Of a stretch of DNA of 64,000 nucleotides, positions 1 through 64,000 are shown piece by piece. The position numbers were made by a program, and so were the translations under genes. Position 1 is the first letter of the stretch. Every line of letters starts with the position of its first letter. Below the pieces are notes generated by a model. It saw only the letters and a list, made by a program, of their open reading frames with translations, was not told where the DNA came from and searched no databases. Location of the stretch: NCBI GenBank assembly GCA_035524895.1, contig DATLFI010000265.1, positions 1,026 to 65,025 of the forward strand, read 5' to 3'. Origin of the DNA: Thermoanaerobaculia bacterium (GTDB lineage Bacteria > Acidobacteriota > Thermoanaerobaculia > Multivoradales > Multivoraceae).

Positions 1-2676
1 AACGGCGCCACGCCCGGGACCGAGGCGATGGCCCGCACACCACCCGCGGCCGAGTCGTCGATCGAAGTCGCCGCGGTGGGCTACGGCTCGCGCCGCGTGT
101 CGCTCGCTGCGTCCAGCCGGCGAGCCGCGACCTCGATTCTGGAGGTGGCGCTCGAGCCCCGCTCGATCGCCGAAGGCTGGGTGGTCGGCGAGGCCGGTTT
201 CGGCCTAGGCAACGTGGAGCTCGTCGCCGAGCCGGTGGCCTCGGCGCGCCAAGGCACCGAGCACCTGACCGATCGCCGCCGCTGGACGCGCAGCGGAGGG
301 CGCGGCGACTTCCGGCTGCAGGAGCTCGAGCCTGGGGTGCTGTACGTCGTCGAGGCGATCGGCCTCGGCAGCACCATCGACGCGGGAGCGGTCGAGGCGG
401 GCGTGTCGACTGCCTCGACGCGCGCCGAGCCGCTTCGCGCGCGGCTTCGCTTCGGGGCGCCTGGTCCGCGGGAAGCCCGCAGCGACCTCCGTATCGAGTT
501 GGCGCGCAAGCGGCCGGCGTACGGCTGGGTCGTGAGTGACGCCGAAGGCGTGGAGCGACCGGTCGCGGGCGCGTCGGTGATCTTGCAGGAGTTGTCGTTG
601 CGAAGTCCGGCGTTGGGGGCCCGAACAGGCGACGACGGTCGCTTCGAGCTCGCGCACCTTCCGCCGGGTGGCTACGACCTCGTGGTGCGCGCTCCAGGCT
701 TCGCGCGCGGGGTGGTGGAAGGGCTCGAGGTGCCGGAGGAAGAACCGGCGTGTGAGCTCGGCACGGTGATCCTCGACCCCGGTATCGTGCTCGAGGTCCG
801 GGTGCAGGAGCGCGGGGGCGGCCCGGTAGCGGGCGCGAGCGTGGCCGCTCAGCAGTTCGAGCGCCATCCGGCCACTTCGCCTCGGCGGCAGCGAGTCGTA
901 CCACCGCCGTCCGAGGGTGCCGTCGCGCGCACCGGCGACGACGGCCTGGCGCGCGTCGGCGGGTTGGACGCGGGACGCCAGGGTCGACTGCGCGTCGCAG
1001 CGTCCGGCTTCGTGACCACCGAGGTTGCCGGCATCGAGGTGCCGGCGGACGACGTGGTCGAGGTGTGGCTCGAGCGCGGCTCCGAGGTGAGCGGGGTGGT
1101 ACTCGACGAAGCCGGGTCGCACCTCGTTGGCGCCTTCGTGAGCTTGCACCCCGATGGCGATGTGTCTTCGACCCCGATCGATCACCTCTTCCAGTACACG
1201 GACGAGGGCGGCCGCTTCGCGCTGAGGGGCGCGCCGGCCGGCGCGGTCCGCGTCGCCGCGCGCGCGCTCGGCGCCGCCGAGATCGATTCGGTCGCTATCA
1301 GCGTTCCGCGTGGCGGTGTCGTGTCGGGTCTCGTGCTGCGGGAGCCGGCGCATGCGACCCTCGAGGGGCGGGTGCGCACCATCGAGGGAGCTCCCGTCGC
1401 CGGCGCCGTGGTGGTCGCTGCCGGGCAGCTCGAGCACACCGGTGACGACGGCTCGTTCCGCATCGAGAAGGTGCGCTCCGGCGTGCAGCGGCTCGAGGTC
1501 CGCTCGCAGGAGCACGGCACGGCCGAGCGCGAGGTCGAGGTGTCGGCGGCGGGTGCGTGGATCGAGATCGAGCTGGGCGAGAGCGCCACGGTGGTCGGGA
1601 TCGTGGTCGACACCGCGGGCGAGCCGGTCGCCGACCTCGAGGTCTTTGCCCGTCCGATGAGGCCGATCGGCGACCCGCCATCCAACGCAGCGCACAGCGA
1701 CGCCGCCGGCAGCTTTCGCATTGGCGACCTGCGTCCCGGTCCCCACCTGTTGAGCGTGCTCGACGACGAGTGGGCGCTCGTGCCCGGCTCCATGCCGTTC
1801 GAGGTGGAGGCCGCCTCCGCGCCGTCGCCGACGAGGTTGGTGGTGGTGCGTGGCGCACGCGTGGTTGGTGTGCTCCACGGCCTCGAGCCCGGCGAGCGGG
1901 CGTTGGTGCGAGTGGTTGGCGATGGTGGGGAGGTGTGGGGCCCCAGCCACGCGAATGATCTCGATCCGCGCTTCTTGATCCCGCGCGTACCCCCAGGCGA
2001 GCACCGGTTGATCGGCGAGGTCATCCTGCCCGAAGGAGCGGCGGCGGCGAGAGCGCCGCTGGTGGTCGCGCCGCACGATCTCGAGGTCGAGCTCGACCTC
2101 GAGCTCGAACGCGAGAACGCGGAGGAGGTAGCGGTGCGAGGCAGGGTGCTGGTCGACGGCACGCCGCTCCCGGGTCTGTACCTGCTCTTGGTACCACCGG
2201 ACTTTCGCGCGCTGCGCGCGTCCGCCGCGACCGACGCCGCCGGTCGGTTCGAGCTCTGCTGCGCGCGACCCGGGCGCTACGACCTGATGGCCGGCACCCG
2301 CGGCTCCGCGCTCGCCTACCTCGGACCGGTCGACGTCGAAGCCGACCTCGACCTACAGCTCGAGCTGCGCCGCACCGAGGTGCGCGGGCAGGTCGTCGAC
2401 GCCGAGAGCGGACGGCCGATCGCCGGTGCCACGCTCACTGTGGTCGGCCCAGCCGAGCCCGCCGGCTACCACGCCAGCACCCGCGTCACCGGGCGCGACG
2501 GCAGGTTTCGCCTCTTCGCGATGGTCTTCGACGGCTTCCGCCTGCGCGTCGCGCACGCCGGACACGCGGGAACCGAGCTCGGGCTGTCCGCGGGGCAGGT
2601 CGTGGACGTGGGCGTCGTCGCGCTCGCGCCGGGTGGGGCTGCCGCGCTGTCGTCGTCGCCACCACGACGTTGGTGA
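1..2676 (+). CDS. Large secreted/surface protein built from ~9 tandem carboxypeptidase-regulatory-like (CarboxypepD_reg / Cna-B-like) beta-sandwich domains; 5' end lies upstream of the window
   Basis: ORF 28..2676 is open back to position 1 in the same frame. Recurring ~85-aa units carry the pattern G..V.D..G.P..GA.V......TD.DGRF.L..LPPG.Y.L.V.A.GF. No signal peptide follows the first in-window ATG, so the true start is upstream. Confidence 0.55.
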   Translation, partial: NGATPGTEAMARTPPAAESSIEVAAVGYGSRRVSLAASSRRAATSILEVALEPRSIAEGWVVGEAGFGLGNVELVAEPVASARQGTEHLTDRRRWTRSGGRGDFRLQELEPGVLYVVEAIGLGSTIDAGAVEAGVSTASTRAEPLRARLRFGAPGPREARSDLRIELARKRPAYGWVVSDAEGVERPVAGASVILQELSLRSPALGARTGDDGRFELAHLPPGGYDLVVRAPGFARGVVEGLEVPEEEPACELGTVILDPGIVLEVRVQERGGGPVAGASVAAQQFERHPATSPRRQRVVPPPSEGAVARTGDDGLARVGGLDAGRQGRLRVAASGFVTTEVAGIEVPADDVVEVWLERGSEVSGVVLDEAGSHLVGAFVSLHPDGDVSSTPIDHLFQYTDEGGRFALRGAPAGAVRVAARALGAAEIDSVAISVPRGGVVSGLVLREPAHATLEGRVRTIEGAPVAGAVVVAAGQLEHTGDDGSFRIEKVRSGVQRLEVRSQEHGTAEREVEVSAAGAWIEIELGESATVVGIVVDTAGEPVADLEVFARPMRPIGDPPSNAAHSDAAGSFRIGDLRPGPHLLSVLDDEWALVPGSMPFEVEAASAPSPTRLVVVRGARVVGVLHGLEPGERALVRVVGDGGEVWGPSHANDLDPRFLIPRVPPGEHRLIGEVILPEGAAAARAPLVVAPHDLEVELDLELERENAEEVAVRGRVLVDGTPLPGLYLLLVPPDFRALRASAATDAAGRFELCCARPGRYDLMAGTRGSALAYLGPVDVEADLDLQLELRRTEVRGQVVDAESGRPIAGATLTVVGPAEPAGYHASTRVTGRDGRFRLFAMVFDGFRLRVAHAGHAGTELGLSAGQVVDVGVVALAPGGAAALSSSPPRRW

Positions 2677-2771
2677 CCTTCGGCGCCGCTCGATCTGTCG
2701 TCGAGCCCCAAGCGCCGAGGCACCGCGACTCGGCGGGGCTGGTACGCTGCCGATCGGAGGTTGCCCACAAG

Positions 2772-5069
2772 ATGCGTTCGTTGCGCCCGCCGCTCTCGTG
2801 CGTTTCGACCCGCGCCGCGCCAGTCCTCGTTCTTGCGACTCTGCTCGCATCAGCTCCGCTGGCTGCCCAGGACGCTTCCAGCGCGGTCGTACCGGCCGTG
2901 TCGGACCGCCTCGAGCTGGAAGACATCTTCGGTGCCGACAAGGATCGCCGCATCGACGCCGTCGGCAAGCTACCGAAGATCACCTGGCTCGACGACGAGA
3001 GCTACCTGCTCGAGGAGCGTGACTCCGGTGAAGACGCGGCCGGCGACCGTGCGCGCGCGCCGCACCGCGTGGCAGCAAGGACCGGAAAGGTATCGCCGTT
3101 CTACGAGGTGGAACGCTTCGTCGACGCTCTCGCGAAGAGCGCGGGCTTCGACCGGACGACCGCCGAGAAGGCCGCCACCGCCGAGCTGCACTATGACCAG
3201 AGTCACACCGCCGCGCTCTTCGAGCACGGCAACGACATCTTCTACTGGAAGGTCGGCAGCAACGACGTGCGGCGTCTCACTTTCGATCCCGAGCCCGAGG
3301 TGGGCTACGAGCTCTCGCCCGATGGTCGCATGGTCAGCTTCGTGCGCGGTCACGACATGTTCTTGCTCGAGCTCGCGACCGGAAGCGAGCGTGCGCTGAC
3401 CGACGACGGCAGCGCCGAGCTGCTCTACGGCCGCCTCGACTGGGTGTACCAGGAGGAGGTCTACGGGCGAGGCAACTTCAAGGGCTATTGGTGGAGCCCC
3501 GACTCGACGCGCCTCGCCTTCCTGCGCCTCGACGAGTCGCCGGTGCGGGAGTTCACGGTGGTCGACCACATCCCGGTCGAGCTCGAGGTCGAGGTCACGA
3601 ACTACCCCAAGGCGGGATCGCCCAACCCCAAGGTGCAGCTCGGATTGGTGGCCGCGGCGGGCGGCGAGCCGTCGTGGGTCGACATGTCGAAGTACGAGCC
3701 GATCGAGCACTTGATCGTGCGCGTCGGCTGGACGCCCGACGGCAAGAGGATCGCCTTCCAGGTTCAGGACCGCGAGCAGACTTGGCTCGACCTCAACCTC
3801 GCCGACGCGTCGAGCGGCGAGGTGACGACCCTGTTCCGCGAGGCCTCGCCAGCTTTCGTCAACGTCACCGGCGAGCCCGAGTGGCTCGACGACGGGAGCT
3901 TCCTGTGGCTCTCCGAGCGCACCGGCTTCCAGCACATCTACCACTACGATGCGGAGGGCAAGCTGCTGCGGCAGGTGACCGCGGGGGAGTGGGAAGTGCG
4001 CGATCTCTACGGCGTCGACGAGGAAGCAGAGGGGAGTGGCCGCGAGCCGTCCGTGTACTTCAGCGCGATGGCGCAGAGCCCGATCGCGCCGCACCTCTAC
4101 CGCGTGGCGCTCTCTGGCGGCGAGCCCGAGCGCCTGTCACGCCGCGATGGGTCGCACACCGCGAGCTGGAGCCCGGGCTTCCGCTACTTCGTCGACACCT
4201 GGAGCGACGCGCGCACGCCGCCGCAGATGCGGCTCCACGACGCGAGCGGCGCCGAAGTGCGCGCGGTCGCTGAGAACCGCGTCGAGAAGCTGGCGCGCTT
4301 CCGGCTCGGTGCCATGGAGCGTATCCAGGTGCCAGCGCGGGACGGATACATGATGGAGGCGATGCTGATCCAACCGCCCGACTTCGACCCATCGAAGCGA
4401 TATCCGGTGCTCCAGTACAACTACGGCGGCCCTCACGCCCCGGTCGTCTCCGACGCGTGGGGGGGCGCTCGGTACCTCTGGCACCAGTACCTCGCACAGC
4501 GCGGCTACGTCATCTGGATGTGCGACAACCGCTCCGCCTCCGGAAAGGGCGTCCGCCCCGTCTGGGAGGCCTACGGCCGCATGGGTGCCGTAGAGCTGCG
4601 CGACATCGAGGACGGCGTGACCTGGCTTCGCCAGCAGCCGTGGGTCGACCCCGCGCGCATCGGCATCTGGGGCTGGAGCTACGGCGGGTTCATGGCCGCC
4701 TATGCCCTCACCCACAGCACGAGCTTCGCGATGGGCATCGCCGGCGCTCCCGTCACCGACTGGCGTCTCTACGACACCATCTACACCGAGCGCTACATGA
4801 AGATGCCGCAGAACAACCCGGAGGGGTACCGCGAGACTTCGGTCGTCGAGGCTGCCGGGGACCTGAGCGGGAAGCTGTTGCTCATCCACGGCACGATCGA
4901 CGACAACGTCCACATGCAGAACACGCTGAAGCTTGCGCACGAGCTACAGAAGGCCGACAAGGAGTTCGAGCTCATGCTCTACCCGAAGTCACGGCACGGG
5001 GTGAGAGACAAAAAGCTCGAGCTGCACCTGTACCGAACGATGACGCGGTTCGTGGTGGAGAACCTGTAG
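2772..5069 (+). CDS. Secreted dipeptidyl aminopeptidase / prolyl oligopeptidase family S9 (DPP-IV-like beta-propeller + alpha/beta-hydrolase)
   Basis: ATG at 2772 is followed by the signal peptide MRSLRPPLSCVSTRAAPVLVLATLLASAPLAAQ. The nucleophile elbow GWSYGG is present, with a C-terminal LIHGTIDDNVH region (Asp/His of the triad). The track ORF 2670.. starts 34 codons upstream without signal features. Confidence 0.8.
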   Translation: MRSLRPPLSCVSTRAAPVLVLATLLASAPLAAQDASSAVVPAVSDRLELEDIFGADKDRRIDAVGKLPKITWLDDESYLLEERDSGEDAAGDRARAPHRVAARTGKVSPFYEVERFVDALAKSAGFDRTTAEKAATAELHYDQSHTAALFEHGNDIFYWKVGSNDVRRLTFDPEPEVGYELSPDGRMVSFVRGHDMFLLELATGSERALTDDGSAELLYGRLDWVYQEEVYGRGNFKGYWWSPDSTRLAFLRLDESPVREFTVVDHIPVELEVEVTNYPKAGSPNPKVQLGLVAAAGGEPSWVDMSKYEPIEHLIVRVGWTPDGKRIAFQVQDREQTWLDLNLADASSGEVTTLFREASPAFVNVTGEPEWLDDGSFLWLSERTGFQHIYHYDAEGKLLRQVTAGEWEVRDLYGVDEEAEGSGREPSVYFSAMAQSPIAPHLYRVALSGGEPERLSRRDGSHTASWSPGFRYFVDTWSDARTPPQMRLHDASGAEVRAVAENRVEKLARFRLGAMERIQVPARDGYMMEAMLIQPPDFDPSKRYPVLQYNYGGPHAPVVSDAWGGARYLWHQYLAQRGYVIWMCDNRSASGKGVRPVWEAYGRMGAVELRDIEDGVTWLRQQPWVDPARIGIWGWSYGGFMAAYALTHSTSFAMGIAGAPVTDWRLYDTIYTERYMKMPQNNPEGYRETSVVEAAGDLSGKLLLIHGTIDDNVHMQNTLKLAHELQKADKEFELMLYPKSRHGVRDKKLELHLYRTMTRFVVENL

Positions 5070-5097
5070 TCACTACTCTCCGCTCATAGGGTTTGGA

Positions 5098-5123
5098 GGA
5101 GCCGCTTCCGGCGCGGCTCCTAG
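5098..5123. terminator. GC hairpin GGAGCCGC-ttccggc-GCGGCTCC followed by TAG; a candidate bidirectional terminator between convergent genes that also supplies the minus-gene stop codon
   Basis: The 8-bp perfect stem was read directly. It lies between the DPP-IV stop (5069) and the minus-strand membrane gene stop (5120-5122 = CTA). Its GCGGCTCCTAG half resembles the GGGCTCCTAG repeat family. Confidence 0.45.
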
Positions 5124-6052
5124 CTCCTTCGAGGCAAGAGCTTCAGGAAGCGTGTGCGCTTTGGGGGTGAGCCTGCCGGTCGAGCGTCTACGCTCTCGGC
5201 GGAGGGCCCCCGCCAGCGACTCGCGAAGACCCAGCCGGTGATCGTGCCGAAGACGAAGTTCGAGGTGACGACCTCCGCGAAGTGGACCCAGCGCACCGCG
5301 TCCGGGAAGTACGGGTTCGGCACCAGCAGCGGGATGGCCCCGCCGAGCCCGGCCATGACGACTCCTGCCAGCAGCGCGCGCTGTGCACGGGTGCCGCCGG
5401 TCATGGCCACCACGAGCACGCAGATGGCGACGTGGAGAGGTCCGCGCACGAAGAGCTGCAGCGGCACGATCACCTCGAGGGGAGGCAGACCGATTCCTTC
5501 GTAGAAGGGCTGCACGAACGGGAAGATGATCGTCCCCGCGGCGAAGTACAAGGCCAGGTAGAGCGCAGAGCAGCCCGCGAAGAGCGCGGCCAACGACCAC
5601 ACCGAGTGGGCGGTGGAGGCGGGAGTAGCGGAAGAAGCAGGGGAGGCCCCGAGCCGCGGCGACGGACCCGGCGTCTTACCGAAACGTCCCGCCAGGAGCA
5701 CCACGACAGGCGCCAACAGCGCGGCCGTCACGGCGGTCATCAGCGCCAGCCTCCAGACGTGCGCGAGCGGCAGGATGTCGAAGACCGCGGCCTCGATGAA
5801 CGACGTGAGGCTCGACACGCCGTAGTAGACGGCCCCGAGCGCAACGGCCAGCCGCCAGCCGGTCCAGGTGGAGCGGATGGCCATCACCATCAGGATCGCG
5901 GCGGTCCCCAGCCACATGGCGGCCAACGACGCGAACCCCGCCGCGGGCATCTCGACCGGTGGGGCCAGCAGGGGGCCCAGGAGCGCTTGCAGGACGAACA
6001 GCGCCGCGGCGGCAGCAACCACTCGCCCGACGAACACGGCGATCTTCTTCAT
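5120..6052 (-). CDS. Polytopic integral membrane protein, unknown function
   Basis: The start is taken at MKKIAVFVGRVVAAAAALFVLQ (CAT at 6050-6052). About 8 hydrophobic segments follow. The track ORF extends to 6136 with a non-hydrophobic, R/S-rich N-extension that is probably spurious. Confidence 0.5.
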   Translation of the reverse strand: MKKIAVFVGRVVAAAAALFVLQALLGPLLAPPVEMPAAGFASLAAMWLGTAAILMVMAIRSTWTGWRLAVALGAVYYGVSSLTSFIEAAVFDILPLAHVWRLALMTAVTAALLAPVVVLLAGRFGKTPGPSPRLGASPASSATPASTAHSVWSLAALFAGCSALYLALYFAAGTIIFPFVQPFYEGIGLPPLEVIVPLQLFVRGPLHVAICVLVVAMTGGTRAQRALLAGVVMAGLGGAIPLLVPNPYFPDAVRWVHFAEVVTSNFVFGTITGWVFASRWRGPSAESVDARPAGSPPKRTRFLKLLPRRS

Positions 6053-6132
6053 CGACTCCGCCCTCCGCGCTACTTCGCCACCAAGGACCTGGGCCGCGCC
6101 CCCAACAGCCTCAGACGACGTCGACCCGCGGC

Positions 6133-7455
6133 TCACTCACCGTAGAGATAGTCCCAGGCGATAGCAGCCATGGCTCGCACTCCCACGACCAGCGCGTCCT
6201 CGTTGGCGAAGAAGTACGGCGAGTGGTTGGGGGCTGCCTCGGAAGCTTCGACACCCTCCGCGTTGACCCCCAACCGGAAGTAGAAGCCTGGGATCTGCTC
6301 CTGGAAGAGCGCGAAGTCCTCGGCGCCCATGATGCGCGGCTGCACCGTGACCTTGTCCGCACCGGCGGCCCACTCCAACGTGGGCACCATGCGACGAGTC
6401 AGCGCGGGATCGTTGTAGACGACGGGCGCGTAGGGTTCGATGGTGACGGTCGCCTTGGCACCGGCCGCGGTGGCGATGCTCTCGGCGGTGCGGCGGATTC
6501 GATCCAAGAAGTCTTCGCGCATGTCGGTGTCGAAGGTGCGAATGGTGCCGATCATCTCGACGCGATCGGGGATGATGTTGCCCCGCACCCCGCCGTGGAT
6601 GCTGCCGATGGTCACCACCGCCGGAGCCCGCGTGACATCGAGCTGGCGGCTCGGGATGAGCTGGAGCGCGGTCATGATCTGCGCGGAGACGATGATCGGA
6701 TCGACGCCCATCCACGGCGAGGATCCGTGTGTCTGGCGGCCTTCGACCAGGATCGTGAGCGCGTCGGCGGCGGCCATCATGCCTTCTTCGCGGTAGCCGA
6801 TCTGCCCGACCGGCGCGGGCCCGACGTGGAGCCCGAAGATCGCCTCGGGCTTCGGGTCCAAGAGCACGCCTTCCTTGATCATCAGCGCCGCGCCGCCCTC
6901 CTCCCCGGGCGGCGGCCCCTCCTCGGCGGGCTGGAAGACGAGCTTGACCGTACCCGGCAGATCCTCACGCATCCCGGCGAGCACCTCCGCGGCGCCCATC
7001 AGGATCGCGACGTGGTTGTCGTGACCGCACGCATGCATGACGCCCACCTGCTGGCCGGCGTACTCGGCGGTGACGTGAGACGCGAACGGCAGGTCGACCA
7101 TCTCCTTGACTGGCAGCGCGTCCATGTCGGCGCGTAGCGCGACCACCGGTCCCGGCTTGCCGCCGCGCAGGATGCCGACCACGCCGGTGTGCGCGACGCC
7201 TGTCTTCACCTCGATGCCGAGCGCGCGCAGGTGATCGGCGACCTTCTGGGCGGTGCGGAACTCGCGGTTGCCGAGCTCCGGGTTCTGGTGGATGTCGCGG
7301 CGCCACTCGATCACCTTGGGCTCGACCTTCTGGGCGGCAGCCGCGATGCGCTCGCGCCCGTCCTGGCCTAGGAGGCTGGGAACGACCGACAGGAGCAGCG
7401 CGCCGAGCGCTGTCCCGGCTAGAAGCGGACGGATCTTCGGGTCGCGGGTGGTCAT
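6133..7455 (-). CDS. Secreted M20D-family amidohydrolase (hippurate hydrolase / N-acyl-amino-acid amidohydrolase-like)
   Basis: Start MTTRDPKIRPLLAGTALGALLLSVVPSLLGQD is a signal peptide. The metal-binding motif MHACGHD is present, with EEGPPPGEEGGA and dimerisation-domain signatures typical of M20D. Confidence 0.75.
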   Translation of the reverse strand: MTTRDPKIRPLLAGTALGALLLSVVPSLLGQDGRERIAAAAQKVEPKVIEWRRDIHQNPELGNREFRTAQKVADHLRALGIEVKTGVAHTGVVGILRGGKPGPVVALRADMDALPVKEMVDLPFASHVTAEYAGQQVGVMHACGHDNHVAILMGAAEVLAGMREDLPGTVKLVFQPAEEGPPPGEEGGAALMIKEGVLLDPKPEAIFGLHVGPAPVGQIGYREEGMMAAADALTILVEGRQTHGSSPWMGVDPIIVSAQIMTALQLIPSRQLDVTRAPAVVTIGSIHGGVRGNIIPDRVEMIGTIRTFDTDMREDFLDRIRRTAESIATAAGAKATVTIEPYAPVVYNDPALTRRMVPTLEWAAGADKVTVQPRIMGAEDFALFQEQIPGFYFRLGVNAEGVEASEAAPNHSPYFFANEDALVVGVRAMAAIAWDYLYGE

Positions 7456-7527
7456 CGCTGGGTCCTCGGGTCGGTGATCGGGATCTCGGCATCCTGCCAC
7501 GATCCCAACGGAGACACCGAGGTCCGC

Positions 7528-10110
7528 CTACGGTCTCACGACCACCTCGAGGAACCACATGCGTCGGTTGCCGCCGGCCCGGAGCTGTGCGTTGGCGCGA
7601 ATGCCCTCGCTCTCGATCTGGATCTCCCCGTCGTGCTGCAGGGCCGTCAGAAAGCTCTGGCCTACCCAGTAGACAAAGGGCTTCATCAGCTCGGGGATTG
7701 GCTCGAGACTGGCCGCGAGCTCGGACTCCGCACCCGACCAGCTCACGGTCATTCCCACGAGCTTGTCGGCGGGTCCGATCAGCTCGACGATGCCTTGGCT
7801 CTCGCCGTCCACACGCGACGCGGCTAGCGAGGGGTGACCGTAACGCTCCGAGCCCGGCGCGAGCTCCAGGCCTTGCGCGCGCAGCAACTCGGCGGCCTGA
7901 TCGCGCGACATCACGCCGAGCCCGACGGTTGATGTAGGCGGCGGCAGAGTCGGAGCGTTCGGGTCGGGACGGTCCTGGGCCATCGACACGACGTAGGCGT
8001 GGATCTGCTGGACGTCGCGCGCGGTGAGGATGTCGGCGAAGGACGGCATGCCGATCTCGAGGAAGCGGTCGCCGCGCACGATGAGCTCGTAGTTGTCGTG
8101 CACCGCCTTGCGCGAGTAGCGCAGGTCGGATTGGAGGCCGCTCGAGTTGGTGCCGTAGCCGTGACACCGCCCGCAGTGGATCTCGTAGAGATCGGAGCCG
8201 CGCCGGATCTCTTCGGGAGCACCGAACGGCGCCGGCGGCGGGTCCGGGTTCGCGTGGCGTCGGGCCACCTCGGGCATGGGCTGGTCGGCGTCGAGCTCGA
8301 ACGTGAACAGGCGACCGACGTTCTTGTTCCGGACCGCGGCCGAGATCGCCGGGTCGCCGGCGGGCACGGCGCCTCCCCAGCCGGCCAGCACGCTCACGCG
8401 CTGCACGCCGTCGAGCTCCCAGGTGATCGGCGCGGCGACGATCGGGATGCCGGTCTCGACCGACCACAGCAGCTCCCCGTCGATCGCCGAGTAGGCGGAG
8501 AAGCGACCGCTCGGGTCGCCCTGGAACACGAGATCGCCGGCAGTGGCAAGTAGGCCACCGTTGTTGACCGCCGGTTGGACCACGCTCCACACCGCGCGCT
8601 GGGTCACCGGGTCCCAGGCTTTGAGCGCGCCCTTGGCCGCCGGCATCGCCTCGGACATCGCGCTCACCTTGGGATGGGTCCAGCCCACTCCCAGGTTCCA
8701 CAGCCGCGGGTCGTACTCGAAGTCGGGGTCGAGCCGGTACACGGTCGGCTCCTCGCGCGAGGGGATGTAGACGAGGCCGGTGCCCGGGTGGAAGGCCATG
8801 GGCTGCCAGTTGTGGCCGCCGAGCGGCCCGGGGAACACGATCTTGGGCTCGCGGTCGTAGTTCGCGGCTCCAGTCTCGACCGGACGCCCCGTCGTCCTGT
8901 CCACGTGGCTAGCCCAGTTGACGCGGGTGTACTTCTCAGCCGAGAGCAGCTCGCCCGTCGCGCGGTCGAGCACGTAGAAGAAGCCGTTCTTCGGCGCCTG
9001 CATCGCCACCTTGCGCATCCGGCCGTCGATCTCGAGATCGACCAGCATGATGTGCTGCACGGCGGTGTAGTCCCAGTTCTCGGCCGGCGTCGTCTGGTAG
9101 TGCCAGACGAGGCGGCCGTCGTCCGGATCCAGCGCCAGGATGGAGGAGAGGAACAGGTTGTCTCCGCCGCCCGGGCTGCGATAGCGGCGTGGCCACGGCG
9201 AGCCGTTGCCGGTGCCGACGTAGAGCAGGTCGAGCTCCGGGTCGAACGCCAACGCGTCCCAGACCGTGCCGCCGCCACCGACGACCCACCACTCGCCGGT
9301 CCAGGTCTTCGCCGCCATCTCGAGCTCTGGATGCTCGAACGGCTTCGACGGGTCACCCGGCACCGTGTAGAACCGCCACGAGAGCTCGCCGCTCTCGGCG
9401 TCGTAGGCACTGATGTAGCCGCGCACGCCATACTCGGCACCGCCGTTGCCGATGAGGACCTTGCCCTTGACCACCCGCGGCGCGCCGGTGATGGTGTACG
9501 GCCGGCTGCGGTCGATGGTGTTGACGTCCCACGCTACTTCGCCGGTCGCCGCGTCGAGCTTGATCAGCCGGCCGTCGATCGTGCCCACGAACAGGTGGTC
9601 GCCCCACAGCGCGGCACCGCGGTTCACCACGTCGCAGCAGGCGTTGTAACCCCACTGGCGCGGCACGTCCGGGTCGTAGCTCCACTTGGCCTTGCCGGTG
9701 CGCAGCTCGATCGCCTGCACGCCGCTCCAGGAGGTGGTGAGGTAGAGAACACCGTGGTTGACCAGCGGCGTCGCCTGGTGGCCGCGGTCGCGACCGGTGT
9801 CGTGGGTCCAGGCCAGACCCAAGCGGGAGACATTCTTCGCATCGATCTGCGAGAGCGGCGAAAAGCGCTGCTCGCTGTAGGTGCGGCCGTGGGTGAGCCA
9901 GTCGCCCGGCTCGCGATCGGCGTTGGCGATGCGCTCGCCGGTCACCGCCGTGGGGCGCGAGGCGCTGGCACCCTCCGCCGGCGCCGCTCCCCGTGACTGC
10001 GCCGACGCTGGCGACCCCGCAAGGTGCCCGAGGAAAGCCAGGAGAAGGATCGTGGCTGCGTCGACGCCTGGTGACAGGGATCCTGCCCGCGATGCTCGGC
10101 TCGTCTTCAT
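7528..10110 (-). CDS. PQQ-dependent quinohemoprotein alcohol dehydrogenase (type II: 8-bladed PQQ propeller + c-type cytochrome domain CGRCHG) carrying an extra ~140-aa C-terminal domain
   Basis: Start MKTSRASRAGSLSPGVDAATILLLAFLGHLAGSPASA is a signal peptide (CAT at 10108-10110). The propeller begins WLTHGRTYSEQRFSPLSQID and shows the adjacent-Cys CC ring motif. A CxxCH heme site follows the propeller, then a further non-junk ~140-aa tail. The track ORF 7528..10434 has a spurious N-extension. Confidence 0.75.
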   Translation of the reverse strand: MKTSRASRAGSLSPGVDAATILLLAFLGHLAGSPASAQSRGAAPAEGASASRPTAVTGERIANADREPGDWLTHGRTYSEQRFSPLSQIDAKNVSRLGLAWTHDTGRDRGHQATPLVNHGVLYLTTSWSGVQAIELRTGKAKWSYDPDVPRQWGYNACCDVVNRGAALWGDHLFVGTIDGRLIKLDAATGEVAWDVNTIDRSRPYTITGAPRVVKGKVLIGNGGAEYGVRGYISAYDAESGELSWRFYTVPGDPSKPFEHPELEMAAKTWTGEWWVVGGGGTVWDALAFDPELDLLYVGTGNGSPWPRRYRSPGGGDNLFLSSILALDPDDGRLVWHYQTTPAENWDYTAVQHIMLVDLEIDGRMRKVAMQAPKNGFFYVLDRATGELLSAEKYTRVNWASHVDRTTGRPVETGAANYDREPKIVFPGPLGGHNWQPMAFHPGTGLVYIPSREEPTVYRLDPDFEYDPRLWNLGVGWTHPKVSAMSEAMPAAKGALKAWDPVTQRAVWSVVQPAVNNGGLLATAGDLVFQGDPSGRFSAYSAIDGELLWSVETGIPIVAAPITWELDGVQRVSVLAGWGGAVPAGDPAISAAVRNKNVGRLFTFELDADQPMPEVARRHANPDPPPAPFGAPEEIRRGSDLYEIHCGRCHGYGTNSSGLQSDLRYSRKAVHDNYELIVRGDRFLEIGMPSFADILTARDVQQIHAYVVSMAQDRPDPNAPTLPPPTSTVGLGVMSRDQAAELLRAQGLELAPGSERYGHPSLAASRVDGESQGIVELIGPADKLVGMTVSWSGAESELAASLEPIPELMKPFVYWVGQSFLTALQHDGEIQIESEGIRANAQLRAGGNRRMWFLEVVVRP

Positions 10111-10266
10111 GTCCACAGCCTCCCCAGGCAGCTTCCTCGAGATCGCATGTCGAGGTCCGAAGGTCGAGCCGGTGGCGCGACACGGGCGCGGCCCGCTCCA
10201 TTGTAGGCGGCGCGGCGGGCCTACGTCGGGCCGACACGCCGGCGATGCTGCGACCGGTTGTAAGAT

Positions 10267-10551
10267 GCTGCTAGCAGCCCGTGGTGGAACCCGCGTGAGG
10301 CTGCGCGCGGGGATCTGCGGCGGCTGGCAAGGCGTGGCCGACGAACGCGATGCGGTGCCATCGTGCAGGAGGCCCAACGCAGCCAGCGGCCGCAAACCCC
10401 CGCGCCCCAGGCGGTTGGGGCGGCGTGGGGCCATCTGCGGTGTTGCGCTCGCTCAGCGATGGACCCAGCATCGCCACCGCTCCCGCGCCTTGCATACGGC
10501 CCCACGGCGCTCCCAACGCAGCCCACGGGGGTTCCACCACGGGCTGCTAGC
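10267..10551. repeat. Full-length copy of a MITE/REP-like element: 24-bp perfect terminal inverted repeats GCTGCTAGCAGCCCGTGGTGGAACCC ... GGGTTCCACCACGGGCTGCTAGC around a ~235-bp structured core
   Basis: The terminal inverted repeats were read directly. The core (GCAAACCCCCGCGCCCCAGGCGGTTGGGGCGGCGTGGGGCC...CATCGCCACCGCTCCCGCGCC...CCCAACGCAGCCCACGGGGG) recurs at 14143-14372. It lies in the divergent intergenic region between the PQQ-ADH start and the gene at 10581. Confidence 0.7.
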
Positions 10552-10580
10552 CACTCCAGCCCTCACGCGAGGAGGTCAGC

Positions 10581-11678
10581 ATGAAGACGCGACGCGCGGT
10601 GCCGTTCGCGACGACCCTCGTCCTGGTCCTGACCGTTCCCGCTCTCGCTCGAGAGCGCGACGGCATCCCGCGCATGCCCGACGGCCGACCCGATCTCTCG
10701 GGCACCTACGACGTCTCGACGCTCACGCCGCTCGAACGCCCTCGGGAGTTCGGAGAGAACCTGTACCTGACACCGGAGCGGGCGACCGAGATCATGGAGA
10801 CGGAGCGCTTGCGCGTGCTGGACCGGGACCGGAATCGTGGTCCCATCGAGGAGGCGCCGCCGGAAGGCGGTGCGCCGCCGGTCGGGGTCGGCGACGAGTT
10901 CCGCGAGACCAGCGGCGCCGGCAACGTCGGCGGCTACAACAACTTCTGGACCGACCGCGGCACCGAGGTCTTCACCATCGACGGCAAGTTCCGCACCTCG
11001 ATCCTCGTCGAACCCAAGGACGGTCGCTATCCACCGATGACCGAGGAGGCCATCGAGCGACTGTCCCGGCGGCGCCAACTGCGTCGCCCCAACGACGGCA
11101 CGGCCTGGTGGCTCGAGGTCGACGGCCTCGGACCCTACGATGGGCCGGAGATGCTGGGCATCGCCGAGCGCTGCATTCTCGGTTTCACCGGTGCCGCGCC
11201 GACCTTTCCGAGCCTCTACAACAATTTCAAGCGACTGGTGCAGACGCCGGATCACGTGATGATCCTGATCGAGATGGTGCACGACGCGCGCGTCGTGCGG
11301 ATGAATTCCGAGCATCCGCCGGCGGACCAGCGGTTCTGGCTCGGCGACTCGATCGGCTGGTGGGAGGGCGACACGCTGGTGGTCGAGACCACCAACTTCC
11401 ATCCCCAAGGGGCGCCGCGCGGCGGGTCCGAGAACATGCGGGTGACCGAGCGCTTCAGCAGGATGGACGATGGCAACCTGCTCTACCGCTTCACGGTCGA
11501 CGATGCATCGGTGTGGACCGCGCCGTGGACCGGGGAGTACGTGTGGCGCAGCAGCGACGACAAGGTCTACGAGTACGCCTGCCACGAAGGCAACTACGCG
11601 ATGGGCAACATCCTGCGCGGGGCGCGCTTGCTCGAGGCGGAGGCGCGAGCCAAGGCGGGTCCGAGCAGCGAGGAGTAG
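10581..11678 (+). CDS. Secreted hypothetical protein (conserved-looking, family not recognised)
   Basis: ATG at 10581 with signal peptide MKTRRAVPFATTLVLVLTVPALA. Composition is non-junk throughout, with C-terminal YEYACHEGNYAMGNILRGARLLEAEA. It lies 18 nt upstream of the ankyrin gene on the same strand. Confidence 0.5.
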   Translation: MKTRRAVPFATTLVLVLTVPALARERDGIPRMPDGRPDLSGTYDVSTLTPLERPREFGENLYLTPERATEIMETERLRVLDRDRNRGPIEEAPPEGGAPPVGVGDEFRETSGAGNVGGYNNFWTDRGTEVFTIDGKFRTSILVEPKDGRYPPMTEEAIERLSRRRQLRRPNDGTAWWLEVDGLGPYDGPEMLGIAERCILGFTGAAPTFPSLYNNFKRLVQTPDHVMILIEMVHDARVVRMNSEHPPADQRFWLGDSIGWWEGDTLVVETTNFHPQGAPRGGSENMRVTERFSRMDDGNLLYRFTVDDASVWTAPWTGEYVWRSSDDKVYEYACHEGNYAMGNILRGARLLEAEARAKAGPSSEE

Positions 11679-11696
11679 ACCCGCCTCCGGCGAATA

Positions 11697-12842
11697 TTGC
11701 CGGCCGACAGGTCCTCGACCGAGCGGGGCAGGCCCGTGAGTCGTACCGAAGCACCTTCCTACCGCGCCTCGCTGGCGGAGTACGAGCTTCGGGCGGAGGC
11801 CCTGCTCGAGGACCTGCATGCCGGAGACGGCGCCGCGGCACAACGGTTCAAGTGGGAGCACCCGCGGTACCGCGACCAGCCGCTGCGCGCCGTGGATCCC
11901 GCGGAGCTCGGCCTCGATGACGCGCGGCTGGTCGTGGCGCACGAGCATGCGTTCGAGGATTGGCAGGATCTCGCACGGTTCACGGATGCGGTGCAAGCTG
12001 GCGGACCGGTCGAACGCTTCGAGCGCGCGGTCGAGTCGGTGGTCGCGGGGGACTTGGCGACCTTGCGAAGGATGCTGCACGAGCAACCAGAGCTCGTGCG
12101 GGCGCGCTCGACGCGGCGGCACCACGCGACGCTGCTGCACTACCTCGGCGCGAACGGCGTCGAGGGCGCACGGCAGTGCACGCCGCCGAACGCGGTCGAC
12201 CTCGCGAAGCTGCTGTTGAACGCCGGCGCCGAGGTCGACGCGCTGGCGGACATGTACGACGAGAGGTGCACGACCCTCAGCATGCTGGTGTCGAGCTCGC
12301 CTCCGGCGCAGGCGGGCTTGCAGGGAGCGCTCGCGGAGCTGCTCCTCGATCACGGCGCCGCGCTCGACGGCCCTGGCTCGAAGTGGCAGTCCGCGATCCT
12401 CACCGCTCTCTTGTTCGGGTTCCTCGACACGGCCCAGGTGCTGGCACGCAGAGGAGTGCGGGTGGACGACCTCGTGACGGCGGCTGGCCTCGGCCGGCGC
12501 AAGGACGCAGCCCGGCTGCTGCCGGATGCCGGCGGCGAGAGCCGCCACGCGGCGCTCGCGCTCGCGGCGCAGCTCGGTCACTTGGATGTGGTGGCGCTGC
12601 TCCTCGATGCGGGAGAGGACCCCAGCCGCTACAACCCCGAAGGCCACCACGCCCACGCGACGCCGCTGCACCAAGCCGTCTGGGCCGGACATCAGAGCGT
12701 CGTGCGCCTGCTCGTGGAGCGGGGAGCGCGGCTCGACATCCGCGACACGATCTTCGACGCCACGCCGCTCGACTGGGCGAGCTATGGTCAGCGGACAGAG
12801 ATCGCTGAGCTCTTGCGCCAGCTCGGCGCGCCGGAGCACTGA
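11697..12842 (+). CDS. Ankyrin-repeat protein (cytoplasmic)
   Basis: At least 5 ankyrin repeats, e.g. ATPLHQAVWAGHQSVVRLLVERGARLDIRD and HAALALAAQLGHLDVVALLLDAGEDP. There is no signal peptide. GTG 11736 is an alternative start. Confidence 0.65.
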   Translation: MPADRSSTERGRPVSRTEAPSYRASLAEYELRAEALLEDLHAGDGAAAQRFKWEHPRYRDQPLRAVDPAELGLDDARLVVAHEHAFEDWQDLARFTDAVQAGGPVERFERAVESVVAGDLATLRRMLHEQPELVRARSTRRHHATLLHYLGANGVEGARQCTPPNAVDLAKLLLNAGAEVDALADMYDERCTTLSMLVSSSPPAQAGLQGALAELLLDHGAALDGPGSKWQSAILTALLFGFLDTAQVLARRGVRVDDLVTAAGLGRRKDAARLLPDAGGESRHAALALAAQLGHLDVVALLLDAGEDPSRYNPEGHHAHATPLHQAVWAGHQSVVRLLVERGARLDIRDTIFDATPLDWASYGQRTEIAELLRQLGAPEH

Positions 12843-12972
12843 CAGTGTCGCGGGTAGTGGGTCAACGGACCCACTACCGTGTCGCGGGCTCGATCGGCCA
12901 CTTGGTAGGCTGCACACAAAGCGCTCCTGGTGGAGCGGCCTCGGGGCGTTGTCCCACGAGAGGGGGTGCCGG

Positions 12973-13845
12973 ATGCGACGTGAACGTCTTTGCCATCAGC
13001 GTGACTTGGTCGGGCGCTCCTTGGCGATCCGGTTCTCGAGAACATCGGCAGGGCTGGCGGCCGCGATAGCGTGCGCAGCGCTCGCGATCTCCTCCGCTTC
13101 GTTCGCGCGGCAGCCACCAGCGACGGCCACCAACGACGGGATCGCGTCGCAGCACCAGGCGATGTCGTTTCGCGCCACCGTGACCCAAGAGCTCCAGCTC
13201 GAGTACCTGTTGGCCCTGCCGAAGGGCTACGCCGAGGGCGGCGAGCGCTGGCCGCTGGTGCTCTTTCTCCACGGCGCCGGTGAGCGTGGCAGCGACCTCG
13301 CGAAGGTGGAGATCCACGGGCCGCCGAAGCTGATCGCCGCGGGGCAGCAGATCCCCGCGATCGTCGTCTCGCCGCAGTGTCCGGCGAACGAGTGGTGGAC
13401 CGCGGACACGCACCTGCTGGCGCTCGAGCGCCTGCTCGACGAGATCGTCGCGAAGTACCGCGTCGACGAGGATCGCATCTACCTCACGGGCATCTCGATG
13501 GGCGGCTACGGCACGTGGGCGCTGGCTGCGCGCCAGCCGGAGCGCTTCGCCGCGGCGGCGCCCATCTGCGGCGGCGGTAACGCGCTGCCGGCGGGGCGCC
13601 AGCTCCGCAACCTGCCGATCTGGGCCTTCCACGGGGACGCCGACCCGGTGGTGCCGGTGGCCGAGTCGCAGCGGATGGTCGATGCGGTCCGGCGCGCCGG
13701 CGGCACACTGGCGAAGATCACGATCTATCCCGGGGTCGGGCACGACTCGTGGACCCAGGCCTACGAGGACCCGGCGCTCTGGGAGTGGCTGTTCGCACAG
13801 CGTCGCAAGCAGACCGGCACACCCGCTGCGGGTGTCCGCCCTTGA
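12973..13845 (+). CDS. Secreted alpha/beta-hydrolase esterase (phospholipase/carboxylesterase / predicted-peptidase family)
   Basis: ATG at 12973: MRRERLCHQ...AAAIACAALAISSASFA signal peptide. Motifs LVLFLHGAGERGSD, nucleophile GISMGGYGTW and WAFHGDADPVVPV (Asp/His) are present. The track ORF starting at 12526 overlaps the ankyrin gene out of frame and is a spurious extension. Confidence 0.65.
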   Translation: MRRERLCHQRDLVGRSLAIRFSRTSAGLAAAIACAALAISSASFARQPPATATNDGIASQHQAMSFRATVTQELQLEYLLALPKGYAEGGERWPLVLFLHGAGERGSDLAKVEIHGPPKLIAAGQQIPAIVVSPQCPANEWWTADTHLLALERLLDEIVAKYRVDEDRIYLTGISMGGYGTWALAARQPERFAAAAPICGGGNALPAGRQLRNLPIWAFHGDADPVVPVAESQRMVDAVRRAGGTLAKITIYPGVGHDSWTQAYEDPALWEWLFAQRRKQTGTPAAGVRP

Positions 13846-13846
13846 T

Positions 13847-13894
13847 CAGGTCCCTGACTAGGTCCCTGAGTAGGTCTCTGACTAGGTCCCTGAC
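13847..13894. repeat. 12-bp direct tandem repeat x4 (TAGGTCCCTGAC-like) immediately after the esterase stop; each unit has TAG and TGA in two frames
   Basis: Sequence reads tcAGGTCCCTGAC TAGGTCCCTGAG TAGGTCTCTGAC TAGGTCCCTGAC TAGcgc. It is a perfect-period direct repeat with no inverted symmetry. Confidence 0.8.
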
Positions 13895-13912
13895 TAGCGC
13901 AGGATCTCGCGC

Positions 13913-14146
13913 GTGATCCTCGCCGCCATCGCACTCCTGGTCCTTGGCGTGGCTCTCGTCGGCTACGTCGCGAGGCAGGTGTACGGCTCTCTTCCCGGGG
14001 GAACTGTCGCGGGTCTGGGACACCTCTACCGTGGCGCGAACTTCTGGCTCGTGCTCGCCGGCATGATCGCGATCGCGGGGGGCCTCGCGCTCCTCATCGA
14101 CCTGTTGCCCGCGAGCTGGCAGTTCTGGCTGGGCGGCGCCGACTAG
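13913..14146 (+). CDS. Small (77 aa) two-TM membrane protein
   Basis: GTG start; ILAAIALLVLGVALVGYV and FWLVLAGMIAIAGGLALLIDLL are hydrophobic helices. Its stop TAG (14144-14146) is the first 3 nt of the CTAGGAGCCC repeat terminus. Confidence 0.4.
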   Translation: MILAAIALLVLGVALVGYVARQVYGSLPGGTVAGLGHLYRGANFWLVLAGMIAIAGGLALLIDLLPASWQFWLGGAD

Positions 14147-14372
14147 GAGCCCGCAAACCCCCCCCCGCGCCCCAAGGGGTTGGGGCGGCGTGGGGCCGTC
14201 TGCGTTGTTGCGCTCGCGAAGCGTGTGACCCAGCATCGCCACCGCTCCCGCGCCAACGCCGAGCCGCCGGTAGAGCCGCTGCAGGCGAAAGACCTTCCCC
14301 GCGCACCGCAGATGCATCCGGCCCCACGGCGCTCCCAACGCAGCCCACGGGGGTTCCACCACGGGCTCCTAG
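14143..14372. repeat. Second long copy of the MITE/REP-like element: termini CTAGGAGCCCG ... GGGTTCCACCACGGGCTCCTAG; core ~85-90 % identical to 10389-10551 with indels
   Basis: The core motifs are shared with copy 1. The left end is shortened to CTAGGAGCCCG. A ~60-bp insertion lies relative to copy 1 before the right terminus. Confidence 0.7.
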
Positions 14373-14466
14373 CGCCGGGCCGCACGCGGGCCGCTCCCCG
14401 AAGCTTTCATCCCGACGTCCGAATTCCGCCAGAAACCGAGGTCCGGCCGGGTCTACACTGCTCGCC

Positions 14467-16035
14467 ATGAGAACGCGGGCCATCCTTGGACGGCGGACGG
14501 AAGGCGACGAGTGGACCGAGCCAGAGCTGCGGCGGCTGGAGCGAGCGCGGCTGGCTCGCGACCCACGCTTCGACGGCACCTTTTTCATCGCAGTCGTCAC
14601 CACCGGGATCTACTGCCGCCCGGTGTGCCCGGCGACGCCGCCGAAGCCGGAGAACGTGCGCTACTACCGTTCTGCCGCAGGGGCTGCGGCCGCGGGCTTC
14701 AGGCCCTGTCTGCGCTGCCGCCCCGAGGCCTCGCCCGGCACGCCGGCATGGCTCGGCACCTCGGCTACCGTGTCGCGGGCGCTGCGGCTGATCGACGAAG
14801 GCGCTCTCGACGAGGATCGCGGCGAGCGCGACGACGGCCGGCGTCCCACCGAAGGGCTGGCGAACCGGCTCGGTCTCGGCGAGCGGCACCTGCGCCGCCT
14901 GTTCGATCGACACTTGGGCGCGTCGCCGGCGGCCGTGGCGCGCACGCGACGGGTGCATTTTGCGCGGCGTCTGCTCGAGGAGACTCCGCTGAAGATCGCG
15001 GACGTCGCCTTCGCATCGGGCTTCGGCAGCCTCCGCGCGTTCAACGAGGCGTTTCGAGCTGCCTATGGCGTCGCACCGCGGCAGGTGCGCACCCGTCGGT
15101 CCGGTGCGGGGCCGGCGCCGGCGTTCACGTTCCGGCTCGGCTATCGGCCACCAGGCGATTGGCCAGGGCTGCTCGGCTATCTCGAGCCGCGCACCATGCC
15201 CGGCGTCGAGACAGTCGAGGATGGCGCCTACCGGCGATTGATTCGCTGGCAGGGTTCGGCTGCAGTGCTGGAAGTCGCACCGGCTCCCGGCGGCAAGGGT
15301 GGCGCCCTCCAGACTCTGGAGCTTCGCCTGCACGCCGCGCGCCCAGGCGAGCCACCTTCTGCGAATCGGCTGCTGGAGCTGGTGACTCGAGTGAGGCGCA
15401 TGTTCGACCTCGGCGCGGATCCCGACGTGGTCGCGCGGACGCTGCGAGCGGATCCGCTGCTCGCGGCCAGGGTTCGCCGCTTTCCCGGAGTCCGGCTGCC
15501 GGTCGCGTGGGATCCGTTCGAGCTGGCGGTGCGCGCGATCCTCGGCCAGCAGGTCTCGGTCGCCGCGGCGACGACGCTCGCGGGTCGGCTCGTCGAGCGC
15601 TTCGGGGAGCCGGTGCCATCGAGCGATGGCGGCGTCGCGAGCGACGCATTGCACACGCTCTTCCCGACGCCGGCGCGCCTGGCCGAGGAGGACCTCGCCG
15701 TGATCGGTTTACCGCGCGCGCGCGCCGAAGCGCTGCGCGGGCTGGCGCGCGCGGTCGCCGACGGCGTGCCGGTGCTCGATGCCGGCAAGCCGCTCGACGA
15801 GCTGATCGGCGGGTTGTGCGAGCTGCCCGGCATCGGCCCTTGGACCGCGCACTATGTCGCGCTGCGCGGCCTGGGCGTGCCCGACGCGTTCCCGGCCGGC
15901 GATCTCGGCTTGCGGCGCGCGTTGCGTCGCGACTCCGGTTCGCTGCCGAGCGCCGCCGACGTTGCGTCGCGCGCCGAGGCTTGGCGGCCCTGGCGCGGGT
16001 ACGGCGCGCTGCTGTTGTGGCGGGAGGCGGCTTGA
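14467..16035 (+). CDS. alkA: AdaA-AlkA fusion: Ada Zn-binding (methylphosphotriester-repair/sensor) domain + AraC-type HTH + AlkA N-domain + HhH-GPD DNA-3-methyladenine glycosylase II
   Basis: Ada_Zn motif FFIAVVTTGIYCRPVCPATPPKPENVRYY...FRPCLRCRPE. AraC HTH ETPLKIADVAFASGFGSLRAFNEAFRAAYG. HhH-GPD segment WDPFELAVRAILGQQVSVAAATTLAGRLVERFGE...GIGPWTAHYVALRGLGVPDAFPAGD. Confidence 0.75.
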   Translation: MRTRAILGRRTEGDEWTEPELRRLERARLARDPRFDGTFFIAVVTTGIYCRPVCPATPPKPENVRYYRSAAGAAAAGFRPCLRCRPEASPGTPAWLGTSATVSRALRLIDEGALDEDRGERDDGRRPTEGLANRLGLGERHLRRLFDRHLGASPAAVARTRRVHFARRLLEETPLKIADVAFASGFGSLRAFNEAFRAAYGVAPRQVRTRRSGAGPAPAFTFRLGYRPPGDWPGLLGYLEPRTMPGVETVEDGAYRRLIRWQGSAAVLEVAPAPGGKGGALQTLELRLHAARPGEPPSANRLLELVTRVRRMFDLGADPDVVARTLRADPLLAARVRRFPGVRLPVAWDPFELAVRAILGQQVSVAAATTLAGRLVERFGEPVPSSDGGVASDALHTLFPTPARLAEEDLAVIGLPRARAEALRGLARAVADGVPVLDAGKPLDELIGGLCELPGIGPWTAHYVALRGLGVPDAFPAGDLGLRRALRRDSGSLPSAADVASRAEAWRPWRGYGALLLWREAA

Positions 16036-16100
16036 GCGACTCTCGGCGGGCTGCCGAGGGCGGGCTCCGAAAGTGGCAGAGATCTTCATCGGAGGACACC

Positions 16101-16613
16101 ATGCACCATCGAATCATCGACTCACCCATCGGTCCCCTGACTCTCGTCGGCGAAGGGGAGCGCCTGCTCGCGATCCACCTGCCGAAGCTGGGTCGAGCCG
16201 TGCCGCCGCCGCCCGATGCGGCGCTGGACGGCGGCGCGCTGGACGAAGCGGCGCGCCAACTCGGCGAGTTCTTCGCAGGTCGCCGGCGCGCGTTCGAGCT
16301 CGATCTCGATCCCCGAGGATCGGAGTTCCAACGACGCGTGTGGTTCGAGCTCGCCGAGATCGGCTACGGCGAGACGATCTCGTACGCCGAGCTGGCGCGA
16401 CGGGTCGGGCGTCCCGGCGCGGCGCGCGCGGTGGGCGCGGCGAACGGCCGCAACCCGCTGCCGATCGTGCTGCCGTGCCATCGAGTGATCGGCAGCGACG
16501 GGTCGCTGGTCGGATACGGCGGGGGATTGCCGGCGAAGCGCGTGCTGCTCGAGCTCGAGGGCGCGACCGCCGCGAAGGCTCCGGCGCAGTCGCGGCTGTC
16601 GCTGGCGTCCTGA
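16101..16613 (+). CDS. ogt: Methylated-DNA--protein-cysteine methyltransferase
   Basis: GGAGG RBS lies 7 nt upstream of ATG 16101. The active-site PCHRV motif is present in IVLPCHRVIGSDGSLVGYGGGL. It sits 65 nt downstream of adaA-alkA. The 700-aa track ORF 14511..16613 is spurious except for this tail. Confidence 0.85.
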   Translation: MHHRIIDSPIGPLTLVGEGERLLAIHLPKLGRAVPPPPDAALDGGALDEAARQLGEFFAGRRRAFELDLDPRGSEFQRRVWFELAEIGYGETISYAELARRVGRPGAARAVGAANGRNPLPIVLPCHRVIGSDGSLVGYGGGLPAKRVLLELEGATAAKAPAQSRLSLAS

Positions 16614-16752
16614 GCTGTTGACCGCGTACACTCTTGCGCTCCGCCGGGGGCGTGACCGGAGGCTCATCTCACCAGCCACGATCCCGACCGCACAGCCAAC
16701 CGCCGCCATCGGGTACCGGCCAACGACCACCGGCAATCCTCCTCCCACTGCG

Positions 16753-18027
16753 ATGGAGCCCACCCCCGAGCCGCGGCACGATGCGACCGCCGATCGCGCC
16801 TGTCTCACCGCGGTTCGCCGGCTGGTGGTCAAGGTCGGGACCCGAGTGCTATCGGCAGGCGGTCGGCGGTTCGACGAATCGCGGCTCGAAGACTTGGTCC
16901 GTCAGATCGCGCCGCTCTTGCGCGAGGGGCGCGAGGTGCTGGTGGTCAGCTCCGGCGCGGTCGGACTCGGCGCGGAGGTGCTGGGTCTCCAGGAGCCGCC
17001 GGAGCGTTTGGAGGACCGCCAGGCGTGCGCCGCGGTAGGGCAGGCGCGGCTGATGCAGCTCTACCAGGAGCGCTTCCGGCGACACGACGTGATCTGCGCT
17101 CAGGTCCTGCTCGCCGAGTCGGACCTGCACGAGCGACGCCGCTACCTCAACCTGCGCGCGACGCTGCAGAACCTCCTGCGCCGGCGCGTCGTGCCGATCC
17201 TCAACGAGAACGACACCGTCTCGGTCGACGAGCTGGTGTACCTCGAGCAGGGCACGCGACCGGTGTTCGGCGACAACGACCGGCTGTCGGCCCTGGTGGC
17301 GACCAAGCTCGATGCCGAGCTGCTGCTGATCATCACGGACGTGGGCGGCGTCTACGACCGGGATCCGAAGGCCCACCCCGACGCGCGGCTGCTCGACCGT
17401 GTCGACGATCCCGAAGCGCTCGCCGGGCTCGCCGCCGGTCCTGCCGCCTGGGGGCGAGGCGGCATGCAGACCAAGATCGAAGCGGCGCGGGTGGCGTCGC
17501 GCGCCGGCTGCCACGCGATCATCGCCTCGGGCAGCGAGCACGACCAGGTGTTGCGCGCGCTACGCGGCGAGCCGGTCGGGACGTGGTTCCCGGCCCGCGA
17601 CACGCTCGACGCGCGGCAGAGATGGATCGCGTTCGCCGCGCGTCCCGAAGCGACGCTCCATCTCGACGACGGCGCCGTACGCGCGCTGCGCGACGGCCGT
17701 CGCTCGTTGCTCGCGGCGGGCGTCGTGCGGATCGAAGGCAAGTTCCGGCGCGGCGAGGTGGTGGAGCTGCGCGCGCCCGATGGCCGGTTGGTCGGGCGCG
17801 GTATGGCCTCGTGCGACATGGAGAGCGCGCGCGCCTGGGGTGCCGAGGGACGCCGCACGGAGGAGCGCAGCGAGCAGCCGCTGGTGCGGCACGAGCGATT
17901 GGTGCTCGAGGAGTGGATGCTGCCGGCTACGGGCGCTGGCGCGGCGTCCGCGCCCGGCGTCCGAGTGCCGGCCGAGGGAACGGCGGACGCCCGTTCCGTC
18001 GAGTCGCCGCTGGGGGAACGATCATGA
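16753..18027 (+). CDS. proB: Glutamate 5-kinase (amino-acid kinase + PUA domain) with ~50-aa C-terminal extension
   Basis: VVKVGTRVLSAGGRRFDESRLEDLVRQIAPLLREGREVLVVSSGAVGLG, with PUA motif GEVVELRAPDGRLVGRGMASCD. The start is taken at MEPTPEPRHD (ATG 16753). The stop overlaps the proA start as ATGA. Confidence 0.8.
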   Translation: MEPTPEPRHDATADRACLTAVRRLVVKVGTRVLSAGGRRFDESRLEDLVRQIAPLLREGREVLVVSSGAVGLGAEVLGLQEPPERLEDRQACAAVGQARLMQLYQERFRRHDVICAQVLLAESDLHERRRYLNLRATLQNLLRRRVVPILNENDTVSVDELVYLEQGTRPVFGDNDRLSALVATKLDAELLLIITDVGGVYDRDPKAHPDARLLDRVDDPEALAGLAAGPAAWGRGGMQTKIEAARVASRAGCHAIIASGSEHDQVLRALRGEPVGTWFPARDTLDARQRWIAFAARPEATLHLDDGAVRALRDGRRSLLAAGVVRIEGKFRRGEVVELRAPDGRLVGRGMASCDMESARAWGAEGRRTEERSEQPLVRHERLVLEEWMLPATGAGAASAPGVRVPAEGTADARSVESPLGERS

Positions 18028-19379
18028 GCGAGCTCGCCACCTCTCCCGCCTCCACCGACGCAGGAGCGACTGCTACCGGGAGGACCGATTCGGACTCTGG
18101 GTTCGATGCGGCTGCGCTCGCTGCTGCGGTTCGTGTCGCCCAACGGCGCCTGGGCTCCGCCGGCGCCCCGGCGCGCACCGCGGCGCTCCACGCGCTCGCT
18201 GCCTTGCTCGAGGAGCGTCGCGACGAGATCTTGCGTGCAAACGAACGGGATATCGACGCCGCTCGCCGCGGCGGGCTCGCGCCTGCGCTCCTCGGCCGGC
18301 TGGAGCTCTCGGCCGCGAAGCTGCGCGTGCTGGTCGAGGGGGTCGAGCAGCTCGCCGCCGAGCCCGACCCGATCGGCACCGTGGTGCGCCGCACGCGTCT
18401 CGACGACGGTTTCGTGCTCGAGCAGGTGCGCAGCCCGCTCGGCGTGCTGCTGATCGTGTTCGAGAGCCGGCCCGACGCGGTGGTGCAGATCGGTTCCCTG
18501 GCCTTGCGCTCGGGCAACGGCGTGATCCTCAAGGGCGGGGCGGAGGCCAAGCACAGCAACCTCGTGCTGGTCGAGTGCCTGCGCGCTGCGCTCGTCGCCG
18601 CGGGTCTGCCCGCCGATGCGGTGGCCGGCGTCGAGGGACGCGAGCGCGTGCGCGAGCTCTTGCGCTGCGATCACGACATCGACCTGGTGATCCCTCGCGG
18701 GTCGTCACAGCTCGTGCGCAGCATCCAGGAGTCGACGCGGATCCCCGTGCTCGGTCACGCCGAGGGCATCTGCCATCTGTACCTCGACGCTGCCGCCGAC
18801 CCGGAGCGCGCCACGAGGATCGCGATCGACGCCAAATGCGGCTATCCGTCGGCCTGCAACGCGATCGAGACGCTGCTCGTCCACCGCTCGTACTTGCCGC
18901 GGTTGCCGGTGCTCGCCGAGGTCCTGCGCGCGCGCGGCGTCGAGCTGCGCGGCGACGCAGAGTCGCTGCCGCTCCTCGGCGAGGCCAAGCCCGCCACGGA
19001 GGAGGACTGGCGCACCGAGTACGGCTCGCTCGTGTTGTCGGTGAAGACGGTGGGCAGCGTCGACGAGGCGATCGAGCACATCCACCGGCACGGCTCCGCC
19101 CACACCGACGCTGTCGTCACCGAGGACGAGGCGGTCGCCGAGCGCTTCCTCGCCGAGGTCGATTCCGCCTCGGTGTTCTGGAACGCCAGCACCCGCTTCG
19201 CCGACGGCTACCGCTTCGGCCTCGGTGCCGAGGTCGGCATCTCGACCTCGCGCATCCACGCGCGCGGCCCGGTCGGTGTCGAGGGCCTGCTGACCACGCG
19301 CTGGCTGCTCCGGGGCCAGGGGCAGTCGGCATCGGACTATGGCGAGGGCGGCCGGCGGTTCCTGCATGAGCCGGTGTAG
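18024..19379 (+). CDS. proA: Gamma-glutamyl phosphate reductase
   Basis: MSELATSP...LLIVFESRPDAVVQIGSLALRSGNGVILKGGAEAKHSN...CNAIETLLVH is an aldehyde-dehydrogenase-fold ProA. ATG 18024 overlaps the proB TGA 18025-18027. Confidence 0.85.
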   Translation: MSELATSPASTDAGATATGRTDSDSGFDAAALAAAVRVAQRRLGSAGAPARTAALHALAALLEERRDEILRANERDIDAARRGGLAPALLGRLELSAAKLRVLVEGVEQLAAEPDPIGTVVRRTRLDDGFVLEQVRSPLGVLLIVFESRPDAVVQIGSLALRSGNGVILKGGAEAKHSNLVLVECLRAALVAAGLPADAVAGVEGRERVRELLRCDHDIDLVIPRGSSQLVRSIQESTRIPVLGHAEGICHLYLDAAADPERATRIAIDAKCGYPSACNAIETLLVHRSYLPRLPVLAEVLRARGVELRGDAESLPLLGEAKPATEEDWRTEYGSLVLSVKTVGSVDEAIEHIHRHGSAHTDAVVTEDEAVAERFLAEVDSASVFWNASTRFADGYRFGLGAEVGISTSRIHARGPVGVEGLLTTRWLLRGQGQSASDYGEGGRRFLHEPV

Positions 19380-19555
19380 GGGTTTCGCGTCCGGTTTTCA
19401 TCCACTCGGGTGCCCCGCAGGGGCATGCGCGACCAGACGCCAGACCGGTTATCGATCGCCTCTGCCCGGGCATCGCGTGATGACCCGGAGAGGGCACGGG
19501 TCTGGTAGTTTCAGGCCTTGTCCAGACCCGCTCGACATCTCGGAGACCCGCCACC

Positions 19556-20932
19556 GTGATTGCAGCACTCCGTGGTCCCAGTGTTCGCTCCCTGTTCGCC
19601 ATACTCGCGATCTTCGCCACCCTGGAAGCTCCTGCCGCTGCCCAGGAGAACTGGCCCTCGTTCCGCGGTCCCGACGCCACCAACGTCGCGGCCGACGACC
19701 CCCGGCTGCCCACGACCTGGAGCAACACCGAGAACGTGGTGTGGTCTCGCGAGGTGCGCGGCCTCGGCTGGTCGTCGCCCATCGTCTGGGGCGACCGCGT
19801 GTTCCTGACCAGCGTGTGGAGCGAGGGCGAGATCGAGGAGCCCAAGAAGGGCCTCTACTTCGGCGGTGAGCGCGGCGCGCCCAACGATTCCCACCACTGG
19901 TTGGTCTATTGCTTCCGCACTGCCGACGGATCTCCGTGCTGGGAACGGGAGGTCCATTCAGGCGTGCCATCCTTTTCGCGCCACATCAAGAACACGTTCG
20001 CGTCGGAGACACCCGTCACGGACGGTGAACGGTTGTACGCCTACTTCGGCAACGTCGGTGTGTTCGCGCTGACGCTCGACGGCGAGCCGGTGTGGGAGAA
20101 GCGATTCGAGCCGGTGCGCACGCGTTTCGGCTGGGGCACCGCCGCCTCGCCGATCGTCCACGACGGCACGCTGTTCATCGTCAACGACAACGACGACCAC
20201 TCTTTCCTTGCCGCGCTCGACGCGAAGGCCGGCGCGGAGAAGTGGCGGATCGACCGCGAGGAGAAGAGCAACTGGGTGACACCGTTCGTGTGGCAGAACG
20301 AGCTGCGCACCGAGCTCGTCACGGTCGGCACGACGGAGGCTCGCTCGTACGACCTCGACGGCAACCTGCTGTGGTCGATCGGGAACATGTCGTCGATCGC
20401 GATTCCACAGCCTTTCGCGGCGCACGGCCTGCTCTACATCGCCTCGGGCTACGTCGGCGACAACAACCGCCCGGTGTACGCGGTCAAGCCCGGCGGCAAG
20501 GGCGACATCTCGCTCGCCGAGGGCGCCAAGAGCAACGAGCACATCGTCTGGTTCCACCCGCAGGCCGGTCCCTACAACCCGACACCGCTGGTCTACGGCG
20601 ATCTCTACTACACGCTCTTCGACCGTGGCTTCTTCACCAGCCATGATGCGAAGACCGGCGCGGAGGTCTACGACAAGCACCGTCTCGAGCGGGGCGCCGG
20701 CGGGTTCACGGTCTCGCCGTGGGCCTACAACGGCAGGATCTTCGCCCTCAACGAGGATGGCGACACGTACGTCATCAAGGCCGGCCCCAGCTTCGAGATC
20801 GAGGGCAAGAACTCGCTGGACGAGATGTGCATGGCGACGCCCGCGATCGCCGACGGCAGCCTGTACATCCGCACGCTCTCGAAGCTCTATCGCCTCTCCA
20901 ACGTGAAAGCTGCCGCGACTGCGTCTCCGTAG
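19556..20932 (+). CDS. Secreted PQQ-like beta-propeller repeat protein
   Basis: GTG start and signal peptide SLFAILAIFATLEAPAAAQ. Repeated W...G..V.A.D..TG...W motifs (e.g. VVWSREVRGLGWSSPIVWGDRVFLTS, LYIRTLSKLYRL) are typical of PQQ-repeat propellers. Confidence 0.6.
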   Translation: MIAALRGPSVRSLFAILAIFATLEAPAAAQENWPSFRGPDATNVAADDPRLPTTWSNTENVVWSREVRGLGWSSPIVWGDRVFLTSVWSEGEIEEPKKGLYFGGERGAPNDSHHWLVYCFRTADGSPCWEREVHSGVPSFSRHIKNTFASETPVTDGERLYAYFGNVGVFALTLDGEPVWEKRFEPVRTRFGWGTAASPIVHDGTLFIVNDNDDHSFLAALDAKAGAEKWRIDREEKSNWVTPFVWQNELRTELVTVGTTEARSYDLDGNLLWSIGNMSSIAIPQPFAAHGLLYIASGYVGDNNRPVYAVKPGGKGDISLAEGAKSNEHIVWFHPQAGPYNPTPLVYGDLYYTLFDRGFFTSHDAKTGAEVYDKHRLERGAGGFTVSPWAYNGRIFALNEDGDTYVIKAGPSFEIEGKNSLDEMCMATPAIADGSLYIRTLSKLYRLSNVKAAATASP

Positions 20933-20960
20933 GGGCGGCCCGTGCCGCCGGGGTGAAGGC

Positions 20961-22232
20961 ATGCGTCTTGCCGGCGCGTTGGTGGGCGCGGTGCTCCTGG
21001 CGCCTGCCGCCGGCGCGATCGAGCAGACGCCACCGACTTATGCGGGCGAGATCGCGCCCATCCTGGAACGGCGTTGCGTAGGCTGCCATCGGGCTGGAGG
21101 CGGCGCGCCCATGGCGCTCGACTCGTACGAGCGTGTGCGGCCGTGGGGCGCAGCGATCGAGCGCGCGGTCGCCTCCGGCGCCATGCCGCCGTGGCACGCC
21201 GATCCAGCGCACGGCCGCTTCGCGAACGACCGTTCTCTTCCGCCGCAGGAGCGCGAGTCGCTCCTGCTTTGGTTGCGCTCCGGCCTTCCCGCCGGCGACC
21301 TGCGGCAGGTGCACGTATCAGCGGAATCGCCGCCGGCCCAAGATTGCCAGTTACCGCATGCCTTATGTCGCCCGCCGATTGCATCGGTCGACAGCGAGCG
21401 GGCGGGCGAGCCTCCCTGGCGTATCGGCACGCCCGACGCGATCCTCGAGCTGCCCGAGGTGACGGTGCCCGCCGAAGGTGAGGTTCCCTACCATTCCTAC
21501 ATGGTGCCGTCGCCGTTCGACCGCGACGTGTGGATCGAGGCGGCGGAGACGCGACCCGGGAATCCGGCGGTCGTGCACCACGTCATCGTCGAGGTGGCGG
21601 CGCCACGTGCGGCGGCGGCCGGCGACGACCCGCGCACTGTAGGCAGCCTCGGCGGCTACGTGCCGGGCGACGAGCCGCTGGTGATGCCGCCCGGTCTTGC
21701 TCGGCTGCTGCCCGCCGGCGCGCAGGTCTTCTTCCAGATCCACTACACGCCGAACGGCGAGGCGGCGACCGACCGCACGCGGCTGGCGCTCCGGCTCGCG
21801 AAGGGGCCGCCGCGCCACGAAGCGCGCACCGGGGTGGTGTCGAACCCTTTCCTGTGGATCCCCGCAGGCGCTCCGGAGGTGCGCGCGGAGGCCTCGTGGC
21901 TCTTCCCGCGGGACGCGATGCTGCTCTCGATGCGCCCGCACCTGCACCTGCGAGGACGGTCGTTCGAGTTCCGCGCGCGCTACCCGGACGGGACGGAGGA
22001 GATCCTGCTGCGTGTTCCGCGATGGAGCTTCGGCTGGCAGACGACCTACGTGCTCGCGGAGCCGAAGCCGATGCCGGTCGGGACGGAGCTGCTGTGCATC
22101 GCGACGTGGGACAATTCGGGCGCGGGCCCCGACAACCCCGATCCTGCCGCGGACGTGTCGTGGGGTGAGCGCACGAGCGACGAGATGATGATCGGTTTCT
22201 TTGACTACTACTTCGTGTCGCCCGCGGGCTGA
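20961..22232 (+). CDS. Secreted protein: N-terminal CxxCH heme-binding module fused to a copper monooxygenase (DBH/PHM)-like beta-sandwich domain
   Basis: Signal peptide MRLAGALVGAVLLAPAAGA. CVGCHRAGGGAPMALDSYERVRPW...AMPPWHADP follows. The C-terminal part carries HHVIVE, FFQIHYTP, HLHLRGRSFEF and TWDNS (His/Met ligand-like pattern). The assignment is tentative. Confidence 0.4.
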   Translation: MRLAGALVGAVLLAPAAGAIEQTPPTYAGEIAPILERRCVGCHRAGGGAPMALDSYERVRPWGAAIERAVASGAMPPWHADPAHGRFANDRSLPPQERESLLLWLRSGLPAGDLRQVHVSAESPPAQDCQLPHALCRPPIASVDSERAGEPPWRIGTPDAILELPEVTVPAEGEVPYHSYMVPSPFDRDVWIEAAETRPGNPAVVHHVIVEVAAPRAAAAGDDPRTVGSLGGYVPGDEPLVMPPGLARLLPAGAQVFFQIHYTPNGEAATDRTRLALRLAKGPPRHEARTGVVSNPFLWIPAGAPEVRAEASWLFPRDAMLLSMRPHLHLRGRSFEFRARYPDGTEEILLRVPRWSFGWQTTYVLAEPKPMPVGTELLCIATWDNSGAGPDNPDPAADVSWGERTSDEMMIGFFDYYFVSPAG

Positions 22233-22258
22233 CGCGCTCGCGGAGCGAAGGAGACGGA

Positions 22259-22768
22259 ATGAACGCGGAACAGTTGCGCTCCCTGCAGGCGCCCCTGAAG
22301 CAGCAGTACAAGGAGCACCCCGAGGTCGCGGTCGTCACCCTCCGTGCGGAGGGGCGGGTCGGCGAGGGTGTCACTTGCAGGGTGGAGACGGCCCGGGTCG
22401 TTGCCGGGCTGCACCCAGCCACCGGCGGCGACGGGCTCGCCGCGTGCTCGGGTGACATGCTGCTCGAAGCGCTGGTGGCCTGCGCCGGCGTGACGCTGGG
22501 AGCGGTGGCGACCGCGCTGGGGATCGAGCTGCGCGACGCGGCGGTGCGCGCGGAAGGGGACCTCGACTTCCGGGGTACTCTCGGCGTGGCCAAGGACGCG
22601 CCGGTTGGCTTCCGCGACGTGCGACTCCAGTTCGTGCTCGACACCGAGGCCACCGAGGAGCAGCTAGCTACCCTGATCCGCCTCACCGAGCGCTACTGTG
22701 TCGTCTACCAGACGCTTCGCGTGCCGCCGCCGATCGCGATCGAGGTGACGTTGAGGACCGGCGGCTGA
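22259..22768 (+). CDS. OsmC/Ohr-family protein (peroxiredoxin-like)
   Basis: The sequence is 169 aa. The paired Cys residues (CSGDMLLEALVACAG, RYCVVYQTL) have the typical OsmC-fold layout. Confidence 0.75.
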   Translation: MNAEQLRSLQAPLKQQYKEHPEVAVVTLRAEGRVGEGVTCRVETARVVAGLHPATGGDGLAACSGDMLLEALVACAGVTLGAVATALGIELRDAAVRAEGDLDFRGTLGVAKDAPVGFRDVRLQFVLDTEATEEQLATLIRLTERYCVVYQTLRVPPPIAIEVTLRTGG

Positions 22769-22823
22769 CCGCCGGGGGTGCGCGGCTGACCGCCGGGTTG
22801 CGCTCCGGCGGCTGACCGTCGCG
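22758..22823. repeat. Three tandem ~23-bp GC hairpin units (CCGGCGG-ctga-CCGCCGG); the first overlaps the osmC stop codon
   Basis: Units start near 22758, 22781 and 22805. Each has a 7-bp perfect inverted repeat with a CTGA loop. Confidence 0.6.
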
Positions 22824-22880
22824 CTGCCCGGCGGCGGGGCGAAGCCGTCGGCAGCGGATCCCCAAGAGGACTCCCAGCCC

Positions 22881-23735
22881 TTGACGACCTTCGTCGCGAC
22901 CTGCCTCCTACTCGTGGCGAGCGCCGCGTCGTCCGACATGGACGCGGCAGAGCGGGCATCGCGCCTCGAGCTCTTCCCGCGCGACCGTCTCTACCAACGA
23001 CACGTCGCGGATCCGTTGGACCCCGGCATGGGCGTCGAGTGGCTCGTCTTCGACGAGGTCGACGTGCCGGACTCCGGGGACGCGCGCTTCCAGCTCTCGC
23101 TGGGCGGCATCTTCGGTCTGGTGCGCCTCCGGCCGTCGGGCGGGCAGGAGGGCGGCGTCGAGCTCGGCATCCTCGCGGGCTTCGTCGGCCAGTTCGACGC
23201 CGACCGCGGCTACGACAACCTGGGATGGGACGGCTTCTACGGCCTGGTGCTCTCGACGAGCCGCGGCGGACCGTGGGCGCTCCGCGGCGGCATCAAGCAC
23301 ACGTCCAGCCACCTCGGCGACGAGTACGTCGAGCGCACCGGTCGGAGGCGCATCGACTACACGCGCGAGGAGCTGGCGGTCGCAGTCTCGCGGCGCCTCG
23401 AAGCCTGTTGCCGCCTCTACGTCGAGGGCGCCTGGGGCTACGAGCTGCGGAACCGGGAGCTCCAGGAGCCCGGTCGGGTGCAGGCCGGGCTCGAGGTCGA
23501 GCCACCGCCGTCGTTGTGGAGTGGACGCGTGGGCTGGTACGTCGCGCTCGATGTCGGTGGGTACGAGGAGAGTGACTGGCAGGTCGATTGGAGCGCGAGG
23601 GCCGGGCTGGCCCTACCGGCGCCCGGGCGCACCTGGCGGGTCGCGCTCTCCTGGCGGCGCGGGCGCGTGCCGCTCGGCGAGCACTCGCAGCATCGTGAGT
23701 CGTACTTCGGCGCGGGGCTGCTGCTCGACCTCTGA
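22881..23735 (+). CDS. Secreted hypothetical protein (possibly DUF1207-like outer-membrane protein)
   Basis: TTG start with AAGAGGA RBS 9 nt upstream. The signal-like N-terminus is TTFVATCLLLVASAASS. The C-terminal alternating pattern is beta-barrel-like. Confidence 0.4.
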   Translation: MTTFVATCLLLVASAASSDMDAAERASRLELFPRDRLYQRHVADPLDPGMGVEWLVFDEVDVPDSGDARFQLSLGGIFGLVRLRPSGGQEGGVELGILAGFVGQFDADRGYDNLGWDGFYGLVLSTSRGGPWALRGGIKHTSSHLGDEYVERTGRRRIDYTREELAVAVSRRLEACCRLYVEGAWGYELRNRELQEPGRVQAGLEVEPPPSLWSGRVGWYVALDVGGYEESDWQVDWSARAGLALPAPGRTWRVALSWRRGRVPLGEHSQHRESYFGAGLLLDL

Positions 23736-23764
23736 CCTCCAGAGGAGGTGCTCATTGACGGTCT

Positions 23765-25018
23765 CTAAGCACGGCCCGCGGCCGGGTTCCACGTCCCGCG
23801 CGCCACGGCCGGCACGAACTGCTCGAGCCCGGGGGGAGGGAACTCGATGGTGCGGCCCTCCTCGGCGCTCTGGTAGGCCGTCATCAGCAGCTCGCTCACC
23901 GCGACGCCGTCCTCGAACGTCTCGCGCGGCCGCTCGCCGCGGAGGAAGCACTCGACCATGTGGCGGTTCTCGGCGTCGTAGCCATAGGCGAACGACTCGT
24001 CCGAGACCACCGGCATGACACCGGTCTCGGCGTTCTGCTTCTCGACCAGGTCCTCGCCCGTGCCCTGCGCGAGCTCGCGGCTGAAGAACAGCTCGAGCTC
24101 CGTGTCGAGGGTGTTGACCCGCATCGAGTACTCCGGACCGAGCAGCTCCATCGACAGGCGCAGCCCGGCGCCGACGTAGCTCCACGAGGTGGTCGCCTCG
24201 ACGATGAGCGGCGTGCCCTCCTCGTCGCGGTACTCGACGAGCGCGCGCGCGAAGTCCTCCGAGGGCTTGCGCGCGTAGTCGACCTCCTCACCGTAGCGCT
24301 CCTGGAGCTGGCGTGCGTAGTGAGGTCGCTGCCACTTGAGGCAGGCGATCTGGGCGCTGACGCGAGTCGGGGTGAGGCTGTTGCGCGGTTTGCCCGGCTC
24401 GGTCAGCAGGTACCGTGCCGTCTCCACCGAATGACACATCATGTCGTTGAGCACGCCTCCCCCTTGGAGGTCGCCGCGCCAGAACCATGCGGCGTGCGGG
24501 CCGCTGTGCTCTTCGGCGGCGCGAGCCAGGTACGGCCGGCCAGCGGCCCGCGCGCCGCGCGCCCATACCAGCTCGCGCCCGCGCACGACGGCGGGGCTGA
24601 AGACCTGGTTCTCGAGATAGCCGTCGAGCAGCTTGGCCTCGCGCACCAGCTCTAGCATCCGCCGCGCCTCCCTGGCGTTGCGACCAAGCGGCTTCTCGCA
24701 AGCAATGCCGACGAGCTTGGCGCCGCCCGCCACCGCCTCGGCGATCTCGCTCATGTTGTCGAGCCGTAGGTGGTTCGGGCCGCACAGCCAGAGCGCGTCG
24801 ATGCCCGGGTCCTTCGCCATCTCTGCGATCGACGAGAACGTCCGAGCCTCGCCGACGCCGAGATCGCGCGCGAGCTTCGCCGCCTCCTCCGCGCGTCCAC
24901 GGTTGGGGCTCCAGACGCCGAGCACGTCGGCGTCGCGCACCGAGACGAAGGAGCGGATGTGAAAGCGGGTGATGAAGCCGCTGCCGATGAAGCCGATGCC
25001 GAGTCTGCGCTGGGCCAT
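23765..25018 (-). CDS. Gfo/Idh/MocA-family NAD(P)-dependent oxidoreductase
   Basis: Start MAQRRLGIGFIGSGFITRFHIRSF is a Rossmann GxGxxG (CAT 25016-25018; GGAGG RBS upstream). The track ORF to 25366 is a spurious N-extension. Confidence 0.75.
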   Translation of the reverse strand: MAQRRLGIGFIGSGFITRFHIRSFVSVRDADVLGVWSPNRGRAEEAAKLARDLGVGEARTFSSIAEMAKDPGIDALWLCGPNHLRLDNMSEIAEAVAGGAKLVGIACEKPLGRNAREARRMLELVREAKLLDGYLENQVFSPAVVRGRELVWARGARAAGRPYLARAAEEHSGPHAAWFWRGDLQGGGVLNDMMCHSVETARYLLTEPGKPRNSLTPTRVSAQIACLKWQRPHYARQLQERYGEEVDYARKPSEDFARALVEYRDEEGTPLIVEATTSWSYVGAGLRLSMELLGPEYSMRVNTLDTELELFFSRELAQGTGEDLVEKQNAETGVMPVVSDESFAYGYDAENRHMVECFLRGERPRETFEDGVAVSELLMTAYQSAEEGRTIEFPPPGLEQFVPAVARGTWNPAAGRA

Positions 25019-25170
25019 TGTTCCTCCCGAGGAGGGGGCATTTTGGCACGGCGGCCCCGGGCACTCGCGCGGTGCTTCGTTCGCTACCTCTACCCGTAAG
25101 CTCGCTGCGCCCTGCGCGCACTCGATCGAAACAGTCCCGCTGCCGCGCGCGTCTCCCCGAAGCGCGGGTA

Positions 25171-25211
25171 CAGACAAAAAGGGCGATGCCAACGTGAGCT
25201 GGCATCGCCCG
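25171..25211 (-). terminator. Strong intrinsic terminator on the minus strand: 11-bp stem GGGCGATGCCA/TGGCATCGCCC, 8-nt loop, then TTTTTGT
   Basis: Read directly. It lies 240 nt downstream of the LysM-BON gene stop and ~150 nt upstream of the Gfo/Idh/MocA start. Confidence 0.65.
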
Positions 25212-25449
25212 AAATCAAGGTACTCGACTAGGCTCCGAGGCTGGCGAGAGGGGGAAAGCGCACTCTTGATCCCCGCACACAGCGGGGCTCCCGCCAACCC
25301 CGGAGCACTTCCCGAACGAGAACGAGCACCGCGCCACCCGACCGCAGGTCGGACCGACGTGGCCACTCGAGCTCTACGCCATCTGAGTCGCCGAGGGTTC
25401 AGTTGCCGCGAGGCTATCAGACCCTTGGGGCCGCCATGCGCGAAGGCGG

Positions 25450-25938
25450 CTATTGGAGCGGCGGAATGCGCAGCACCTGGCCCGGGTAGATCTTGTCCGG
25501 GTGGGTGAGCATCGGCTTGTTCGCTTCGAAGATCACCGGGTACTTGTTGGCGTTCTTGTAGTGCGCCTTGGCGATCGCCGAGAGGGTGTCGCCCTTCTTG
25601 ACCGTGTAGAAAGTAGCCTCTGGTTCAGGCCTTTCTACCTCCATCCGGTCGTCCACCCTGGCAATGCCAAAGGTGTTGCCGACCGCCAGGGCGATCTTCT
25701 CCCTCTCGGCCTGGGTGGCGACCTTGCCGCGGACGGTGGCTAGGTCGCCGTTGACGGTGATCGCGAGGCCGTTGACGGCGATGCCCGTCTCACGCACCAC
25801 CGCCGACAAAGCCTTGGCCCGCTTGGCAGCCATCTCGGCGGGCGAGACCGTGGGCGCGACCTTGACCTTCGGCTTTTCGTCCTCTTCCATGCCGAGCATT
25901 TTGCGCCCGGCGTTCTTCACGAAGTCGATGAGACCCAT
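25450..25938 (-). CDS. BON + LysM two-domain protein (YgaU/Kbp-like peptidoglycan-binding / K+-binding protein)
   Basis: C-terminal LysM YTVKKGDTLSAIAKAHYKNANKYPVIFEANKPMLTHPDKIYPGQVLRIP. The central BON-like segment is GLAITVNGDLATVRGKVATQAEREKIALAVGN. Total length is 162 aa. Confidence 0.7.
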   Translation of the reverse strand: MGLIDFVKNAGRKMLGMEEDEKPKVKVAPTVSPAEMAAKRAKALSAVVRETGIAVNGLAITVNGDLATVRGKVATQAEREKIALAVGNTFGIARVDDRMEVERPEPEATFYTVKKGDTLSAIAKAHYKNANKYPVIFEANKPMLTHPDKIYPGQVLRIPPLQ

Positions 25939-26144
25939 GACATTCCTCCTTCACGATTGCAGCATCGGGTTGGGTCCGAGCTATCCCATCCATACTACTC
26001 CCCGGATCTCGCAGCCTCGGCTGCACGATCCGTACGCATTCGTATGAATCGAACGCAGGGATGCATGGATCGAGCCAATGCTCGTCCTCGCCCGGAGGTG
26101 GGTGGCCGCGGGGCTGTGTCGCCCGGGACGTTCGACCTACTCGG

Positions 26145-26861
26145 CTACTCGGGGGGGGCCTGGCGGTAGACGAAGGTCGAGTCCGCTGCGCCGGCCTCGA
26201 CTTCGATGTCCTGCTCGAGGGCGCCGAACGTCTCGTGCCAGGCATGGAGACGGTACGTACCGGGCGGCAGGCCGTCGATCGAGAACCGTCCCGCCGTGTC
26301 GGTGACCGCGAAGAACGGGTGCTCCATGACGAACACGTAGGCCGCCATCCACGGGTGCACGTCGCACTTGAACTTCACGGCCTGCTCGGGGCTGGTGAAG
26401 AACTTGGTGCGCGGCGGAGTGTTTGCCGGCTGGCCGAGGTTGAAGGGCCGGTTCTCCTTGGCCAGACAGCGGACGTTGTGCAGCGTGTCGTCCTCGTTGT
26501 GGACCGCGAGATCCTGCTTCACCAGGATCCCGAGCACCGTGGGTTCGTAGAAGCAGCCCTTCTGGGTCAGGTCTACGGGCTTCTCGGGGACCGCGAAAGG
26601 CCCGGTGCCCGCGGGAGCCTCCTCGAGGTACACGAACACGTTGGCGACGCCGCCGTCGGCCGCCACCAGTCGGTCGCGGGCCGGTACTGGCTTGCCCCGG
26701 TAGATCTCCGCGCACTTCGGGTCGGCATCCATGCGTAGCGGACGCGGGCGAACCTCCGGTCCTTCGTAGCGCACGACGCCGGTCGCCGAGATGCCGGCGC
26801 CGAAAGCCGAAGACGCGGCGAAGAAGAATCCGAGAAGGGCTGCTGCCGGACTTGCTGCCAT
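26145..26861 (-). CDS. Secreted cupredoxin-like (C-x2-H-x2-M) domain + carboxypeptidase-regulatory-like domain protein
   Basis: Signal peptide MAASPAAALLGFFFAASSAFGAG. A type-1-copper-like ligand spacing is FKCDVHPWM, with upstream His. A C-terminal TDTAGRFSIDGLPPGTYRLHAW CarboxypepD_reg motif follows. Confidence 0.4.
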   Translation of the reverse strand: MAASPAAALLGFFFAASSAFGAGISATGVVRYEGPEVRPRPLRMDADPKCAEIYRGKPVPARDRLVAADGGVANVFVYLEEAPAGTGPFAVPEKPVDLTQKGCFYEPTVLGILVKQDLAVHNEDDTLHNVRCLAKENRPFNLGQPANTPPRTKFFTSPEQAVKFKCDVHPWMAAYVFVMEHPFFAVTDTAGRFSIDGLPPGTYRLHAWHETFGALEQDIEVEAGAADSTFVYRQAPPE

Positions 26862-26881
26862 CGTGTGTCTCTCCGGCGCGA

Positions 26882-27481
26882 TCAGCGGGAGTAGAACTCG
26901 ACGACCAGCGGGACCTCACACACCACCGGAACCTCGTCGCGTCGCGGCACCGCTGTCAGCTCGGCGCGGTAGCCGGTCTCGTCGACCTGGATGTAGGTCG
27001 GCACTGCGCGACCCGCACGGGGCTCGTTGAACGAACGCAGCTTGCGGCTGCGCTCCTTGACCTCGACGACATCGCGCGGCCGCAGTTGGTAGGACGCAAT
27101 GTCGACCCGGCGGCCGTTGACCGACAGGTGGCCGTGATTCACGGCCTGGCGCGCCGCGTAGATGCTGGGCGCGAAACCGCTGCGCAGCACGAAGGCGTCG
27201 AGCCGGGTCTCGAGCATCGCGACCAGGTTTTCGCCGGCGACACCCCTCATCGAGGAAGCCCTGCGGAAGTAGTTGCGGAGCTGGCGCTCGCTGACGTTGT
27301 ACTGGTAGCGCAGGCGCTGCTTCTCGAGGAGCTGGCGTCCGTAGTTGCTCTGGCGCCGCCGCCGCCGCATGCCGTGCTGTCCCGGCGGGTAGGGCTTGCG
27401 CTCGAGCGTGCGCTGCGCCTTGTCGGTGAGCGACACACCGAGCTTGCGCGAGTACTTGACCTTGGGTCCGTTGAACTTCAC
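26882..27481 (-). CDS. rpsD: 30S ribosomal protein S4
   Basis: VKFNGPKVKYSRKLGVSL...S4 domain...VNGRRVDIASYQLRPRDVVEV. GTG start with GAGGAGAG RBS 6 nt upstream. The track ORF to 27856 is a spurious upstream extension. Confidence 0.85.
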   Translation of the reverse strand: MKFNGPKVKYSRKLGVSLTDKAQRTLERKPYPPGQHGMRRRRRQSNYGRQLLEKQRLRYQYNVSERQLRNYFRRASSMRGVAGENLVAMLETRLDAFVLRSGFAPSIYAARQAVNHGHLSVNGRRVDIASYQLRPRDVVEVKERSRKLRSFNEPRAGRAVPTYIQVDETGYRAELTAVPRRDEVPVVCEVPLVVEFYSR

Positions 27482-27912
27482 GAATCTCTCCTCGTCGATC
27501 TGGTACGGCGACGCCTGCCCGATGCGGCGGCGCCTCGAGAGCCGCAGCTCCGGCGCGGACTCTGGATGGCGGTGCTTGTCGAGCGGTGCGAAAGGACCGG
27601 CGCTGATGCCGGCCAAGCCGCGCAGGACGCGGCGAGTCTCTCGCGGCTCGGGTTCAGGGATCGATCCGCGGCTCCGCCCCCGCGCACCACCTCCCTCGAA
27701 CGGCGGTGCCTGGCGCGGGCGGGTCCAGCGGACCGGCAAACCACGATGATACCGGGTCCGCGGAGTGCCCGGCAAGTCGGCCGGTGCCGGGTGCCGGCCG
27801 GGCACCGAGCGAGCTGGCCTGACCGGCACGGGTAGGATCGCAGGCTCGCGAGGCACCTCGGCGGACCGAACGCCAACGAGGTAACGCCAACGAGGTAGGG
27901 AGACAGCGGGGG

Positions 27913-28986
27913 ATGGACCGGCGGATGGTCGACTTGCGCAGCGACACCGTGACCCGACCCACGCCGGCGATGCGCGCGGCCATGGCGGCGGCGGAGGTGG
28001 GTGACGACGTCTGGGGTGACGACCCCACGGTCCTCCGCCTCCAGGACCGCCTGGCAGACCTGCTTGGAATGGAGGCGGCCCTGTTCGTGCCGAGTGGCAC
28101 GCAGTCGAACCTGGTCGCGCTCCTCAGCCATTGCCAGCGGGGCGACGAGTACCTGTCGGCCGACACGGGGCACACGTTCCTCTACGAGGGAGGCGGCGCG
28201 GCGGCGTTCGGCGGCATCCAGCCCCACGCGCTCCCCACCGGCGCCGAGGGCTTGCTCGACCTGCACCGGCTGCGCGCCGCGATCAAGCCGGCGGGCGACT
28301 CGCACTACGCGCGCACGCGCCTGCTGTGCCTCGAGAACACCTTCCACGGGCGGGCGCTGCCGCTCTCCTACCAGCGAGCCGCGGTTGCGCTCGCTCGCGA
28401 GCACGGCCTCGCGGTCCATCTCGACGGCGCACGGCTGTTCAACGCCGCTCTGGCCCTCGATGCGACGGTGGGGGAGCTCGCGCGGGGGTTCGACACGGTC
28501 TCGGTGTGCCTCTCCAAGGGTCTCGGTGCCCCTGTGGGCTCGGTGCTGTGCGGCTCGACCGAGCTCGTGGCCCAGGCGCGGCGATGGCGGAAGGCTGCCG
28601 GAGGAGGCATGCGGCAGGTGGGAATCCTGGCGGCTGCGGGTCTCCACGCGCTCGACCACCATGTCGAGCGCCTGCGCCAGGACCACGAGCACGCCGCGCG
28701 CCTCGCGGCGGGTCTCTCCGAGCTCCAGGAGTACGGCTGCGAGCTGCTGCGCTGCGACACCAACATGGTGTTCGTGCGCGTCGCAGAGCGGCTGCTCGAG
28801 CCGCTCGGTGTCGAGCTCGCGCGAAGGGGCATCCTGATCGAGGTGGGCACGCCCCTACGACTGGTCACCCACCTCGACGTCGCCCCGGGCGACATCGATC
28901 ACGCGGTCGCGGCCTTCCGCGAGGTGTTGCGCGGGCTGCAGGCTGCAGCGCCCGGTGCACACGAGGCCGCGACGCGCCTGCCTTGA
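27913..28986 (+). CDS. ltaE: Low-specificity L-threonine aldolase (PLP-dependent)
   Basis: VDLRSDTVTRPTPAMRAAMAAAEVGDDVWGDDPTVLRLQDRLADLLGMEAALFVPSGTQSNL, with the PLP-Lys region CLSKGLGAPVGS. ATG 27925 is an alternative start. Confidence 0.75.
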   Translation: MDRRMVDLRSDTVTRPTPAMRAAMAAAEVGDDVWGDDPTVLRLQDRLADLLGMEAALFVPSGTQSNLVALLSHCQRGDEYLSADTGHTFLYEGGGAAAFGGIQPHALPTGAEGLLDLHRLRAAIKPAGDSHYARTRLLCLENTFHGRALPLSYQRAAVALAREHGLAVHLDGARLFNAALALDATVGELARGFDTVSVCLSKGLGAPVGSVLCGSTELVAQARRWRKAAGGGMRQVGILAAAGLHALDHHVERLRQDHEHAARLAAGLSELQEYGCELLRCDTNMVFVRVAERLLEPLGVELARRGILIEVGTPLRLVTHLDVAPGDIDHAVAAFREVLRGLQAAAPGAHEAATRLP

Positions 28987-28991
28987 GCTGC

Positions 28992-29960
28992 TCACCCCCC
29001 TTGGGGTGACAAGGCGCGCAGCGTCTGGCGCAGGTCGCCGCCGTCGCCGGCGTCCATGAGCGCCAACGCAGGCGTGTGCACGCCGCTCTCGACGTAGCTG
29101 GCGATCCGCTCGCGGCACGCCTCGGGGCGCCCGTGGACGATGAGCTCGTCCACCAGATCGTCCGGGATGCCCTCGAGAGCCGCCTTGCGATCGCCCTTCT
29201 GCCAGGCATCCCACATCGGACGCAGGCGGTCGCCGCGACCGAGCCAGTCGTGAAACGCGGCGTACACGGGCACGTTGAGGTATGCCGCGATGGCGCGCTT
29301 GCCGATCGCGAGCGCCCTCGCGCGATCGGTGGTCGGACAGACGAAGATCCGCGCCACGATCTCCTTGCCGTCGCCGCCGGCGTGCACGTGGGGCGTCACG
29401 GTACGCACGTCATCGGGAGACAGCCAATTGAGGATGGCGCCGTCTGCTTCCCGACCTGCCAGGCGCAGCATGCCCCCGCGCAGTGCCGCGAGCAGGATCT
29501 TCGGCGGCTCCGCGACCGGCCGCGCCAGCTTGAAGCCAGTCACCGCGAAAGTCTCGAACTCCTCGCTCACCTTCTCGTTGGCGAGAGCTTTGCGCAGGAA
29601 ACGCAACGTGTCGCGGACGCGCTGGTACGGCCGGTCGAAGGCCGTCGCGTTCCACTGCTCGACGATCACGTTGGAAGATGTGCCGAGCCCCATCACGAAG
29701 CGACCGGGCGCGGCTTCCGCCATCGCGGCGACGCTCATCGCGAGCAGCCCCGGCCCGCGGGTGTACGCCGGGATGATCGCTATGCCGAGCCGCACTTTCG
29801 GAACCCACGCCGCCGCCAGCACGAGCGGGGTGAAGCCGTCGCTGCCATTCGCCTCCGACGACCAGAAGTCGGTGTAGCCGCAGTCGGCCATCTCGAGGAA
29901 CAGGTCCCGATGCGCAGGCAGCGGCAGATCGAAGGGGATGGACATTCCATAGCGGGACAT
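28992..29960 (-). CDS. LLM-class (luciferase-like) flavin/F420-dependent oxidoreductase
   Basis: Start MSRYGMSIPFDLPLPAHRDLFLEMADCGYTDFWSSE (CAT 29958-29960). A TIM-barrel LLM signature is present. The track ORF to 30287 is a spurious N-extension. Confidence 0.65.
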   Translation of the reverse strand: MSRYGMSIPFDLPLPAHRDLFLEMADCGYTDFWSSEANGSDGFTPLVLAAAWVPKVRLGIAIIPAYTRGPGLLAMSVAAMAEAAPGRFVMGLGTSSNVIVEQWNATAFDRPYQRVRDTLRFLRKALANEKVSEEFETFAVTGFKLARPVAEPPKILLAALRGGMLRLAGREADGAILNWLSPDDVRTVTPHVHAGGDGKEIVARIFVCPTTDRARALAIGKRAIAAYLNVPVYAAFHDWLGRGDRLRPMWDAWQKGDRKAALEGIPDDLVDELIVHGRPEACRERIASYVESGVHTPALALMDAGDGGDLRQTLRALSPQGG

Positions 29961-30000
29961 TGGGTGCTCCTGGGACAGGTGGAGGGGCCGACTGCGTTCG

Positions 30001-30441
30001 TCAATCGAGTGCGAACCGCGGCACCGGGACCTCGGGCACGTCCACCAGCGCCTGTTGGTCGGGACGCAGGTTGCGCGCTCCGCGGATGTAGATGTGCTCG
30101 ACCTCTTTCGCGGTGCGCGACGTGTTCCAGTGCAGGAGCACGCGGATGCAGCGCTCGAGGCCGTGCGGCACGTGCATCTCGTGCCCGCACAGGAGCGCGA
30201 CATCGTGCCAGCCGAGCTTGCGCGCGGCCAGCGCGGGATACTCGGCGGCCAGGTCGGGCGTGGTGGTGAAGATCGCGCTCGCGACATCGTCGGGCACGAT
30301 GCCGTTGCGCTCCACCATCAGCCACAGCAGCTCGCCGGTGGCGAGCAGGATGGCCTCCCGGCTGTCGGTGTCGACAGTGGTCGCGCCGCGCACGCCGCGA
30401 CAGACCAGCGTCACCGCCGAGGAGCCACGTTTCGCCGCCAT
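30001..30441 (-). CDS. aroH: Monofunctional chorismate mutase, AroH class
   Basis: VRGATTVDTDSREAILLATGELL...IFTTTPDLAAEYPALAARKLGWHDVALLCGHEMHVPHGLERCIRVLLHWNT...EVEHIYIRGARNLRPD is alignable by eye to B. subtilis AroH. The start is taken at MAAKRGS (ATG 30441). The longer ORF to 30498 is possible. Confidence 0.7.
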   Translation of the reverse strand: MAAKRGSSAVTLVCRGVRGATTVDTDSREAILLATGELLWLMVERNGIVPDDVASAIFTTTPDLAAEYPALAARKLGWHDVALLCGHEMHVPHGLERCIRVLLHWNTSRTAKEVEHIYIRGARNLRPDQQALVDVPEVPVPRFALD

Positions 30442-30514
30442 GAGGCGCGCGACGCTACCACGCGACTGCTTGGCCGTCTGCGTCTCGAGACGCGGCAACG
30501 GCCGAAGACGGGAA

Positions 30515-30536
30515 GGAGGAGTGTCGGTCCTCCTCC
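30515..30536. terminator. Hairpin GGAGGAG-tgtcggtc-CTCCTCC downstream of the OmpA-like gene and upstream of aroH
   Basis: 7-bp perfect stem, read directly. There is no U-tract, as is common in high-GC genomes. Confidence 0.35.
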
Positions 30537-30594
30537 CTGCGCCATTGCTTCGACGCTCCGTCGCTCGTTCCCTTCGGGCGGAGTCGCCAGTCGC

Positions 30595-31245
30595 TCAGAT
30601 GAGCACGACCAGCACTACGCGCCGGTTCTGCATGCGACCGTCGCGCGTGTTGTTGTCGTAAGCCGGCGAGTCCTCACCATAGGAGATCACCGACATGCGG
30701 TGCAGCGGCAAGGAGTGCTGCTTGTTGAGGTAGCGCCGCACCGCCTCGGCCCGCTCTTCGCCGAGCTTGATGTTGTACTCCTCCGGACCGGTCGAATCGG
30801 TGTGGCCCTGGATCTCGATGTAGACGCCACGATCCTCCTTCTTGAGCGTCTCGGCGAACTCGTCGAGCGCCACCTTGGCGTCGTCGGTGAGCTCCGTCTT
30901 CTGGAAGCCGAAGCGGACGAGATCGTTGGCGAGCACGGTCTCCGAGAGCAGCTTGCCCTCGGCCAGCTTGCCGGCGGCGAGGGCACGCTCGAGCGCCTCC
31001 TGCGCGGTCTTCGATAGCTCGCCGATCTGGCCCTCGTGCTGATCGACCTGGCTGCGTGTGGCCGCCAGCTCGGTCTGTGTCTGCTCGACCTGCGTGGTCA
31101 GTGAGCCGACCTTGTCGGAGGTCCGGGTCTCTGCGTCGGTCACGGCTTGGTCGACTTCGGCGCGAACGAACTTGCGCGAAGCGCAACCGGTGCTGGTGAG
31201 CACCACCAGCGTGAGAACAGTGATCCATGCCACGGAACGATTCAT
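30595..31245 (-). CDS. OmpA-family lipoprotein (coiled-coil N-region + OmpA-like peptidoglycan-binding domain)
   Basis: Lipobox LTSTGC. The OmpA_C-like segment is GVYIEIQGHTDSTGPEEYNIKLGEERAEAVRRYL...NRRVVLVVL. Confidence 0.75.
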   Translation of the reverse strand: MNRSVAWITVLTLVVLTSTGCASRKFVRAEVDQAVTDAETRTSDKVGSLTTQVEQTQTELAATRSQVDQHEGQIGELSKTAQEALERALAAGKLAEGKLLSETVLANDLVRFGFQKTELTDDAKVALDEFAETLKKEDRGVYIEIQGHTDSTGPEEYNIKLGEERAEAVRRYLNKQHSLPLHRMSVISYGEDSPAYDNNTRDGRMQNRRVVLVVLI

Positions 31246-31287
31246 GCCGATTCTCCTTCTAGTGTCAATGGGTGTATCTCGAACGCT

Positions 31288-32526
31288 TCACTCGGAACTC
31301 GAAGTCTTGGGCGCTGCTCGCTGGCGATCCGGCCCCCGGAGCCGGCGTCGCTCGACGAGCGTCGCGGCGTCGCCCGCGGGGACCGCCGCGCTGGCGCTCC
31401 AGCCGGCGGGCGGCGAGCCGAAGTAGCGGGTGCGGTGGCGCAGCCGTTGGGGCGCGCTCTTCTTGTCGGCGCGTACCGCTACTTCGATGCGGTGCCAGCC
31501 GGCCGGCTCGGCGGAGTCAGTGGTGAATCCGAGCAGATACTGCTGGCGCAAGTCGCGGAACACCTGGTCCGCCGCCGACTGCATGGCGACATGATCGGCG
31601 ACCTCCAGGTACCTGCCGCCGGTCGCCATCGCGAGCTCGGCCAGGGAGAAGGCCGGCGCACGCGATCCCTCGACTTGCTCGACCAGGTCGGAATCGAGTC
31701 GTGCGGGGACGCCGGCGCGTTCGAAGCGGGCCGCCACGTCGAGCACGAAGACTGGCAAGCCGGCGCCCTGGAGCAGCGCGCGCGCCTGGTCGGAGGCGAC
31801 GGTGCTCGCGTTGTCGATGCCGTCGGAGACCAGCACCACGGCCCGACGCGAGCGCTGCGACTCCTTGGCGACCTCGGCGACCCGCGCCAGCGCGTCGTAG
31901 AGCGCGGTGGTGCCGTAGGGCCGCCAGCGCATGGAGGCCTCGTCGAGGGGCGCGAGCTCGCTGCTGAACGGGACCTGCACCTGCACCGCCGGCCCCGCGA
32001 AGGTCAGGATCGCGACTTCGTCCAGCTCCCCGGTGCGCGCCAGCAACAGCGCGAGCGCGTTGCGGCTGAGCCGGAGCTTGTCGCCGTGTGCCATCGAGCC
32101 CGAGAGGTCCTGCGCGAACACCAGGCCGAAGGGGCCTGCACCGTGGTCGAAGCTCTCCACGGACACCGGCCGGCCGTCGACCCGCAGCTCGAAGTCGCCG
32201 AGCGCGAACGGCGGCGCGGCCGGGTCGTTGTCACCGAGGTCGGCTCCCGCGGTCCCTTTTTCCAGGGTCACTGGCACGGTGACCCACTGGACCGCCACTT
32301 CTTCGGAGAACACCATCGCACCAGGCGGGGGCGAGCGCGGCTCGACCTCGGGGGGCTGCGCCTCAGCCTCGGGCACCGAGGCACCCGCCAAGGCCAGCCA
32401 TAGCCCCAGCGTCAGCCCTGAGGGGCGCCGAAGGGCGTGGCGAGGGCCCGGTTCGGGGCGCGTTCCCGGTCGTTCCGGGAGCCTCTGGACGCCCATATTT
32501 CGATAAGTGTATCCGATTTTGGACAT
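31288..32526 (-). CDS. Secreted von Willebrand factor A (vWA, MIDAS) domain protein
   Basis: MIDAS motif DLSGSM is present, followed by TALYDAL, AVVLVSDGIDNAS and LPVFVLDV. The start is ambiguous (ATG 32526 or 32496). It lies 42 nt upstream of the OmpA-like lipoprotein gene on the same strand. Confidence 0.6.
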   Translation of the reverse strand: MSKIGYTYRNMGVQRLPERPGTRPEPGPRHALRRPSGLTLGLWLALAGASVPEAEAQPPEVEPRSPPPGAMVFSEEVAVQWVTVPVTLEKGTAGADLGDNDPAAPPFALGDFELRVDGRPVSVESFDHGAGPFGLVFAQDLSGSMAHGDKLRLSRNALALLLARTGELDEVAILTFAGPAVQVQVPFSSELAPLDEASMRWRPYGTTALYDALARVAEVAKESQRSRRAVVLVSDGIDNASTVASDQARALLQGAGLPVFVLDVAARFERAGVPARLDSDLVEQVEGSRAPAFSLAELAMATGGRYLEVADHVAMQSAADQVFRDLRQQYLLGFTTDSAEPAGWHRIEVAVRADKKSAPQRLRHRTRYFGSPPAGWSASAAVPAGDAATLVERRRLRGPDRQRAAPKTSSSE

Positions 32527-32653
32527 CGCTGGTGCCGCATGGTCCGTGGCAGTCGAGAGAGCACGGCGGCTTTGCACCGCACCAGGCACGGTTAGACAGC
32601 AAAAACCTTGCCGGCAGCACCGCACGAGGGCCGAGCTGGGGCGGCTTGCTACC

Positions 32654-33259
32654 ATGTCGTCGATGTCCCAGCCTCCCTTTCTGCACGCCCTGGCCCTCGA
32701 CCTGCCCGGCGAGCCGGACCTGTCGCCCGAGGCGCGCAAGTACCTCGCGAAGTGCCGCGAGAAGCTGGGGCTGGTGCCGAACGTCGTAGCCGCGTACACC
32801 TTCGACGAGGCGAAGCTGCGCGCGTTCACCACCTTCTACAACGACCTGATGCTCGGGGACTCGGGCCTGTCGAAGCTCGAGCGCGAGATGATCGCGGTGG
32901 TGGTCTCCTCGGCGAACCGCTGCTTCTACTGTCTCGTGGCGCACGGTGCCACGGTGCGCGAGCTGTCGGGAGACCCGGTCCTGGGCGAGCTCCTGGTCAT
33001 GAGCTACCGAGTGGCGGAGCTCAGCGATCGCCATCGCGCGATGCTCGACTTCGCTTGGAAGCTGACGGAGCGCTCGCACGAGGTGGAGGAGGCCGACCGG
33101 CAGCGGCTGCGCGAAGCGGGTTTCTCGGATCGAGACATCTGGGACATATCAGCGGTGGCGGCTTTCTTCAACATGAGCAACCGCATGGCCTCGGCGGTCG
33201 ACCTGATGCCGAATCGCGAGTACCACTTCCAGGCTCGCGCCGAGCAGACGAAGGCCTGA
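32654..33259 (+). CDS. AhpD/carboxymuconolactone-decarboxylase-family peroxidase-related protein
   Basis: The CMD-fold motif NRCFYCLVAHG is present. The start is at MSSMSQPPFLHALALD (ATG 32654). It is divergent from the vWA gene. Confidence 0.65.
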   Translation: MSSMSQPPFLHALALDLPGEPDLSPEARKYLAKCREKLGLVPNVVAAYTFDEAKLRAFTTFYNDLMLGDSGLSKLEREMIAVVVSSANRCFYCLVAHGATVRELSGDPVLGELLVMSYRVAELSDRHRAMLDFAWKLTERSHEVEEADRQRLREAGFSDRDIWDISAVAAFFNMSNRMASAVDLMPNREYHFQARAEQTKA

Positions 33260-33339
33260 GACGTTCGTGCCGAGACGTTCGTGCCGGGCGCTCGGGTTCG
33301 TGCATCGTCGCGACCTCCGCGCGGGTCGGTGAGGACACG

Positions 33340-34512
33340 GTGAGCCCCCGGATCCTGCTCGTCGTCGGCACGCGCCCCGAAGCGATCAAACTGGCGCCAG
33401 TGGTGCAGGCGCTGCGAGCGGCGGGCCAACCGGTCGAGCTGCTTTCGACCGGTCAGCACCGCGAGATGCTCGACCAGGCGCTCTCCTGCTTCGGGCTGCG
33501 CCCCGACATCGACCTGGGTCTGATGGCCCGCGATCAAAGCTTGTCGGAGTTGGTGACACGTGTCGTCACCGGCGTCGACACGATCCTGCGCGAGCGGCCC
33601 CCCGGCCTGCTGGTCGTGCAGGGGGACACCACCACCACGTTCGCCAGCTCGCTCGCCGCCTTCCACCGGCGGGTGCCGGTGGCGCACGTCGAGGCGGGCC
33701 TGCGCAGCTTCGACCGCGCGCAGCCGTTTCCCGAGGAGGTCAACCGCCGGCTGACCACCGTGCTCGCCGACCTGCACCTGGCGCCCACGCCTCTCGCGAA
33801 GGAGCGGCTGCTCGCCGAGGGTGTAGCAGCCGAGCGCATCGCGGTCACCGGCAACACCGTGGTCGACGCGCTGGTGCAGATCGTCGCGGCGTTGCCGGCG
33901 AGCGAAGCCGCGCCGATCGTGGCACTGCCCGCGGACGCGCGGGTCGTCCTAGCGACCATCCACCGCCGCGAGAGCTGGGGTGCCGAGCTCGAGGGCGTCT
34001 GCCAGGCGCTGGGGCGCCTGGTCGACCGCTTCGCGGACGTGCACGTGGTCCTGCCCGTGCATCTCAACCCCAACGTGCGTGAGCCGGTGCATCGGAGCCT
34101 GGGCGGTCGGGAGCGCGTGCACCTGCTGCCGCCGGTCGACTACCTGCAGTTCGTGCATCTGCTGCGGCGGGCGACGCTCGTCGTCACCGACTCGGGAGGG
34201 GTGCAGGAGGAGGCGCCCAGCCTGGGCAAGCCACTGCTCCTTCTGCGCCACGTCACCGAGCGCCCAGAAGCCTTCGCTGCCGGCGCCGCGCTGCTGGTCG
34301 GCACCGATCCGGACCGAATCGTGGCCGAGGCGTCGCGCCTGCTCGAGGATCCCGCCGCCTACCGCGCGATGACCGGCGTGCCGAACCCCTATGGCGACGG
34401 CCGCGCCGCTGGTCGCGTCGTGGAAGCGATCGAGCGGTTCTTGGCGGGGGAGGTTCCGGTACTGGAAGCGAGCAGGGAATTTCGTCCCGAGTCACCGGCG
34501 AGCTCGCGGTAG
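33340..34512 (+). CDS. wecB: UDP-N-acetylglucosamine 2-epimerase (non-hydrolysing)
   Basis: VSPRILLVVGTRPEAIKLAPVV...GQHREML...LLVVQGDTTTTFASSLAAFHRRVPVAHVEAGLRSFD...HLAPT. GTG 33340 is the only start codon upstream of this conserved N-terminus. Confidence 0.75.
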   Translation: MSPRILLVVGTRPEAIKLAPVVQALRAAGQPVELLSTGQHREMLDQALSCFGLRPDIDLGLMARDQSLSELVTRVVTGVDTILRERPPGLLVVQGDTTTTFASSLAAFHRRVPVAHVEAGLRSFDRAQPFPEEVNRRLTTVLADLHLAPTPLAKERLLAEGVAAERIAVTGNTVVDALVQIVAALPASEAAPIVALPADARVVLATIHRRESWGAELEGVCQALGRLVDRFADVHVVLPVHLNPNVREPVHRSLGGRERVHLLPPVDYLQFVHLLRRATLVVTDSGGVQEEAPSLGKPLLLLRHVTERPEAFAAGAALLVGTDPDRIVAEASRLLEDPAAYRAMTGVPNPYGDGRAAGRVVEAIERFLAGEVPVLEASREFRPESPASSR

Positions 34513-34721
34513 ACCTCGCCGAGCCCGGCGAGGTCGTCGAGGAAGAGGCTCGAGCCGCCGGTCTCGCTCGCGAGCGCGGCGAGGACCTGGCGCGGGTTGT
34601 CGGGTCCCTTGCGCGGCAGCGGGATCCCTATCGCGTAGATGGCGGCCTCCGAGCGGCGCGCGTACTCATTCCGAAGCCGCGGGAGAATCGCGATCCGTTC
34701 GCGGGCGTCGAGTCGGTGCAC
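34389..34721 (-). pseudogene. Probable remnant of a vWA-domain gene (C-terminal ~110 aa only), paralogous to the vWA protein at 31288-32526
   Basis: Segment AIYAIGIPLP...LAALASETGGSSLFLDDLAGLGEVYRELAGD parallels LPVFVLDV...LAELAMATGGRYLEVADHVAMQSAADQVFRDL of the intact paralog. There is no MIDAS-containing N-part in any frame upstream. It overlaps the wecB 3' end by 124 nt. Confidence 0.3.
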
Positions 34722-34728
34722 GATGTCG

Positions 34729-35457
34729 CTACGAGCGGCTGCCGCTGCGACCCAGGCAGTCGCGAAGCTCTGTTGCGTCTCGAGCCTCCGCCACGCAGGC
34801 GCGAAGTGCGTCGAGACACCGGTCGCGTTTCTTGCCCTTCTCGGCGCCGCAACGCTCGGCCTCGACCAGCAGCGCCTCCTCGAGCGCGACCGCCTCGCGG
34901 ATCTCTTCTGCGCTGACGTCGGAGCGCAGCCCGAAGGCTTCGGCGATCGTCGTGCGGGCACTGTCGAGCGAGAACGACGTCTCCTTGTACCCGCCGCCGT
35001 TCAGGAAGTACGTCACTTCGATCGTCTCGCCCTGCATCAGCTCGCGAAGCAGGCCCGTGAGCGCCTCGCCGGAGCCGTTCCAGACCGGAAACGCTGCCCA
35101 GGTCAGACCTGTGCCGGCGAGTGGAACCTGTCGCTGCGGTCCGCCGTCGATCGAGATCCGCGGAGGCTCCGCCTGGTCGAGGAAGTCCCGATCGCCGACC
35201 GGGAGCTTGAAGATGGCGCGCACGCTACCGTGCGGGTCGCGCGCGAGCATCAGCGAGTGGCCTCGCTCGTTGAGGCCGATCACCGCATCGAGCGCGTCGC
35301 CGGTGTCGGGATCGATTGCCTCGCCTCGTCGCCAGTCTGCCTGCGCGTCCGGGACGAAGCAGAGCAGCGCCAAGGTCAGCGCGATCGACCACCGCCAGGG
35401 CGTGGCTGGGAGGCGGGGACGCTGCGCTGGCGATCCTGCGAGGCTGGCGGAGAGCAT
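34729..35457 (-). CDS. Secreted hypothetical protein
   Basis: Start MLSASLAG...WRWSIALTLALLCFVPDAQA-DW is a signal peptide, with GAGGAG RBS upstream. The C-terminus is Cys-containing and amphipathic. Alternative ATG starts lie at 35502 and 35517. Confidence 0.45.
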   Translation of the reverse strand: MLSASLAGSPAQRPRLPATPWRWSIALTLALLCFVPDAQADWRRGEAIDPDTGDALDAVIGLNERGHSLMLARDPHGSVRAIFKLPVGDRDFLDQAEPPRISIDGGPQRQVPLAGTGLTWAAFPVWNGSGEALTGLLRELMQGETIEVTYFLNGGGYKETSFSLDSARTTIAEAFGLRSDVSAEEIREAVALEEALLVEAERCGAEKGKKRDRCLDALRACVAEARDATELRDCLGRSGSRS

Positions 35458-35583
35458 AGGCTCCTCGCTCGCGGGTTGCGAGACGGTGCGATCCAAAGGC
35501 ATGGAGTCGTCGGCCATGGCGATCGGCGAGCAGGCTGAGTCTGACGCAGTGCGGCCGCGGAGCCCACAGGCGGTCGCCAGCTC

Positions 35584-36183
35584 GTGATGCGCATCGACGG
35601 CGACCGACTCCCGACGCTCGAAACGGAGCGCCTGCTCCTGCGCTGGCTGGACGACCGCGACGTCGCGGCGCTGCAGGAGGTCTTCTCGCACCCAGACGTG
35701 CTGCGGTACTGGGGTGGCGACCCGGCACACGACGCGGCCGGCGCCCGCCGGCTGCTGGCGCAGATACACGATGGCTACGCGCGCTGCGAGCTGTTCCAGT
35801 GGGGTATCGCCCGTCGCGGCGACGACCGGGTCGTGGGCACGTGCACGCTCACGCGCTTCGATTCACGGAACCGTCGCGCCGAGGTCGGCTTCGCGCTCGC
35901 TCGGCAACACTGGGGACATGGCTACGCCAGCGAGGCGATGTCGTCGTTGATCGCTTTCGCGTTCGCGGAGCTCGACCTGATCCGGCTCGAGGCCGACGCC
36001 GATCCACGCAACGACCGCTCCATCGCAGTGCTGGAGCGGCTGGGCTTTCTCCGCGAGGGATTGCTGCGCGAGCGCTGGCTGGTGGCGGGAGAGGCGCAGG
36101 ACTCCGTTGTATTTGGTCTGCTGCGTAGAGAGTGGAGGGTCGTCGCTGGCGCGCCCTTCCCGCGAGGGTCCTCGCGCGCCTGA
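35584..36183 (+). CDS. GNAT-family N-acetyltransferase (RimJ/RimL-like)
   Basis: The acetyl-CoA-binding motif is ARQHWGHGYASEAMSSLIAFAF, with N-terminal TERLLLR. Confidence 0.75.
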   Translation: MMRIDGDRLPTLETERLLLRWLDDRDVAALQEVFSHPDVLRYWGGDPAHDAAGARRLLAQIHDGYARCELFQWGIARRGDDRVVGTCTLTRFDSRNRRAEVGFALARQHWGHGYASEAMSSLIAFAFAELDLIRLEADADPRNDRSIAVLERLGFLREGLLRERWLVAGEAQDSVVFGLLRREWRVVAGAPFPRGSSRA

Positions 36184-36253
36184 AACTCGATGCCTCCTTA
36201 GGGCGTACTTGGGTCCGATACCTTAGTTTTCGATATATCCGCCCGAGGAACCC

Positions 36254-36613
36254 GTGACCGGCCGATCTGCTCCCCGCCCGCCCCGGCTCTCGCCGGCTTT
36301 GCTACACCTACTGCTGGCGCTCACCGATGGGCCGAAGCACGGCTACGCCTTGATGCTGGAGGCGCGCGAGCGGACCGGCGGCCGGGTGCGGCTCGGTCCG
36401 GGCTCGCTCTACTGGGCGCTCGACCGCCTCGCGGAGGCGGACCTCATCTCCGAGACGGTCGCGCCGCCGCCGTCGACGACCGACGAGTCGGCGGCTGGCG
36501 AGGAGCGGCGGCGCTACTGGCGACTCACCGACGCGGGGCGAGATCGTTTGCGGGAGGAAGCGGGCTCGCTCGCGGCGCTGGTCGACCTGGCGCGCGTCCG
36601 GGGCGTGCTGTGA
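36254..36613 (+). CDS. PadR-family transcriptional regulator
   Basis: The winged-helix motif is LLHLLLALTDGPKHGYALMLEARERTGGRVRLGPGSLYWALDRLAEADLI. Confidence 0.75.
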   Translation: MTGRSAPRPPRLSPALLHLLLALTDGPKHGYALMLEARERTGGRVRLGPGSLYWALDRLAEADLISETVAPPPSTTDESAAGEERRRYWRLTDAGRDRLREEAGSLAALVDLARVRGVL

Positions 36614-36652
36614 GGCCTCGGCGAGGTGTGACGCGATCCGGTCGATGACGGA

Positions 36653-39352
36653 GTGGCGGACACCGTGAACACGAACGACCCATCCTTCGATCGTGCGGAG
36701 CGTCTCTACGCCCGCCTGCTGCGACTGCTGCCAGCGGTGCTTCGCGAGCGCCATGGCGTGGAGATGAGATCGACTTTCCGGGCCCTCTCGCAAGAGCATC
36801 GCGGTGCCGCTGCGCGTGTCCAGCTCTGGCTCGGGATTCTGCTCGACCTCGCCTTGCTCGTGCCGCGAGCCTGGCTCCGCGAGGCGATGCCCGGTCCGGT
36901 CGGTCCGCGGCGGCGCGGCAGTGAGCGCCACCCTCGGGCGGCGGCGCTGGCCCGCGACCTCTTCACCGCGTTGCGCCAGATTTGCCGGCGTCCTGGTCTC
37001 GCCGCGGTGGCGGTCAGCACGCTCGCGCTGGGCCTGGCTGCGGCCACCACGATCTTCGGCTTCATCGACGGCGTGCTGCTCGAGCCCTTGCCGTACCGCG
37101 ACCCCGAGCGCCTGGTCGCGCTGTTCCAGGACGAGGGTCGCGACGACGGCCGGTACCCGGCGTCGCCCGCGGCCTTCCTCGCCTGGCGGGCGGAGGGTGA
37201 GGGCCTGCAGCAGCTCACCGCCGCGCGGCCGTTTGCTCCGGTGCTCGGCGGCGAGCAGGGTGCGCGCAGGGTCGAGGGTCTGCTCGCGACGCCGGAGCTG
37301 TTCGAGCTGCTCGGCGTGTCGCCGCTGCTCGGCACGACCTTCTCCGCCACCGCGGAGCAGGTTGCGGCCGGCGAGAAGGTGGTGGTGCTCGGCTGGGCTT
37401 TGTGGCAGCGCGAGCTGGGCGGCCGCGCGGACATCGTGAGCGAGACGCTACGACTCGACGGCGAGCCGTACCGGGTGCTCGGCGTCATGCCGAAGGGCTT
37501 CCGTTTCCCGCCGTTCTGGGCCACCGGTGCCGAGCTGTGGGCGCCGCTGGTGTTCGAGCCGCGCGATGCCGAGTGGGGCGCTCGGTTCCTGCGAGTGTTC
37601 GGGAGGCTCGGGCCGGATGCCACCGTCGAAGCAGCGCAGGCGTCGTACAAGGCACTCGGCGACACGCTCGCCGCCGCCCGGCCCGACCTTCACGCGGGCA
37701 CCACCATTCGGGTCGAGGCGTTGCGCGAGCCGGCGCTGAGCGAGATCCGGCCGGTGCTGTTGGGGCTCCTTGCGGCGGTTGGCCTGCTGCTGCTGCTGGT
37801 CTGCGCCAACGTCGTGGGGCTGCTGGTGTGCCGCGGCATCGAGCGCGGTGGTGAGCTGGCGGTGCGCGCGGCGCTCGGCGCGTCGCGCCAAAGACTGGTC
37901 GCGCAGTTCCTGGTCGAGGCCGTCGTTCTCTGCGGTCTCGGCGGGATGCTCGGAGTCTCCCTGGCGGCCTTCGCGCTGCCGCTGGTCGCCGGGCTGTTCT
38001 CGTCGTCGCTGCCGGTGACCGCCGTGATCGGGATCGACGGCCGCACAGTCGTGCTCGGGCTGCTGCTGGCGCTCGCCTGCGCGCCGCCGTTCGCTTTGGC
38101 CGCGGTGTTCGGCGCGCCGGAAGGCCGGCTCGCCGCGACCCTACGCGGTGGTCGCGCCGTCGGTCTGCCGCGTCGCGCGCTGCGTTCCGCGCTGGTCACG
38201 CTGCAGGTGGCCTTGGCGGTCGCGTTGCTGGCGGGTGCGGGGCTGCTGGTGCGCACCGTGCGCGAGCTGCTGCACCACGATCCAGGCTACCGAGTCGAGC
38301 GCGTAGTCGCGCTCGACCTCGCGCTGTCGGGGTCGAGCCATCGGCCGCCGGAGAAACGCGCGGAGCTCCTCGACCCGTTGCTCGAGCAGGCGCGGGCCTT
38401 GCCGGGGGTCGAGGCCGTCGGGATCGTCTACCACCTGCCGGTGGGCGGCGACCTGTGGCAGGTGCCGTTCCGCGCGGCCGAAGCCCCGCCGCCGAAGTCG
38501 GGCGAGGAGGAACCCGCGGCGATGCGCATTGCCGATTCCGGCTACGCCGAGGCGATCGGGATGCGGTTGTTGCGCGGCCGCTGGCTGGAGCCCACCGACG
38601 TCGCTGGAGCGCCGCCGGTGGTCGCCGTCAACGAGACACTCGCGCGCGCCACCTGGCCGGGTGCCGACGCCGTGGGTCGACAGCTCCAGGTCGCGGACTG
38701 GCCTGCCCTGTCCGTGGTGGGGGTCTACGCCGACACCGACCAGGGGAGCCTGGCGTCGACGATCCGTCCCGAGCTCTACTTCCCGCTCGCCCAGGATCCG
38801 ACGCCTTGGAACGACCAGATGACGCTCGTGCTCCGTGGCCCCGAGACTGCGACGCCGGCGGCCGCCGCGGTGCGGGCGCTGCTGACGCGGCTCGACCCGG
38901 ACGCCGCTCTGCACTCGCCGCGGACCCTCGTGCAGGTCCACGCCGAGCAGATCAGCCGGCAGCGCGCGAGCTCGTGGCTGCTCGCGTCCTTCGGCTCGGC
39001 GGCGCTGGTGCTGTGCGCGATCGGCCTCTTCGGGTTACTGGCGGAGCTCCAGGCTCGGCGGCGCGCCGAGATCGGGCTGCGACTGGCGCTCGGCGCCGGT
39101 CGCGGCCGCATCCTCGCGCTGGTGACGCGCGACGCGCTGCGCGTCGCGGTGCCGGGCATCGTCGCGGGGCTCGCAGGTTCGGTGCTGCTGGGTCGCGCGC
39201 TCGAGAGCCAGCTCTACGGCGTCGAGCCGGTCGACGGCCCGACCATCGCGGTGATCGCGCTGCTCGCGCTGGCCACCGTGATGGTCGCGGTCGCGGTGCC
39301 GGCGCGGCGCGCCGCGGCCGTCGATCCGGCGAGCTCGCTGCGCGGCGAGTAG
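36653..39352 (+). CDS. ADOP-family duplicated FtsX/MacB-type ABC-transporter permease (no cognate ATPase gene adjacent)
   Basis: Length ~900 aa. The ADOP-type N-terminal prefix is ERLYARLLRLLPAVLRERHGVEM. Two FtsX-like 4-TM modules are each preceded by a large periplasmic domain. It directly follows PadR, the canonical pairing. Confidence 0.75.
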   Translation: MADTVNTNDPSFDRAERLYARLLRLLPAVLRERHGVEMRSTFRALSQEHRGAAARVQLWLGILLDLALLVPRAWLREAMPGPVGPRRRGSERHPRAAALARDLFTALRQICRRPGLAAVAVSTLALGLAAATTIFGFIDGVLLEPLPYRDPERLVALFQDEGRDDGRYPASPAAFLAWRAEGEGLQQLTAARPFAPVLGGEQGARRVEGLLATPELFELLGVSPLLGTTFSATAEQVAAGEKVVVLGWALWQRELGGRADIVSETLRLDGEPYRVLGVMPKGFRFPPFWATGAELWAPLVFEPRDAEWGARFLRVFGRLGPDATVEAAQASYKALGDTLAAARPDLHAGTTIRVEALREPALSEIRPVLLGLLAAVGLLLLLVCANVVGLLVCRGIERGGELAVRAALGASRQRLVAQFLVEAVVLCGLGGMLGVSLAAFALPLVAGLFSSSLPVTAVIGIDGRTVVLGLLLALACAPPFALAAVFGAPEGRLAATLRGGRAVGLPRRALRSALVTLQVALAVALLAGAGLLVRTVRELLHHDPGYRVERVVALDLALSGSSHRPPEKRAELLDPLLEQARALPGVEAVGIVYHLPVGGDLWQVPFRAAEAPPPKSGEEEPAAMRIADSGYAEAIGMRLLRGRWLEPTDVAGAPPVVAVNETLARATWPGADAVGRQLQVADWPALSVVGVYADTDQGSLASTIRPELYFPLAQDPTPWNDQMTLVLRGPETATPAAAAVRALLTRLDPDAALHSPRTLVQVHAEQISRQRASSWLLASFGSAALVLCAIGLFGLLAELQARRRAEIGLRLALGAGRGRILALVTRDALRVAVPGIVAGLAGSVLLGRALESQLYGVEPVDGPTIAVIALLALATVMVAVAVPARRAAAVDPASSLRGE

Positions 39353-39505
39353 TGTTGCGCGCGGTGCAGGTCCGGTGCAGGTCGAGGACCTGACCGCGGG
39401 GGCTGCGCGAAGGCGATGATTGCTCTCGAGGATGACACGGACGCCTGGACCGATTCGCACCGCGATCTCACGACTCCACTCGAGGACGCTAGAGAGGTGA
39501 TCCGA

Positions 39506-40999
39506 GTGGCAGGTCGTCGTCCGCTGTTGCCCTGGTTAGGCGTCGCGACGGCGGTGGCGGGAGCGTGCCTGGTGGTCTCCTGCGGCGGCGATGCGGCGCT
39601 CGCTCGCTTTCCGCCCTGGCTCGAACGCTGCGCTCCGCCCCAGGGTGTCGCCGGGCCAATGCTCTGTGGCAGCTATTCGGTCCCGGAGGATCGCTCCGCA
39701 CCATCCGGGCGACGCCTCGACCTTCGGGTCGTGGTGCTCCCCGCGACCGGCGACCGCCTGCCTGAGCCAGTCTGGTTCCTCGACGGCGGTCCGGGGGCCG
39801 CGGCCACCGAGGCGGTGGCGGACATCGCGACGGTGCTCGCGCCGTTGCGGGCGCGACGCGACTTGGTGTTCGTCGATCAGCGCGGGACCGGGAGAAGCGG
39901 TTCGCTCGACTGCGCCGAGCCTTCGCTCGACGGTCCGTTGCAATCCTTCTTCGAGGACTTCCTGCCCGTCGAGCGGGTGCGCGAGTGTCGCGAGCGGCTC
40001 GAGCGCGTCGCCGACCTGCGGCTCTACACGACCCCGATCGCGATCGACGACTTCGAGGAGGTGCGCCGGGCGCTCGGCTACGAGCGAGTGATCCTCTTCG
40101 GCATCTCGTACGGCACCCGCGCGGCGCTGGTGTACCTGCGACGACACCCGGAGAGCGTGGTCGCTGCGGCCCTCAAGGGCGTGGCACCGGTCGACATGCG
40201 CAACCCGCTGCCGTTTTCCCGCGCGCTCGATCGCACCATCGGCGCGATCCTCGACGCCTGCGTCGCCGACCGCGCCTGTCGAGCCGCCCACCCCGATCCC
40301 CACGACGATTGGGCGACAGTGCGCGCCGCGTTCGGCGGCGGTACGGTCGAAGCGCTGGTCACCCACCCTCGCACCGGCGAGCAGGAGCGCGTCCGGCTCT
40401 CGCGCGGCGTCTTTGCCGACGGGCTGCGGCACCTGCTCTACCAGGTAGCGGGCGCTGCCGAGCTGCCCGCCCTGCTGCGTGCCGCGGCCGGCGACGACTT
40501 CTCTCCCTTCGCCGAACGCGAGCTCGCCCAGCGTGCCGGCCTCGACTTCCTGCTGGCGGACGGCGTCTTCCTGACGGTGACCTGCAGCGAGGACCTGCGC
40601 TTCGTCACCGAGGCGGACATCGAGCGAGAGACGGCCGACACCTTCCTCGCCGACTACCGGGTCCGTCGCCAGCTCGCCGCGTGTGCCGTGTGGCCGCCGG
40701 GAGACGTCATCGGAGAGCCACTTCTCGAGCCGGTGCGCGCGGACGTGCCCGTGCTCTTGCTCTCCGGAGAGCTCGATCCCGCGACCCCGCCAGACGGTGC
40801 CGAGCGGACGGCACGAGAGCTGCCGCGATCGCGGCACCTGGTGATGCCGAGCTCGTCCCACGGATTCTCGCCGGGCGGCTGCGAGAGACGGTTGTTGGTC
40901 GAGTTCCTCGAGACCGGGTCGTTGGAAGGGCTCGACCTTTCCTGTATCGAACGAGCTCGGCTGCCCCGGTTCGAGACTGGCAACGCCCGGCGGCGATAG
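39506..40999 (+). CDS. Lipoprotein alpha/beta-hydrolase (peptidase S33 / tripeptidyl-aminopeptidase-like)
   Basis: GTG 39506 is preceded by GAGAGG. Lipobox LVVSCGG. The nucleophile is GISYGTRAAL, and the C-terminal His region is PSSSHGF. An upstream ATG at 39416 would add a 30-aa acidic leader. Confidence 0.6.
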   Translation: MAGRRPLLPWLGVATAVAGACLVVSCGGDAALARFPPWLERCAPPQGVAGPMLCGSYSVPEDRSAPSGRRLDLRVVVLPATGDRLPEPVWFLDGGPGAAATEAVADIATVLAPLRARRDLVFVDQRGTGRSGSLDCAEPSLDGPLQSFFEDFLPVERVRECRERLERVADLRLYTTPIAIDDFEEVRRALGYERVILFGISYGTRAALVYLRRHPESVVAAALKGVAPVDMRNPLPFSRALDRTIGAILDACVADRACRAAHPDPHDDWATVRAAFGGGTVEALVTHPRTGEQERVRLSRGVFADGLRHLLYQVAGAAELPALLRAAAGDDFSPFAERELAQRAGLDFLLADGVFLTVTCSEDLRFVTEADIERETADTFLADYRVRRQLAACAVWPPGDVIGEPLLEPVRADVPVLLLSGELDPATPPDGAERTARELPRSRHLVMPSSSHGFSPGGCERRLLVEFLETGSLEGLDLSCIERARLPRFETGNARRR

Positions 41000-41073
41000 C
41001 ATGCTGATGCCTCCGCGGGAGCTCGAGTGTCGAGCCGGTCGCTACCGCAGACTGCCCGCCGCCGCCCCGAGCC

Positions 41074-42087
41074 ATGTCGTTGCACGTCCACTCCCACGCT
41101 CCCGTCCATGTCCACGACGGCGCCGACCGCGCCGATGCGGCGCCGCGCACCAGCCTGGGCAACGCGCGGCGGCTCGGCTTCGTGTTCGTGCTGGTCGCGG
41201 TCTACACGGTGGCCGAGGTCCTCGGGGGTATCTACACCGGCTCGCTGGCGCTCCTCGCAGACGCCGGCCACATGCTCTCCGACGTCGCGGCGCTCGGCAT
41301 CGCGTTGACGGCGATCTGGCTGGCGCGCCGGCCTGCGACGCAAAAGCGGACGTTCGGTCTCTACCGCGCCGAGGTGCTGGGCGCGCTGATCAACGGCGTG
41401 GCGCTCGTGATCATCGCGGTATTCATCTTCGTCGAGGCGCTCGAGCGGTTCCGCGAGCCGCCCGCGGTGCTCGGCGGTCCGATGATGTTGATCGCCCTGG
41501 GCGGCCTCTTGGTCAACGTCACGGGGCTGCTGGTCCTGCGCGACGGGCACCGCCACAGCCTCAACGTCCACGGTGCCTGGCTTCACATGGTCGCCGACAC
41601 CCTCGGCAGCGTCGGCACGATGGTCTCGGCTTTCTTCATCTGGCGTTTCGGTCTGCTCTGGTTCGACCCCGCGGCCTCGGTGCTCATCGCCTGCCTGGTG
41701 CTGTGGTCCTCCCTCTCGCTCATCCGCGAGACGATCGAGGTGCTGATGGAGGCGGCCCCGGCACGCCTGGACCTGGCGGCGGTGGCCGACTCGATCGCCG
41801 CCGACGGGGGCGTGCAGTCGGTGCACGACCTCCACGCGTGGACTATCGGTACCGGCAAGGAGGCGCTCACCGCGCACGTCGTCGCGACCGAGGGCCACGG
41901 CCGCGACGAGGTGCTGGCTCGTCTGTGCTCGATGCTGCGCGACCGCTTTGGCCTCACGCACGTCACGCTCCAGGTCGAGCGCGAGGATGGGCATCGGTGC
42001 GACTGCGAGTGCCCGTTCGAGGGTGCTGCGAAGCAGGACGACGCGTCGAGTCGATCGGCCCCGCAGGTGGGGCTGGGGAGGAGGTAG
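41074..42087 (+). CDS. Cation diffusion facilitator (CzcD/ZitB-like) metal efflux transporter with His/Cys-rich termini
   Basis: N-terminal HVHSHAPVHVHDG. TM signature GSLALLADAGHMLSDV. C-terminal RCDCECPFEG. Confidence 0.8.
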   Translation: MSLHVHSHAPVHVHDGADRADAAPRTSLGNARRLGFVFVLVAVYTVAEVLGGIYTGSLALLADAGHMLSDVAALGIALTAIWLARRPATQKRTFGLYRAEVLGALINGVALVIIAVFIFVEALERFREPPAVLGGPMMLIALGGLLVNVTGLLVLRDGHRHSLNVHGAWLHMVADTLGSVGTMVSAFFIWRFGLLWFDPAASVLIACLVLWSSLSLIRETIEVLMEAAPARLDLAAVADSIAADGGVQSVHDLHAWTIGTGKEALTAHVVATEGHGRDEVLARLCSMLRDRFGLTHVTLQVEREDGHRCDCECPFEGAAKQDDASSRSAPQVGLGRR

Positions 42088-42091
42088 GCGC

Positions 42092-44170
42092 GTGGTGGCG
42101 AGCCCAGTCCGCGACCGGTGCCGCTCTCGGGCGGCGGTCGCTCTTCTGCTCTTAGCGGCCGCGTCGTGGGCGCCGACGCGAGTCTTTGGGCAGGGCGGCT
42201 CCGATCCCACGACGGTACCGGCGGACACCGACTGGCCGAGCTTCGGCAACGATCCCCACAACTCCAAGTACGCGCCGCTCGACCAGATCGACCGCACCAA
42301 TTTCGGTCGTCTCGAGATCGCCTGGCGCTGGCAGTCGCCGGCGCAGGAGGTGGCGAAGGCGAACAGGGCTGCCAAGCCGTCGCAGTTCAAGGCGATCCCG
42401 CTCAAAGTCGGCGACCGGCTCTACGTCGCGACCGAGATCGCCCAGGTCGTCGCGCTCGACCCGGGTACCGGCGCCCAGGTGTGGCTGCACGACCCGGAGA
42501 GCTGGCGCGGCGGACGGCCCGCCAACGTCGGCTTCCAGCACCGCGGCGCGGCGTACTGGTCCGGCGGTGGCAACCTCAAGCAGGCGCGCGTGTTCATCGC
42601 CACCCACGACCGCCGGCTGATCGCGGTCGACCCGCACACCGGCGAGCCGGTCGGCGGCTTCGGCGTCGACGGCGCGGTCGACCTGCTGCCCGACCGTGGT
42701 GCGACGCATTTTGGCCGCCGCGTGAACCCGCGGCTGCTGACGCACTCGTCGCCGCCGGCCGTGGTGGGAGACGTTGTGGTCGTCGGCTCGATCGTGCACG
42801 ACGGCGCGGTGCGTCGCGAGGCGCCGCCGGGTCACGTGCGCGCCTTCGACGTACGCACCGGCGAGCTGCGTTGGACGTTCCACACCATCGCTCAAGAAGG
42901 GGAGCCGGGTGTCGAGACCTGGGAAGGCGAGTCGTGGCGCTACACCGGCAACACCAACGTGTGGTCGATGATGGCGGTGGACCCCGTGCTCGGCACGGTG
43001 TACCTGCCGGTGTCGACGCCGACCAACGACTTCTACGGCGGGCACCGGCTGGGCGACAACCTCTTCGCCGAGAGCATCGTCTGCCTCGAGGCGGCGACCG
43101 GCAAGCGGCTCTGGCACTTCCAGGCGGTGCACCATGGGCTCTGGGACTACGATCTGCCGACCGCACCCAACCTGGTCGACATCACCGTGGACGGTCGGCA
43201 CATCCGCGCGCTCGCGCAGGTCAGCAAGCAGGGCTTCACCTACGTGCTCGACCGCGTCACCGGCGAGCCGGTGTGGCCGATCGAGGAGCGTCCGGTGCCG
43301 CCGTCCGACGTGCCGGGCGAGCGCGCGTCGCCCACGCAGCCGTTCCCGACCAAGCCGCCGCCGTTCGAGCGCCAGGGCATGACCGAGGACCAGCTCCTCG
43401 ACCTCACGCCCGAGCTCTACGGCGAGGCGCGCGAGATCCTCGCTCGCTTCCGCAGCGGCCCGCTCTACACGCCGCCGTCACTCGGATCGGGCACCATCCA
43501 GCTCCCGGGCGCCGGCGGCGGCGCCAACTGGCCAGGCGCCGCGCTGGATCCCGAGACCAACACGCTCTTCGTTCCGTCGTCGACGTCGCCGTCGGTGCAC
43601 CCGCTGAGCCAGCCCGACCCGGCGCGCTCCGACCTGGCGTACGTAGGCAGCTTCCTCGCGGGCGCGACCGGGCCGCGGGGGTTGCCGCTGGTGAAGCCGC
43701 CGTGGGGCAGGGTGACCGCGATCGACCTCGACCGCGGCGAGCACCTGTGGATGACGCCGAACGGCTGGGGACCGCGCGAGCACCCGGTGCTCGCTGGGCT
43801 CGAGCTCGACATGCTCGGCGGTGGCAGCGGTGCGCCCCTGGTGACCAGGACCCTGCTCTTCGTGACGCAGGAGCGTGGGCTCGGCGACGACGACACGCCG
43901 CGCCTGAACGTCTTCGACAAGGCGAACGGCGCGCTACTGGGTCACGTGCCGCTGCCGGAGAGCCCGTACGGCAACCCGGTCACCTACATGCACCGCGGCC
44001 GGCAGTACATCGTCGTTGCCATCGGCGGCGGTCCGTTCTTCGGGGGCTTCAGCGAGGACGCTGCCGAGATCGACCCGGACCTCGCTCGGCTGCTGCAGAG
44101 GATGCCGGACAGTGGCACCACGCCAGAGCTGGTCGCGCTGGCCCTTCCGGAGACCGAGCCTCCAAGATGA
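42092..44170 (+). CDS. Secreted PQQ-dependent dehydrogenase (quinoprotein glucose/quinate-type propeller)
   Basis: GTG start follows GGAGGAGG. Signal peptide RSRAAVALLLLAAASWAPTRVFG. Motifs: DWPSFGNDPHNSKYAPLDQI, multiple W-containing propeller blades, and VVGSIVHDG. The stop overlaps the next gene as ATGA. Confidence 0.7.
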   Translation: MVASPVRDRCRSRAAVALLLLAAASWAPTRVFGQGGSDPTTVPADTDWPSFGNDPHNSKYAPLDQIDRTNFGRLEIAWRWQSPAQEVAKANRAAKPSQFKAIPLKVGDRLYVATEIAQVVALDPGTGAQVWLHDPESWRGGRPANVGFQHRGAAYWSGGGNLKQARVFIATHDRRLIAVDPHTGEPVGGFGVDGAVDLLPDRGATHFGRRVNPRLLTHSSPPAVVGDVVVVGSIVHDGAVRREAPPGHVRAFDVRTGELRWTFHTIAQEGEPGVETWEGESWRYTGNTNVWSMMAVDPVLGTVYLPVSTPTNDFYGGHRLGDNLFAESIVCLEAATGKRLWHFQAVHHGLWDYDLPTAPNLVDITVDGRHIRALAQVSKQGFTYVLDRVTGEPVWPIEERPVPPSDVPGERASPTQPFPTKPPPFERQGMTEDQLLDLTPELYGEAREILARFRSGPLYTPPSLGSGTIQLPGAGGGANWPGAALDPETNTLFVPSSTSPSVHPLSQPDPARSDLAYVGSFLAGATGPRGLPLVKPPWGRVTAIDLDRGEHLWMTPNGWGPREHPVLAGLELDMLGGGSGAPLVTRTLLFVTQERGLGDDDTPRLNVFDKANGALLGHVPLPESPYGNPVTYMHRGRQYIVVAIGGGPFFGGFSEDAAEIDPDLARLLQRMPDSGTTPELVALALPETEPPR

Positions 44171-46161
44171 GCTCTCCCGCCGCGCGCGTCGGACCCCCAA
44201 AGGCGACTCGACGGCGGCGCATCCTCCTGCTCGCGGTCGGGACCGTCGTGGCACTCGAGCTGCTCTACCTGGTCGCGGCGCAGGTCTTTCTCTGGAGCCC
44301 ATGGGGCCCCCATCGGATCAACCGTCGTCCCGAGAGGCTCCTGGTGTCGTGGGAGTCCGCTGTCTCGCCGCTGCCCGGCCTCGTCCGCCTTCGCGACGCC
44401 GAGATCCGTGGCCAGAATCGCAAGAGCCAGTGGCTCGTGCGAGTGGATTCTGCGTGGGTCTGGGTCGATCTGGTCCAGCTGCCGAGGCGCGTGTTCCATA
44501 CCTGGTCGCTGCGCGCGCACGGCGCTGAGTTCTGGCTGCGCGAGAACAGCTTCGATCCCGACGCCGAGCCTTCGGAATCGGAGGCCTTCCCGCCCATCCC
44601 GGGTCTCGAGCTGCCGACCACCACGCCACTCGAGCGCCTGGTTCCGAGGCATCCCAACCGACGTCCCTGGCGCCTGAGCTTCGGCGGCCTGAGGGTGCGC
44701 GAGCTCCGCGACCTCTGGCTCGGTCGCTATCGGCTGTGCGCTGCGAGCGCGGTCGACGGCCGGCTCGACTTCGCCATCCGCGGAGAGCTCGAGAGTCGGG
44801 GCATCCGGCTGCGCATCGAAGAGGGCACGCTCCTGGACGGAAGAGAGACTCCGGTTGCCACCGGCCTGTTCGTCGATGCACGGCTGCGGGTCGATCCCTT
44901 CGATCCTGGCGACACACCGCCTGCGGAGATCTTCGAGAGGCTCGACGGCTCGGTCGGCGTGCGGGCTCACATCGGGAGCCTGGGCTTCCTCGATCCGTTC
45001 CTCCCGCGAACCGAGTGGCTCGATCTCGAGGCCGAGGGCGGCCTCCAAGCCCAGCTCGAGCTCGAGCGCGGCCAGATCCAACCGGGCACGGCTTTCCGCG
45101 TCGAGGCTCGACCCCTGGTCGCGACCGTGGCGGGTCATCGCGTGCAGGGGACCGGGCTCGTCGACGGTGAGCTCGGAGCCGCAGCCGCACCGGGCGGAGT
45201 CTCGGCCGGAGCCTCGGCCGGAGCCTCGGCGGGGGCCTCGGCCGGAGCCTCGGCGGGTCGTGTCGACCTGCGGTTCGAGGACTTCACGGTGCACACACCG
45301 AGCGGTCGCGAGCTGGCACGCGGCGACGGCTTCGCGATCGCGCTGCTCACGGATCAGCTCGCCATCGGCAAGCCCACCGACGTGCGCGCGACGATCGACC
45401 TCCCCAGCTCGGAGGTACGCGACCTGGGCGCGTTCGACGAGTACCTCCCGGCTCCGGCCGGCCTCGACCTGAAGAGCGGCAGCGGCAGGCTCGGGCTGCA
45501 CCTCGAGGTGGACCATGCCTCCCGCTCGGGCCATGGGCGCATCGAGGCGAGCGTCGACGACGCCGTGGGCGAGTTCGGCGGCACCGGCTTCCGTGGCGAC
45601 CTCGTGCTGACGGCCGAGCTCGACGAGATCGACACCACCGCGCGCAGCCTCACGGTGGCGCCGGCGGTCCTGCGGCTGGACGAGGTCGCCCTCGATCCCG
45701 GGGGTGGCGATACCGACTGGACGCGCGTTGCGGGCGACTGGTGGGGTGAGCTGGAGCTGGCGCGCGGCCGCTTCGACTTCGCCGACGGCTGGCGCGCCCG
45801 CGGCGACATCGCGCTGCACCTCAAGGACAACCTGCCGGTGCTGGCGGTGTTCGTCGAGCGCAAGGCCTTCCTCGCGTGGTTCCACGGCTTGCTCGAGGCG
45901 CAGGACATCAGGGGGTCGGCGAAGATCGACGTCGCGAAACGGCACCTGCGGATCGAGGACCTCGCGATCGAGTCCGACCACATCCAGATCGCCGGCGACC
46001 TGTTGATGAGCGAGCCGAAGCGCAAGGAAGGCCTCCTCTTCGCGAAGTTCCGCGCGCTCTCCGTGGCTGTGGAGCTGTTCCCGGACGGTGAGCGCGACTG
46101 GAAGCTGACCCGCTCCCGGCGCTGGTTCGAAGCGCGGCGCGCCGAGCGGAAGGCGAGGTGA
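44167..46161 (+). CDS. N-terminally membrane-anchored hypothetical protein (AsmA/TamB-like?) containing a (SAGA)x5 low-complexity insert; translationally coupled to the PQQ dehydrogenase
   Basis: MSSPAARVGPPKATRRRRILLLAVGTVVALELLYLVAAQVFLW is an N-terminal TM helix. ~660 aa of non-junk sequence follows. The ATGA overlap is with the upstream gene. The 1347-aa track ORF 42118..46161 is the out-of-frame read-through of this frame. Confidence 0.4.
   Translation: MSSPAARVGPPKATRRRRILLLAVGTVVALELLYLVAAQVFLWSPWGPHRINRRPERLLVSWESAVSPLPGLVRLRDAEIRGQNRKSQWLVRVDSAWVWVDLVQLPRRVFHTWSLRAHGAEFWLRENSFDPDAEPSESEAFPPIPGLELPTTTPLERLVPRHPNRRPWRLSFGGLRVRELRDLWLGRYRLCAASAVDGRLDFAIRGELESRGIRLRIEEGTLLDGRETPVATGLFVDARLRVDPFDPGDTPPAEIFERLDGSVGVRAHIGSLGFLDPFLPRTEWLDLEAEGGLQAQLELERGQIQPGTAFRVEARPLVATVAGHRVQGTGLVDGELGAAAAPGGVSAGASAGASAGASAGASAGRVDLRFEDFTVHTPSGRELARGDGFAIALLTDQLAIGKPTDVRATIDLPSSEVRDLGAFDEYLPAPAGLDLKSGSGRLGLHLEVDHASRSGHGRIEASVDDAVGEFGGTGFRGDLVLTAELDEIDTTARSLTVAPAVLRLDEVALDPGGGDTDWTRVAGDWWGELELARGRFDFADGWRARGDIALHLKDNLPVLAVFVERKAFLAWFHGLLEAQDIRGSAKIDVAKRHLRIEDLAIESDHIQIAGDLLMSEPKRKEGLLFAKFRALSVAVELFPDGERDWKLTRSRRWFEARRAERKAR
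45198..45257 (+). repeat. 12-bp tandem repeat x5 (GCCTCGGCCGGA-like) encoding SAGASAGASAGASAGASAG
   Basis: It is in-frame inside the 44167-46161 gene. Confidence 0.8.
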
Positions 46162-46335
46162 TCGTCCCGGAGGGGGAGCGGCTCCTCTTCGCGTGACGAG
46201 CTTCTCGTCTTCGCCACCCCTGGCGGGACCCGCTTTCCAACGGCCTCGCGAGGGCTACGGCGGCGGCTCCGTCGCCGACCACGTTTCGACATCGCGCGTC
46301 ACGCCGCGTTCACGGCGTCCGCGGCGTCCAGCGTC

Positions 46336-47019
46336 GTGGCTGGCCAGAGCCGGCCGGACCTCTTCCGGTGCGAGGGCTGCGAGGCCATCCACGAGAACTC
46401 CTTCGAGGGCCTGGGATCGAGCACCACGATCCCGCCCGCCGGCGAGCCTGGCGAGCGCATGGTCCTGCGCGGCCGCGTGCTCGAGCCCGACGGTGAGACG
46501 CCTGCCGCCAGCGTCGTGGTCTACGCGTACCACACCAACGCCGCGGGCGTGTACCCGCGCCGTGGTGACGAACGCGGCTGGGACCGACGGCATGGCTACC
46601 TGCGCGGCTGGGTGCTCGAGCCCGACGGTGAGACGCCTGCCGCCGGCGTCGTGGTCTACGCGTACCACACCAACGCCGCGGGCGTGTACCCGCGCCGTGG
46701 TGACGAACGCGGCTGGGACCGACAGCATGGCTACCTGCGCGGCTGGGTGAAGACCGACGGCTCCGGCGAGTATCGGTTCGAGACCATCCGTCCCGCGCCG
46801 TACCCTGGCGGGAGAGCGGCCGCGCACATCCACCTCACCGTCAAGGAGCCAGACCGCAAGGAGTACTGGATCGACGATGTGGTCTTCACCGACGATCCGG
46901 CGGTGACCGCCGCCTACCGAGCCCGTCAGCAGGACCGTGGCGGCTCCGGCATCGTCACACCCGAGCGCGGCGCCGAGGGCACCTGGCAGGTCCGTCGGGA
47001 CATCGTCCTCGAGCCCTAG
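46336..47019 (+). CDS. Intradiol ring-cleavage dioxygenase-like protein carrying an internal 45-aa tandem duplication
   Basis: C-terminal YRFETIRPAPYPGGRAAAHIHLTVKEPDRKEYWIDDVVFTDDP is an intradiol dioxygenase signature. GTG start. The stop TAG lies inside the palindrome at 47016. Confidence 0.6.
   Translation: MAGQSRPDLFRCEGCEAIHENSFEGLGSSTTIPPAGEPGERMVLRGRVLEPDGETPAASVVVYAYHTNAAGVYPRRGDERGWDRRHGYLRGWVLEPDGETPAAGVVVYAYHTNAAGVYPRRGDERGWDRQHGYLRGWVKTDGSGEYRFETIRPAPYPGGRAAAHIHLTVKEPDRKEYWIDDVVFTDDPAVTAAYRARQQDRGGSGIVTPERGAEGTWQVRRDIVLEP
46477..46746 (+). repeat. 135-bp direct tandem duplication x2 (2 mismatches), in-frame within the dioxygenase-like CDS
   Basis: Units 46477-46611 and 46612-46746 both encode VLEPDGETPAA(S/G)VVVYAYHTNAAGVYPRRGDERGWDR(R/Q)HGYLRGW. 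Confidence 0.85.
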
Positions 47020-47037
47020 GAGCCCACGGGCTCCTAG
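47016..47037. repeat. Short form of the CTAG-bounded element: near-perfect 22-bp palindrome CTAGGAGCCC-ac-GGGCTCCTAG
   Basis: 10-bp perfect arms. The first TAG is the stop codon of the dioxygenase-like gene. Confidence 0.7.
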
Positions 47038-47081
47038 CCGAGCTTGGTCGCTGGACGCGCGGCGTATGCTTCGCCCCGCGC

Positions 47082-47699
47082 ATGATCCCGGCACGCGAAG
47101 CACTCGAGCGACTGCGCGCGGGCAACCGTCGCTTCGTCTCGTCCATCACCGACAACGGGGCGGCGATACCCGCTCCGCGACGCGCCGAGCTGGTGCAGGA
47201 GCAGCGACCGTTCGCGATCGTGCTCGGCTGCTCGGACTCGCGCGTGCCCGCCGAGATCGTCTTCGATCAGGGCCTCGGTGACCTCTTCGTGATCCGGGTC
47301 GCCGGCAACGTCGTGGCGTCTTCGCAGATCGGCAGCGTGGAATTCTGCGCCTCGCGCTTCGGCACCCGGCTGGTGGTGGTGCTGGGACACTCGCAATGCG
47401 GCGCCGTGCTCGCGACCATCGAGGAGCTGCAGCGGCCCGCGGAGAGCCAATCGCGCCACCTCCGCTCGATCGTCGACCGGGTGCGACCCTCGGTCGAGGC
47501 GCTGCTCGAGACCGAGCTCCGCCACGATCCGGAGGAGCTGGTGCGCCGTGCCGTGCGTGCCAATGTCGCGGTGTCGGTGAATCACCTGCGATACGGCTCG
47601 GAGGTCCTGGAGCAGCTCATCCAGAACGAGGGTCTGGTCGTCGTGGGAGCCGAGTACTCGCTCGAGACGGGCGTGGTCGAGCTCTTGGAGGACGAGTAG
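47082..47699 (+). CDS. Beta-class carbonic anhydrase
   Basis: CSDSRV ... HSQCG zinc-ligand motifs are present (AIVLGCSDSRVPAEIVF, VVVLGHSQCGAV). Confidence 0.8.
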   Translation: MIPAREALERLRAGNRRFVSSITDNGAAIPAPRRAELVQEQRPFAIVLGCSDSRVPAEIVFDQGLGDLFVIRVAGNVVASSQIGSVEFCASRFGTRLVVVLGHSQCGAVLATIEELQRPAESQSRHLRSIVDRVRPSVEALLETELRHDPEELVRRAVRANVAVSVNHLRYGSEVLEQLIQNEGLVVVGAEYSLETGVVELLEDE

Positions 47700-47816
47700 C
47701 CGACTGGGACCCGATACGCGGCAGGGTACGAGTCTCGATGATCAGGAGGTCGACGTGAAGGAAGCAGTGTAGCGACACGACCGGCCGTGAAGCGGCGCGC
47801 GCGCGGCGGCGAGCGA

Positions 47817-48890
47817 TCAGCCGCCGGTCGTCTCCCTGCCTCGCAGCTTGCCGCCTGGGGCTCCGACCATCAGCTTCACCAGCTCCTCGGTCACATTCGG
47901 TTCGAGGCCTTCGGTGTGCCCCTTGTCGATGCGCACCACGTCGGCGACCACGCGACCGCCGGCGCAGCTCGGATAGCTCGTGACGTGAGCCGTGCCGGGT
48001 CGTGGAAGCCTGCCCCAAGCGGGAGTCGGCGGGTCCTGTCGCCGGGTGTCGAAGACGTACCCAGCCTTGGTATCGACCACCTCTCGTGGCTCGCTCTGCG
48101 GGCCGCACTGGTACTTCTCGGCCCATTCGGATTTCTCCGGCAGGCCCTTCTCGTCCATCTCGAGCTGGCCGGTGGTGAAGACGAACGAGAAGTCGCAGGT
48201 CGGCTCGACGATCTGGAACGAAGGACGCGGCGCATCGGCGGTCGCAGCGCCGCCGGCAGGGCGGGTGGGGCGGAAGCCGAAGTCGACCCGTCCCGGCGAT
48301 CCGCCGAGGCGACCGCCCGAGAGACTCAGGAAGCCGTCGACCTTGTCCGCGAAGAAGTCGCTGCACACGATGCGGCGCGAGGTCATGCCGCCTTGCGAGT
48401 GCCCGGCAAGCCAGAACGCCTTCACGTTCTCCTTGCCGATCCGTTCGAGGACCGAGTCCACGATGTCGCGCAGGTACGGGTCGTCGACGTCGGTCCACAC
48501 CTGCGTCGGCGAGCTCGGCGTAGCGACGACCAGGCGGTACTGGTCGACGAAGTCGAGGATCGGGAAGTAGTGGCGCTGCCAGTTCGCGTACGAGCCGCCG
48601 CCGTGGAGGCTGAGCACGAAGGTGACCTCCTCCCCGGGCTTCAGATCGCACGGGTAGTCGAGGAAGTAGGTGCGCCGGCTGTTCATCTCGACTTCCGGAC
48701 CAGGGTTGATGACACGGTCCCCGGTGCAGTCCTGGTCGGGACAGTGGAGAAAGGCGGGCCGAGTGCAGGGTGTTCGCGAGAGCTGGAGCGTCTCCCCGGC
48801 GGTCTCCTGGGGAAACACCTGGCCGGCGGAGGCCAGCAGCCACAGCGTTCCCAAGAGCGGCAGCACGCGAATCGTCGTCTTTCTCTTCAT
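47817..48890 (-). CDS. Secreted alpha/beta-hydrolase esterase (PHB-depolymerase/LpqC-like)
   Basis: Signal peptide [28 protein letters not shown]. The nucleophile elbow is AGHSQGG, with LSLHGGG nearby. Confidence 0.6.
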
Positions 48891-48903
48891 GACGTTCTCC
48901 TTG

Positions 48904-50622
48904 TCAGGCCGGCGAGGACGGTTGCGGGCGTGGCGTCTCGCTGCGCCCCAGGATCTCGCGCACGGGCGCCATGTAGTCGTCGACGATCGCGGGCTCGGTG
49001 TCGAAGACCATGGTCGCCCGGCGCTTCGTGTCGTACTCCGGCCAGGGGAGCTCCGGTGTGCTCGGGTTGCCGGTGCGCGCGAACGCGACCCAGGCCCCGC
49101 TCGTGAGCTGCTCGAGCCGCCGGGTCTCCGGCGCGTCGCCCAGCAGGATGGGTCCCTTGTCGACGTTGTGGAAGACGAAGGGGATCTCGATCGTATGCGG
49201 CGCCCGCAGGATGCCTTTGTCGACCGGCGCGTGCCAGCGGTACACCCAGAGGTAGGCCGGTGTCGGCTGTGCGCTCTTGCGCTCGCCGAGGCGGACAGAC
49301 CCGCCGAACACGCGCGCCGAAGTCACGTCGGTGTAGAGATAGCGCGGGGGGTCGTCCGGACGCAGCTCCCGGAACGCGGCGAGCAGCGCTTCAGCTTGCT
49401 CGCCGGGCAGCTCCGCGACACGCGCGACGAGCCCCTCGTCGGTGAGGTCGCGCCACCACGCGTGGCCGCAGTTGTAGAGCGTCTGCTCGTCCTGGGTGCA
49501 GCCGACCATGACCGGCACGCCCGCTGCCAGCGGCGACGCCTCCGGATCGAACGGGTGGTGGGCGATGTCCTCGCCGTCCATCACCGGGCCGTATCTCCTG
49601 CTCGCCTTGGCCGCTGCCGCGAGCAGGTTCTCCGCAGGGACCTGCTGCAGCGCTGCGACGTCGGTCCTCGAGAGGCCGAGCTCGGCGAGCAGCTTCTCGG
49701 CGGTCGCCGCCGAGGCTTCGGGATCGCCGCTGCGCAGCGCCGAGCCGCTCTGGATGCTCGCCTTGTGGAAGAGCCCGCGGGCGGCTGGCGTTGCGAGCAG
49801 GTTGCAGACCTTGGCGCCGCCTCCCGACTGCCCGAAGATGGTGACGTTGCCGGGGTCGCCACCGAAGGCCGCGATGTTGTCGCGCACCCACTCGAGCGAC
49901 GCCACGAGGTCGAGATGCCCGGCGTTCGCGGAGCGGGCATAGGCCTCGCCGCCGAGCGACGCCAGGTCGAGGTAGCCGAACGCGTTGAGCCGATGGTTCA
50001 CGGTCACCACGACGACGTCGTAGTGCAGCGCCAGGTTGTGGCCGTCGTAGGCCGGCCAGCTCCCGGAGCCGTAGTTGAAGCCGCCGCCGTGGAGCCACAC
50101 CAGCACCGGGCGATCTCTGCCGTCGCCGAGCCCCTTGGACCAGACGTTGAGAGCCAGGCAATCCTCGTGCTGGCGCAGGACGTCCTCGCGGCTCCCAAAG
50201 ACCTGCCCCAGCGCCGGTCCGACGTTGCCCGGGTAGCCGACGGCCGAGCCGCCGCTGGCAAGCTGCATCGCCGAGTGTGCGTAGCGCATGGTGTCCGCGA
50301 CGCCGGTCCACGGCTCGGGTCGGCGCGGCGGCATGAAGCGGAGCGAGCCCACCGGCGGCGCGCCGTAGCGCACCCCGAGGTAGGAGTGGACGCCGTCCTC
50401 GGTGAGCCCGCGCACGGGGCCGTTCGTGGTCTTCACCACGGGGCTCACTTGATCCGGCAGGGCGAACCCTCGCGGCGCGAACGCTGCGCCGAGCGTTGCG
50501 GTCACTCCCACCTTGAGGAACGCGCGGCGATCGACGGCGCGCTGTCGGCAGAAGCTCTGTTGGAAGCTGTTTGGATCGATCATCGCACCTGCGACCTCCT
50601 CGAGGATCCGGCTCTCATGCAT
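48904..50622 (-). CDS. Type-B carboxylesterase (para-nitrobenzyl-esterase-like) with twin-arginine signal
   Basis: [18 protein letters not shown] Tat motif. [15 protein letters not shown], nucleophile GQSGGG and an E..H triad region are present. An alternative start at 50583 is possible. Confidence 0.8.
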
Positions 50623-50640
50623 CCTCTGCCGAAGGCTCCG

Positions 50641-51408
50641 TCACGCGCTGCCGCCCACTTCGCTGCCGCTGCCGTCGCCCAGCACGCGCGCCACGACCTC
50701 GGCTGGAAAGGCCTCGGCATGCACCCGGCGTCGAGTTTCTCGGTAGGGCCACTCGGTGCCGAGCGGGCGCCAGCCGTAGCCGTCCAGCAGGAGGGCCTGG
50801 GAGAGCTCGACCGCGAGCCGAGGGCTCGCGACTCCCGACTGCTCCAGCGGCGTGTCCGAGCGCATTAGATTCGAGGCGCCCCAGCGGCCCGCCCACAGCA
50901 CGAACAGCAGGTCCTCGGGGCAGAGCGGAGAGGGTAGGCGGAGGTCGCCCGCGGCGATTGCCTCGCGGATCACGCTGGTGCCGAAGCTGACGGCGCGCAC
51001 GTCGAGCACCTTGAGATCGTCCTGGCGCTCGCGGCTGGTCTTGGCGCGCAGCGATGTCGAGGCAACGAACAGCTCCACCGGCAGGTCGCGCGGGGCCAGC
51101 AGCCCTTCGACCTCGCCGATCGCGAGCATCTTCTCGCGCGGTCGTCCGCGGAAGAGTACCGCCCGCTCGCAGAGCCTGACGCGGCGCGTCTTGCTCTGGA
51201 TCGCCAGCGCCAGGAGGATCTCTTCCTTGCAGGGGAAGTGCTTGTAGACCAGCGGCCGCGAGCAGCCCATCCGCTCCGCGATGAGCTCGATGCCGAAGCC
51301 GTCCCAACCCAGCTCCAGGAACGCCTCGCGCGCGATGCAGAGGATCTGCTGGGTCCGAGAAGCCGGAGCTTCGAACGTGCTGACTTGCTCGAGCGGGGAC
51401 GCGCACAT
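50641..51408 (-). CDS. TetR/AcrR-family transcriptional regulator
   Basis: The HTH is GFGIELIAERMGCSRPLVYKHFPCKEEIL. The start is at MCASPLEQ (CAT 51406-51408) with GGGGAGGG RBS. It lies 18 nt upstream of the carboxylesterase gene on the same strand. Confidence 0.7.
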   Translation of the reverse strand: MCASPLEQVSTFEAPASRTQQILCIAREAFLELGWDGFGIELIAERMGCSRPLVYKHFPCKEEILLALAIQSKTRRVRLCERAVLFRGRPREKMLAIGEVEGLLAPRDLPVELFVASTSLRAKTSRERQDDLKVLDVRAVSFGTSVIREAIAAGDLRLPSPLCPEDLLFVLWAGRWGASNLMRSDTPLEQSGVASPRLAVELSQALLLDGYGWRPLGTEWPYRETRRRVHAEAFPAEVVARVLGDGSGSEVGGSA

Positions 51409-51434
51409 GCTGCCCTCCCCGAAGGGGATTACCC

Positions 51435-51442
51435 GTCTAGAC
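51435..51442. promoter_or_regulatory. Perfect 8-bp palindrome GTCTAGAC 27 nt upstream of the TetR start; candidate operator. A TTGACA -35-like hexamer lies at 51493-51488 on the minus strand
   Basis: Read directly. Location is in the TetR 5' region. Confidence 0.25.
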
Positions 51443-51577
51443 ACTCGCGAGGTTGGAAAGGTTTACCCTGTCGCGATGGTGACGAGTTGTCAAGTCCTGA
51501 AAACGGGAGCCAACAGGGACGAAGCTCGAAGCAGATCGGCGATCCGAGTCTGGTGAGTGACAGATTGCCACCGTCGG

Positions 51578-51593
51578 CCCACGGGCTCCTAGG
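51578..51593. repeat. Half-site copy of the CTAG-bounded element (CCCACGGGCTCCTAGG) overlapping the stop codon (CTA = TAG on minus) of the M50-like gene
   Basis: It matches the right arm of the 47016 palindrome, including the flanking CCGAG. Confidence 0.55.
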
Positions 51594-52515
51594 CCGAGGG
51601 GAAGATGCGCGACCGATTCACCGCGACGAGGTGCGCGGCGAGCGGCGTCGCGAGCACCGTCAGGCAGAAGAGCACCGCGACCACGCCCAGGTCGACGCCG
51701 AGGAAGTCGTCGGCAAGGCGGCTCAGGTCCATCCAGTGACCGCCTCCCTTTGCTTGCTCGTAGGTGCGGCGGAAGGCGGCGCTCGCGAGGAGCTGCCAGC
51801 CGAAGAGGGCGTCGCTCGCGAGGACGAAGGCCGCGCAGGCTGCGTAGGTGCCGCGCTCGACGGGAGGCCAGTGCACCGGCGCCAAAGCGCGGTAGAGGCA
51901 CACCCCGGCGAGCAGGAGCTCGGCGCCGTGGCCGGCCGCCAGGACCAATGCATCGTGGAGCGGTGAAACCGTCGCGACCAGGTAGATCGCCCCGAGCGCG
52001 CCGGCAGGCCAGCGGGCGCGCGTGTTGCGCAGGTGCCACGCGAGCCAGGCCACTGCGACTGCGGCGAGGTATGCCAGCGGGGTCGAGCGCCCGAAGTGGA
52101 TCGACACGCCGCCGCCGTAGGCGAAGTCGAAGACTGGGATCGTCGGGTACCCGAACGCCCATCCCATCGCGGTGTGTCCGAGCTCGTGGAAGACCACGAG
52201 CGCGTAGGAGAGCGCGTAGCGCGTGAAGGGCAGGATCCACCAGCACAGACCCACTACGAGCCCGACGCCGACGGCGCGGCGATCGAGGCGGGTTGTCTCA
52301 GCCACCACGTCGCCGCGCAGCGGCGCGCGCGGGCTCCGCGGCCGGCGTAGTCCGGCCGACACGACGAGTGCCTTCTCCAGGATCACGCCGCAGGCTGGAC
52401 ACTCTTCGGCACTGCCGATCGCGACGCCGCCCGGGATGGGCGTCGCGAGCGGCGCGGTGCACTTCGGGCACTCGGTTACCGGGGCCTCGGGCTCGGGGCG
52501 GTACAGGGATCTCAT
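51589..52515 (-). CDS. Membrane zinc-metalloprotease-like protein (HExxH in a TM helix, M50/S2P-like) with N-terminal CxxC...CxxC zinc ribbon
   Basis: N-terminal CPKCTAPL...CPACGVIL. The TM-embedded motif is LVVFHELGHTAMGWAFGYP. Start MRSLYRPEP (CAT 52513-52515). Confidence 0.45.
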   Translation of the reverse strand: MRSLYRPEPEAPVTECPKCTAPLATPIPGGVAIGSAEECPACGVILEKALVVSAGLRRPRSPRAPLRGDVVAETTRLDRRAVGVGLVVGLCWWILPFTRYALSYALVVFHELGHTAMGWAFGYPTIPVFDFAYGGGVSIHFGRSTPLAYLAAVAVAWLAWHLRNTRARWPAGALGAIYLVATVSPLHDALVLAAGHGAELLLAGVCLYRALAPVHWPPVERGTYAACAAFVLASDALFGWQLLASAAFRRTYEQAKGGGHWMDLSRLADDFLGVDLGVVAVLFCLTVLATPLAAHLVAVNRSRIFPSA

Positions 52516-52630
52516 GCCGGGCGTAGCCTTGGACGATGCGGAGCCCGTCCGTCGGGCACTTCCTTCGACGAGAGAACTTATCCGGTGGAGCGCCGTACCC
52601 ACCGTCGATTCGCCTCCGCGGAGATTCCCC

Positions 52631-54049
52631 ATGCCCGAGGGCAGAGAAGCAACGACGATGTTCGTGAACCGGCAGCGCCGGTGCGGCGCTTCGACGTTGG
52701 AGGCGCTGGGCCTGATCGCGGTGGCGATGTTGGATCCGGCGGCGCTGCTGGCGTCGTCCGAGGCGTTCGCGCTGCGCGGCGCGACGGTGCTGCCGATGAA
52801 CGGCGCGGCTTCTCAGCCGCGGCAGACCGTGCTCGTGCGCGAGGGACGGATCGAAGCTGTCGGCCCGGCCGGCGTGGTCGAGATCCCGGATGGGACGCGG
52901 ATCGTCGATGTGGCCGGCAAGTTCGTGCTCCCCGGTCTCGCCGACCTGCACGTCCACATCAAGCGACCCAACGCCGATGTCGAACGGCTGCTGGCGCTCT
53001 TCCTACGACACGGCGTGACGACGGTGCTCAGCCTCGACGGAGGACCCACCGTGCTTTCTCTCCGTGGGAAGATCGAATCCGGCTCGCGGCTCGGGCCACG
53101 TGTGTTCACGACGGGTCCGATCATTCGGGGCTCGGACACCATGACCCGCGAGGACGGCGAGAGGATCGCGCGCGAGCAGGTCGCTGCGGGCTACGACTTG
53201 CTGAAGGTCTACAACCAGATCTCTGCCGACGGCTACGCGGGGCTCGTCGCCGAGGCGAAGGGGGCACGCGTACCGGTGATCGGGCACGCGGTGCGCTCGG
53301 TGGGCATCGACGGCGCGCTTGCGAACGGCCAGCACATCGCGCACATGGAGGAGCTGGTCTACGGCTACTTCACCTGGAAGTCGAATGAGCGCGAAGACCT
53401 CCCCGAGGACGTGGTGGACCGTCTCGACCTGCTGCTGGATCCCGTCAAGGTTCCCGACCTCGCGCGCCGCGTCGCCGAGGCGGGGGTCTTCGTGATCCCC
53501 AACCTCACCGCCTACCATCACATCCTGCTCCAGGTCGAGGATCTCGACCGCGTGTTGGCGCGGCCCGAGGTTGCACTGATGCCTCGGCTCATGACGCAGT
53601 CGTGGGTGCGAGAGAAGAACGGCTACACCAACCGCGAGGATCCCGAACGGTTCCGTCGTGGTCTCGGCCGGACGTTTCCGTTCCTGCAGCAGCTCACCGC
53701 CGCGTTCCAGTCCGCCGGAGTGCCGCTGTTGCTGGGTACCGACGTCGGCATTCCGGTGATCGTCGCCGGCACGTCTGTGCACGACGAGCTCGAGGAGCTG
53801 GTGGCCGCCGGTTTGACCCCCGAGCAAGCCCTCGCGACCGCCACCCGCAACCCTGCGCGCTTCCTGGGCCTCGCCGACGGCGGCACCGTCGAGGTGGGGA
53901 AGCGAGCCGACCTGCTGCTCCTGGGCGCCGATCCGCTACTCGACATCCGCAACAGCCGGAGCATCGCGGGCGTCGTGGTCGCGGGCAGGTTCCTCGACGT
54001 CGAGGCGCTCGACGGGCTGCTCGCCGCGAGCGCGAGCCCGCCGCAGTAG
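52631..54049 (+). CDS. Amidohydrolase-family metal-dependent hydrolase (secreted)
   Basis: The beta-sandwich N-part is LVREGRIEAVGPAGVVEIPDGTRIVDVAGKFVLPGLADLHVHI (HxH metal site). The C-terminal segment is DVGIPVIVAGTSVHDELEELVAAGLTPEQAL. In-frame ATG 52667 is an alternative start. Confidence 0.65.
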   Translation: MPEGREATTMFVNRQRRCGASTLEALGLIAVAMLDPAALLASSEAFALRGATVLPMNGAASQPRQTVLVREGRIEAVGPAGVVEIPDGTRIVDVAGKFVLPGLADLHVHIKRPNADVERLLALFLRHGVTTVLSLDGGPTVLSLRGKIESGSRLGPRVFTTGPIIRGSDTMTREDGERIAREQVAAGYDLLKVYNQISADGYAGLVAEAKGARVPVIGHAVRSVGIDGALANGQHIAHMEELVYGYFTWKSNEREDLPEDVVDRLDLLLDPVKVPDLARRVAEAGVFVIPNLTAYHHILLQVEDLDRVLARPEVALMPRLMTQSWVREKNGYTNREDPERFRRGLGRTFPFLQQLTAAFQSAGVPLLLGTDVGIPVIVAGTSVHDELEELVAAGLTPEQALATATRNPARFLGLADGGTVEVGKRADLLLLGADPLLDIRNSRSIAGVVVAGRFLDVEALDGLLAASASPPQ

Positions 54050-54151
54050 GGGTCCACGCGGGCCGGCTAGCATCGTCACGCCGTGAGCAGCGCTCCGCAG
54101 CGGATGGGCCCTCGCTCCACGATCCCTCGATCGCCGCCAGGGGCCGCGTAG

Positions 54152-55021
54152 GTGGACCTGGTGGTCCTCGCTGCGGGAATCGGCAGCCGGTTCGGCGGCG
54201 ACAAGCAGCTCGTCGCGGTCGGTCCCGGCGTCGAGACGCTTCTCGACTACACGCTCTTCGACGCGGCCCGAGCCGGCTTCGCGCGTGCGGTGCTGGTGGT
54301 GCGTCCCGAGATGGATGACGGCTTCCGCCGGTGCGCCGAAGCTCGGTACCGCGGGCGGATCGCCGTGCAGGTCGTGGAGCAGACACTGGAAGCGTCTCCT
54401 TTGGGCGGCGGCGAGCCGCCGCTCGGGCGGCACAAGCCTTGGGGCACCGCTCACGCCGTTCTGGCTGCCGAGCAGGCGGTGCGCGGTCCCTTCGCGGTGG
54501 TCAACGCCGACGACTTCTACGGCGCGGAGGCGTTCGAGGCGGCAGCGCGGTTCCTGCGCGAAGGCCCGACCGCGTCCGGGTCGCCGGCCTGGGCGCTCGC
54601 GGCCTATCGCCTCGGTGACACGCTCTCGAAGGAGGGCGCGGTGAACCGCGCTCTCTGCCGCGTCGACGACGCGGGGTGCCTGGTCGACTTGCAGGAGCGT
54701 TCCTTGGGCATGCCGGATGCCGCAGGCGAGGGCGACTCGCTGGTGTCCATGAACTTCTGGTGCTTCGATCGAACCGTGTTCGACCTGCTGCGTACCGGTT
54801 TCGCCGACTTCGTCGCGACCGCCGACCTGCAGCACGACGAGTACCGCTTGCCCGATGCGCTACGAGCCGGGATCGCGCGGCGTAAGGCGCGCGTGCGGTT
54901 GCTGCGCCACGGCGGTCGCTGGTTCGGCCTGACCTACCCGCAGGACGTCGCGATCGTGCGCGAGCGGTTGCGGCGACTCGTCGAGCAGGGACGCTACCCG
55001 GCGAGTCTCTGGGCGCGTTGA
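54152..55021 (+). CDS. Sugar-phosphate nucleotidyltransferase-family protein
   Basis: The NTP_transferase signature is LVVLAAGIGSRFGGDKQL, with GTAHAVLAA. GTG start. Confidence 0.6.
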   Translation: MDLVVLAAGIGSRFGGDKQLVAVGPGVETLLDYTLFDAARAGFARAVLVVRPEMDDGFRRCAEARYRGRIAVQVVEQTLEASPLGGGEPPLGRHKPWGTAHAVLAAEQAVRGPFAVVNADDFYGAEAFEAAARFLREGPTASGSPAWALAAYRLGDTLSKEGAVNRALCRVDDAGCLVDLQERSLGMPDAAGEGDSLVSMNFWCFDRTVFDLLRTGFADFVATADLQHDEYRLPDALRAGIARRKARVRLLRHGGRWFGLTYPQDVAIVRERLRRLVEQGRYPASLWAR

Positions 55022-56766
55022 CTTCGCAACAGGCGCCAGAGCCCCGTTCCGCTCGCCACCAGGACCGCTAGCCATAGCCCGGCGAGGAACGTGCGGCCGT
55101 AGAGCGCGCTGCCCGTGCCGAACAGCGCGGCGTACACCGCCGTGCAGCCCAGAGCCCAGGCCAGGAACGCCTGGGGCAGGCTGTCGGGCGAAGGCGGTAG
55201 GCCGGTCTCGGCGCGCACTTGGCGCCAGCCTGGGCCGGCCGGGCGCACCTGCTCGTAGAACGAGCGCAGCGTCGCGGCGTCCGTCGGCGGCGAGAGGAAC
55301 GCGACAGCGAGCCACACCGTGGTGGTCACGGCGACCGAGAGCAAGAGCGCGTGGTGCGCCGCGATGGTGAAGCCCTGCCGTTGCGCGACCAGCAGCCCGG
55401 TGGCGATCACGAACGAGCTCGTCATCGCGGCGATCTCGCACCAGGCGTTGACCCGCCACCAGAACCAGCGCAGCAGGTAGAGCAGCCCGGTTCCCGCACC
55501 GATCGACAGCAACAGCGTGAAGGTCTGGCTGGCGGTGTCGAGCAGCAGCGACACCAGCGAAGCCGCGACCACCAGCAGCACCGTGGTGACGCGTCCGACC
55601 GCCACGTAGTGGCGCTCGGCGGCCCCCGGACGCAGGAAGCGACGGTAGAGGTCGTGGACGAGGTAGCTCGAGCCCCAGTTGAGGTGGGTGGAGATCGTCG
55701 ACACGTAGGCCGCGAACAGACCCGCGACCAGGAGCCCGAGGGCACCGTGCGGCAGACGCGTGAGCATGGCGGGATAGGCGAGGTCGTGTCCGATCAGCCG
55801 CGCGTCGACATCGGGCAGGGCCCGCGCGATGTCGTCGAGGCTGGGGAAGACCAGCAGCGAGGAGAGCGCCACGAGCAGCCACGGCCAGGGGCGAAGGGCG
55901 TAGTGCGCGACGTTGAAGAGCAGGGTGCCGGCGAGGGCGTCGCGCTCGCTGCGCGCGGCCAGCATGCGCTGCGCGATGTAGCTGCCTCCGCCCGGCTCCG
56001 CGCCCGGGTACCACACCGACCACCACTGCACGGTGAGCGGGATGACGAAGACCGCCAGCGCCACGTCCCAGCGGCCGAAGTCGGGCAGCAAGGCGCGGGT
56101 CGCGGGATCCACGCGCTCGACCAGGCCGGCCAGGCCGCCGACCTCGGGCTGACGCAGAGCGAACCAAGCCGCGGTGATCGAGCCGGCCATCGCGATGCCG
56201 AACTGCACCAGGTCGGTGACCAGCACGCCCCAGAGCCCGCTGGTGGCGGCAAAGACCACGCTGATGGCGCCGCACACGATGAGCGTTCTCTCCACCGGCC
56301 AGCCGAGGAGGGCGCTCGAGATCTTGGCGGCGGCGAGGTTGACTGCGGCCATGATCACGCAGTTGAAGAACAGCCCGAGATACACCGCGCGGAAGCCGCG
56401 AACCACCGTGGCGGCGCGACCGCTGTAGCGCAGCTCGTAGAGCTCGAGATCGGTGAGCACTCCGGAGCGTCGCCACAGCCGCGCGTAGAAGAACACGGTG
56501 GCCATGCCGGTCAGCAGGAATGCCCACCACACCCAGTTGCCGGCGACCCCGCCCTCGCGCACCAGGTTGGTGACCAGGTTCGGGGTGTCGGTGCTGAAAG
56601 TCGTGGCGACCATCGACACGCCGACCAGCCACCACGGCGCGGCCCGACCCGAGGTGAAGAACTCCACGGCGCTCGAGCCGGCGCGGCGAGCCAGGAACAG
56701 CGCGGGCAGGAACGACAGCCCGAGCAGGATCGCGACCAGCGTCCAGTCCAACGCGTCGAGTCGCAT
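54994..56766 (-). CDS. Sodium:solute symporter (SSS) family transporter
   Basis: EFFTSGRAAPWWLVGVSMVATTFSTDT is the SSS signature. ~13 TM helices. Start MRLDALDWTLVAILLG (CAT 56764-56766), overlapping the upstream stop as TGATG. Confidence 0.8.
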   Translation of the reverse strand: MRLDALDWTLVAILLGLSFLPALFLARRAGSSAVEFFTSGRAAPWWLVGVSMVATTFSTDTPNLVTNLVREGGVAGNWVWWAFLLTGMATVFFYARLWRRSGVLTDLELYELRYSGRAATVVRGFRAVYLGLFFNCVIMAAVNLAAAKISSALLGWPVERTLIVCGAISVVFAATSGLWGVLVTDLVQFGIAMAGSITAAWFALRQPEVGGLAGLVERVDPATRALLPDFGRWDVALAVFVIPLTVQWWSVWYPGAEPGGGSYIAQRMLAARSERDALAGTLLFNVAHYALRPWPWLLVALSSLLVFPSLDDIARALPDVDARLIGHDLAYPAMLTRLPHGALGLLVAGLFAAYVSTISTHLNWGSSYLVHDLYRRFLRPGAAERHYVAVGRVTTVLLVVAASLVSLLLDTASQTFTLLLSIGAGTGLLYLLRWFWWRVNAWCEIAAMTSSFVIATGLLVAQRQGFTIAAHHALLLSVAVTTTVWLAVAFLSPPTDAATLRSFYEQVRPAGPGWRQVRAETGLPPSPDSLPQAFLAWALGCTAVYAALFGTGSALYGRTFLAGLWLAVLVASGTGLWRLLRSQRAQRLAG

Positions 56767-58133
56767 CAGCCGCGGGTCTCCGGTTCGACGATGCGAAGCG
56801 GCGGCGTCGTGCGCCAGCGACCACGCGTGAAGTCGGGCACGTCGACGGTGCGGCTGCGCGAGGCCACCGAGCGTTCGGTGAGCTCCGCGATCGCGCTCCA
56901 GGACGCCGCGTCGTAGACGTTTTGGTCGGTAGGCCAGCCGTTTCGGAGACAGACCACCAGACGCCAGTCCTCCAGGAAATCCATGCCGCCGTGGCCCAAG
57001 GTGGCGCTGCGCGAGCGCTCCCAGCGCCATAGCGGGTGCTCGTGCTGCTCGTACCAGCGGTCGAGCGGCTCCCATGCGTGCTCGCCCGGAGTCGAGCCCT
57101 CGACGTGGATGCGGTCGGGCCAGCCCTGCATCAGGCCGCGGGTGCCCTGGAGCATGCCGATGCGGCTGTAGGGACGCGGGAGGTTGGTGTCGTGCACCAG
57201 GTAGATGGTCTGCCCGCGCACGGTCTGCAGCAAGGTGACGTTGACGTCACCGAGCACGTAGCGCTCCTCCCGCCGCGGATCGTCGGCGGCGAGGTGCTCC
57301 TGCTGCCAGAGCTGCAGCCCCCGCGAGGGCGAGCTCATCGAGACCAGGAAGTCGAGCTGGTTGCCGCGGTTGATGTCGAGACACTGCGCGATCGGGCCCA
57401 GCCCGTGCGTGGGGTAGAGGTTGCCGTTGCGGCGCATCGAGTGCGCTCGCCGCCACAGCCCCTCGCCCTTTGTCGAGAACTTGATGCCGCGAAGGTCGTG
57501 GGAGTAGGCGCACTCGGCGTGGAGCAGCTCGCCGAACACCCCCTGCCGCACGAGGTTCAGCATCAGCGACTCGCGCCGGTCGTAGCAGCAGTTCTCCATC
57601 ATCACGCAGTGCCGCGCTCGCCGCTCTGCGGTCTCGACGAGCTGCCAGCACTCGTCGACGGTGACCGCGGCTGGTACCTCGGTCGCGGCGTGCTTGCCGT
57701 GCTCCATCGCCGCCACGCACACCGGCACGTGCCACTCCCAGGGCGTGGCGGTGAACACCAGGTCGACGTCCTGTTCGGCGCACAGTCGCTCGAAGTCGCG
57801 CGGTCCGCGGTCGTAGCCGAGAGGCTGAGGCTGTCCGGCTTCGACCACACGCTGCTGCGCGCGCGCGACCTTCTCGGGCACGATGTCGCACACCGCGCGG
57901 ATCTCGACGCCCTCGATCGACAGGAAGTTCTCGAGGTGCACCGAGCCCATGCCGCCGATGCCGACCATTCCGAGGCGCACGCGCTCGAGCGGGGGAGCGG
58001 CGAGGAGTGTCGTCTCGGAGGCGAGCGCGGCCGGCGCTGGGACACCGGCACCGCGAACCTGCTGCCCGATCGCGGAGGCGCCGAGCGCGGCAGCGGCGGT
58101 CTGGAGGAGCTCGCGACGAGTCCGCTCGTTCAT
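56766..58133 (-). CDS. Tat-secreted Gfo/Idh/MocA-fold NAD-dependent enzyme, GH109-like (alpha-N-acetylgalactosaminidase-type glycosidase/oxidoreductase)
   Basis: MNERTRRELLQTAAAALGASA Tat signal. Rossmann RLGMVGIGGMGSVHL. The long C-terminal domain is typical of GH109. Confidence 0.55.
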   Translation of the reverse strand: MNERTRRELLQTAAAALGASAIGQQVRGAGVPAPAALASETTLLAAPPLERVRLGMVGIGGMGSVHLENFLSIEGVEIRAVCDIVPEKVARAQQRVVEAGQPQPLGYDRGPRDFERLCAEQDVDLVFTATPWEWHVPVCVAAMEHGKHAATEVPAAVTVDECWQLVETAERRARHCVMMENCCYDRRESLMLNLVRQGVFGELLHAECAYSHDLRGIKFSTKGEGLWRRAHSMRRNGNLYPTHGLGPIAQCLDINRGNQLDFLVSMSSPSRGLQLWQQEHLAADDPRREERYVLGDVNVTLLQTVRGQTIYLVHDTNLPRPYSRIGMLQGTRGLMQGWPDRIHVEGSTPGEHAWEPLDRWYEQHEHPLWRWERSRSATLGHGGMDFLEDWRLVVCLRNGWPTDQNVYDAASWSAIAELTERSVASRSRTVDVPDFTRGRWRTTPPLRIVEPETRG

Positions 58134-58291
58134 GGGTGAGGGGATTGCTGGTCGGCGATTCGCCGGGGTGCGAGCGAGTGTACCCTCAGTCCGAGGGCGG
58201 GCTGGGGCTAGGATTCTTGGTGCCAGCGGAGCTTGCCAAGAAGCCGCTCGCCGAGCTGCCTCGCCTCGAGCTCCACTGCCAGGAGCCAGCC

Positions 58292-58759
58292 ATGCCGCAA
58301 CCATTCTTCGCGCTCGTCCTTGCGCTCACGCTGGGTGCCAGCCCGGCCGCCGTCCCGCCGGCGGCGGAGCAACTCGACGAGGAAGGCTTCCGCAACCTGC
58401 TCGACCGTCTCGCGCGGGCGTGGCACGAGGGGGACTCCGCGCTCGCCGCGGGCTGCTTCACGGAGGACGCCGTGTACGTGGAGCCGCCGCGCAAGCAGCT
58501 CTACGTCGGACGCGAGTCGTTGTTCCGGTTCTTCGGCGGGGCTGCGGGTCGTCCGGGCGAGATGTCGATGACGTGGCGTAACGTCGTGTTCGACCCGCGG
58601 CAACAGTTGGGGATGGGCGAGTTCAGCTTCGCCTATGGCAGTCAGGTCCACGGCGTCGCCGTGATCCGAGTCGAGTCGGGCCTGATCGACCAGTGGCGCG
58701 AGTACTGGTACGAGTCAGAGCTTCCCTGGAAGGAGTTCGTGGAGCCAGGTGTGCCCTAG
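58292..58759 (+). CDS. Secreted SnoaL/NTF2-like fold protein
   Basis: AGGAG RBS. Signal peptide MPQPFFALVLALTLGASPAA. FRNLLDRLARAWHEGDSALAAGCFTEDAVYVEPP matches the NTF2-like/DUF4440 pattern. Confidence 0.5.
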   Translation: MPQPFFALVLALTLGASPAAVPPAAEQLDEEGFRNLLDRLARAWHEGDSALAAGCFTEDAVYVEPPRKQLYVGRESLFRFFGGAAGRPGEMSMTWRNVVFDPRQQLGMGEFSFAYGSQVHGVAVIRVESGLIDQWREYWYESELPWKEFVEPGVP

Positions 58760-58817
58760 CAGCCCGTGGTGAAACCCCCGCGCGCAGCCTCGCGCGGGTT
58801 TCACCACGGGCAGCTAG
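58756..58817. repeat. Short 62-bp form of the element: CTAGCAGCCCGTGGTGAAACCC - loop - GGGTTTCACCACGGGCAGCTAG, in inverted orientation relative to copy 1
   Basis: Its loop CCGCGCGCAGCCTCGCGCGG equals the reverse complement of the internal segment 10293-10312 of copy 1. TAG 58757-58759 is the NTF2-like gene stop. Confidence 0.7.
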
Positions 58818-58836
58818 ACTCGTAGGAGCCCGTTCG

Positions 58837-59682
58837 GTGAACGTTCCTCGCCATTGGGCCCGCGCGGAGGGCTCTGCGACCGGCCCCCACGGCCGGCCGT
58901 ACCTGCTGCGCCTGTGGGGCTGGTCCCACGAGGACGTCGCCGCCGCGCTGGCAGAGGCGAAGCGGCGGATCGCGGAGATCTCGTCGCGGATCACCCGCGG
59001 CGAGACTTTGGATGCCTACTCCTACGGCAGGCAGCCGCTGCGCGAGGAGATCGTGCGCTCGATCTCCTCGGCGGGTCCGGAGGCGAGCTCGCCGCCGGCG
59101 ATCGTCACGCGCAACCGCTATGGCGCTCTCGTGCTGAACACGGCCGAGGTGCCCTTCATCGACGTGGACGCTCCGGCAAGCGGAGGCCTGTCGATCCTGG
59201 CTGGCCTCTTCGGCCGCCGGAAATCGACGGATCCGGTCCTGGAGGGAATCCGCGATGCCTGCCAGCGTCGCGGCGACTGCACCTTTCGGGTCTACCGCAC
59301 CAGGTCCGGGTACCGGGTCCTGGCCACGGATCTACTCCTGGATCCGGGCTCGGCGGCGGCGCAGGAGCTGCTGACGGAGTTCGCGGCAGATGCCCACTTC
59401 ACCCGCCTCTGCCGCCAGCAGCGCAGCTTCCGGGCGCGACTGACGCCAAAGCCCTGGCGGTGCGGGTGCTCGCTGCCGCCGGGCAGCTTTCCGCGCGAGG
59501 AGCGGGAGATGCAGGAGCGGTTCGAAGCGTGGCTCGACGAGTACGCAACGGCCTGCGCGCCGTTCGCAACCTGCAAGTTCCTCGAGACGATCGGGCCTGG
59601 CCGCACGGCTCGAGAAGCGCGCGCCGTGCTCGAGGAGCACGACCGAGTGTCCTTGGCCTTCGAGGAGCTGCCCCTGGCTTGA
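58837..59682 (+). CDS. Hypothetical protein (281 aa), family not recognised
   Basis: GTG 58837 is preceded by AGGAG 8 nt upstream (the RBS is itself repeat-terminus-like, TAGGAGCCCG). Composition is non-junk (YLLRLWGWSHEDVAAALAEAKRRIAEISSRI...). Confidence 0.4.
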   Translation: MNVPRHWARAEGSATGPHGRPYLLRLWGWSHEDVAAALAEAKRRIAEISSRITRGETLDAYSYGRQPLREEIVRSISSAGPEASSPPAIVTRNRYGALVLNTAEVPFIDVDAPASGGLSILAGLFGRRKSTDPVLEGIRDACQRRGDCTFRVYRTRSGYRVLATDLLLDPGSAAAQELLTEFAADAHFTRLCRQQRSFRARLTPKPWRCGCSLPPGSFPREEREMQERFEAWLDEYATACAPFATCKFLETIGPGRTAREARAVLEEHDRVSLAFEELPLA

Positions 59683-59722
59683 CCGATCCGGGCCTGGCCG
59701 AGGGGGTGGTGCGACCCATACC

Positions 59723-60079
59723 ATGGATGCTCTCTACTCGTTCTCGTTGCTGCTCTCGCTAGCGGCCTCCGGGGCGGCGGTTGTTTGGGGGATCGTCCGG
59801 CTCGTCGGACGCCGCGGATCTCCGCGCGGAGCGGGAGAGGAAACGCGCCAGGTGCGGAGCGCCAGTGCTCGCTCGAGAGCGCTCGCCTGGGGATTGGTCA
59901 CCTGCGCCGCGGCGGCGGTGACGGTGTCGGTGCTGGTGCATGCACGCTGGGGTCACGGTCCGGCGAGCGCAGAGCCGATGGGTTCCGCAGAGCTGGTGCA
60001 GGCTCACCCGGCCTTCCTCTGTGCCGGCGCGATGGTCGTGCTGGCCGCCGCGCTCACCCAGCTTGGTTCGAAGCGGTGA
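59723..60079 (+). CDS. Small (118 aa) membrane protein
   Basis: Three hydrophobic segments (LYSFSLLLSLAASGAAVVWGIV, LAWGLVTCAAAAVTVSVLV, FLCAGAMVVLAAALTQL). Confidence 0.35.
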   Translation: MDALYSFSLLLSLAASGAAVVWGIVRLVGRRGSPRGAGEETRQVRSASARSRALAWGLVTCAAAAVTVSVLVHARWGHGPASAEPMGSAELVQAHPAFLCAGAMVVLAAALTQLGSKR

Positions 60080-60163
60080 CGGCACGAAGGAGCAAGCGCG
60101 CCCCCGACCCGCGAGCATCGACGGCGATCGCGGGTTCGCAGAGCTCGGGCCGGCAGGTCGATC

Positions 60164-60445
60164 ATGAGGAACAACCCGCTGCTCGAGGCCACGACCGAGC
60201 CATCGCGCATGCTGGTCGCGGTGCCAACGGATCCAAGAGACCTGGAGTGTCTCGAGCCGCTGGTGGCGGAGCTCTGGACCCCGGAGGGCCTTGCCCTCGG
60301 TGAGCGTGTGGCTTACATGTGGTGCCGGGACGGCGTGCTGGTGAGCAGGGTTCTCGAAGCGGTGGGCCGTGCCCTGGGAACGGCGGTGACCATGCGCAAC
60401 TGGGCCACTCTGACTAAGATCCACGCCTTGCTCGGGAGTGGGTGA
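60164..60445 (+). CDS. Hypothetical small protein (93 aa)
   Basis: ORF with non-junk composition, convergent with PhoH2. No motif was recognised. Confidence 0.3.
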   Translation: MRNNPLLEATTEPSRMLVAVPTDPRDLECLEPLVAELWTPEGLALGERVAYMWCRDGVLVSRVLEAVGRALGTAVTMRNWATLTKIHALLGSG

Positions 60446-60454
60446 GCCGGGAGG

Positions 60455-60472
60455 GGCGACGACGTCGTCGCC
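60455..60472. terminator. Perfect 18-bp palindrome GGCGACGACGTCGTCGCC between convergent genes; candidate bidirectional terminator
   Basis: Read directly. It lies 10 nt after the 60445 stop. Confidence 0.4.
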
Positions 60473-60541
60473 TGGGTGATCCCCGAGCGTCCCGAGCGCT
60501 CGGCCGAGTGAGCCTCCGCCGGTCAGGTGCGGGTGTGGTCG

Positions 60542-61879
60542 TCAGAGCAGCTTGCTGGCGACGTTGGCCAGCTCGGAGCGCTCACCCTTCTCCAGGTTGA
60601 CGTGGGCGTAGAGCGGGTGGCCCTTCATGCGGTCGATCAGGTAGGCAAGGCCGTTGCTCTGCGCGTCGAGGTAGGGGGTGTCGATCTGGAACACGTCGCC
60701 GGTGAAGACCACCTTGGTGCCCTCTCCGGCGCGCGTGATGATGGTCTTAATCTCGTGCGGCGTGAGATTCTGCGCCTCGTCGACGATGAAGATGACCTTC
60801 GAGAGGCTGCGTCCGCGGATGTACGCAAGCGGCACGATCTGCAACTTCTCGGTCTCGATCATCGCCGCGATCTGCTGGTACTCGCGCGACGTCTCGCCGT
60901 ACTGGTTGCGGATGACGTTGAGGTTGTCCCACAGCGGCTGCATGTAGGGGCTGAGCTTGGCTTCGATGTCGCCCGGCAGGTAGCCGATGTCCTTGTTCGA
61001 GAGCGGAACGACGGGCCGCGCCAAGTAGATCTGCCGGTAGTAGCGGCGCGAGTCGAGGGCGCCGGCGAGCGCAAGCAGCGTTTTGCCGGTTCCGGCCGAG
61101 CCGGACAGGCTCACCAGCGGCACCTTCTCGTCGGCGATGGCGTCGAGAGCAAAGGTCTGCTCGGCATTGCGCGGCACGATGCCGTAGGCGGGGCGCTTCT
61201 CGACCAGCTTGGCGATGCCTTGCGCGGGCTTGGCCGAAGCGAGCGCCGACTTGTCGGGGCCGCGCACGATGAAGTACTGGTGGTGGAGCGGCGGCTCGCT
61301 CTCGAAGGAGGGATGGAGGACCTCCAGTGGCACCTGCCGCTCGCGGTAGAGGCGCTCGATCGGCTCGTCGCTCTCGATCTCGAGCGTGCTCTTGCCGCGA
61401 TACAGGTGCGCGACGTCGCGCACCTGTACCGTCTCGTAGTCCTCGGCATCGAGCCCGAGCGCCCGCGCCTTGACGCGCAGGTTGATGTCCTTGCTGACTA
61501 GGATCACCGGCCGGTCCGGTGCCTGCTGGGCGAGCCCCAGCGCCGCCGAGAGGATGCGATGGTCGTTGTGGCGCGAGCCGAGCAGCTCGGCCTTGGTTTC
61601 GAGCGACGCGCCCTCGGTGACGACGCGGAGGCGACCGTGGTCAGAGCCGTTGAGCGGCAGCCACTCGCGCAGGTCGTTGTCTTCGGAGAGCTTGTCGAGC
61701 CGGCGGATGAACTCGCGGGCGTGCAGGTTGAGGACGTTGTTGCCCTTCTTGAAATTGTCCAGCTCTTCGAGGACGGTGATGGGCACCGCGAGGTCGTGCT
61801 CCTGGAAGCTGTCTAGGGCATCTGAGTCGTAGAGGATGACGGAGGTGTCGAGGACGAAGATCTTGGTCGGCTGACTCAT
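60542..61879 (-). CDS. PhoH2-type protein: N-terminal PIN-domain RNase fused to PhoH-like P-loop ATPase (YlaK/PhoH2)
   Basis: PIN: KIFVLDTSVILYD...LEELD. Walker A: LSGSAGTGKT. Walker B: IFIVDEAQNL. 445 aa in total. Confidence 0.85.
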   Translation of the reverse strand: MSQPTKIFVLDTSVILYDSDALDSFQEHDLAVPITVLEELDNFKKGNNVLNLHAREFIRRLDKLSEDNDLREWLPLNGSDHGRLRVVTEGASLETKAELLGSRHNDHRILSAALGLAQQAPDRPVILVSKDINLRVKARALGLDAEDYETVQVRDVAHLYRGKSTLEIESDEPIERLYRERQVPLEVLHPSFESEPPLHHQYFIVRGPDKSALASAKPAQGIAKLVEKRPAYGIVPRNAEQTFALDAIADEKVPLVSLSGSAGTGKTLLALAGALDSRRYYRQIYLARPVVPLSNKDIGYLPGDIEAKLSPYMQPLWDNLNVIRNQYGETSREYQQIAAMIETEKLQIVPLAYIRGRSLSKVIFIVDEAQNLTPHEIKTIITRAGEGTKVVFTGDVFQIDTPYLDAQSNGLAYLIDRMKGHPLYAHVNLEKGERSELANVASKLL

Positions 61880-62050
61880 CAGTGGGTGCCGTTCCTCTCG
61901 ATCCCGAAGGTTACGAGCAGACCTGGCAAGTGGTTGGCAGAGCGGAGTTTAGCTCCAAACCCTCGCCCGCGGCGCGTGACGCTGCGCCGCCCTCTCCCAG
62001 GGGGCGAGTGGGCAACGAACGCGAGCCGGGGCTGAGGGTGGTGGCGCCCT

Positions 62051-63418
62051 TCAAGGAGGAGCCTGGAGCAACCCGAGCGGCGCCATGCCGTCGGGAGCCT
62101 CGAAGTCGAGATCGAGCAGGCGCGCGACGAACGGCGCGACGTCGACCAGCCCGACCTCGTGCGCGAACCCGCCGCGCCGGACGCCGGCCCCCCACGCCAG
62201 GAAGCCGGTGTAGATCTCGGCGAAGTCGCTCGGGAAGTAGCCGTGGTGGCCGCCGTCGGCGGGACCGAGCGGCTCCTTGTCCGCGTCGCTCGAGAGGATG
62301 ATGCCGAGCGCAGCGCTGATCGCGAGCGCGGCGTCGGGGTCGGCGCCAGCGGCATCCAGCTCGTCGCGGTCGAGCACGCGATAGAGGGAGCGCACCTGCG
62401 GCGGCTGCTCGTCCAGGATGCGCCGCACCTGTTCGAGCGCCGCGGCATCGTCCTGGTCGCGCAGGAACAGGAAGGCGCTGCCGGTGTCACTGTGGAAAGT
62501 CGCGCGCCAGTCGCCGCGCTCGCCGAGCGCCGTGCGCGGTTGCTGCAGGCCGGCGGCAGCGAGCCAGGCGTTCGGTCGCAGCCGGGTGTGCGCGACCACG
62601 AAGCCATGGTCGCCGGTGACCACGAACGCGGTGCGATCGAGGATGCCGGCGCGCTCGGCGGCCTCGAGCATCTGACCGATCGCGGTGTCGGTCACGGCCA
62701 GCGCGCGTCGGACCAGCAACGAGTCTCGACCGTCCTGGTGCTGGAAGTGGTCGGCGCCGATGAGATGGAGGGCGAGCAGCCGCGGGCGATACTTTTCGAG
62801 CAGGTAGGCCGCCGCGGCGGCCGACTCGAGGTCGCGTCCGGTGTAGGCGGAGGAGTAGGTGGTGCGATCGAGCGTGCCGGTCGCGGCGCGCTCGATCTCT
62901 TGCCAGAGACCCTCGGGCCGGGTGTGCTCGCGCATCGGAGCGAGGCGGTCTTCGCCCTCTAGCGCCCAGACCTCCGGGATCACCCAGTCGATCGGCGCGC
63001 CGACGGTCACCGGCCACGAGACCGCGGCGGTCTTGCCGCCTGCTGCGCGCACGGCGTCCCAGAGGGTCGGCGTGCGGATCGTGTTGGCGTACCAGTACCA
63101 GGCGCCGGTCTGGGTCTTCGGGTCGAAGGGGACGTTGTGGTGGATGCCGTGGCGCGCAGGCAGGGCGCCGGTAACCATCGTGGTGTGCGACGGATAGGTG
63201 ACCGTGGGGAAGACGCCGCGCGCGCGCTGCGCGTGGCTGCCCTCGCGCGCAAAGTGCTGGATATTGGGCGCGGGCCAGGTCGGGTCGAGGTAGAACTCCG
63301 GCCGCAGGCCGTCGATCGAGATCAGGACGACGTGGTCGGCGAGGCGCTCCGCGAGCGCAGCCGGCGCGAGCGCCATGACGAGCGCGCAGACGCCAAAGAC
63401 GAGTCGCCTCCGCCCCAT
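62051..63418 (-). CDS. Secreted nucleotide pyrophosphatase/phosphodiesterase (alkaline-phosphatase superfamily, NPP/AlkP-like)
   Basis: VVLISIDGLRPEFY ... TVTYPSHTTMVTGALPARHGIHHNVPFD is an NPP-type metal/nucleophile-Thr motif. Signal peptide MGRRRLVFGVCALVMALAPAALA. Confidence 0.7.
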   Translation of the reverse strand: MGRRRLVFGVCALVMALAPAALAERLADHVVLISIDGLRPEFYLDPTWPAPNIQHFAREGSHAQRARGVFPTVTYPSHTTMVTGALPARHGIHHNVPFDPKTQTGAWYWYANTIRTPTLWDAVRAAGGKTAAVSWPVTVGAPIDWVIPEVWALEGEDRLAPMREHTRPEGLWQEIERAATGTLDRTTYSSAYTGRDLESAAAAAYLLEKYRPRLLALHLIGADHFQHQDGRDSLLVRRALAVTDTAIGQMLEAAERAGILDRTAFVVTGDHGFVVAHTRLRPNAWLAAAGLQQPRTALGERGDWRATFHSDTGSAFLFLRDQDDAAALEQVRRILDEQPPQVRSLYRVLDRDELDAAGADPDAALAISAALGIILSSDADKEPLGPADGGHHGYFPSDFAEIYTGFLAWGAGVRRGGFAHEVGLVDVAPFVARLLDLDFEAPDGMAPLGLLQAPP

Positions 63419-63450
63419 GCGCTGCTCGTGCGGACGACGGCATGTCGGCT

Positions 63451-63999
63451 TCATCGCGACCCTCCCGTGGTCAAGGTGACGCGAAGCTGCGGCCGCTCAC
63501 CGCCCTCCGCGAAGAGTTGGTCGAAGCGATCGCGAGCGAGCGAGAAGGTGACCTTCTTTGCGATGAAGCCGTACTGCGACTGCTCGGTGAGACTGTTCCC
63601 GAGCGGAAAGCGCCCGAGATCGGCGCTGTCGATCGGCGCGTTCGCCCCGTCGAGCAGCTCGACCGTTGCCGCCGTGTTGGCGAACATGCCGACGGCGGCG
63701 AGACGGAGGATGACCTGGAGCTCGACTTGGTTACGCCGGACCCGCCGCGAGACCTCGACGGTCTCGAGTCGCACGTCGTCGACCTGGTAAGCGCCGGTGT
63801 CGGTCGATGTCCAACCGTAGCCTTCGGACAGCTTTTCGACCGGGCCGATGGGGAACTGGAGCTGCATCGGCGAGGTCATACGAATCGGATCGCGACGCGC
63901 ACCACGATCGCGGGGTGTCAACTCCGCCACCGCACCCGCGACCGGCTCGGAGGGCTCCGGTGCGGCCGCCGGCGGAGGCTCGAGCGAGCGCGCCGCCAC
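63451..63999 (-). CDS. Hypothetical protein, 3' part only (N-terminus beyond window end)
   Basis: ORF runs open to the window edge; C-terminal 182 aa of non-junk composition lie in the window. It is 33 nt upstream of the NPP gene on the same strand. Confidence 0.4.
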   Translation of the reverse strand: MAARSLEPPPAAAPEPSEPVAGAVAELTPRDRGARRDPIRMTSPMQLQFPIGPVEKLSEGYGWTSTDTGAYQVDDVRLETVEVSRRVRRNQVELQVILRLAAVGMFANTAATVELLDGANAPIDSADLGRFPLGNSLTEQSQYGFIAKKVTFSLARDRFDQLFAEGGERPQLRVTLTTGGSR

Positions 64000-64000
64000 C

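Follow-up and report, generated by a model that had tools for sequence, protein, structure and literature searches.

A stretch of 64,000 nucleotides from a Thermoanaerobaculia bacterium (GCA_035524895.1 DATLFI010000265.1:1026-65025; hereafter, the window) contains GC-rich repeats bounded by CTAG, most of which lie exactly on the TAG stop codon of a neighboring gene. Such an arrangement can mean either that the repeats donate the stop codon, as an earlier note on this sequence proposed, or that they inserted at stop codons that were already there. In an attempt to distinguish between these, we analyzed the elements of the window (Table 1), their relatives in other genomes, and the corresponding sites that lack them.

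Table 1. Repeat elements of the window and the genes whose stop codons they overlap.
Feature	Position	Strand	Description
Element A	10271..10550	.	280 bp including the CTAG duplications 10271-10274 and 10547-10550
Element B	14143..14372	.	230 bp; A-like copy with internal deletion
Element C	58756..58817	.	62-bp palindromic copy: CTAG + 54 bp + CTAG
Element D	47016..47037	.	22-bp mini form: CTAG GAGCCCACGGGCTC CTAG
Element E	51578..51592	.	Half mini form: GCCCACGGGCTC + CTAG
Hairpin, doubtful member	5097..5123	.	GGAGCCGC-ttccggc-GCGGCTCC then TAG
SnoaL-like gene (NTF2 family)	58292..58759	+	Pfam; 100%-identical database protein
Intradiol dioxygenase-like gene	46336..47019	+	Pfam
Gene, function unassigned, real protein family	51589..52632	-	Database version 308 aa; ends in CTAG of element E
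Predicted membrane ORF, 77 aa	13913..14146	+	GC3 0.87; ends in left CTAG of element B
ORF	5120-6136	-	Coding-type GC3 as sole support

All six sequences named in the earlier note were present at their positions, and that the window holds a related repeat family was borne out, as CTAGSAGCC occurs 9 times compared with 0.76 expected and 9 or more occurrences were reached in 0 of 100 shuffles. CTAG itself is depleted in the window (33 observed vs. 92 expected), and the elements account for about one third of the CTAGs that are present. A, B, and C have inverted ends and internal blocks in common. Between A and B, a block of 93 nt is 90% alike and a right end of 61 nt is 97% alike, C consists of an A-like left 42 nt joined to the right terminal 22 nt, and D and E have the 16-mer GCCCACGGGCTCCTAG in common. 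While these five are related, membership of the sixth, the hairpin at 5097-5123, is doubtful because CTAGGAGCC is all that it has in common with the family and a comparable generic GGAGCC...GGCTCC hairpin lies 3′ of a gene in a relative of the window (L095). The hairpin sits between convergent genes. Element A proper spans 10275-10546 and has perfect inverted ends of 18 bp (CAGCCCGTGGTGGAACCC); of the 24-bp perfect terminal repeat first ascribed to it, these 18 bp belong to the element, and the rest is the 4-bp CTAG and one flanking base per side. A lies between divergent genes, away from any stop codon. In B the left end has been reduced to CTAGGAGCCCG by deletion, and an additional 57-nt segment is present. 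We also observed that copies can create spurious ORF extensions, e.g., 7528-10434.

The motifs are not confined to the window. The inverted-end 19-mer matches at least 73 loci elsewhere, chiefly in Vicinamibacterales genomes, with both ends present in copies of 62 to ~200 bp. The family end motif, [C/G]AGCCCGTGGTG[A/G]AACC, is found in dozens of copies of 62-200 bp in Vicinamibacterales genomes, and copy number per genome is dozens at least among the matches listed. Inverted ends of 18-25 bp are carried by A and C in the window and by 46 complete copies elsewhere. The same ends occur in Vicinamibacteria, Thermoanaerobaculia-labelled, and Gemmatimonadota genomes; they are kept across classes, with interior sequences that are unrelated between lineages. 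Copies range from 22 to 280 bp and have no conserved ORF. A window-specific 21-mer from the right arm of A and B had 0 matches in a metagenome scan, a scan of viral contigs gave 3 matches, all by chance and in coding DNA, and a BLAST search of element C against plasmids returned chance matches only. The novelty initially proposed has held, in that we found no account of the family in the literature searched; it is a new MITE-type repeat with ordinary transposon biology, apparently not described before.

The bounding CTAG is a 4-bp target-site duplication and lies outside the element proper. Among the 46 complete copies, 27 are flanked by CTAG on both sides. Where intact copies have matching flanks that are not palindromic, these are direct in six of six cases and inverted in none (GTAG/GTAG twice, CTAC/CTAC, TGTA/TGTA, TCAG/TCAG, and CTGG/CTGG). 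CTAG/CTAA pairs also occur, and TTAG is present at the empty site C described below. Conservation across copies is 84% at position -6 and then 35% at -7, and the empty sites at pilB and C hold one copy of the tetranucleotide. The duplication matches YTAR for most copies, a minority (TGTA, TCAG, CTGG) falling outside it.

Alternatively, these copies could be REP/REPIN elements mobilized by a Y1 (HUH) RAYT, which would propagate the units by cutting single-stranded hairpins at CT; NTAG would then be a guide or tag, with no true target duplication. Tagged palindromic repeats that supply TAG stops have already been reported, as GTAG-tagged REPs are found inside operons and their terminal TAG is often the stop of the flanking ORF (PMC3733652). 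Like the copies described here, REPs and REPINs with an associated RAYT are GC-rich, palindromic, extragenic, and abundant (Di Nocera 2013; Nunvar 2010; Bertels and Rainey 2011). Moreover, Y1 transposases with long inverted repeats on either side are present in Acidobacteria (PMC3733652), RAYTs cleave at CT beside a hairpin, guided by the AG of GTAG (PMC8266576), the 22-bp mini form is of the same size class as REPs and recurs in many organisms, and the inverted ends are kept across classes, as in long-lived REPIN systems. However, GTAG-tagged REPs have a fixed 5′ tag, whereas the tetranucleotide here is a variable target sequence duplicated in direct orientation rather than an inverted tag, and the arms of most copies are not self-complementary REPs. 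A search for Y1 genes, which the earlier note had recommended, found no ORF with the Y1/RAYT motif HUH...Y..NP in the window, in the 73 loci (~8 kb each), or in the contigs carrying the mini form. Reconsidered in light of the CT cleavage, the RAYT model was rejected on the 4-bp direct repeats of the paired-flank table, which also contradict the RAYT or TnpB mobilization first suggested for this locus, and we regard it as improbable.

We then asked what the sites look like in relatives that lack the element. At the pilB-pilT junction, the filled site in OZ252008 reads CTC TAG (element) CTAG CG..ATG and the empty site in a Vicinamibacterales relative (89% identical) reads CTC TAG CG..ATG. For the window itself, the relative L095 is syntenic with ~90.5% nucleotide identity and has 0 copies in 20.6 kb vs. 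the window's three, so that sites C, D, and E all lack the element. Site C reads CCC TAG (54 bp) CTAG in the window and CCT TAG, at the same codon, in L095. The element at site D is missing from both L095 and a further genome, L096, and both have TAG at the same codon. The TAG stop thus predates the insertion at pilB, site C, and site D, contrary to the proposal that the element supplies it. Only at site E does the element-side TAG differ from the stop of the relative: in L095 the 15-mer is missing and the gene is 3 codons longer, ending in TAA, such that here, unlike at pilB, C, and D, the TAG is a different and earlier stop. The 73 Vicinamibacterales loci, when compared as orthologs, gave no clean empty sites, as they were too divergent or rearranged. 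Copies probably lie on pre-existing stops because, in the GC-rich genome studied here, a CTAG frequently marks where a gene ends (C + TAG).

The overlap between elements and stop codons is itself real. The SnoaL-like gene 58292-58759 ends in a TAG that lies within the left CTAG of C, the dioxygenase-like gene 46336-47019 in one within the left CTAG of D, and the minus-strand gene 51589-52632 in one within the CTAG of E (CTA on the plus strand, 51589-51591). The overlap also holds for ORF 13913-14146, whose TAG stop is included in the left CTAG of B, and for the minus-strand ORF 5120-6136, whose stop is overlapped by the doubtful hairpin, these two ORFs being called on coding-type GC3 only. All five TAG stops that are preceded by C carry an element, and 0 of the other 14 TAG stops are preceded by C. 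The proteins whose genes host C and D stop at the same C-terminal residue as their orthologs. Exact database look-up of proteins 60542-61879 and 47082-47699 gave no match, probably due to a start choice that differs from the database versions. Gene 46336-47019 contains an in-frame tandem duplication of 45 aa that is private to it.

The copies might instead have been retained for a host function, as small-RNA genes or as selected 3′-end hairpins acting as terminators or mRNA stabilizers, their repeat structure being secondary. Their hairpins are very stable, with a near-complete foldback in A (-200 kcal/mol, z = -10.7) and a hairpin of -49 kcal/mol (z = -10) in C, and they are located directly 3′ of coding regions and within operons, e.g., pilB-pilT. 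However, Rfam gave no match for the whole window at the gathering score and nothing relevant for A and B at E <= 1, which, together with the empty sites C, D, and E in the 90%-identical relative and a random orientation with respect to the gene (the two element ends face it in 6 vs. 5 cases), leaves the small-RNA alternative raised in the earlier note unsupported. Its terminator idea fares no better, as no copy has a T-tail and no terminator-like site coincides with the elements. There is likewise no promoter-like site at any copy, and between lineages the ends alone are conserved, the interiors being unrelated. A host function is therefore highly improbable as an explanation for these repeats.

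Presence or absence between relatives, together with the inverted ends, supports the view that this is a mobile MITE-type repeat, as had been suggested from the sequence at the outset. Given the 4-bp direct flanks and the TAG already present at empty sites, we consider it likely that the copies are a non-coding MITE moved by a DDE transposase, which produces 4-bp duplications and prefers CTAG, and that the stops were pre-existing. According to this model, a DDE-type transposase supplied in trans would cut its target with a 4-bp stagger, and the stagger would result in a 4-bp direct duplication around each insertion. CTAG would be the preferred target, with TTAG, CTAA, GTAG, and a few others used as well. 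CTAG is strongly avoided in these ~70% GC genomes, and many of the usable CTAGs in which an insertion is harmless are formed by a C-ending codon together with the TAG stop after it. Copies may accumulate on stop codons because insertion at C + TAG would regenerate the gene-side stop and leave the protein unchanged, and would thus be tolerated.

The placement of copies relative to stop codons, tabulated across genomes, is consistent with this preference and is far above chance. Of the 44 ends that have a coding stop between -60 and +90, 20 fall at the single offset of -5. Within the Vicinamibacterales loci, elements occupied 17 of 25 stop-overlapping CTAGs and ~37 intergenic CTAGs were free, occupancy at stops being ~2.5 times that of intergenic CTAGs. 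This higher occupancy may be attributed to selection, and it is probably purifying selection, not active recognition of stop codons, that shapes the distribution.

No transposase was detected among all called genes of the window using Pfam, in agreement with the earlier note, and the window, the loci compared, and plasmids yielded neither a partner transposase nor an autonomous element bearing these ends. Translation of A and B revealed no transposase remnant. Several candidates were considered and rejected: ORFs adjoining the solo ends at L018, L022, and L067 proved to be ordinary genes, pairs of inverted ends separated by 0.6-3.5 kb belong to neighboring MITEs, and a 1.2-kb repeat in L012, L058, and L070 is a member of the IS630 family whose ends differ. 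Correia elements of Neisseria and other TA-duplicating, IS630-derived MITEs such as Nezha are 100-160 bp long with inverted ends of ~25 bp, and are present in hundreds of copies adjoining or overlapping gene ends. These MITEs duplicate TA, as opposed to 4 bp here, and also differ in composition and host phylum. The possibility that our copies are themselves IS630/Tc1-mariner-derived MITEs inserted into TA (classically within CTAG), with TA alone duplicated, was favored at first, as the family inserts into TA and duplicates it (PMC2170065) and a 1.2-kb IS630-family element with a TA duplication lies inside the terminal CTAG of these elements in OZ252008, but it has almost no chance of being correct, since the 4-bp direct repeats of the paired-flank table include duplications without TA (TCAG/TCAG, CTGG/CTGG) as well as GTAG/GTAG, which is impossible from a TA duplication, and the ends of the resident IS630 (GTGGTCCGTCACG...) are unlike the MITE ends.

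Returning to the preferred reading of a MITE moved in trans, the duplication alone suggests DDE chemistry for the transposase, and its 4-bp YTAR type would point to an IS5-group or IS701-like family. IS5 generates a 4-bp YTAR duplication (PMC10359306), and IS5-group MITEs resemble the copies described here in being short and non-coding, with terminal inverted repeats and a YTAR-type 4-bp duplication. However, some duplications here (TGTA, TCAG, CTGG) are outside YTAR, and no IS5-type transposase or full-length parent with these ends was found in the window, the loci compared, or plasmids. The hallmark of the IS701 family, a duplication of exactly 4 bp (PMC2266710), is shared by our copies, although the IS701 end consensus ---YACT-Y--YR (PMC2266710) does not fit CAGCCCGTGGTG, and for this family, too, our search for a transposase was negative.

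The 22-bp mini form deserves separate consideration. A CA/TG variant of the 22-mer of element D was found on 12 metagenome contigs, and the mini form keeps one fixed junction across unrelated metagenome contigs. Simple decay of a MITE fails to explain this form because it is too short to have room for two transposase-binding ends. It may represent an excision footprint of the transposase or an independently spreading REP-like unit. That one of these origins applies, and/or that the family follows an evolved, CTAG-specific "safe-harbor" strategy, we put forward only tentatively and think rather unlikely. If true, a footprint would be direct evidence that transposition in these uncultured bacteria is of the cut-and-paste type and is followed by end-joining repair. 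A safe-harbor strategy would mean that insertions are steered onto stops in CTAG-depleted, high-GC genomes, with the duplication regenerating the stop, and would explain why these ends have persisted for so long in genomes of Vicinamibacteria and Gemmatimonadota and in those labelled Thermoanaerobaculia.

Our results define a widespread and apparently unnamed MITE family of Acidobacteriota, which should help annotation, and the presence or absence of its copies can be used as a strain-level marker for soil metagenomes. They also provide a simple mechanical reason why repeats can seem to supply stop codons, and indicate that claims of an element donating the stop call for an empty-site control. 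The same reading may fit other tagged palindromic repeats of GC-rich bacteria.

All six sequences that the earlier note had placed in a CTAG-bounded, REP/MITE-like family are present in the window where it located them. Elements A and B share a 93-nt block that is 90% identical and a 61-nt right end that is 97% identical, B having lost its left end apart from CTAGGAGCCCG and carrying 57 nt extra. In element C, 42 nt from the left side of an A-like copy are fused to the final 22 nt, and D and E have the 16-mer GCCCACGGGCTCCTAG in common. The window has a G+C content of ~70%, and CTAG is depleted in it (33 found vs. 92 expected); CTAGSAGCC occurs 9 times vs. 0.76 expected, a count reached by no shuffle. 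Judged by its sequence, the hairpin at 5097-5123 is a doubtful member, because it has only CTAGGAGCC in common with the family and resembles generic GGAGCC...GGCTCC hairpins found elsewhere. Three of the 33 CTAGs lie in a 12-nt tandem repeat (GGTCCCTGACTA, ~4 copies, 13848-13897) directly 3′ of an alpha/beta-hydrolase gene that ends in TGA, with a 77-aa membrane ORF 15 nt further on. The longest ORF of a PQQ-dehydrogenase gene (7528-10434, minus strand) extends 160 nt into element A; in the shorter ORF version the Pfam domains are not reached until residue 113, so automatic annotation may over-extend the N-terminus into the MITE.

Elements of the window, direct flank pairs of intact copies and IS630-family copies of OZ252008.1
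Feature	Sequence	Coordinates	Flanks
Element A	window	10271-10550	
Element B	window	14143-14372	
Element C	window	58756-58817	
Element D	window	47016-47037	
Element E	window	51578-51592	
Intact copy	L010, L030		GTAG/GTAG
Intact copy	L001		CTAC/CTAC
Intact copy	L013		TGTA/TGTA
Intact copy	L042		TCAG/TCAG
Intact copy	L032		CTGG/CTGG
IS630-family copy	L070	2732-3943	
IS630-family copy	L012	3165-4380	
IS630-family copy	L058	739-1955	

A scan with GCCCGTGGTGRAACCCSCG, using one genome per species, returned at least 73 loci. Several Vicinamibacterales genomes dominate the matches listed, with single ones in other Acidobacteriota and one Longimicrobiales genome, and most mark the termini of elements 62-200 bp long, whose inverted ends are the same but whose interior is unrelated to that of A and B. 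These elements lie between ordinary genes and within operons, such as the pilB-pilT-pilC-pilin and sdh clusters. Conservation falls sharply past the tetranucleotide, from 84% at -6 to 35% at -7, and the element proper starts [C/G]AGCCCGTGG. Both flanks were paired for 46 complete copies, 27 of them with CTAG/CTAG flanks that are uninformative because CTAG is a palindrome. An inverted tag would pair GTAG at one end with CTAC at the opposite end. In all intact copies whose flanks match and are not palindromic, the two tetranucleotides are instead identical and directly repeated, which makes the tetranucleotide a 4-bp duplication of the target site.

Given this fixed 4-bp duplication, the inverted ends, the lack of coding capacity and the presence/absence between close relatives, the family is a MITE moved by an inferred DDE transposase. 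IS5 makes 4-bp duplications of the YTAR type (PMC10359306) and IS701-family duplications are exactly 4 bp (PMC2266710), although the IS701 end consensus does not match the ends of the window family. No partner transposase was found in the fetched loci (inverted-end pairs) or in plasmids (BLAST of element C), and Pfam detected no transposase domain in any called gene of the window. MITEs are a well-known kind of element; our literature search found no description of them in Vicinamibacteria or Thermoanaerobaculia. Mobilization by a RAYT, raised as a possibility in the earlier note, was a serious candidate: the coincidence of repeat termini with TAG stops has already been published for GTAG REPs, reported as suppliers of those stops, Y1 genes with long inverted repeats exist in Acidobacteria (PMC3733652), and RAYT cuts at CT beside a hairpin (PMC8266576). 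However, the evidence argues against it, as the duplications are direct and variable in sequence and a Y1-like ORF occurs in none of the window, the 73 listed loci and the contigs carrying the 22-bp form. The further suggestion of a small-RNA gene family with REP-like termini, or of terminators, lacks support: there is no Rfam match in the window, T-tails and promoters are absent at the copies, orientation to the gene is random, and the elements are missing from the 90%-identical relative L095. An IS630-type origin, which would entail TA duplication (PMC2170065), is ruled out by the 4-bp direct repeats at the family flanks. A 1.2-kb IS630-family insertion sequence does occur in OZ252008.1 in three copies (99-100% identical), whose HTH and DDE ORFs are apparently linked through a frameshift; two of the three have inserted, with duplication of TA, precisely into the CTAG at the end of a MITE copy.

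The 22-bp form (CTAG + CAGCCCGTGGGCTG + CTAG) shows a single, fixed junction across 12 metagenome contigs with ~10 distinct flanks (G+C 56-74%), and in about half of these an end coincides with the stop codon of an ORF with high GC3. It is absent among ~50 elements of the Vicinamibacterales loci, and could be a footprint left by excision, a hairpin deletion that recurs or a self-spreading unit. Short CTAG-CG-CTAG and CTAG-AGCG-CTAG motifs directly adjoining family elements (L083, 4316-4347; L053, near 2720-2735) may represent minimal footprints that earlier insertions left behind.

The claim that the element donates the TAG stop of the upstream gene is not borne out by the empty sites at C, D and pilB. 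The pilB-pilT gap of OZ252008 holds a 200-bp copy (...CTG CTC TAG/GAGCCC...GGGCTC/CTAG CGTGAACAGG ATG), and a relative with 89% PilB identity has the same place without the element (...CTT CTC TAG CGGCTGGGTGACAAGG ATG); in more distant relatives pilB stops at TAA and the element is absent. L095 (JGI contig Ga0645783_00340), collinear with window 45.9-59.9 kb at ~90.5% identity, has no family copy in 20.6 kb. Its sequence at site C is GTG CCT TAG CTGGAGCCC vs. GTG CCC TAG/54 bp/CTAG ACTCGTAGGAGCCC in the window; at site D, GAG CCC TAG/14 bp/CTAG CCGAG of the window corresponds to GAG CCA TAG CGAGG in L095 and to GAG CCG TAG CGAGG in L096, a second relative. The SnoaL-like and dioxygenase-like proteins end exactly at their orthologs' last residue. 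Because the empty sites keep TAG and the C and D proteins end with their orthologs, the TAG stop is older than the insertion at all three sites. Site E is an exception: the L095 gene runs on (GCC TGG TTC GTG TAA) where the window has GCC TAG and then the half element, so that either the TAG on the side of the element arose as a new stop, three codons early, or a small deletion accompanied the event. The RBS/start region of the gene downstream of C (window 58818-58845, L095 19527-19545; GGAGCCCGTTCG[G/A]TGAACG) is similar to the MITE end GAGCCCGTGGTGAAAC in filled and empty genome alike; it could be an old recruited solo end, or a chance likeness. The otherwise collinear L095 is without two whole window genes, an amidohydrolase (52583-54034) and a GH109-like oxidoreductase (56794-58162).

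Pfam confirmed the identity of the SnoaL-like gene (end 58759) and the dioxygenase-like gene (end 47019), and the minus-strand gene whose end is at 51589 is a member of a genuine protein family; the sole support for the 77-aa ORF before B and for ORF 5120-6136 is coding-type GC3. The dioxygenase-like gene contains a 135-nt tandem duplication (46464-46733, copies 97% identical), an in-frame 45-aa repeat found in none of 13 orthologs. Among the 19 TAG-ending genes of the window, C precedes TAG in five, all with an element there, and in none of the other 14. Searching -60 to +90 nt of 118 element ends for stops of coding-type ORFs, we found one near 44 ends, 20 of them at a single offset that places the stop inside the flanking tetranucleotide. 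Either arm can face the gene (6 vs. 5). Older, more diverged copies in L036, L038 and L017 (OZ241843, OZ241896 and OZ241898) are flanked by CTGA or ATAA, and the TGA or TAA within these terminates a long coding ORF at that same offset; all three stop codons are thus found there. Stop-overlapping CTAGs of the Vicinamibacterales loci are occupied in 17 of 25 cases, and intergenic CTAGs in roughly a quarter. The stop-codon association is general for the family, and would arise from target choice and selection, with CTAG rare.

What the first reader, a model, noticed from the sequence alone, without database searches (positions are those of the whole stretch)
10267..10551. Full-length element copy sits in a divergent promoter region between PQQ-ADH and a secreted-protein gene
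The 285-bp element with 24-bp perfect TIRs occupies most of the 470-bp divergent intergenic region (10111-10580). It could provide or disrupt promoters for both flanking genes. Perfect TIRs suggest recent mobility.
Basis: seen in the sequence. Interest (0 to 1): 0.5.

Follow-up and report, generated by a model that had tools for sequence, protein, structure and literature searches.

The report
Mobile hairpin repeat upstream of gene
The flagged sequence is a real small non-coding transposable element (a MITE) that landed between the likely promoter and the ribosome-binding site of a secreted-protein gene. It belongs to a previously undescribed but otherwise ordinary repeat family that shares its ends with an IS5/IS1182-like insertion sequence.

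Summary
The element is real, but it spans 10270-10551 (282 bp, 23-bp perfect inverted ends), not 10267-10551 with 24-bp ends. It is a MITE that begins and ends in CTAG. Two degraded copies lie in the same window (14143-14372 and 58756-58817). A 92-95 % identical metagenome relative (L105/L106) lacks the copies at 10270 and 14143 exactly at the predicted sites, so these are insertions.

The 22-nt end sequence recurs in more than 220 public loci (Acidobacteriota, Myxococcota and others), usually as a 166-bp hairpin element. It also bounds 1.46-1.5-kb insertion sequences that encode a DUF772 + DDE_Tnp_1 transposase (IS5/IS1182-like). That is the probable mobiliser. My first guess, IS630, was tested and rejected.

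The window copy is a double-core variant: two structured cores, head to head, inside one pair of ends.

It sits 4 bp after a conserved TAAGAT hexamer (a likely -10 box) and 30 bp before the ATG. It is therefore probably transcribed as a long structured 5' leader, and it contains no promoter-like motif. The candidate promoter of the PQQ-dehydrogenase gene lies outside the element. The larger change on that side is a clean deletion of an MscS gene.

Perfect ends do not date the insertion, because the ends are conserved family-wide.

Verdict: an ordinary MITE insertion from a new family, of moderate interest.

The parts
10270..10551 (.). Copy A of the MITE: 282 bp (CTAG to CTAG = 10271-10550). 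It is a double-core variant.
   Evidence: Inverted repeat and repeat family. Absent from the syntenic relative L105/L106. Folds at -204/-207 kcal/mol, z about -10, on both strands.
10270..10292 (+). Left terminal inverted repeat, GCTAGCAGCCCGTGGTGGAACCC
   Evidence: It matches the ends of the IS copies in L154, L196 and L222 at 22/23 positions.
10529..10551 (-). Right terminal inverted repeat (perfect complement of the left one)
10272..10273 (.). Left TA of the putative TA target duplication (inside CTAG 10271-10274)
   Evidence: The site in L105 lacks the element and reads gatgctCCCAGccac. Statistics on 406 element ends favour a TA duplication.
10548..10549 (.). Right TA of the putative duplication (inside CTAG 10547-10550)
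10292..10414 (+). Core module 1 (structured hairpin; forward sense on the + strand)
   Evidence: Full-length hit of covariance model R1, which was built from element interiors with the TIRs removed: 29.2 bits, E 0.0012. Hairpin of -70 kcal/mol.
10409..10523 (-). Core module 2 (the same module, forward sense on the - strand)
   Evidence: Full-length hit of R1: 27 bits, E 0.0035. Hairpin of -62/-64 kcal/mol.
10261..10266 (+). TAAGAT, candidate -10 box of the secreted-protein gene, 4 bp left of the insertion point
   Evidence: The block GGTTGTAAGATGCT is conserved in L105. A TAnnAT-like hexamer lies 24-41 nt before the ATG in homologous genes. Its function is inferred.
10200..10205 (-). TACAAT, candidate -10 box for the minus-strand transcription unit (formerly MscS followed by the PQQ dehydrogenase)
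   Evidence: It is the only hit of the relaxed promoter scan and is conserved in L105. Its function is inferred.
10569..10575 (+). Ribosome-binding site GAGGAGG of the secreted-protein gene
   Evidence: Read from the sequence. Conserved in L105, L107 and L108.
10581..11678 (+). Gene for a 365-aa protein with a signal-peptide-like N-terminus and no Pfam match
   Evidence: More than 8000 homologues, the best named ones from Thermoanaerobaculia/Acidobacteriota MAGs.
7528..10110 (-). PQQ-dependent dehydrogenase with a cytochrome c domain
   Evidence: Pfam PQQ 1.4e-75 and Cytochrome_CBB3 3e-07
10107..10148 (-). 13-codon remnant of a deleted MscS gene. Its stop overlaps the dehydrogenase start (ATGA).
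   Evidence: Alignment with L105, where a 1.33-kb MscS gene occupies this position
14143..14372 (.). Copy B: 230 bp. The left end is truncated to CTAGGAGCCCG. It holds core module 2 plus a 57-bp extra segment. Its first TAG is the stop codon of the upstream ORF.
   Evidence: Absent from L105/L106, where the empty site reads GACTAGG.
58756..58817 (.). Copy C: a 62-bp internal-deletion derivative (two ends plus A's first subterminal 20 nt). Its first TAG is the stop codon of a SnoaL-like ORF.

Best explanation
Window 10270-10551 is a non-autonomous DNA transposon (MITE).

**What was shown**
- It has the 22-23-nt terminal inverted repeats of a group of about 1.5-kb insertion sequences that encode a DUF772 + DDE_Tnp_1 transposase (IS5/IS1182-like).
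- It carries no transposase itself.
- It is absent from a close relative at exactly this site.
- It consists of one pair of ends around two copies, head to head, of a conserved structured core of about 115-120 nt. That core is normally present once in the family's 166-bp elements.

**What is inferred**
- It was moved in trans by such a transposase, into the TA of a CTAG-like target, and duplicated the TA.
- The insertion point lies 4 bp downstream of a conserved TAAGAT hexamer (taken to be the -10 box) and 18 bp upstream of the ribosome-binding site of a secreted-protein gene.
- Transcripts from the native promoter should therefore start at the first bases of the element and carry all of it as a roughly 310-nt leader.
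- That leader would fold into a 34-bp outer stem with two hairpin arms, leaving the RBS free.
- The likely consequences are altered mRNA processing or stability (for example a long perfect duplex as an RNase III substrate, or a protective 5' stem). Promoter donation is less likely.
- The divergent PQQ-dehydrogenase gene keeps its own candidate promoter outside the element.
For: - **Repeat and ends.**
- **Empty sites.** The 92-95 % identical relative L105/L106 lacks both copy A and copy B. The net size difference at A is 276 bp, which equals 274 bp plus TA.
- **Family size.** More than 103 genome loci and 120 metagenome loci carry the end sequence. Of 100 complete elements, 54 are exactly 166 bp.
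- **Partner IS.** TIR pairs 1.46-1.49 kb apart in L154, L196 and L222 each enclose one 461-474-aa ORF. These ORFs have Pfam DUF772 and DDE_Tnp_1. Their best NCBIfam match is IS1182. Plasmid homologues are annotated 'IS5 family transposase'. Copy A's ends match the IS ends at 22/23 positions.
- **TA duplication.** In 406 distinct ends the outermost base varies ([T/G/A]TAG, 14 cases), while the fourth base never does.
- **Double core.** Model R1, built from interiors only, hits 10292-10414 (+) and 10409-10523 (-) over its full length. It gives the same pair of hits in a second 281-bp element, L219.
- **Structure conservation.** Between A and L219, 10 of 105 pairs carry compensatory double changes.
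- **Promoter context.**. No promoter-like site lies inside the element.
Against: - No autonomous copy with these ends was found in the 64-kb window. The rest of this genome could not be searched, so present-day mobility here is unproven.
- The partner transposases score below NCBIfam's IS1182 cutoff (164-177 bits against 270), so the exact IS family is not settled.
- MITE and IS share only the ends and no interior sequence. The MITE is therefore not a simple deletion derivative.
- The L105 site for copy A reads CCCAG rather than CTAG. The empty site for copy B differs by a 5-bp indel. Neither is a textbook-perfect empty site.
- TAAGAT has no recognisable -35 partner. Promoters of this lineage are uncharacterised, and there is no transcript evidence.
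Confidence: 0.8

Rival explanations
1. The element is mobilised by an IS630/Tc1-mariner-family transposase, as proposed for RUP in Streptococcus pneumoniae. This was suggested by its CTAG/TA ends.
For: - IS630 is known to insert at the TA within CTAG and to duplicate the TA (PMC2170065 and the Tenzen & Ohtsubo 1991 paper cited there).
- In L089 a left half of the repeat runs straight into an IS630-type HTH coding fragment.
- IS630-family elements sit next to repeat ends in L047 and L163.
Against: - Every IS630-family element found has different terminal repeats: L104 TA|GTGTCC, L047 TA|GTGGTCC, L163 TA|GTGCCC. Each is simply inserted into the terminal CTAG of a repeat copy.
- The L089 junction falls inside the transposase ORF at about codon 55, so it is a truncation, not an IS end.
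- Elements with identical ends encode a DDE_Tnp_1 transposase instead.
Confidence: 0.05
2. The element's main significance is as a promoter donor or disruptor for both flanking genes.
For: It fills 60 % of the divergent intergenic region and abuts the start region of the plus-strand gene. Other bacterial MITEs, such as Correia elements, can carry promoter parts (my own knowledge; review PMC2229807).
Against: - No -35/-10-like pair lies inside the element, even under relaxed criteria.
- The minus-strand candidate -10 box (TACAAT, 10205->10200) lies 65 bp outside the element and is conserved in the relative without it.
- The conserved TAAGAT stays intact just upstream of the insertion.
Confidence: 0.1
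3. The conserved core is a functional structured RNA (or single-stranded DNA) module, and the transposon ends merely spread it. On this reading the copy acts as a cis-acting RNA structure in the leader, not as neutral junk.
For: - In the 43-sequence interior alignment, 26 of 38 predicted pairs carry compensatory changes, as do 10 pairs between A and L219.
- One strand folds better: type V by -8.3 kcal/mol (53 of 56 elements), type N by -20.5 kcal/mol (9 of 9).
- G:T pairs outnumber A:C pairs 127 to 15 at predicted pairs.
- Where the element supplies the stop codon of a gene, the better-folding strand is the sense strand in 24 cases against 9 (p = 0.0135).
- Some loop sequences are invariant.
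Against: - The window's own two cores show no strand asymmetry (-70 vs -74 and -62 vs -64 kcal/mol).
- No Rfam family matches.
- Copies are related by descent, so the counts are not independent.
- The pair set was predicted with RNA rules, which favours G:U pairs.
- Hairpin conservation could equally serve transposition or arise from intra-palindrome repair.
- No expression data are available.
Confidence: 0.2
4. It is a REP/REPIN-type repeat spread by a RAYT (Y1 transposase) rather than by a DDE transposase.
For: Copy C (62 bp, two inverted 22-mers with a short spacer) looks like a REPIN doublet.
Against: - The ends carry CTAG, not the GTAG/CGTC tags of REPs (PMC3733652 abstract).
- Each 22-mer is not itself a palindrome.
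- There is a target-site duplication pattern.
- The same ends bound DDE-transposase insertion sequences.
- Copy C shares A's subterminal 20 nt and is a deletion derivative.
Confidence: 0.02

Closest known systems
RUP (repeat unit of pneumococcus) with IS630-Spn1
   Same: Both are small hairpin-forming non-coding repeats with TA at the termini. Both are proposed to move in trans because their terminal repeats match those of a resident insertion sequence. Both tend to sit next to or inside other IS elements (PMC2229807).
   Different: Here the partner is a DUF772/DDE_Tnp_1 (IS5/IS1182-like) transposase, not IS630. The ends are 22-23 nt rather than 9. The family is spread over several phyla rather than one species.
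Correia/NEMIS elements of Neisseria
   Same: Both are 100-155-bp elements with about 24-bp inverted ends and TA duplication. Both are often co-transcribed with neighbouring genes, fold into long RNA hairpins, and can change the expression of adjacent genes (PMC2229807; the RNase III processing is from my own knowledge).
   Different: There is no sequence similarity. The Correia ends carry promoter-like hexamers and an IHF site, and no such motifs were found here. No autonomous partner is known for Correia, whereas one was found for this family.
ERIC/IRU and YPAL repeats of enterobacteria
   Same: All are imperfect palindromes of about 127-168 bp inserted at TA and found in transcribed intergenic regions.
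   Different: The sequences and hosts are unrelated. Those repeats have very short terminal repeats of 7 bp (PMC2229807, Table 1). No orientation effects have been demonstrated here.
IS5/IS1182-type insertion sequences (for example the copy on Sphingobium indicum pCHQ1, NC_014007.1 125.7-127.1 kb)
   Same: The transposase is 48-52 % identical to those bounded by the MITE's ends. The pCHQ1 copy has the same end design: CTAA-CAGGCCGTTGACG... and ...CACCGCGCTG-CTAG.
   Different: Those are autonomous 1.4-1.5-kb elements. The window element has only the ends, plus an unrelated structured interior.

Membership tests
MITE (non-autonomous TIR transposon) | Terminal inverted repeats | tested here: met
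   23-nt perfect, 28 nt at 96 %
MITE (non-autonomous TIR transposon) | Small size with no transposase gene | tested here: met
   The element is 282 bp. Its six-frame translation gives only GC-rich read-through with no coding signal. No transposase was found by tblastn in the window.
MITE (non-autonomous TIR transposon) | Multiple dispersed copies | tested here: met
   3 copies in the window. More than 220 loci elsewhere.
MITE (non-autonomous TIR transposon) | Presence/absence polymorphism with a target-site duplication | tested here: met
   Copies A and B are absent from L105/L106 at CTAG-like sites. End statistics favour a TA duplication. Both empty sites carry small extra differences.
MITE (non-autonomous TIR transposon) | An autonomous element with the same ends exists | tested here: met
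   L154, L196 and L222 (also L220, and the 5' end in L083). None was found in this window. The rest of the host genome could not be tested.
IS1182 family (partner IS) | Transposase reaches the NCBIfam IS1182 equivalog cutoff | tested here: not met
   164-177 bits against a cutoff of 270, although it is the best-scoring model. The Pfam domains DUF772 and DDE_Tnp_1 do pass their cutoffs. I therefore file it only as IS5/IS1182-like.
IS630/Tc1-mariner-derived MITE (RUP-like) | Insertion at TA (CTAG) with TA duplication | tested here: met
   This feature is not exclusive to IS630.
IS630/Tc1-mariner-derived MITE (RUP-like) | Ends shared with an IS630-family element | tested here: not met
   The four IS630-family elements examined (L047, L104, L163, and the L089 fragment) have other ends or none.
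REP/REPIN | 20-40-bp palindromic units tagged GTAG or CGTC | tested here: not met
   The ends are CTAG followed by a non-palindromic 18-mer.
REP/REPIN | Associated RAYT gene | not tested
   No whole genome was available. No RAYT profile search was run.
Any Rfam RNA family | Covariance-model match at the gathering score | tested here: not met
   There were no hits at the gathering threshold in the window. Only chance-level miRNA/sRNA matches appeared at E <= 10.

The most novel reading that the evidence does not exclude
The roughly 120-nt core inside these elements may be a selected, strand-specific structured RNA that uses IS5/IS1182-type transposon ends as a vehicle. It would be kept mainly where it becomes part of an mRNA. 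About half of the copies sit exactly on a TAG stop codon, and those preferentially have the better-folding strand in the sense orientation. The double-core variant in this window would then present the functional strand whichever way it is transcribed. If so, this would be a cross-phylum family of mobile cis-acting RNA modules (mRNA-end stabilisers, terminators or processing sites) in Acidobacteriota and Myxococcota.
Probability: 0.2. Interest if true: 0.6.

Novelty: new member of a known kind. Interest (0 to 1): 0.35.

Why it matters
**For this locus.** The finding explains the odd 470-bp 'divergent promoter region'. It is a composite of three parts: a 124-bp ancestral intergenic region, a MITE insertion, and the scar of a deleted MscS gene. 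It predicts a testable change in the leader of one gene.

**More generally.** It defines a MITE family that no searchable paper mentions: no paper holds its end sequence.
- It has an identified candidate mobiliser.
- It has a very uniform length of 166 bp.
- It has a covarying internal structure.
- It is spread across poorly studied soil and marine phyla.
- It breaks metagenome assemblies, since many hits lie at contig ends.
- Because it regenerates TAG and CTAG on insertion, it sits exactly on stop codons and seeds nested insertions.

This is useful for annotating Acidobacteriota and Myxococcota genomes. It is not a new kind of biology unless the RNA-level reading holds.

Tried and rejected
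1. **IS630 as the parent.** I pursued this through L089, a protein search (one weak hit), L104, L047/L046 and L163. All of these IS630 elements have other ends and are merely inserted at the repeat's CTAG, so I rejected the idea.
2. **Long TIR pairs in L013 and L049.** They enclose ordinary genes, not a transposase.
3. **Rfam.** No hits at the gathering threshold or at E <= 10.
4. **Exact look-up of the window's secreted protein.** It is not on record, so the source genome stays unidentified. The best named homologues are from Thermoanaerobaculia MAGs.
5. **Metagenome scan with a subfamily-specific right end.** 0 hits. A viral-contig scan also gave 0 hits.
6. **Interior of copy A against all fetched loci.** The only relative is L219. 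The Enhygromyxa-type interiors are not detectably homologous to the model.
7. **MITE interior as a derivative of the IS subterminal sequence.** No similarity beyond the ends.
8. **Consensus promoter/terminator scan of 9900-10800.** Nothing in the intergenic region.
9. **A 9-mer anchor for end statistics.** It was too promiscuous in 70 % GC DNA, so I replaced it with a 15-mer anchor.
10. **First orientation test.** It was not significant (22 vs 12). Only the enlarged set reached p = 0.0135.

Full report
**1. Observation**

The sequence holds an inverted repeat with arms at 10270-10297 and 10524-10551 (28 nt, 96 % complementary). The perfect part is 23 nt, GCTAGCAGCCCGTGGTGGAACCC. Those bases belong to the flank, which is also present in the relative that lacks the element. 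The 23-mer with up to 3 mismatches occurs five times in the window against 0 expected. The element is 282 bp and begins and ends with CTAG (10271-10274 and 10547-10550).

- The PQQ/cytochrome-c dehydrogenase has its ATG at 10110 on the minus strand.
- A 365-aa protein with a signal-peptide-like N-terminus has its ATG at 10581, preceded by GAGGAGG at 10569-10575.

**2. Copies in the window**

- Copy B (14143-14372) keeps only 11 nt of the left end and lacks the left 125 nt. It carries a 57-bp segment that copy A lacks. Over shared parts it is 90-97 % identical to A.
- Copy C (58756-58817) is a 62-bp hairpin made of the two ends plus A's first 20 subterminal nucleotides, so it is an internal-deletion derivative.
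- In B and C the first TAG of the element is the stop codon of the upstream ORF.
- CTAG is rare in the window: 33 sites against about 175 expected from base composition. Six of the 33 are element ends.

**3. Mobility**

The closest homologue of the secreted protein (96 % identical) lies on JGI metagenome contigs L105 and L106. These are syntenic with the window at 92-95 % nucleotide identity.
- Copy B is absent there. The site reads GACTAGG, a single CTAG whose TAG is the stop codon.
- Copy A is absent there. The site reads gatgct-CCCAG-ccac, against gatgct-G[CTAG...CTAG]-ccac in the window. The net difference is 276 bp, which equals a 274-bp element plus TA.

Both copies are therefore insertions, or excisions in the relative, with boundaries exactly at the CTAGs.

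**4. The family and its mobiliser**

The 22-nt end (CTAGSAGCCCGTGGTGRAACCC) matched more than 103 loci in GTDB species genomes. Most are Vicinamibacterales (Acidobacteriota) and Nannocystaceae/Enhygromyxa (Myxococcota), with a few Planctomycetota and others. It also matched 120 metagenome loci. Of 100 complete elements, 54 are exactly 166 bp.

The CTAG/TA ends first suggested IS630 as the mobiliser (PMC2170065). In L089, half of an element abuts an IS630-type HTH fragment. However, every IS630-family element I could inspect (L104, L047, L163) has different ends and is simply inserted into the terminal CTAG of a repeat copy.

Searching instead for end pairs 0.45-3.5 kb apart gave L154, L196 and L222:
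- Each is a 1.46-1.49-kb unit with one 461-474-aa ORF.
- Each ORF has Pfam DUF772 + DDE_Tnp_1. The best NCBIfam match is IS1182, below its cutoff, followed by IS5.
- The three proteins are 53-59 % identical to each other. They are 48-52 % identical to plasmid genes annotated 'IS5 family transposase'.
- In L154 and L222 the ORF ends ...TTGC*, and its stop codon is the terminal TAG.
- The Sphingobium pCHQ1 homologue has the same end design.

The window's ends match these IS ends at 22/23 positions, but nothing else is shared. The MITE is therefore a foreign interior between IS-type ends.

The target duplication is probably TA. In 406 distinct ends, the base outside TA varies ([T/G/A]TAG, 14 cases). 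The base after TA is always G, so it behaves as part of the element. An element that starts with G and ends with C regenerates TAG and CTAG on both sides when it inserts. This explains three observations: copies sitting on stop codons, tandem arrays (L007), and IS630 insertions at element ends.

**5. Anatomy of copy A**

Both strands fold into a 34-bp outer stem carrying two hairpin arms (-204 and -207 kcal/mol, z about -10).

I built covariance model R1 from the interiors only (TIRs removed) of 43 Vicinamibacterales-type 166-mers. In that alignment, 26 of 38 pairs show compensatory changes. R1 matches 10292-10414 on the + strand and 10409-10523 on the - strand, each over the full model. The same pair of hits occurs in L219, a second element of about 281 bp that is 77 % identical to A. 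Single hits occur in Myxococcota elements.

Copy A is therefore a double-core variant: one pair of ends enclosing two head-to-head cores. Ten of A's 105 base pairs are kept in L219 through double substitutions.

**6. Promoter context**

In L105 a 1.33-kb MscS gene lies between the dehydrogenase and the secreted-protein gene. The true divergent intergenic region there is only 124 bp. In the window the MscS gene is cleanly deleted. The deletion leaves a 13-codon remnant (10148-10107) whose stop overlaps the dehydrogenase ATG.

Two promoter-like sites are relevant:
- A relaxed sigma-70 scan of 10080-10600 finds only TACAAT on the minus strand (10205->10200). It is conserved in L105 and lies 65 bp outside the element.
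- On the plus strand, the block GGTTGTAAGATGCT is conserved between the window and L105 and ends 4 bp before the insertion point. Homologous genes elsewhere carry TAGAAT, CAGAAT or TAGGAT 24-41 nt before their ATG.

I infer that TAAGAT (10261-10266) is the -10 box. The element then sits at about +5 of the transcript and is transcribed as a structured leader. The RBS, 18 nt beyond the element, stays free. No promoter-like or terminator-like motif lies inside the element. All functional statements in this section are inferences, because no transcript data exist.

**7. Signals beyond a plain MITE**

- One strand folds better than the other. The difference is -8.3 kcal/mol in the Vicinamibacterales type (53 of 56 elements) and -20.5 kcal/mol in the Enhygromyxa type (9 of 9).
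- The alifold energy is -93 for one strand against -56 for the other.
- At predicted pairs, G:T outnumbers A:C 127 to 15. This count is biased, because the pairs were predicted with RNA rules.
- In 31 of 65 elements the terminal TAG is the stop codon of a GC3-supported ORF. In those cases the better-folding strand is the sense strand 24 times against 9 (p = 0.0135; copies are not fully independent).
- The window's own cores show no such asymmetry.

These signals leave open an RNA-level role. I rate that at about 0.2.

**8. Comparison and verdict**

In behaviour the element is closest to RUP, Correia and ERIC-type bacterial MITEs (PMC2229807). It differs from them in sequence, in its partner (DDE_Tnp_1 rather than IS630 or unknown) and in its breadth of distribution. 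No paper in the searchable library contains its end sequence or describes it.

It is a new member of a known kind. There is no evidence that it donates a promoter. The minus-strand gene is affected more by the MscS deletion. Perfect ends do not indicate a recent insertion.

Noticed in passing
window 10107-10148 (junction about 10140-10146), compared with L105 4524-5877: A 1.33-kb MscS (mechanosensitive channel) gene that lies between the PQQ dehydrogenase and the secreted-protein gene in the close relative is cleanly deleted in the window. The deletion leaves a 13-codon remnant ORF whose stop overlaps the dehydrogenase ATG (ATGA). The dehydrogenase is probably now driven directly by the former MscS promoter.
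   Followed up: partly
window 14143-14372 and 58756-58817: Two further degraded copies of the element each supply the TAG stop codon of the upstream ORF (an 82-aa ORF and a SnoaL-like ORF). Copy B lies upstream of an ada/alkA-like gene and is absent from L105/L106.
   Followed up: yes
window 11693-13052, compared with L105 7112-7390: The window carries about 1.36 kb that the close relative lacks. This includes an ankyrin-repeat gene (11697-12842), whose homologue sits next to the secreted-protein gene in L108.
   Followed up: partly
window 46464-46733: A perfect-register tandem duplication of a 135-bp unit, with the two copies 97 % identical.
   Followed up: no
L047 3168-4378; L163 about 96-1290; L089 4850-5142: IS630-family insertion sequences, each with its own different ends, are repeatedly inserted exactly into the terminal CTAG of MITE copies. 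In L089 a half-MITE is fused to a truncated IS630 transposase gene. The regenerated CTAG at element ends acts as a landing pad for CTAG-targeting elements.
   Followed up: yes
L007 5716-6205: Three elements lie in a head-to-tail tandem array at 162-bp spacing. Their junctions read ...GGGCTGCTGCCAGCCCG... instead of ...GCTAGC....
   Followed up: no
L230 about 2320-2410 (upstream of the homologous secreted-protein gene): A different short hairpin element with related ends (CTAGCGGGGCCGTGGT...ACCACGGCCCCGCTGG) lies upstream of a homologue of the same gene in another metagenome contig.
   Followed up: no
alignment A5 (interiors of 43 elements), columns about 8-16 and 113-121: Between two covarying helices there is an invariant asymmetric internal loop (5'-CCGA / 5'-GAA, with possible tandem G.A pairs). 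There are also invariant purine-rich loops (GACGAGGGAG and GACCGAGGAGCAACGC). These are reminiscent of a kink-turn-like RNA motif and remain unexplained.
   Followed up: no
whole window: CTAG is about 5-fold under-represented: 33 sites against about 175 expected from base composition. The putative gene set uses TAG as a stop codon almost as often as TGA (17 vs 21) and never TAA.
   Followed up: partly
L083 1-128 (Planctomycetota MAG) and L196 22-1507: The same autonomous IS is present in a Planctomycetota MAG and in an unrelated metagenome contig. The transposase N-terminus MALGKRKPLEQPLF and the subterminal CCCCTTGACGAA are both identical, which indicates horizontal spread of the partner IS.
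   Followed up: partly

Follow-up and report, generated by a model that had tools for sequence, protein, structure and literature searches.

An apparently recent in-frame 135-bp tandem duplication in a 5′-truncated, probably decaying gene of the intradiol dioxygenase family

SACTE_2871 of Streptomyces sp. SirexAA-E (PDB 4ILT/4ILV) belongs to a clade of domain-only, mostly signal-peptide-bearing proteins that were described as 'extracellular intradiol dioxygenases' in a 2025 study, and it is the only bacterial member of this clade that has been characterised (PMC12420386). It is also the best structural match for the modelled product of the gene considered here (Foldseek E 1e-10, TM 0.75 on target), which lies in a 64-kb stretch of DNA; this whole stretch, as analysed, will be referred to as the window. 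Both are small single-domain Dioxygenase_C proteins with a 2-His/2-Tyr iron site, in our case a predicted one, and both have relatives with signal peptides. The two differ, however, in several respects. Sequence identity amounts to ~15-17%, the family of the window protein carries an extra N-terminal CEGCE segment, and the window gene, whose product is known from sequence alone, has no signal peptide and contains a 45-residue repeat. A second point of comparison is provided by PcaH and the catechol 1,2-dioxygenases. The ligands Tyr408, Tyr447, His460 and His462 of 2pcd_M align with residues of the window protein, which is nevertheless much shorter, lacks the dimerisation or helical domains and is not accompanied by a neighbouring alpha subunit gene. 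Engineered or natural partial tandem repeats within a domain are known to fold with one copy looped out, as in the tandem-repeat insertions of T4 lysozyme. Comparably, AlphaFold2 gives the sandwich of the window protein with residues 54-95 or 80-132 extruded, although here the loop-out is a prediction that follows the input alignment.

The microhomology-mediated route has been reported to be dominant among tandem duplications in bacteria, and the definition and detection logic for microhomology-mediated tandem duplications (MTDs), with microhomology at the breakpoints, have been laid out (bioRxiv 10.64898/2026.02.28.708716; PMC8639346). As in an MTD, a single-copy segment with a flanking pair of short homologies has become a 2x tandem array at our locus, the microhomology being GTG inside a 16-mer with 14/16 matches; in contrast to de novo subclonal events, the duplication is the fixed consensus in one assembled genome and carries two later substitutions. 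Both the mutational class and the protein superfamily represented by the locus are known, and no new system or enzyme class is involved.

Two adjacent units of 135 bp each were identified on the forward strand (Table 1), which are identical at 133 of 135 positions by direct reading and by script, far beyond what chance would produce in adjacent segments. Tandem Repeats Finder reported an array at 46457-46749 with a period of 135, 2.2 copies, 96% matches and a score of 544. The leftward extension of this array to 46457 is due solely to the similarity between the left flank and the unit's end, and on the right the repeat runs three bases past unit 2 (GTG, 46747-46749). No other long-period tandem repeat was detected by the same program in the 64-kb window, the G+C content of which is 70%. 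The units begin on a codon boundary of the open reading frame (ORF) at 46336-47019, so that 45 codons are repeated in frame, encoding VLEPDGETPAA[S/G]VVVYAYHTNAAGVYPRRGDERGWDR[R/Q]HGYLRGW. The copies differ at 46510 (A) versus 46645 (G), resulting in Ser59/Gly104, and at 46589 (G) versus 46724 (A), resulting in Arg85/Gln130; each is a non-synonymous G↔A transition. The original prediction had described two near-identical 135-bp units with two differences that duplicate, in frame, the N-terminal strands of an intradiol-dioxygenase-like protein. Direct reading, Tandem Repeats Finder and the script confirmed the two units, the codon boundary and the 45 repeated residues confirmed the frame, and alignment to the protocatechuate 3,4-dioxygenase beta chain (chain positions ~84-129) places the unit at the first beta-strands of the dioxygenase sandwich. 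The family label was borne out as well by the match to Pfam Dioxygenase_C (E 9e-16).

Table 1: Positions of the features of the duplicated gene and its surroundings in the window.
Feature	Start	End	Strand	Description
Filler	46162	46315	+	About 155 bp without L001 counterpart, in place of ~9.7 kb
Signal-peptide remnant	46316	46335	+	Last 6-7 codons (..AASSVV); homology to L001/L002 resumes; right breakpoint of the deletion
Dioxygenase ORF	46336	47019	+	227 codons; GTG start as annotated in HUP24185.1
Left arm of the imperfect direct repeat	46464	46479	+	CCTGCGCGGCCGCGTG; ends in the GTG at the start of unit 1
Tandem unit 1	46477	46611	+	aa 48-92; Ser59, Tyr73 (iron-ligand equivalent), Arg85
Junction arm	46599	46614	+	CCTGCGCGGCTGGGTG; 14/16 identical to the left arm; new junction ...TGGGTG/CTCGAG
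Duplication junction sequence				...GGCTGGGTG/CTCGAGCCC
Tandem unit 2	46612	46746	+	aa 93-137; Gly104, Tyr118 (iron-ligand equivalent), Gln130
Right arm	46734	46749	+	CCTGCGCGGCTGGGTG; the repeat's original copy on the right; unique sequence AAGACC comes next
Single-copy part of the metal site	46801	46833	+	Tyr156 (46801-46803), His164 (46825-46827), His166 (46831-46833)
Beta-carbonic anhydrase gene	47082	47699	+	Pro_CA, 205 aa; downstream; syntenic with and of the same length as the L001 gene

The ORF is a minimal gene of the intradiol dioxygenase family and matches the mature part of secreted homologues of ~200 aa. Its score against Pfam Dioxygenase_C (PF00775) was 58.3 bits, with a gathering cut-off of 27.3, the match being split into two stretches because of the duplication; the single-copy orthologue P0002 scored 55.5 bits. 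An identical protein is deposited at NCBI as HUP24185.1, 'MAG TPA: intradiol ring-cleavage dioxygenase [Thermoanaerobaculia bacterium]', in a cluster with one member from one contig (70,221 bp). More than 2,200 homologues of 183-220 aa were found, mostly in metagenomes of Gemmatimonadota, Bacteroidota and Acidobacteriota, with a common layout consisting of a hydrophobic N-terminal signal-like segment, a QSRPDLY-CEGCEA motif and the dioxygenase core. Among solved structures, the best sequence match was the beta chain of protocatechuate 3,4-dioxygenase (2pcd_M, E 1e-8). Tyr408 of this chain aligns with the Tyr of 'AGVYP', which is present twice in the duplicated protein as Tyr73 and Tyr118, Tyr447 aligns with Tyr156, and His460/His462 align with His164/His166. 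These two Tyr and two His iron ligands are invariant across 117 aligned family members and correspond to the ligand set of intradiol enzymes. The window protein is accordingly predicted, from its sequence, to have an iron site of the intradiol (Fe3+) dioxygenase type. Membership in PcaH and CatA was ruled out by the NCBIfam cut-offs: the PcaH equivalog model (TIGR02422) gave 47.4 bits versus a cut-off of 296.4, and the catechol/chlorocatechol 1,2-dioxygenase models (TIGR02439, TIGR02438 and TIGR02465) gave 26-33 bits versus 359-404. The PcaG equivalog model was missed by a wide margin, too, and tblastn revealed no second Dioxygenase_C gene in the window that could serve as alpha-subunit partner. 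Since the equivalog cut-offs are missed, naming the protein 'protocatechuate 3,4-dioxygenase beta subunit', as the source does, is over-specific.

The duplication is private to this contig. All 116 of the closest homologues aligned with the window protein lack residues opposite one of the two copies. The two closest orthologues, P0003 from JGI contig Ga0645783_00340 and P0002 from Logan SRR34348018, have one copy each; both are 203 aa long, and their amino-acid identity, with the gap left out for P0003, is 92% and 90%, respectively. When the 45-aa unit was used as tblastn query, one match per locus was obtained in 162/162 related loci drawn from genome and metagenome contig collections, and two matches were obtained only in the window. 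The same unit was compared by phmmer with 1.84 billion representative proteins, a search chosen because two-copy proteins would rank at the top; no partial duplication was present among the 159 representative matches. Proteins matching in more than one stretch were confined to diverged whole-domain tandems (P0155, and P0173 with the same architecture), fusions of the YceI type (P0189 and P0123) and low-complexity noise. Likewise, the back-translated, degenerate junction pattern (GYLRGW/VLEPDG) was absent from genome_contigs and metagenome_contigs, and no other contig encoding the 227-aa product was retrieved by exact-protein look-up. The comparison with orthologues, which had been proposed together with the original prediction, thus yielded single-copy genes throughout, and concerted evolution, which had been offered as one way to explain the fidelity of the repeat, is unnecessary as no relative has two copies. 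As judged by eye, P0155 and P0173 represent a two-domain form of ~375 aa in which a diverged N-terminal dioxygenase-like domain is followed by a full domain of the CxWCG type, while in P0123 and P0189 (~385 aa) the family appears fused to a C-terminal region that looks YceI-like.

The unit begins and ends exactly at the imperfect direct repeat that matches best within the gene. Each of the three boundaries (46477, 46612 and 46747) carries GTG, and the exact microhomology comprises these 3 bp only, the longer arm being imperfect. In the de-duplicated window, a match of at least 13/16 at an offset of 135 occurs at a fraction of 1.7e-4 of the positions, and across the gene, considering offsets of 30-399, only this pair of arms and one pair at offset 393 reach at least 13/16. 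The imperfect pair is already present in the single-copy genes of the related loci L001 and L002, where the arms encode strand segments that resemble each other, (V)LRGRV and (Y)LRGWV. We propose that the nascent strand was copied through CCTGCGCGGCTGGGTG (46599-46614 in present coordinates), slipped back by 135 nt onto the similar CCTGCGCGGCCGCGTG (46464-46479) and that the intervening 135 nt were then copied again, which would generate the in-frame repeat of 45 codons. As predicted by such a slippage model, the junction keeps the sequence of the right arm and continues with the start of the unit. The features that define an MTD are found here, namely a change from a 1x to a 2x array, a microhomology arm of at least 1 bp and a single-copy ancestral state. 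Judged from its product, the duplication was almost certainly made by slippage between short look-alike repeats.

To polarise substitutions, L001 was used as outgroup to the window and L002 over the 540-nt mature region. The window lineage has acquired 14-15 specific substitutions, of which 9 are synonymous and 5-6 non-synonymous. Five of the lineage-specific substitutions are located inside the unit (mature codons 50, 51, 67, 73 and 77) and are present in both copies, demonstrating that the duplication post-dates them and is young. With five shared lineage substitutions versus two copy-specific ones, the suggestion that the event was very recent is supported. By parsimony, Ser (AGC, as in L002) and Arg (CGG, as in all) are ancestral; both changes consequently occurred in copy 2, and unit 1 is identical to the sequence before duplication. 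The Ser/Gly site is variable across the family, whereas Gln130 occupies a position at which 115/116 homologues have Arg. Random mutations in the unit would be non-synonymous in ~74% of cases, compared with 5 of 14 substitutions that arose earlier on this lineage, and the observation that both post-duplication changes are non-synonymous is compatible with relaxed constraint, two substitutions being too few for a dN/dS test. Alternatively, the two differences could have been present from the start if the duplication resulted from unequal exchange between two alleles.

A second lesion was found upstream of the ORF. L001, a JGI contig, is collinear with the window at ~90% nucleotide identity: its positions 1-280 correspond to 45870-46149 of the window (the end of the upstream gene), 10042-10612 to 46316-47019 (the dioxygenase gene) and 10799-16208 to 47082-52583, and collinearity goes on beyond. 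However, ~9.7 kb of L001 (about 281/290-10041), encoding CLIPPER-domain, beta-lactamase, sigma-70, PadR, MacB-type permease, cytochrome P460 and RibD_C genes, is missing from the window. When the origin of the filler found in its place was searched for within the window and L001, only chance-level short matches were obtained. In L001 and L002 the gene starts with a Shine-Dalgarno-like site and a TTG codon, the L001 gene overlapping the RibD_C stop, and orthologues have a hydrophobic N-terminus of ~20 residues. Compared with the closest orthologues, the window gene lacks the Shine-Dalgarno site, the TTG start, ~14 signal-peptide codons and the hydrophobic core, and the ORF does not show the signal peptide expected of the SACTE_2871-like clade; the upstream operon partner is lost as well. 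As the N-terminal segment is present in all relatives, the state seen in the window is derived.

No in-frame ATG, GTG or TTG is found between the upstream stop (46159-46161) and 46336, and the filler provides neither such a codon nor a Shine-Dalgarno-like site for the dioxygenase ORF. The GTG at 46336, annotated as the start, is an ordinary Val codon inside the orthologous genes; as it precedes the mature N-terminus by two codons, translation from it could yield a cytoplasmic product. Initiation at a near-cognate ATC (46291) would produce MARHAAFTASAASSVVA followed by GQ, a weak signal-like peptide, but is unlikely. A consensus scan of 45900-47200 detected no sigma-70-like promoter and no intrinsic terminator. 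At the 3′ end, a perfect 10-nt inverted repeat (CTAGGAGCCC/GGGCTCCTAG, 47016-47037), its arms 2 nt apart, spans the TAG with which the dioxygenase gene stops; it has no T-run and was therefore not called a terminator. In L001 and L002 the stop is followed by other, longer sequence. A weak 9-bp repeat at 46296-46329 (GCGTCCGCG, 3.7 copies, score 38), in what is left of the signal-peptide region, coincides exactly with the right breakpoint of the deletion and may represent small slippage scars or chance in DNA of 70% G+C. Further downstream, 52583-54034 (~1.45 kb) and 56794-58162 (~1.37 kb) are not matched in L001, which is otherwise collinear.

Structure prediction was performed in both possible alignment registers. 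With the homologues placed on copy 2 (117 sequences), AlphaFold2 returned a confident sandwich with a mean pLDDT of 82.7 and residues 54-95 disordered or looped out. With 23 homologues placed on copy 1 (MAFFT; aligned to Arg85 and resuming at His131), the same sandwich was obtained with residues 80-132 disordered, now built from copy 1 and the last strand of copy 2. The top Foldseek matches of the model were 4ilt and 4ilv (E ~1e-10, TM 0.72-0.75 normalised on target), assigning it to this fold. The near-identity of the copies leaves the chain free to adopt any register, and since the AlphaFold2 register follows the input alignment, the models cannot tell which copy is used. According to these models, the fold can accommodate a loop-out of unit length at two alternative surface positions, and the protein, if translated, need not be destroyed by the duplication. 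The copy-1 register would keep the conserved Arg85 and put Gln130 in the loop.

On this basis we interpret the locus as a recent duplication generated by microhomology-mediated slippage in a 5′-truncated, probably decaying gene of a normally secreted minimal family, an interpretation to which we assign a probability of about 0.55. The upstream deletion of ~9.7 kb has removed the ribosome-binding site, the TTG start and most of the signal peptide. With these elements lost, proper expression or export of the gene product has most likely ceased. The gene would be at an early stage of decay, and relaxed constraint would have allowed the duplication to persist together with the Arg-to-Gln change in copy 2. 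At present the ORF contains no stop and no frameshift and keeps its in-frame GTG, while the Shine-Dalgarno site, the TTG start, ~14 codons and the operon partner are gone; as the ORF is open and the history of the lineage has been mostly purifying, any inactivation must be recent. The 'unusual repeat-expanded dioxygenase-like protein' envisaged in the original prediction is real as far as the duplicated sequence is concerned, but this description overlooks the 5′ truncation and the Gln at a position where 115/116 homologues have Arg. From the sequence, a decaying gene appears more likely than a new functional architecture. Nevertheless, the protein might still be made from GTG 46336 or ATC 46291 and work, with ~45 residues extruded as a surface loop, as a cytoplasmic or weakly exported product. 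The intact ORF, the retention of all four metal ligands, the overall purifying selection on the window lineage and the high confidence with which AlphaFold2 folds the predicted chain in two registers would all agree with this possibility, which we nonetheless consider doubtful. The Shine-Dalgarno site is missing, as are the upstream region, the operon partner and any canonical start codon followed by a signal peptide. A signal-like segment stands at the N-terminus of every close homologue, and a signal peptide is reported for 97% of the bacterial signal-only clade surrounding SACTE_2871 (PMC12420386). Moreover, the AlphaFold2 register equals the input alignment and is thus not independent support, and such an insertion occurs in no other family member. 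It is very unlikely that the gene is expressed without export signal and that the repeat with its second ligand Tyr gives a functional protein with new properties, be it an alternative-register fold, a domain-swapped oligomer or a step to circular permutation or repeat expansion.

The second group of explanations concerns the origin and age of the repeat itself. An assembly artefact, which had been considered together with the original prediction, would imply that the genome has a single unit and that the contig contains an uncollapsed overlap, mis-joined strain variants or chimeric library molecules. Indeed, the junction lies on a single contig of a single metagenome-assembled genome, and the AGC/GGC difference matches alleles of related lineages, as would be expected from the tandem placement of two strain variants. 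Unlike an arbitrary overlap, however, the endpoints fall exactly on the 14/16 direct repeat and the frame is kept. An imperfect match of this kind should be too short to branch a de Bruijn graph, and the k-mers of the junction would have to exist in the reads for a k-mer-graph assembler to build them. The longest exact stretch common to the copies is 78 bp, which reads of 100-150 nt can resolve, and the 64 kb contain no other such repeat. Furthermore, the flanking genes are full-length and collinear with L001, and, the neighbouring genes having the same length as in L001, the local assembly looks sound. An artefact is hence unlikely. An older duplication, held near-identical by gene conversion or selected as a reversible on/off switch, has still less to recommend it and can be given only a very slim chance. 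Tandem repeats of 135 bp can recombine or slip back, and microhomology-mediated duplications have been reported to revert often and to act as reversible mutations (PMC8639346). Yet none of the relatives is duplicated, including orthologues at 90-92% amino-acid identity, and no sign of population polymorphism was seen. All five lineage-specific substitutions are present in both copies, for which a young event is the simpler explanation.

If real, the recent duplication represents a clean natural case of an in-frame microhomology-mediated event soon after its origin, in which the ancestral state, the template repeat and the relative age can be read from the orthologues. In automatic annotation, this gene, truncated at its 5′ end and duplicated internally, passes for an intact 'intradiol ring-cleavage dioxygenase', and the practical use of the finding is one of caution in annotating metagenome-assembled genomes. 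It may also serve as a minor case study of how a beta-sandwich might bear an insertion of unit length, and if the functional reading were true, it would capture, in nature, a fold evolving through partial duplication within a domain.

Short-period repeats were observed elsewhere in the window. The upstream gene of ~650 aa, for which no Pfam match was obtained, contains a 12-bp repeat at 45191-45254 (CGGCCGGAGCCT, 5.3 copies, 88% matches) that encodes (GASA)n. A further 12-bp tandem repeat is located at 13848-13897 (AGGTCCCTGACT, 4.2 copies, 89% matches, score 86) and is unusually A+T-containing for the window.
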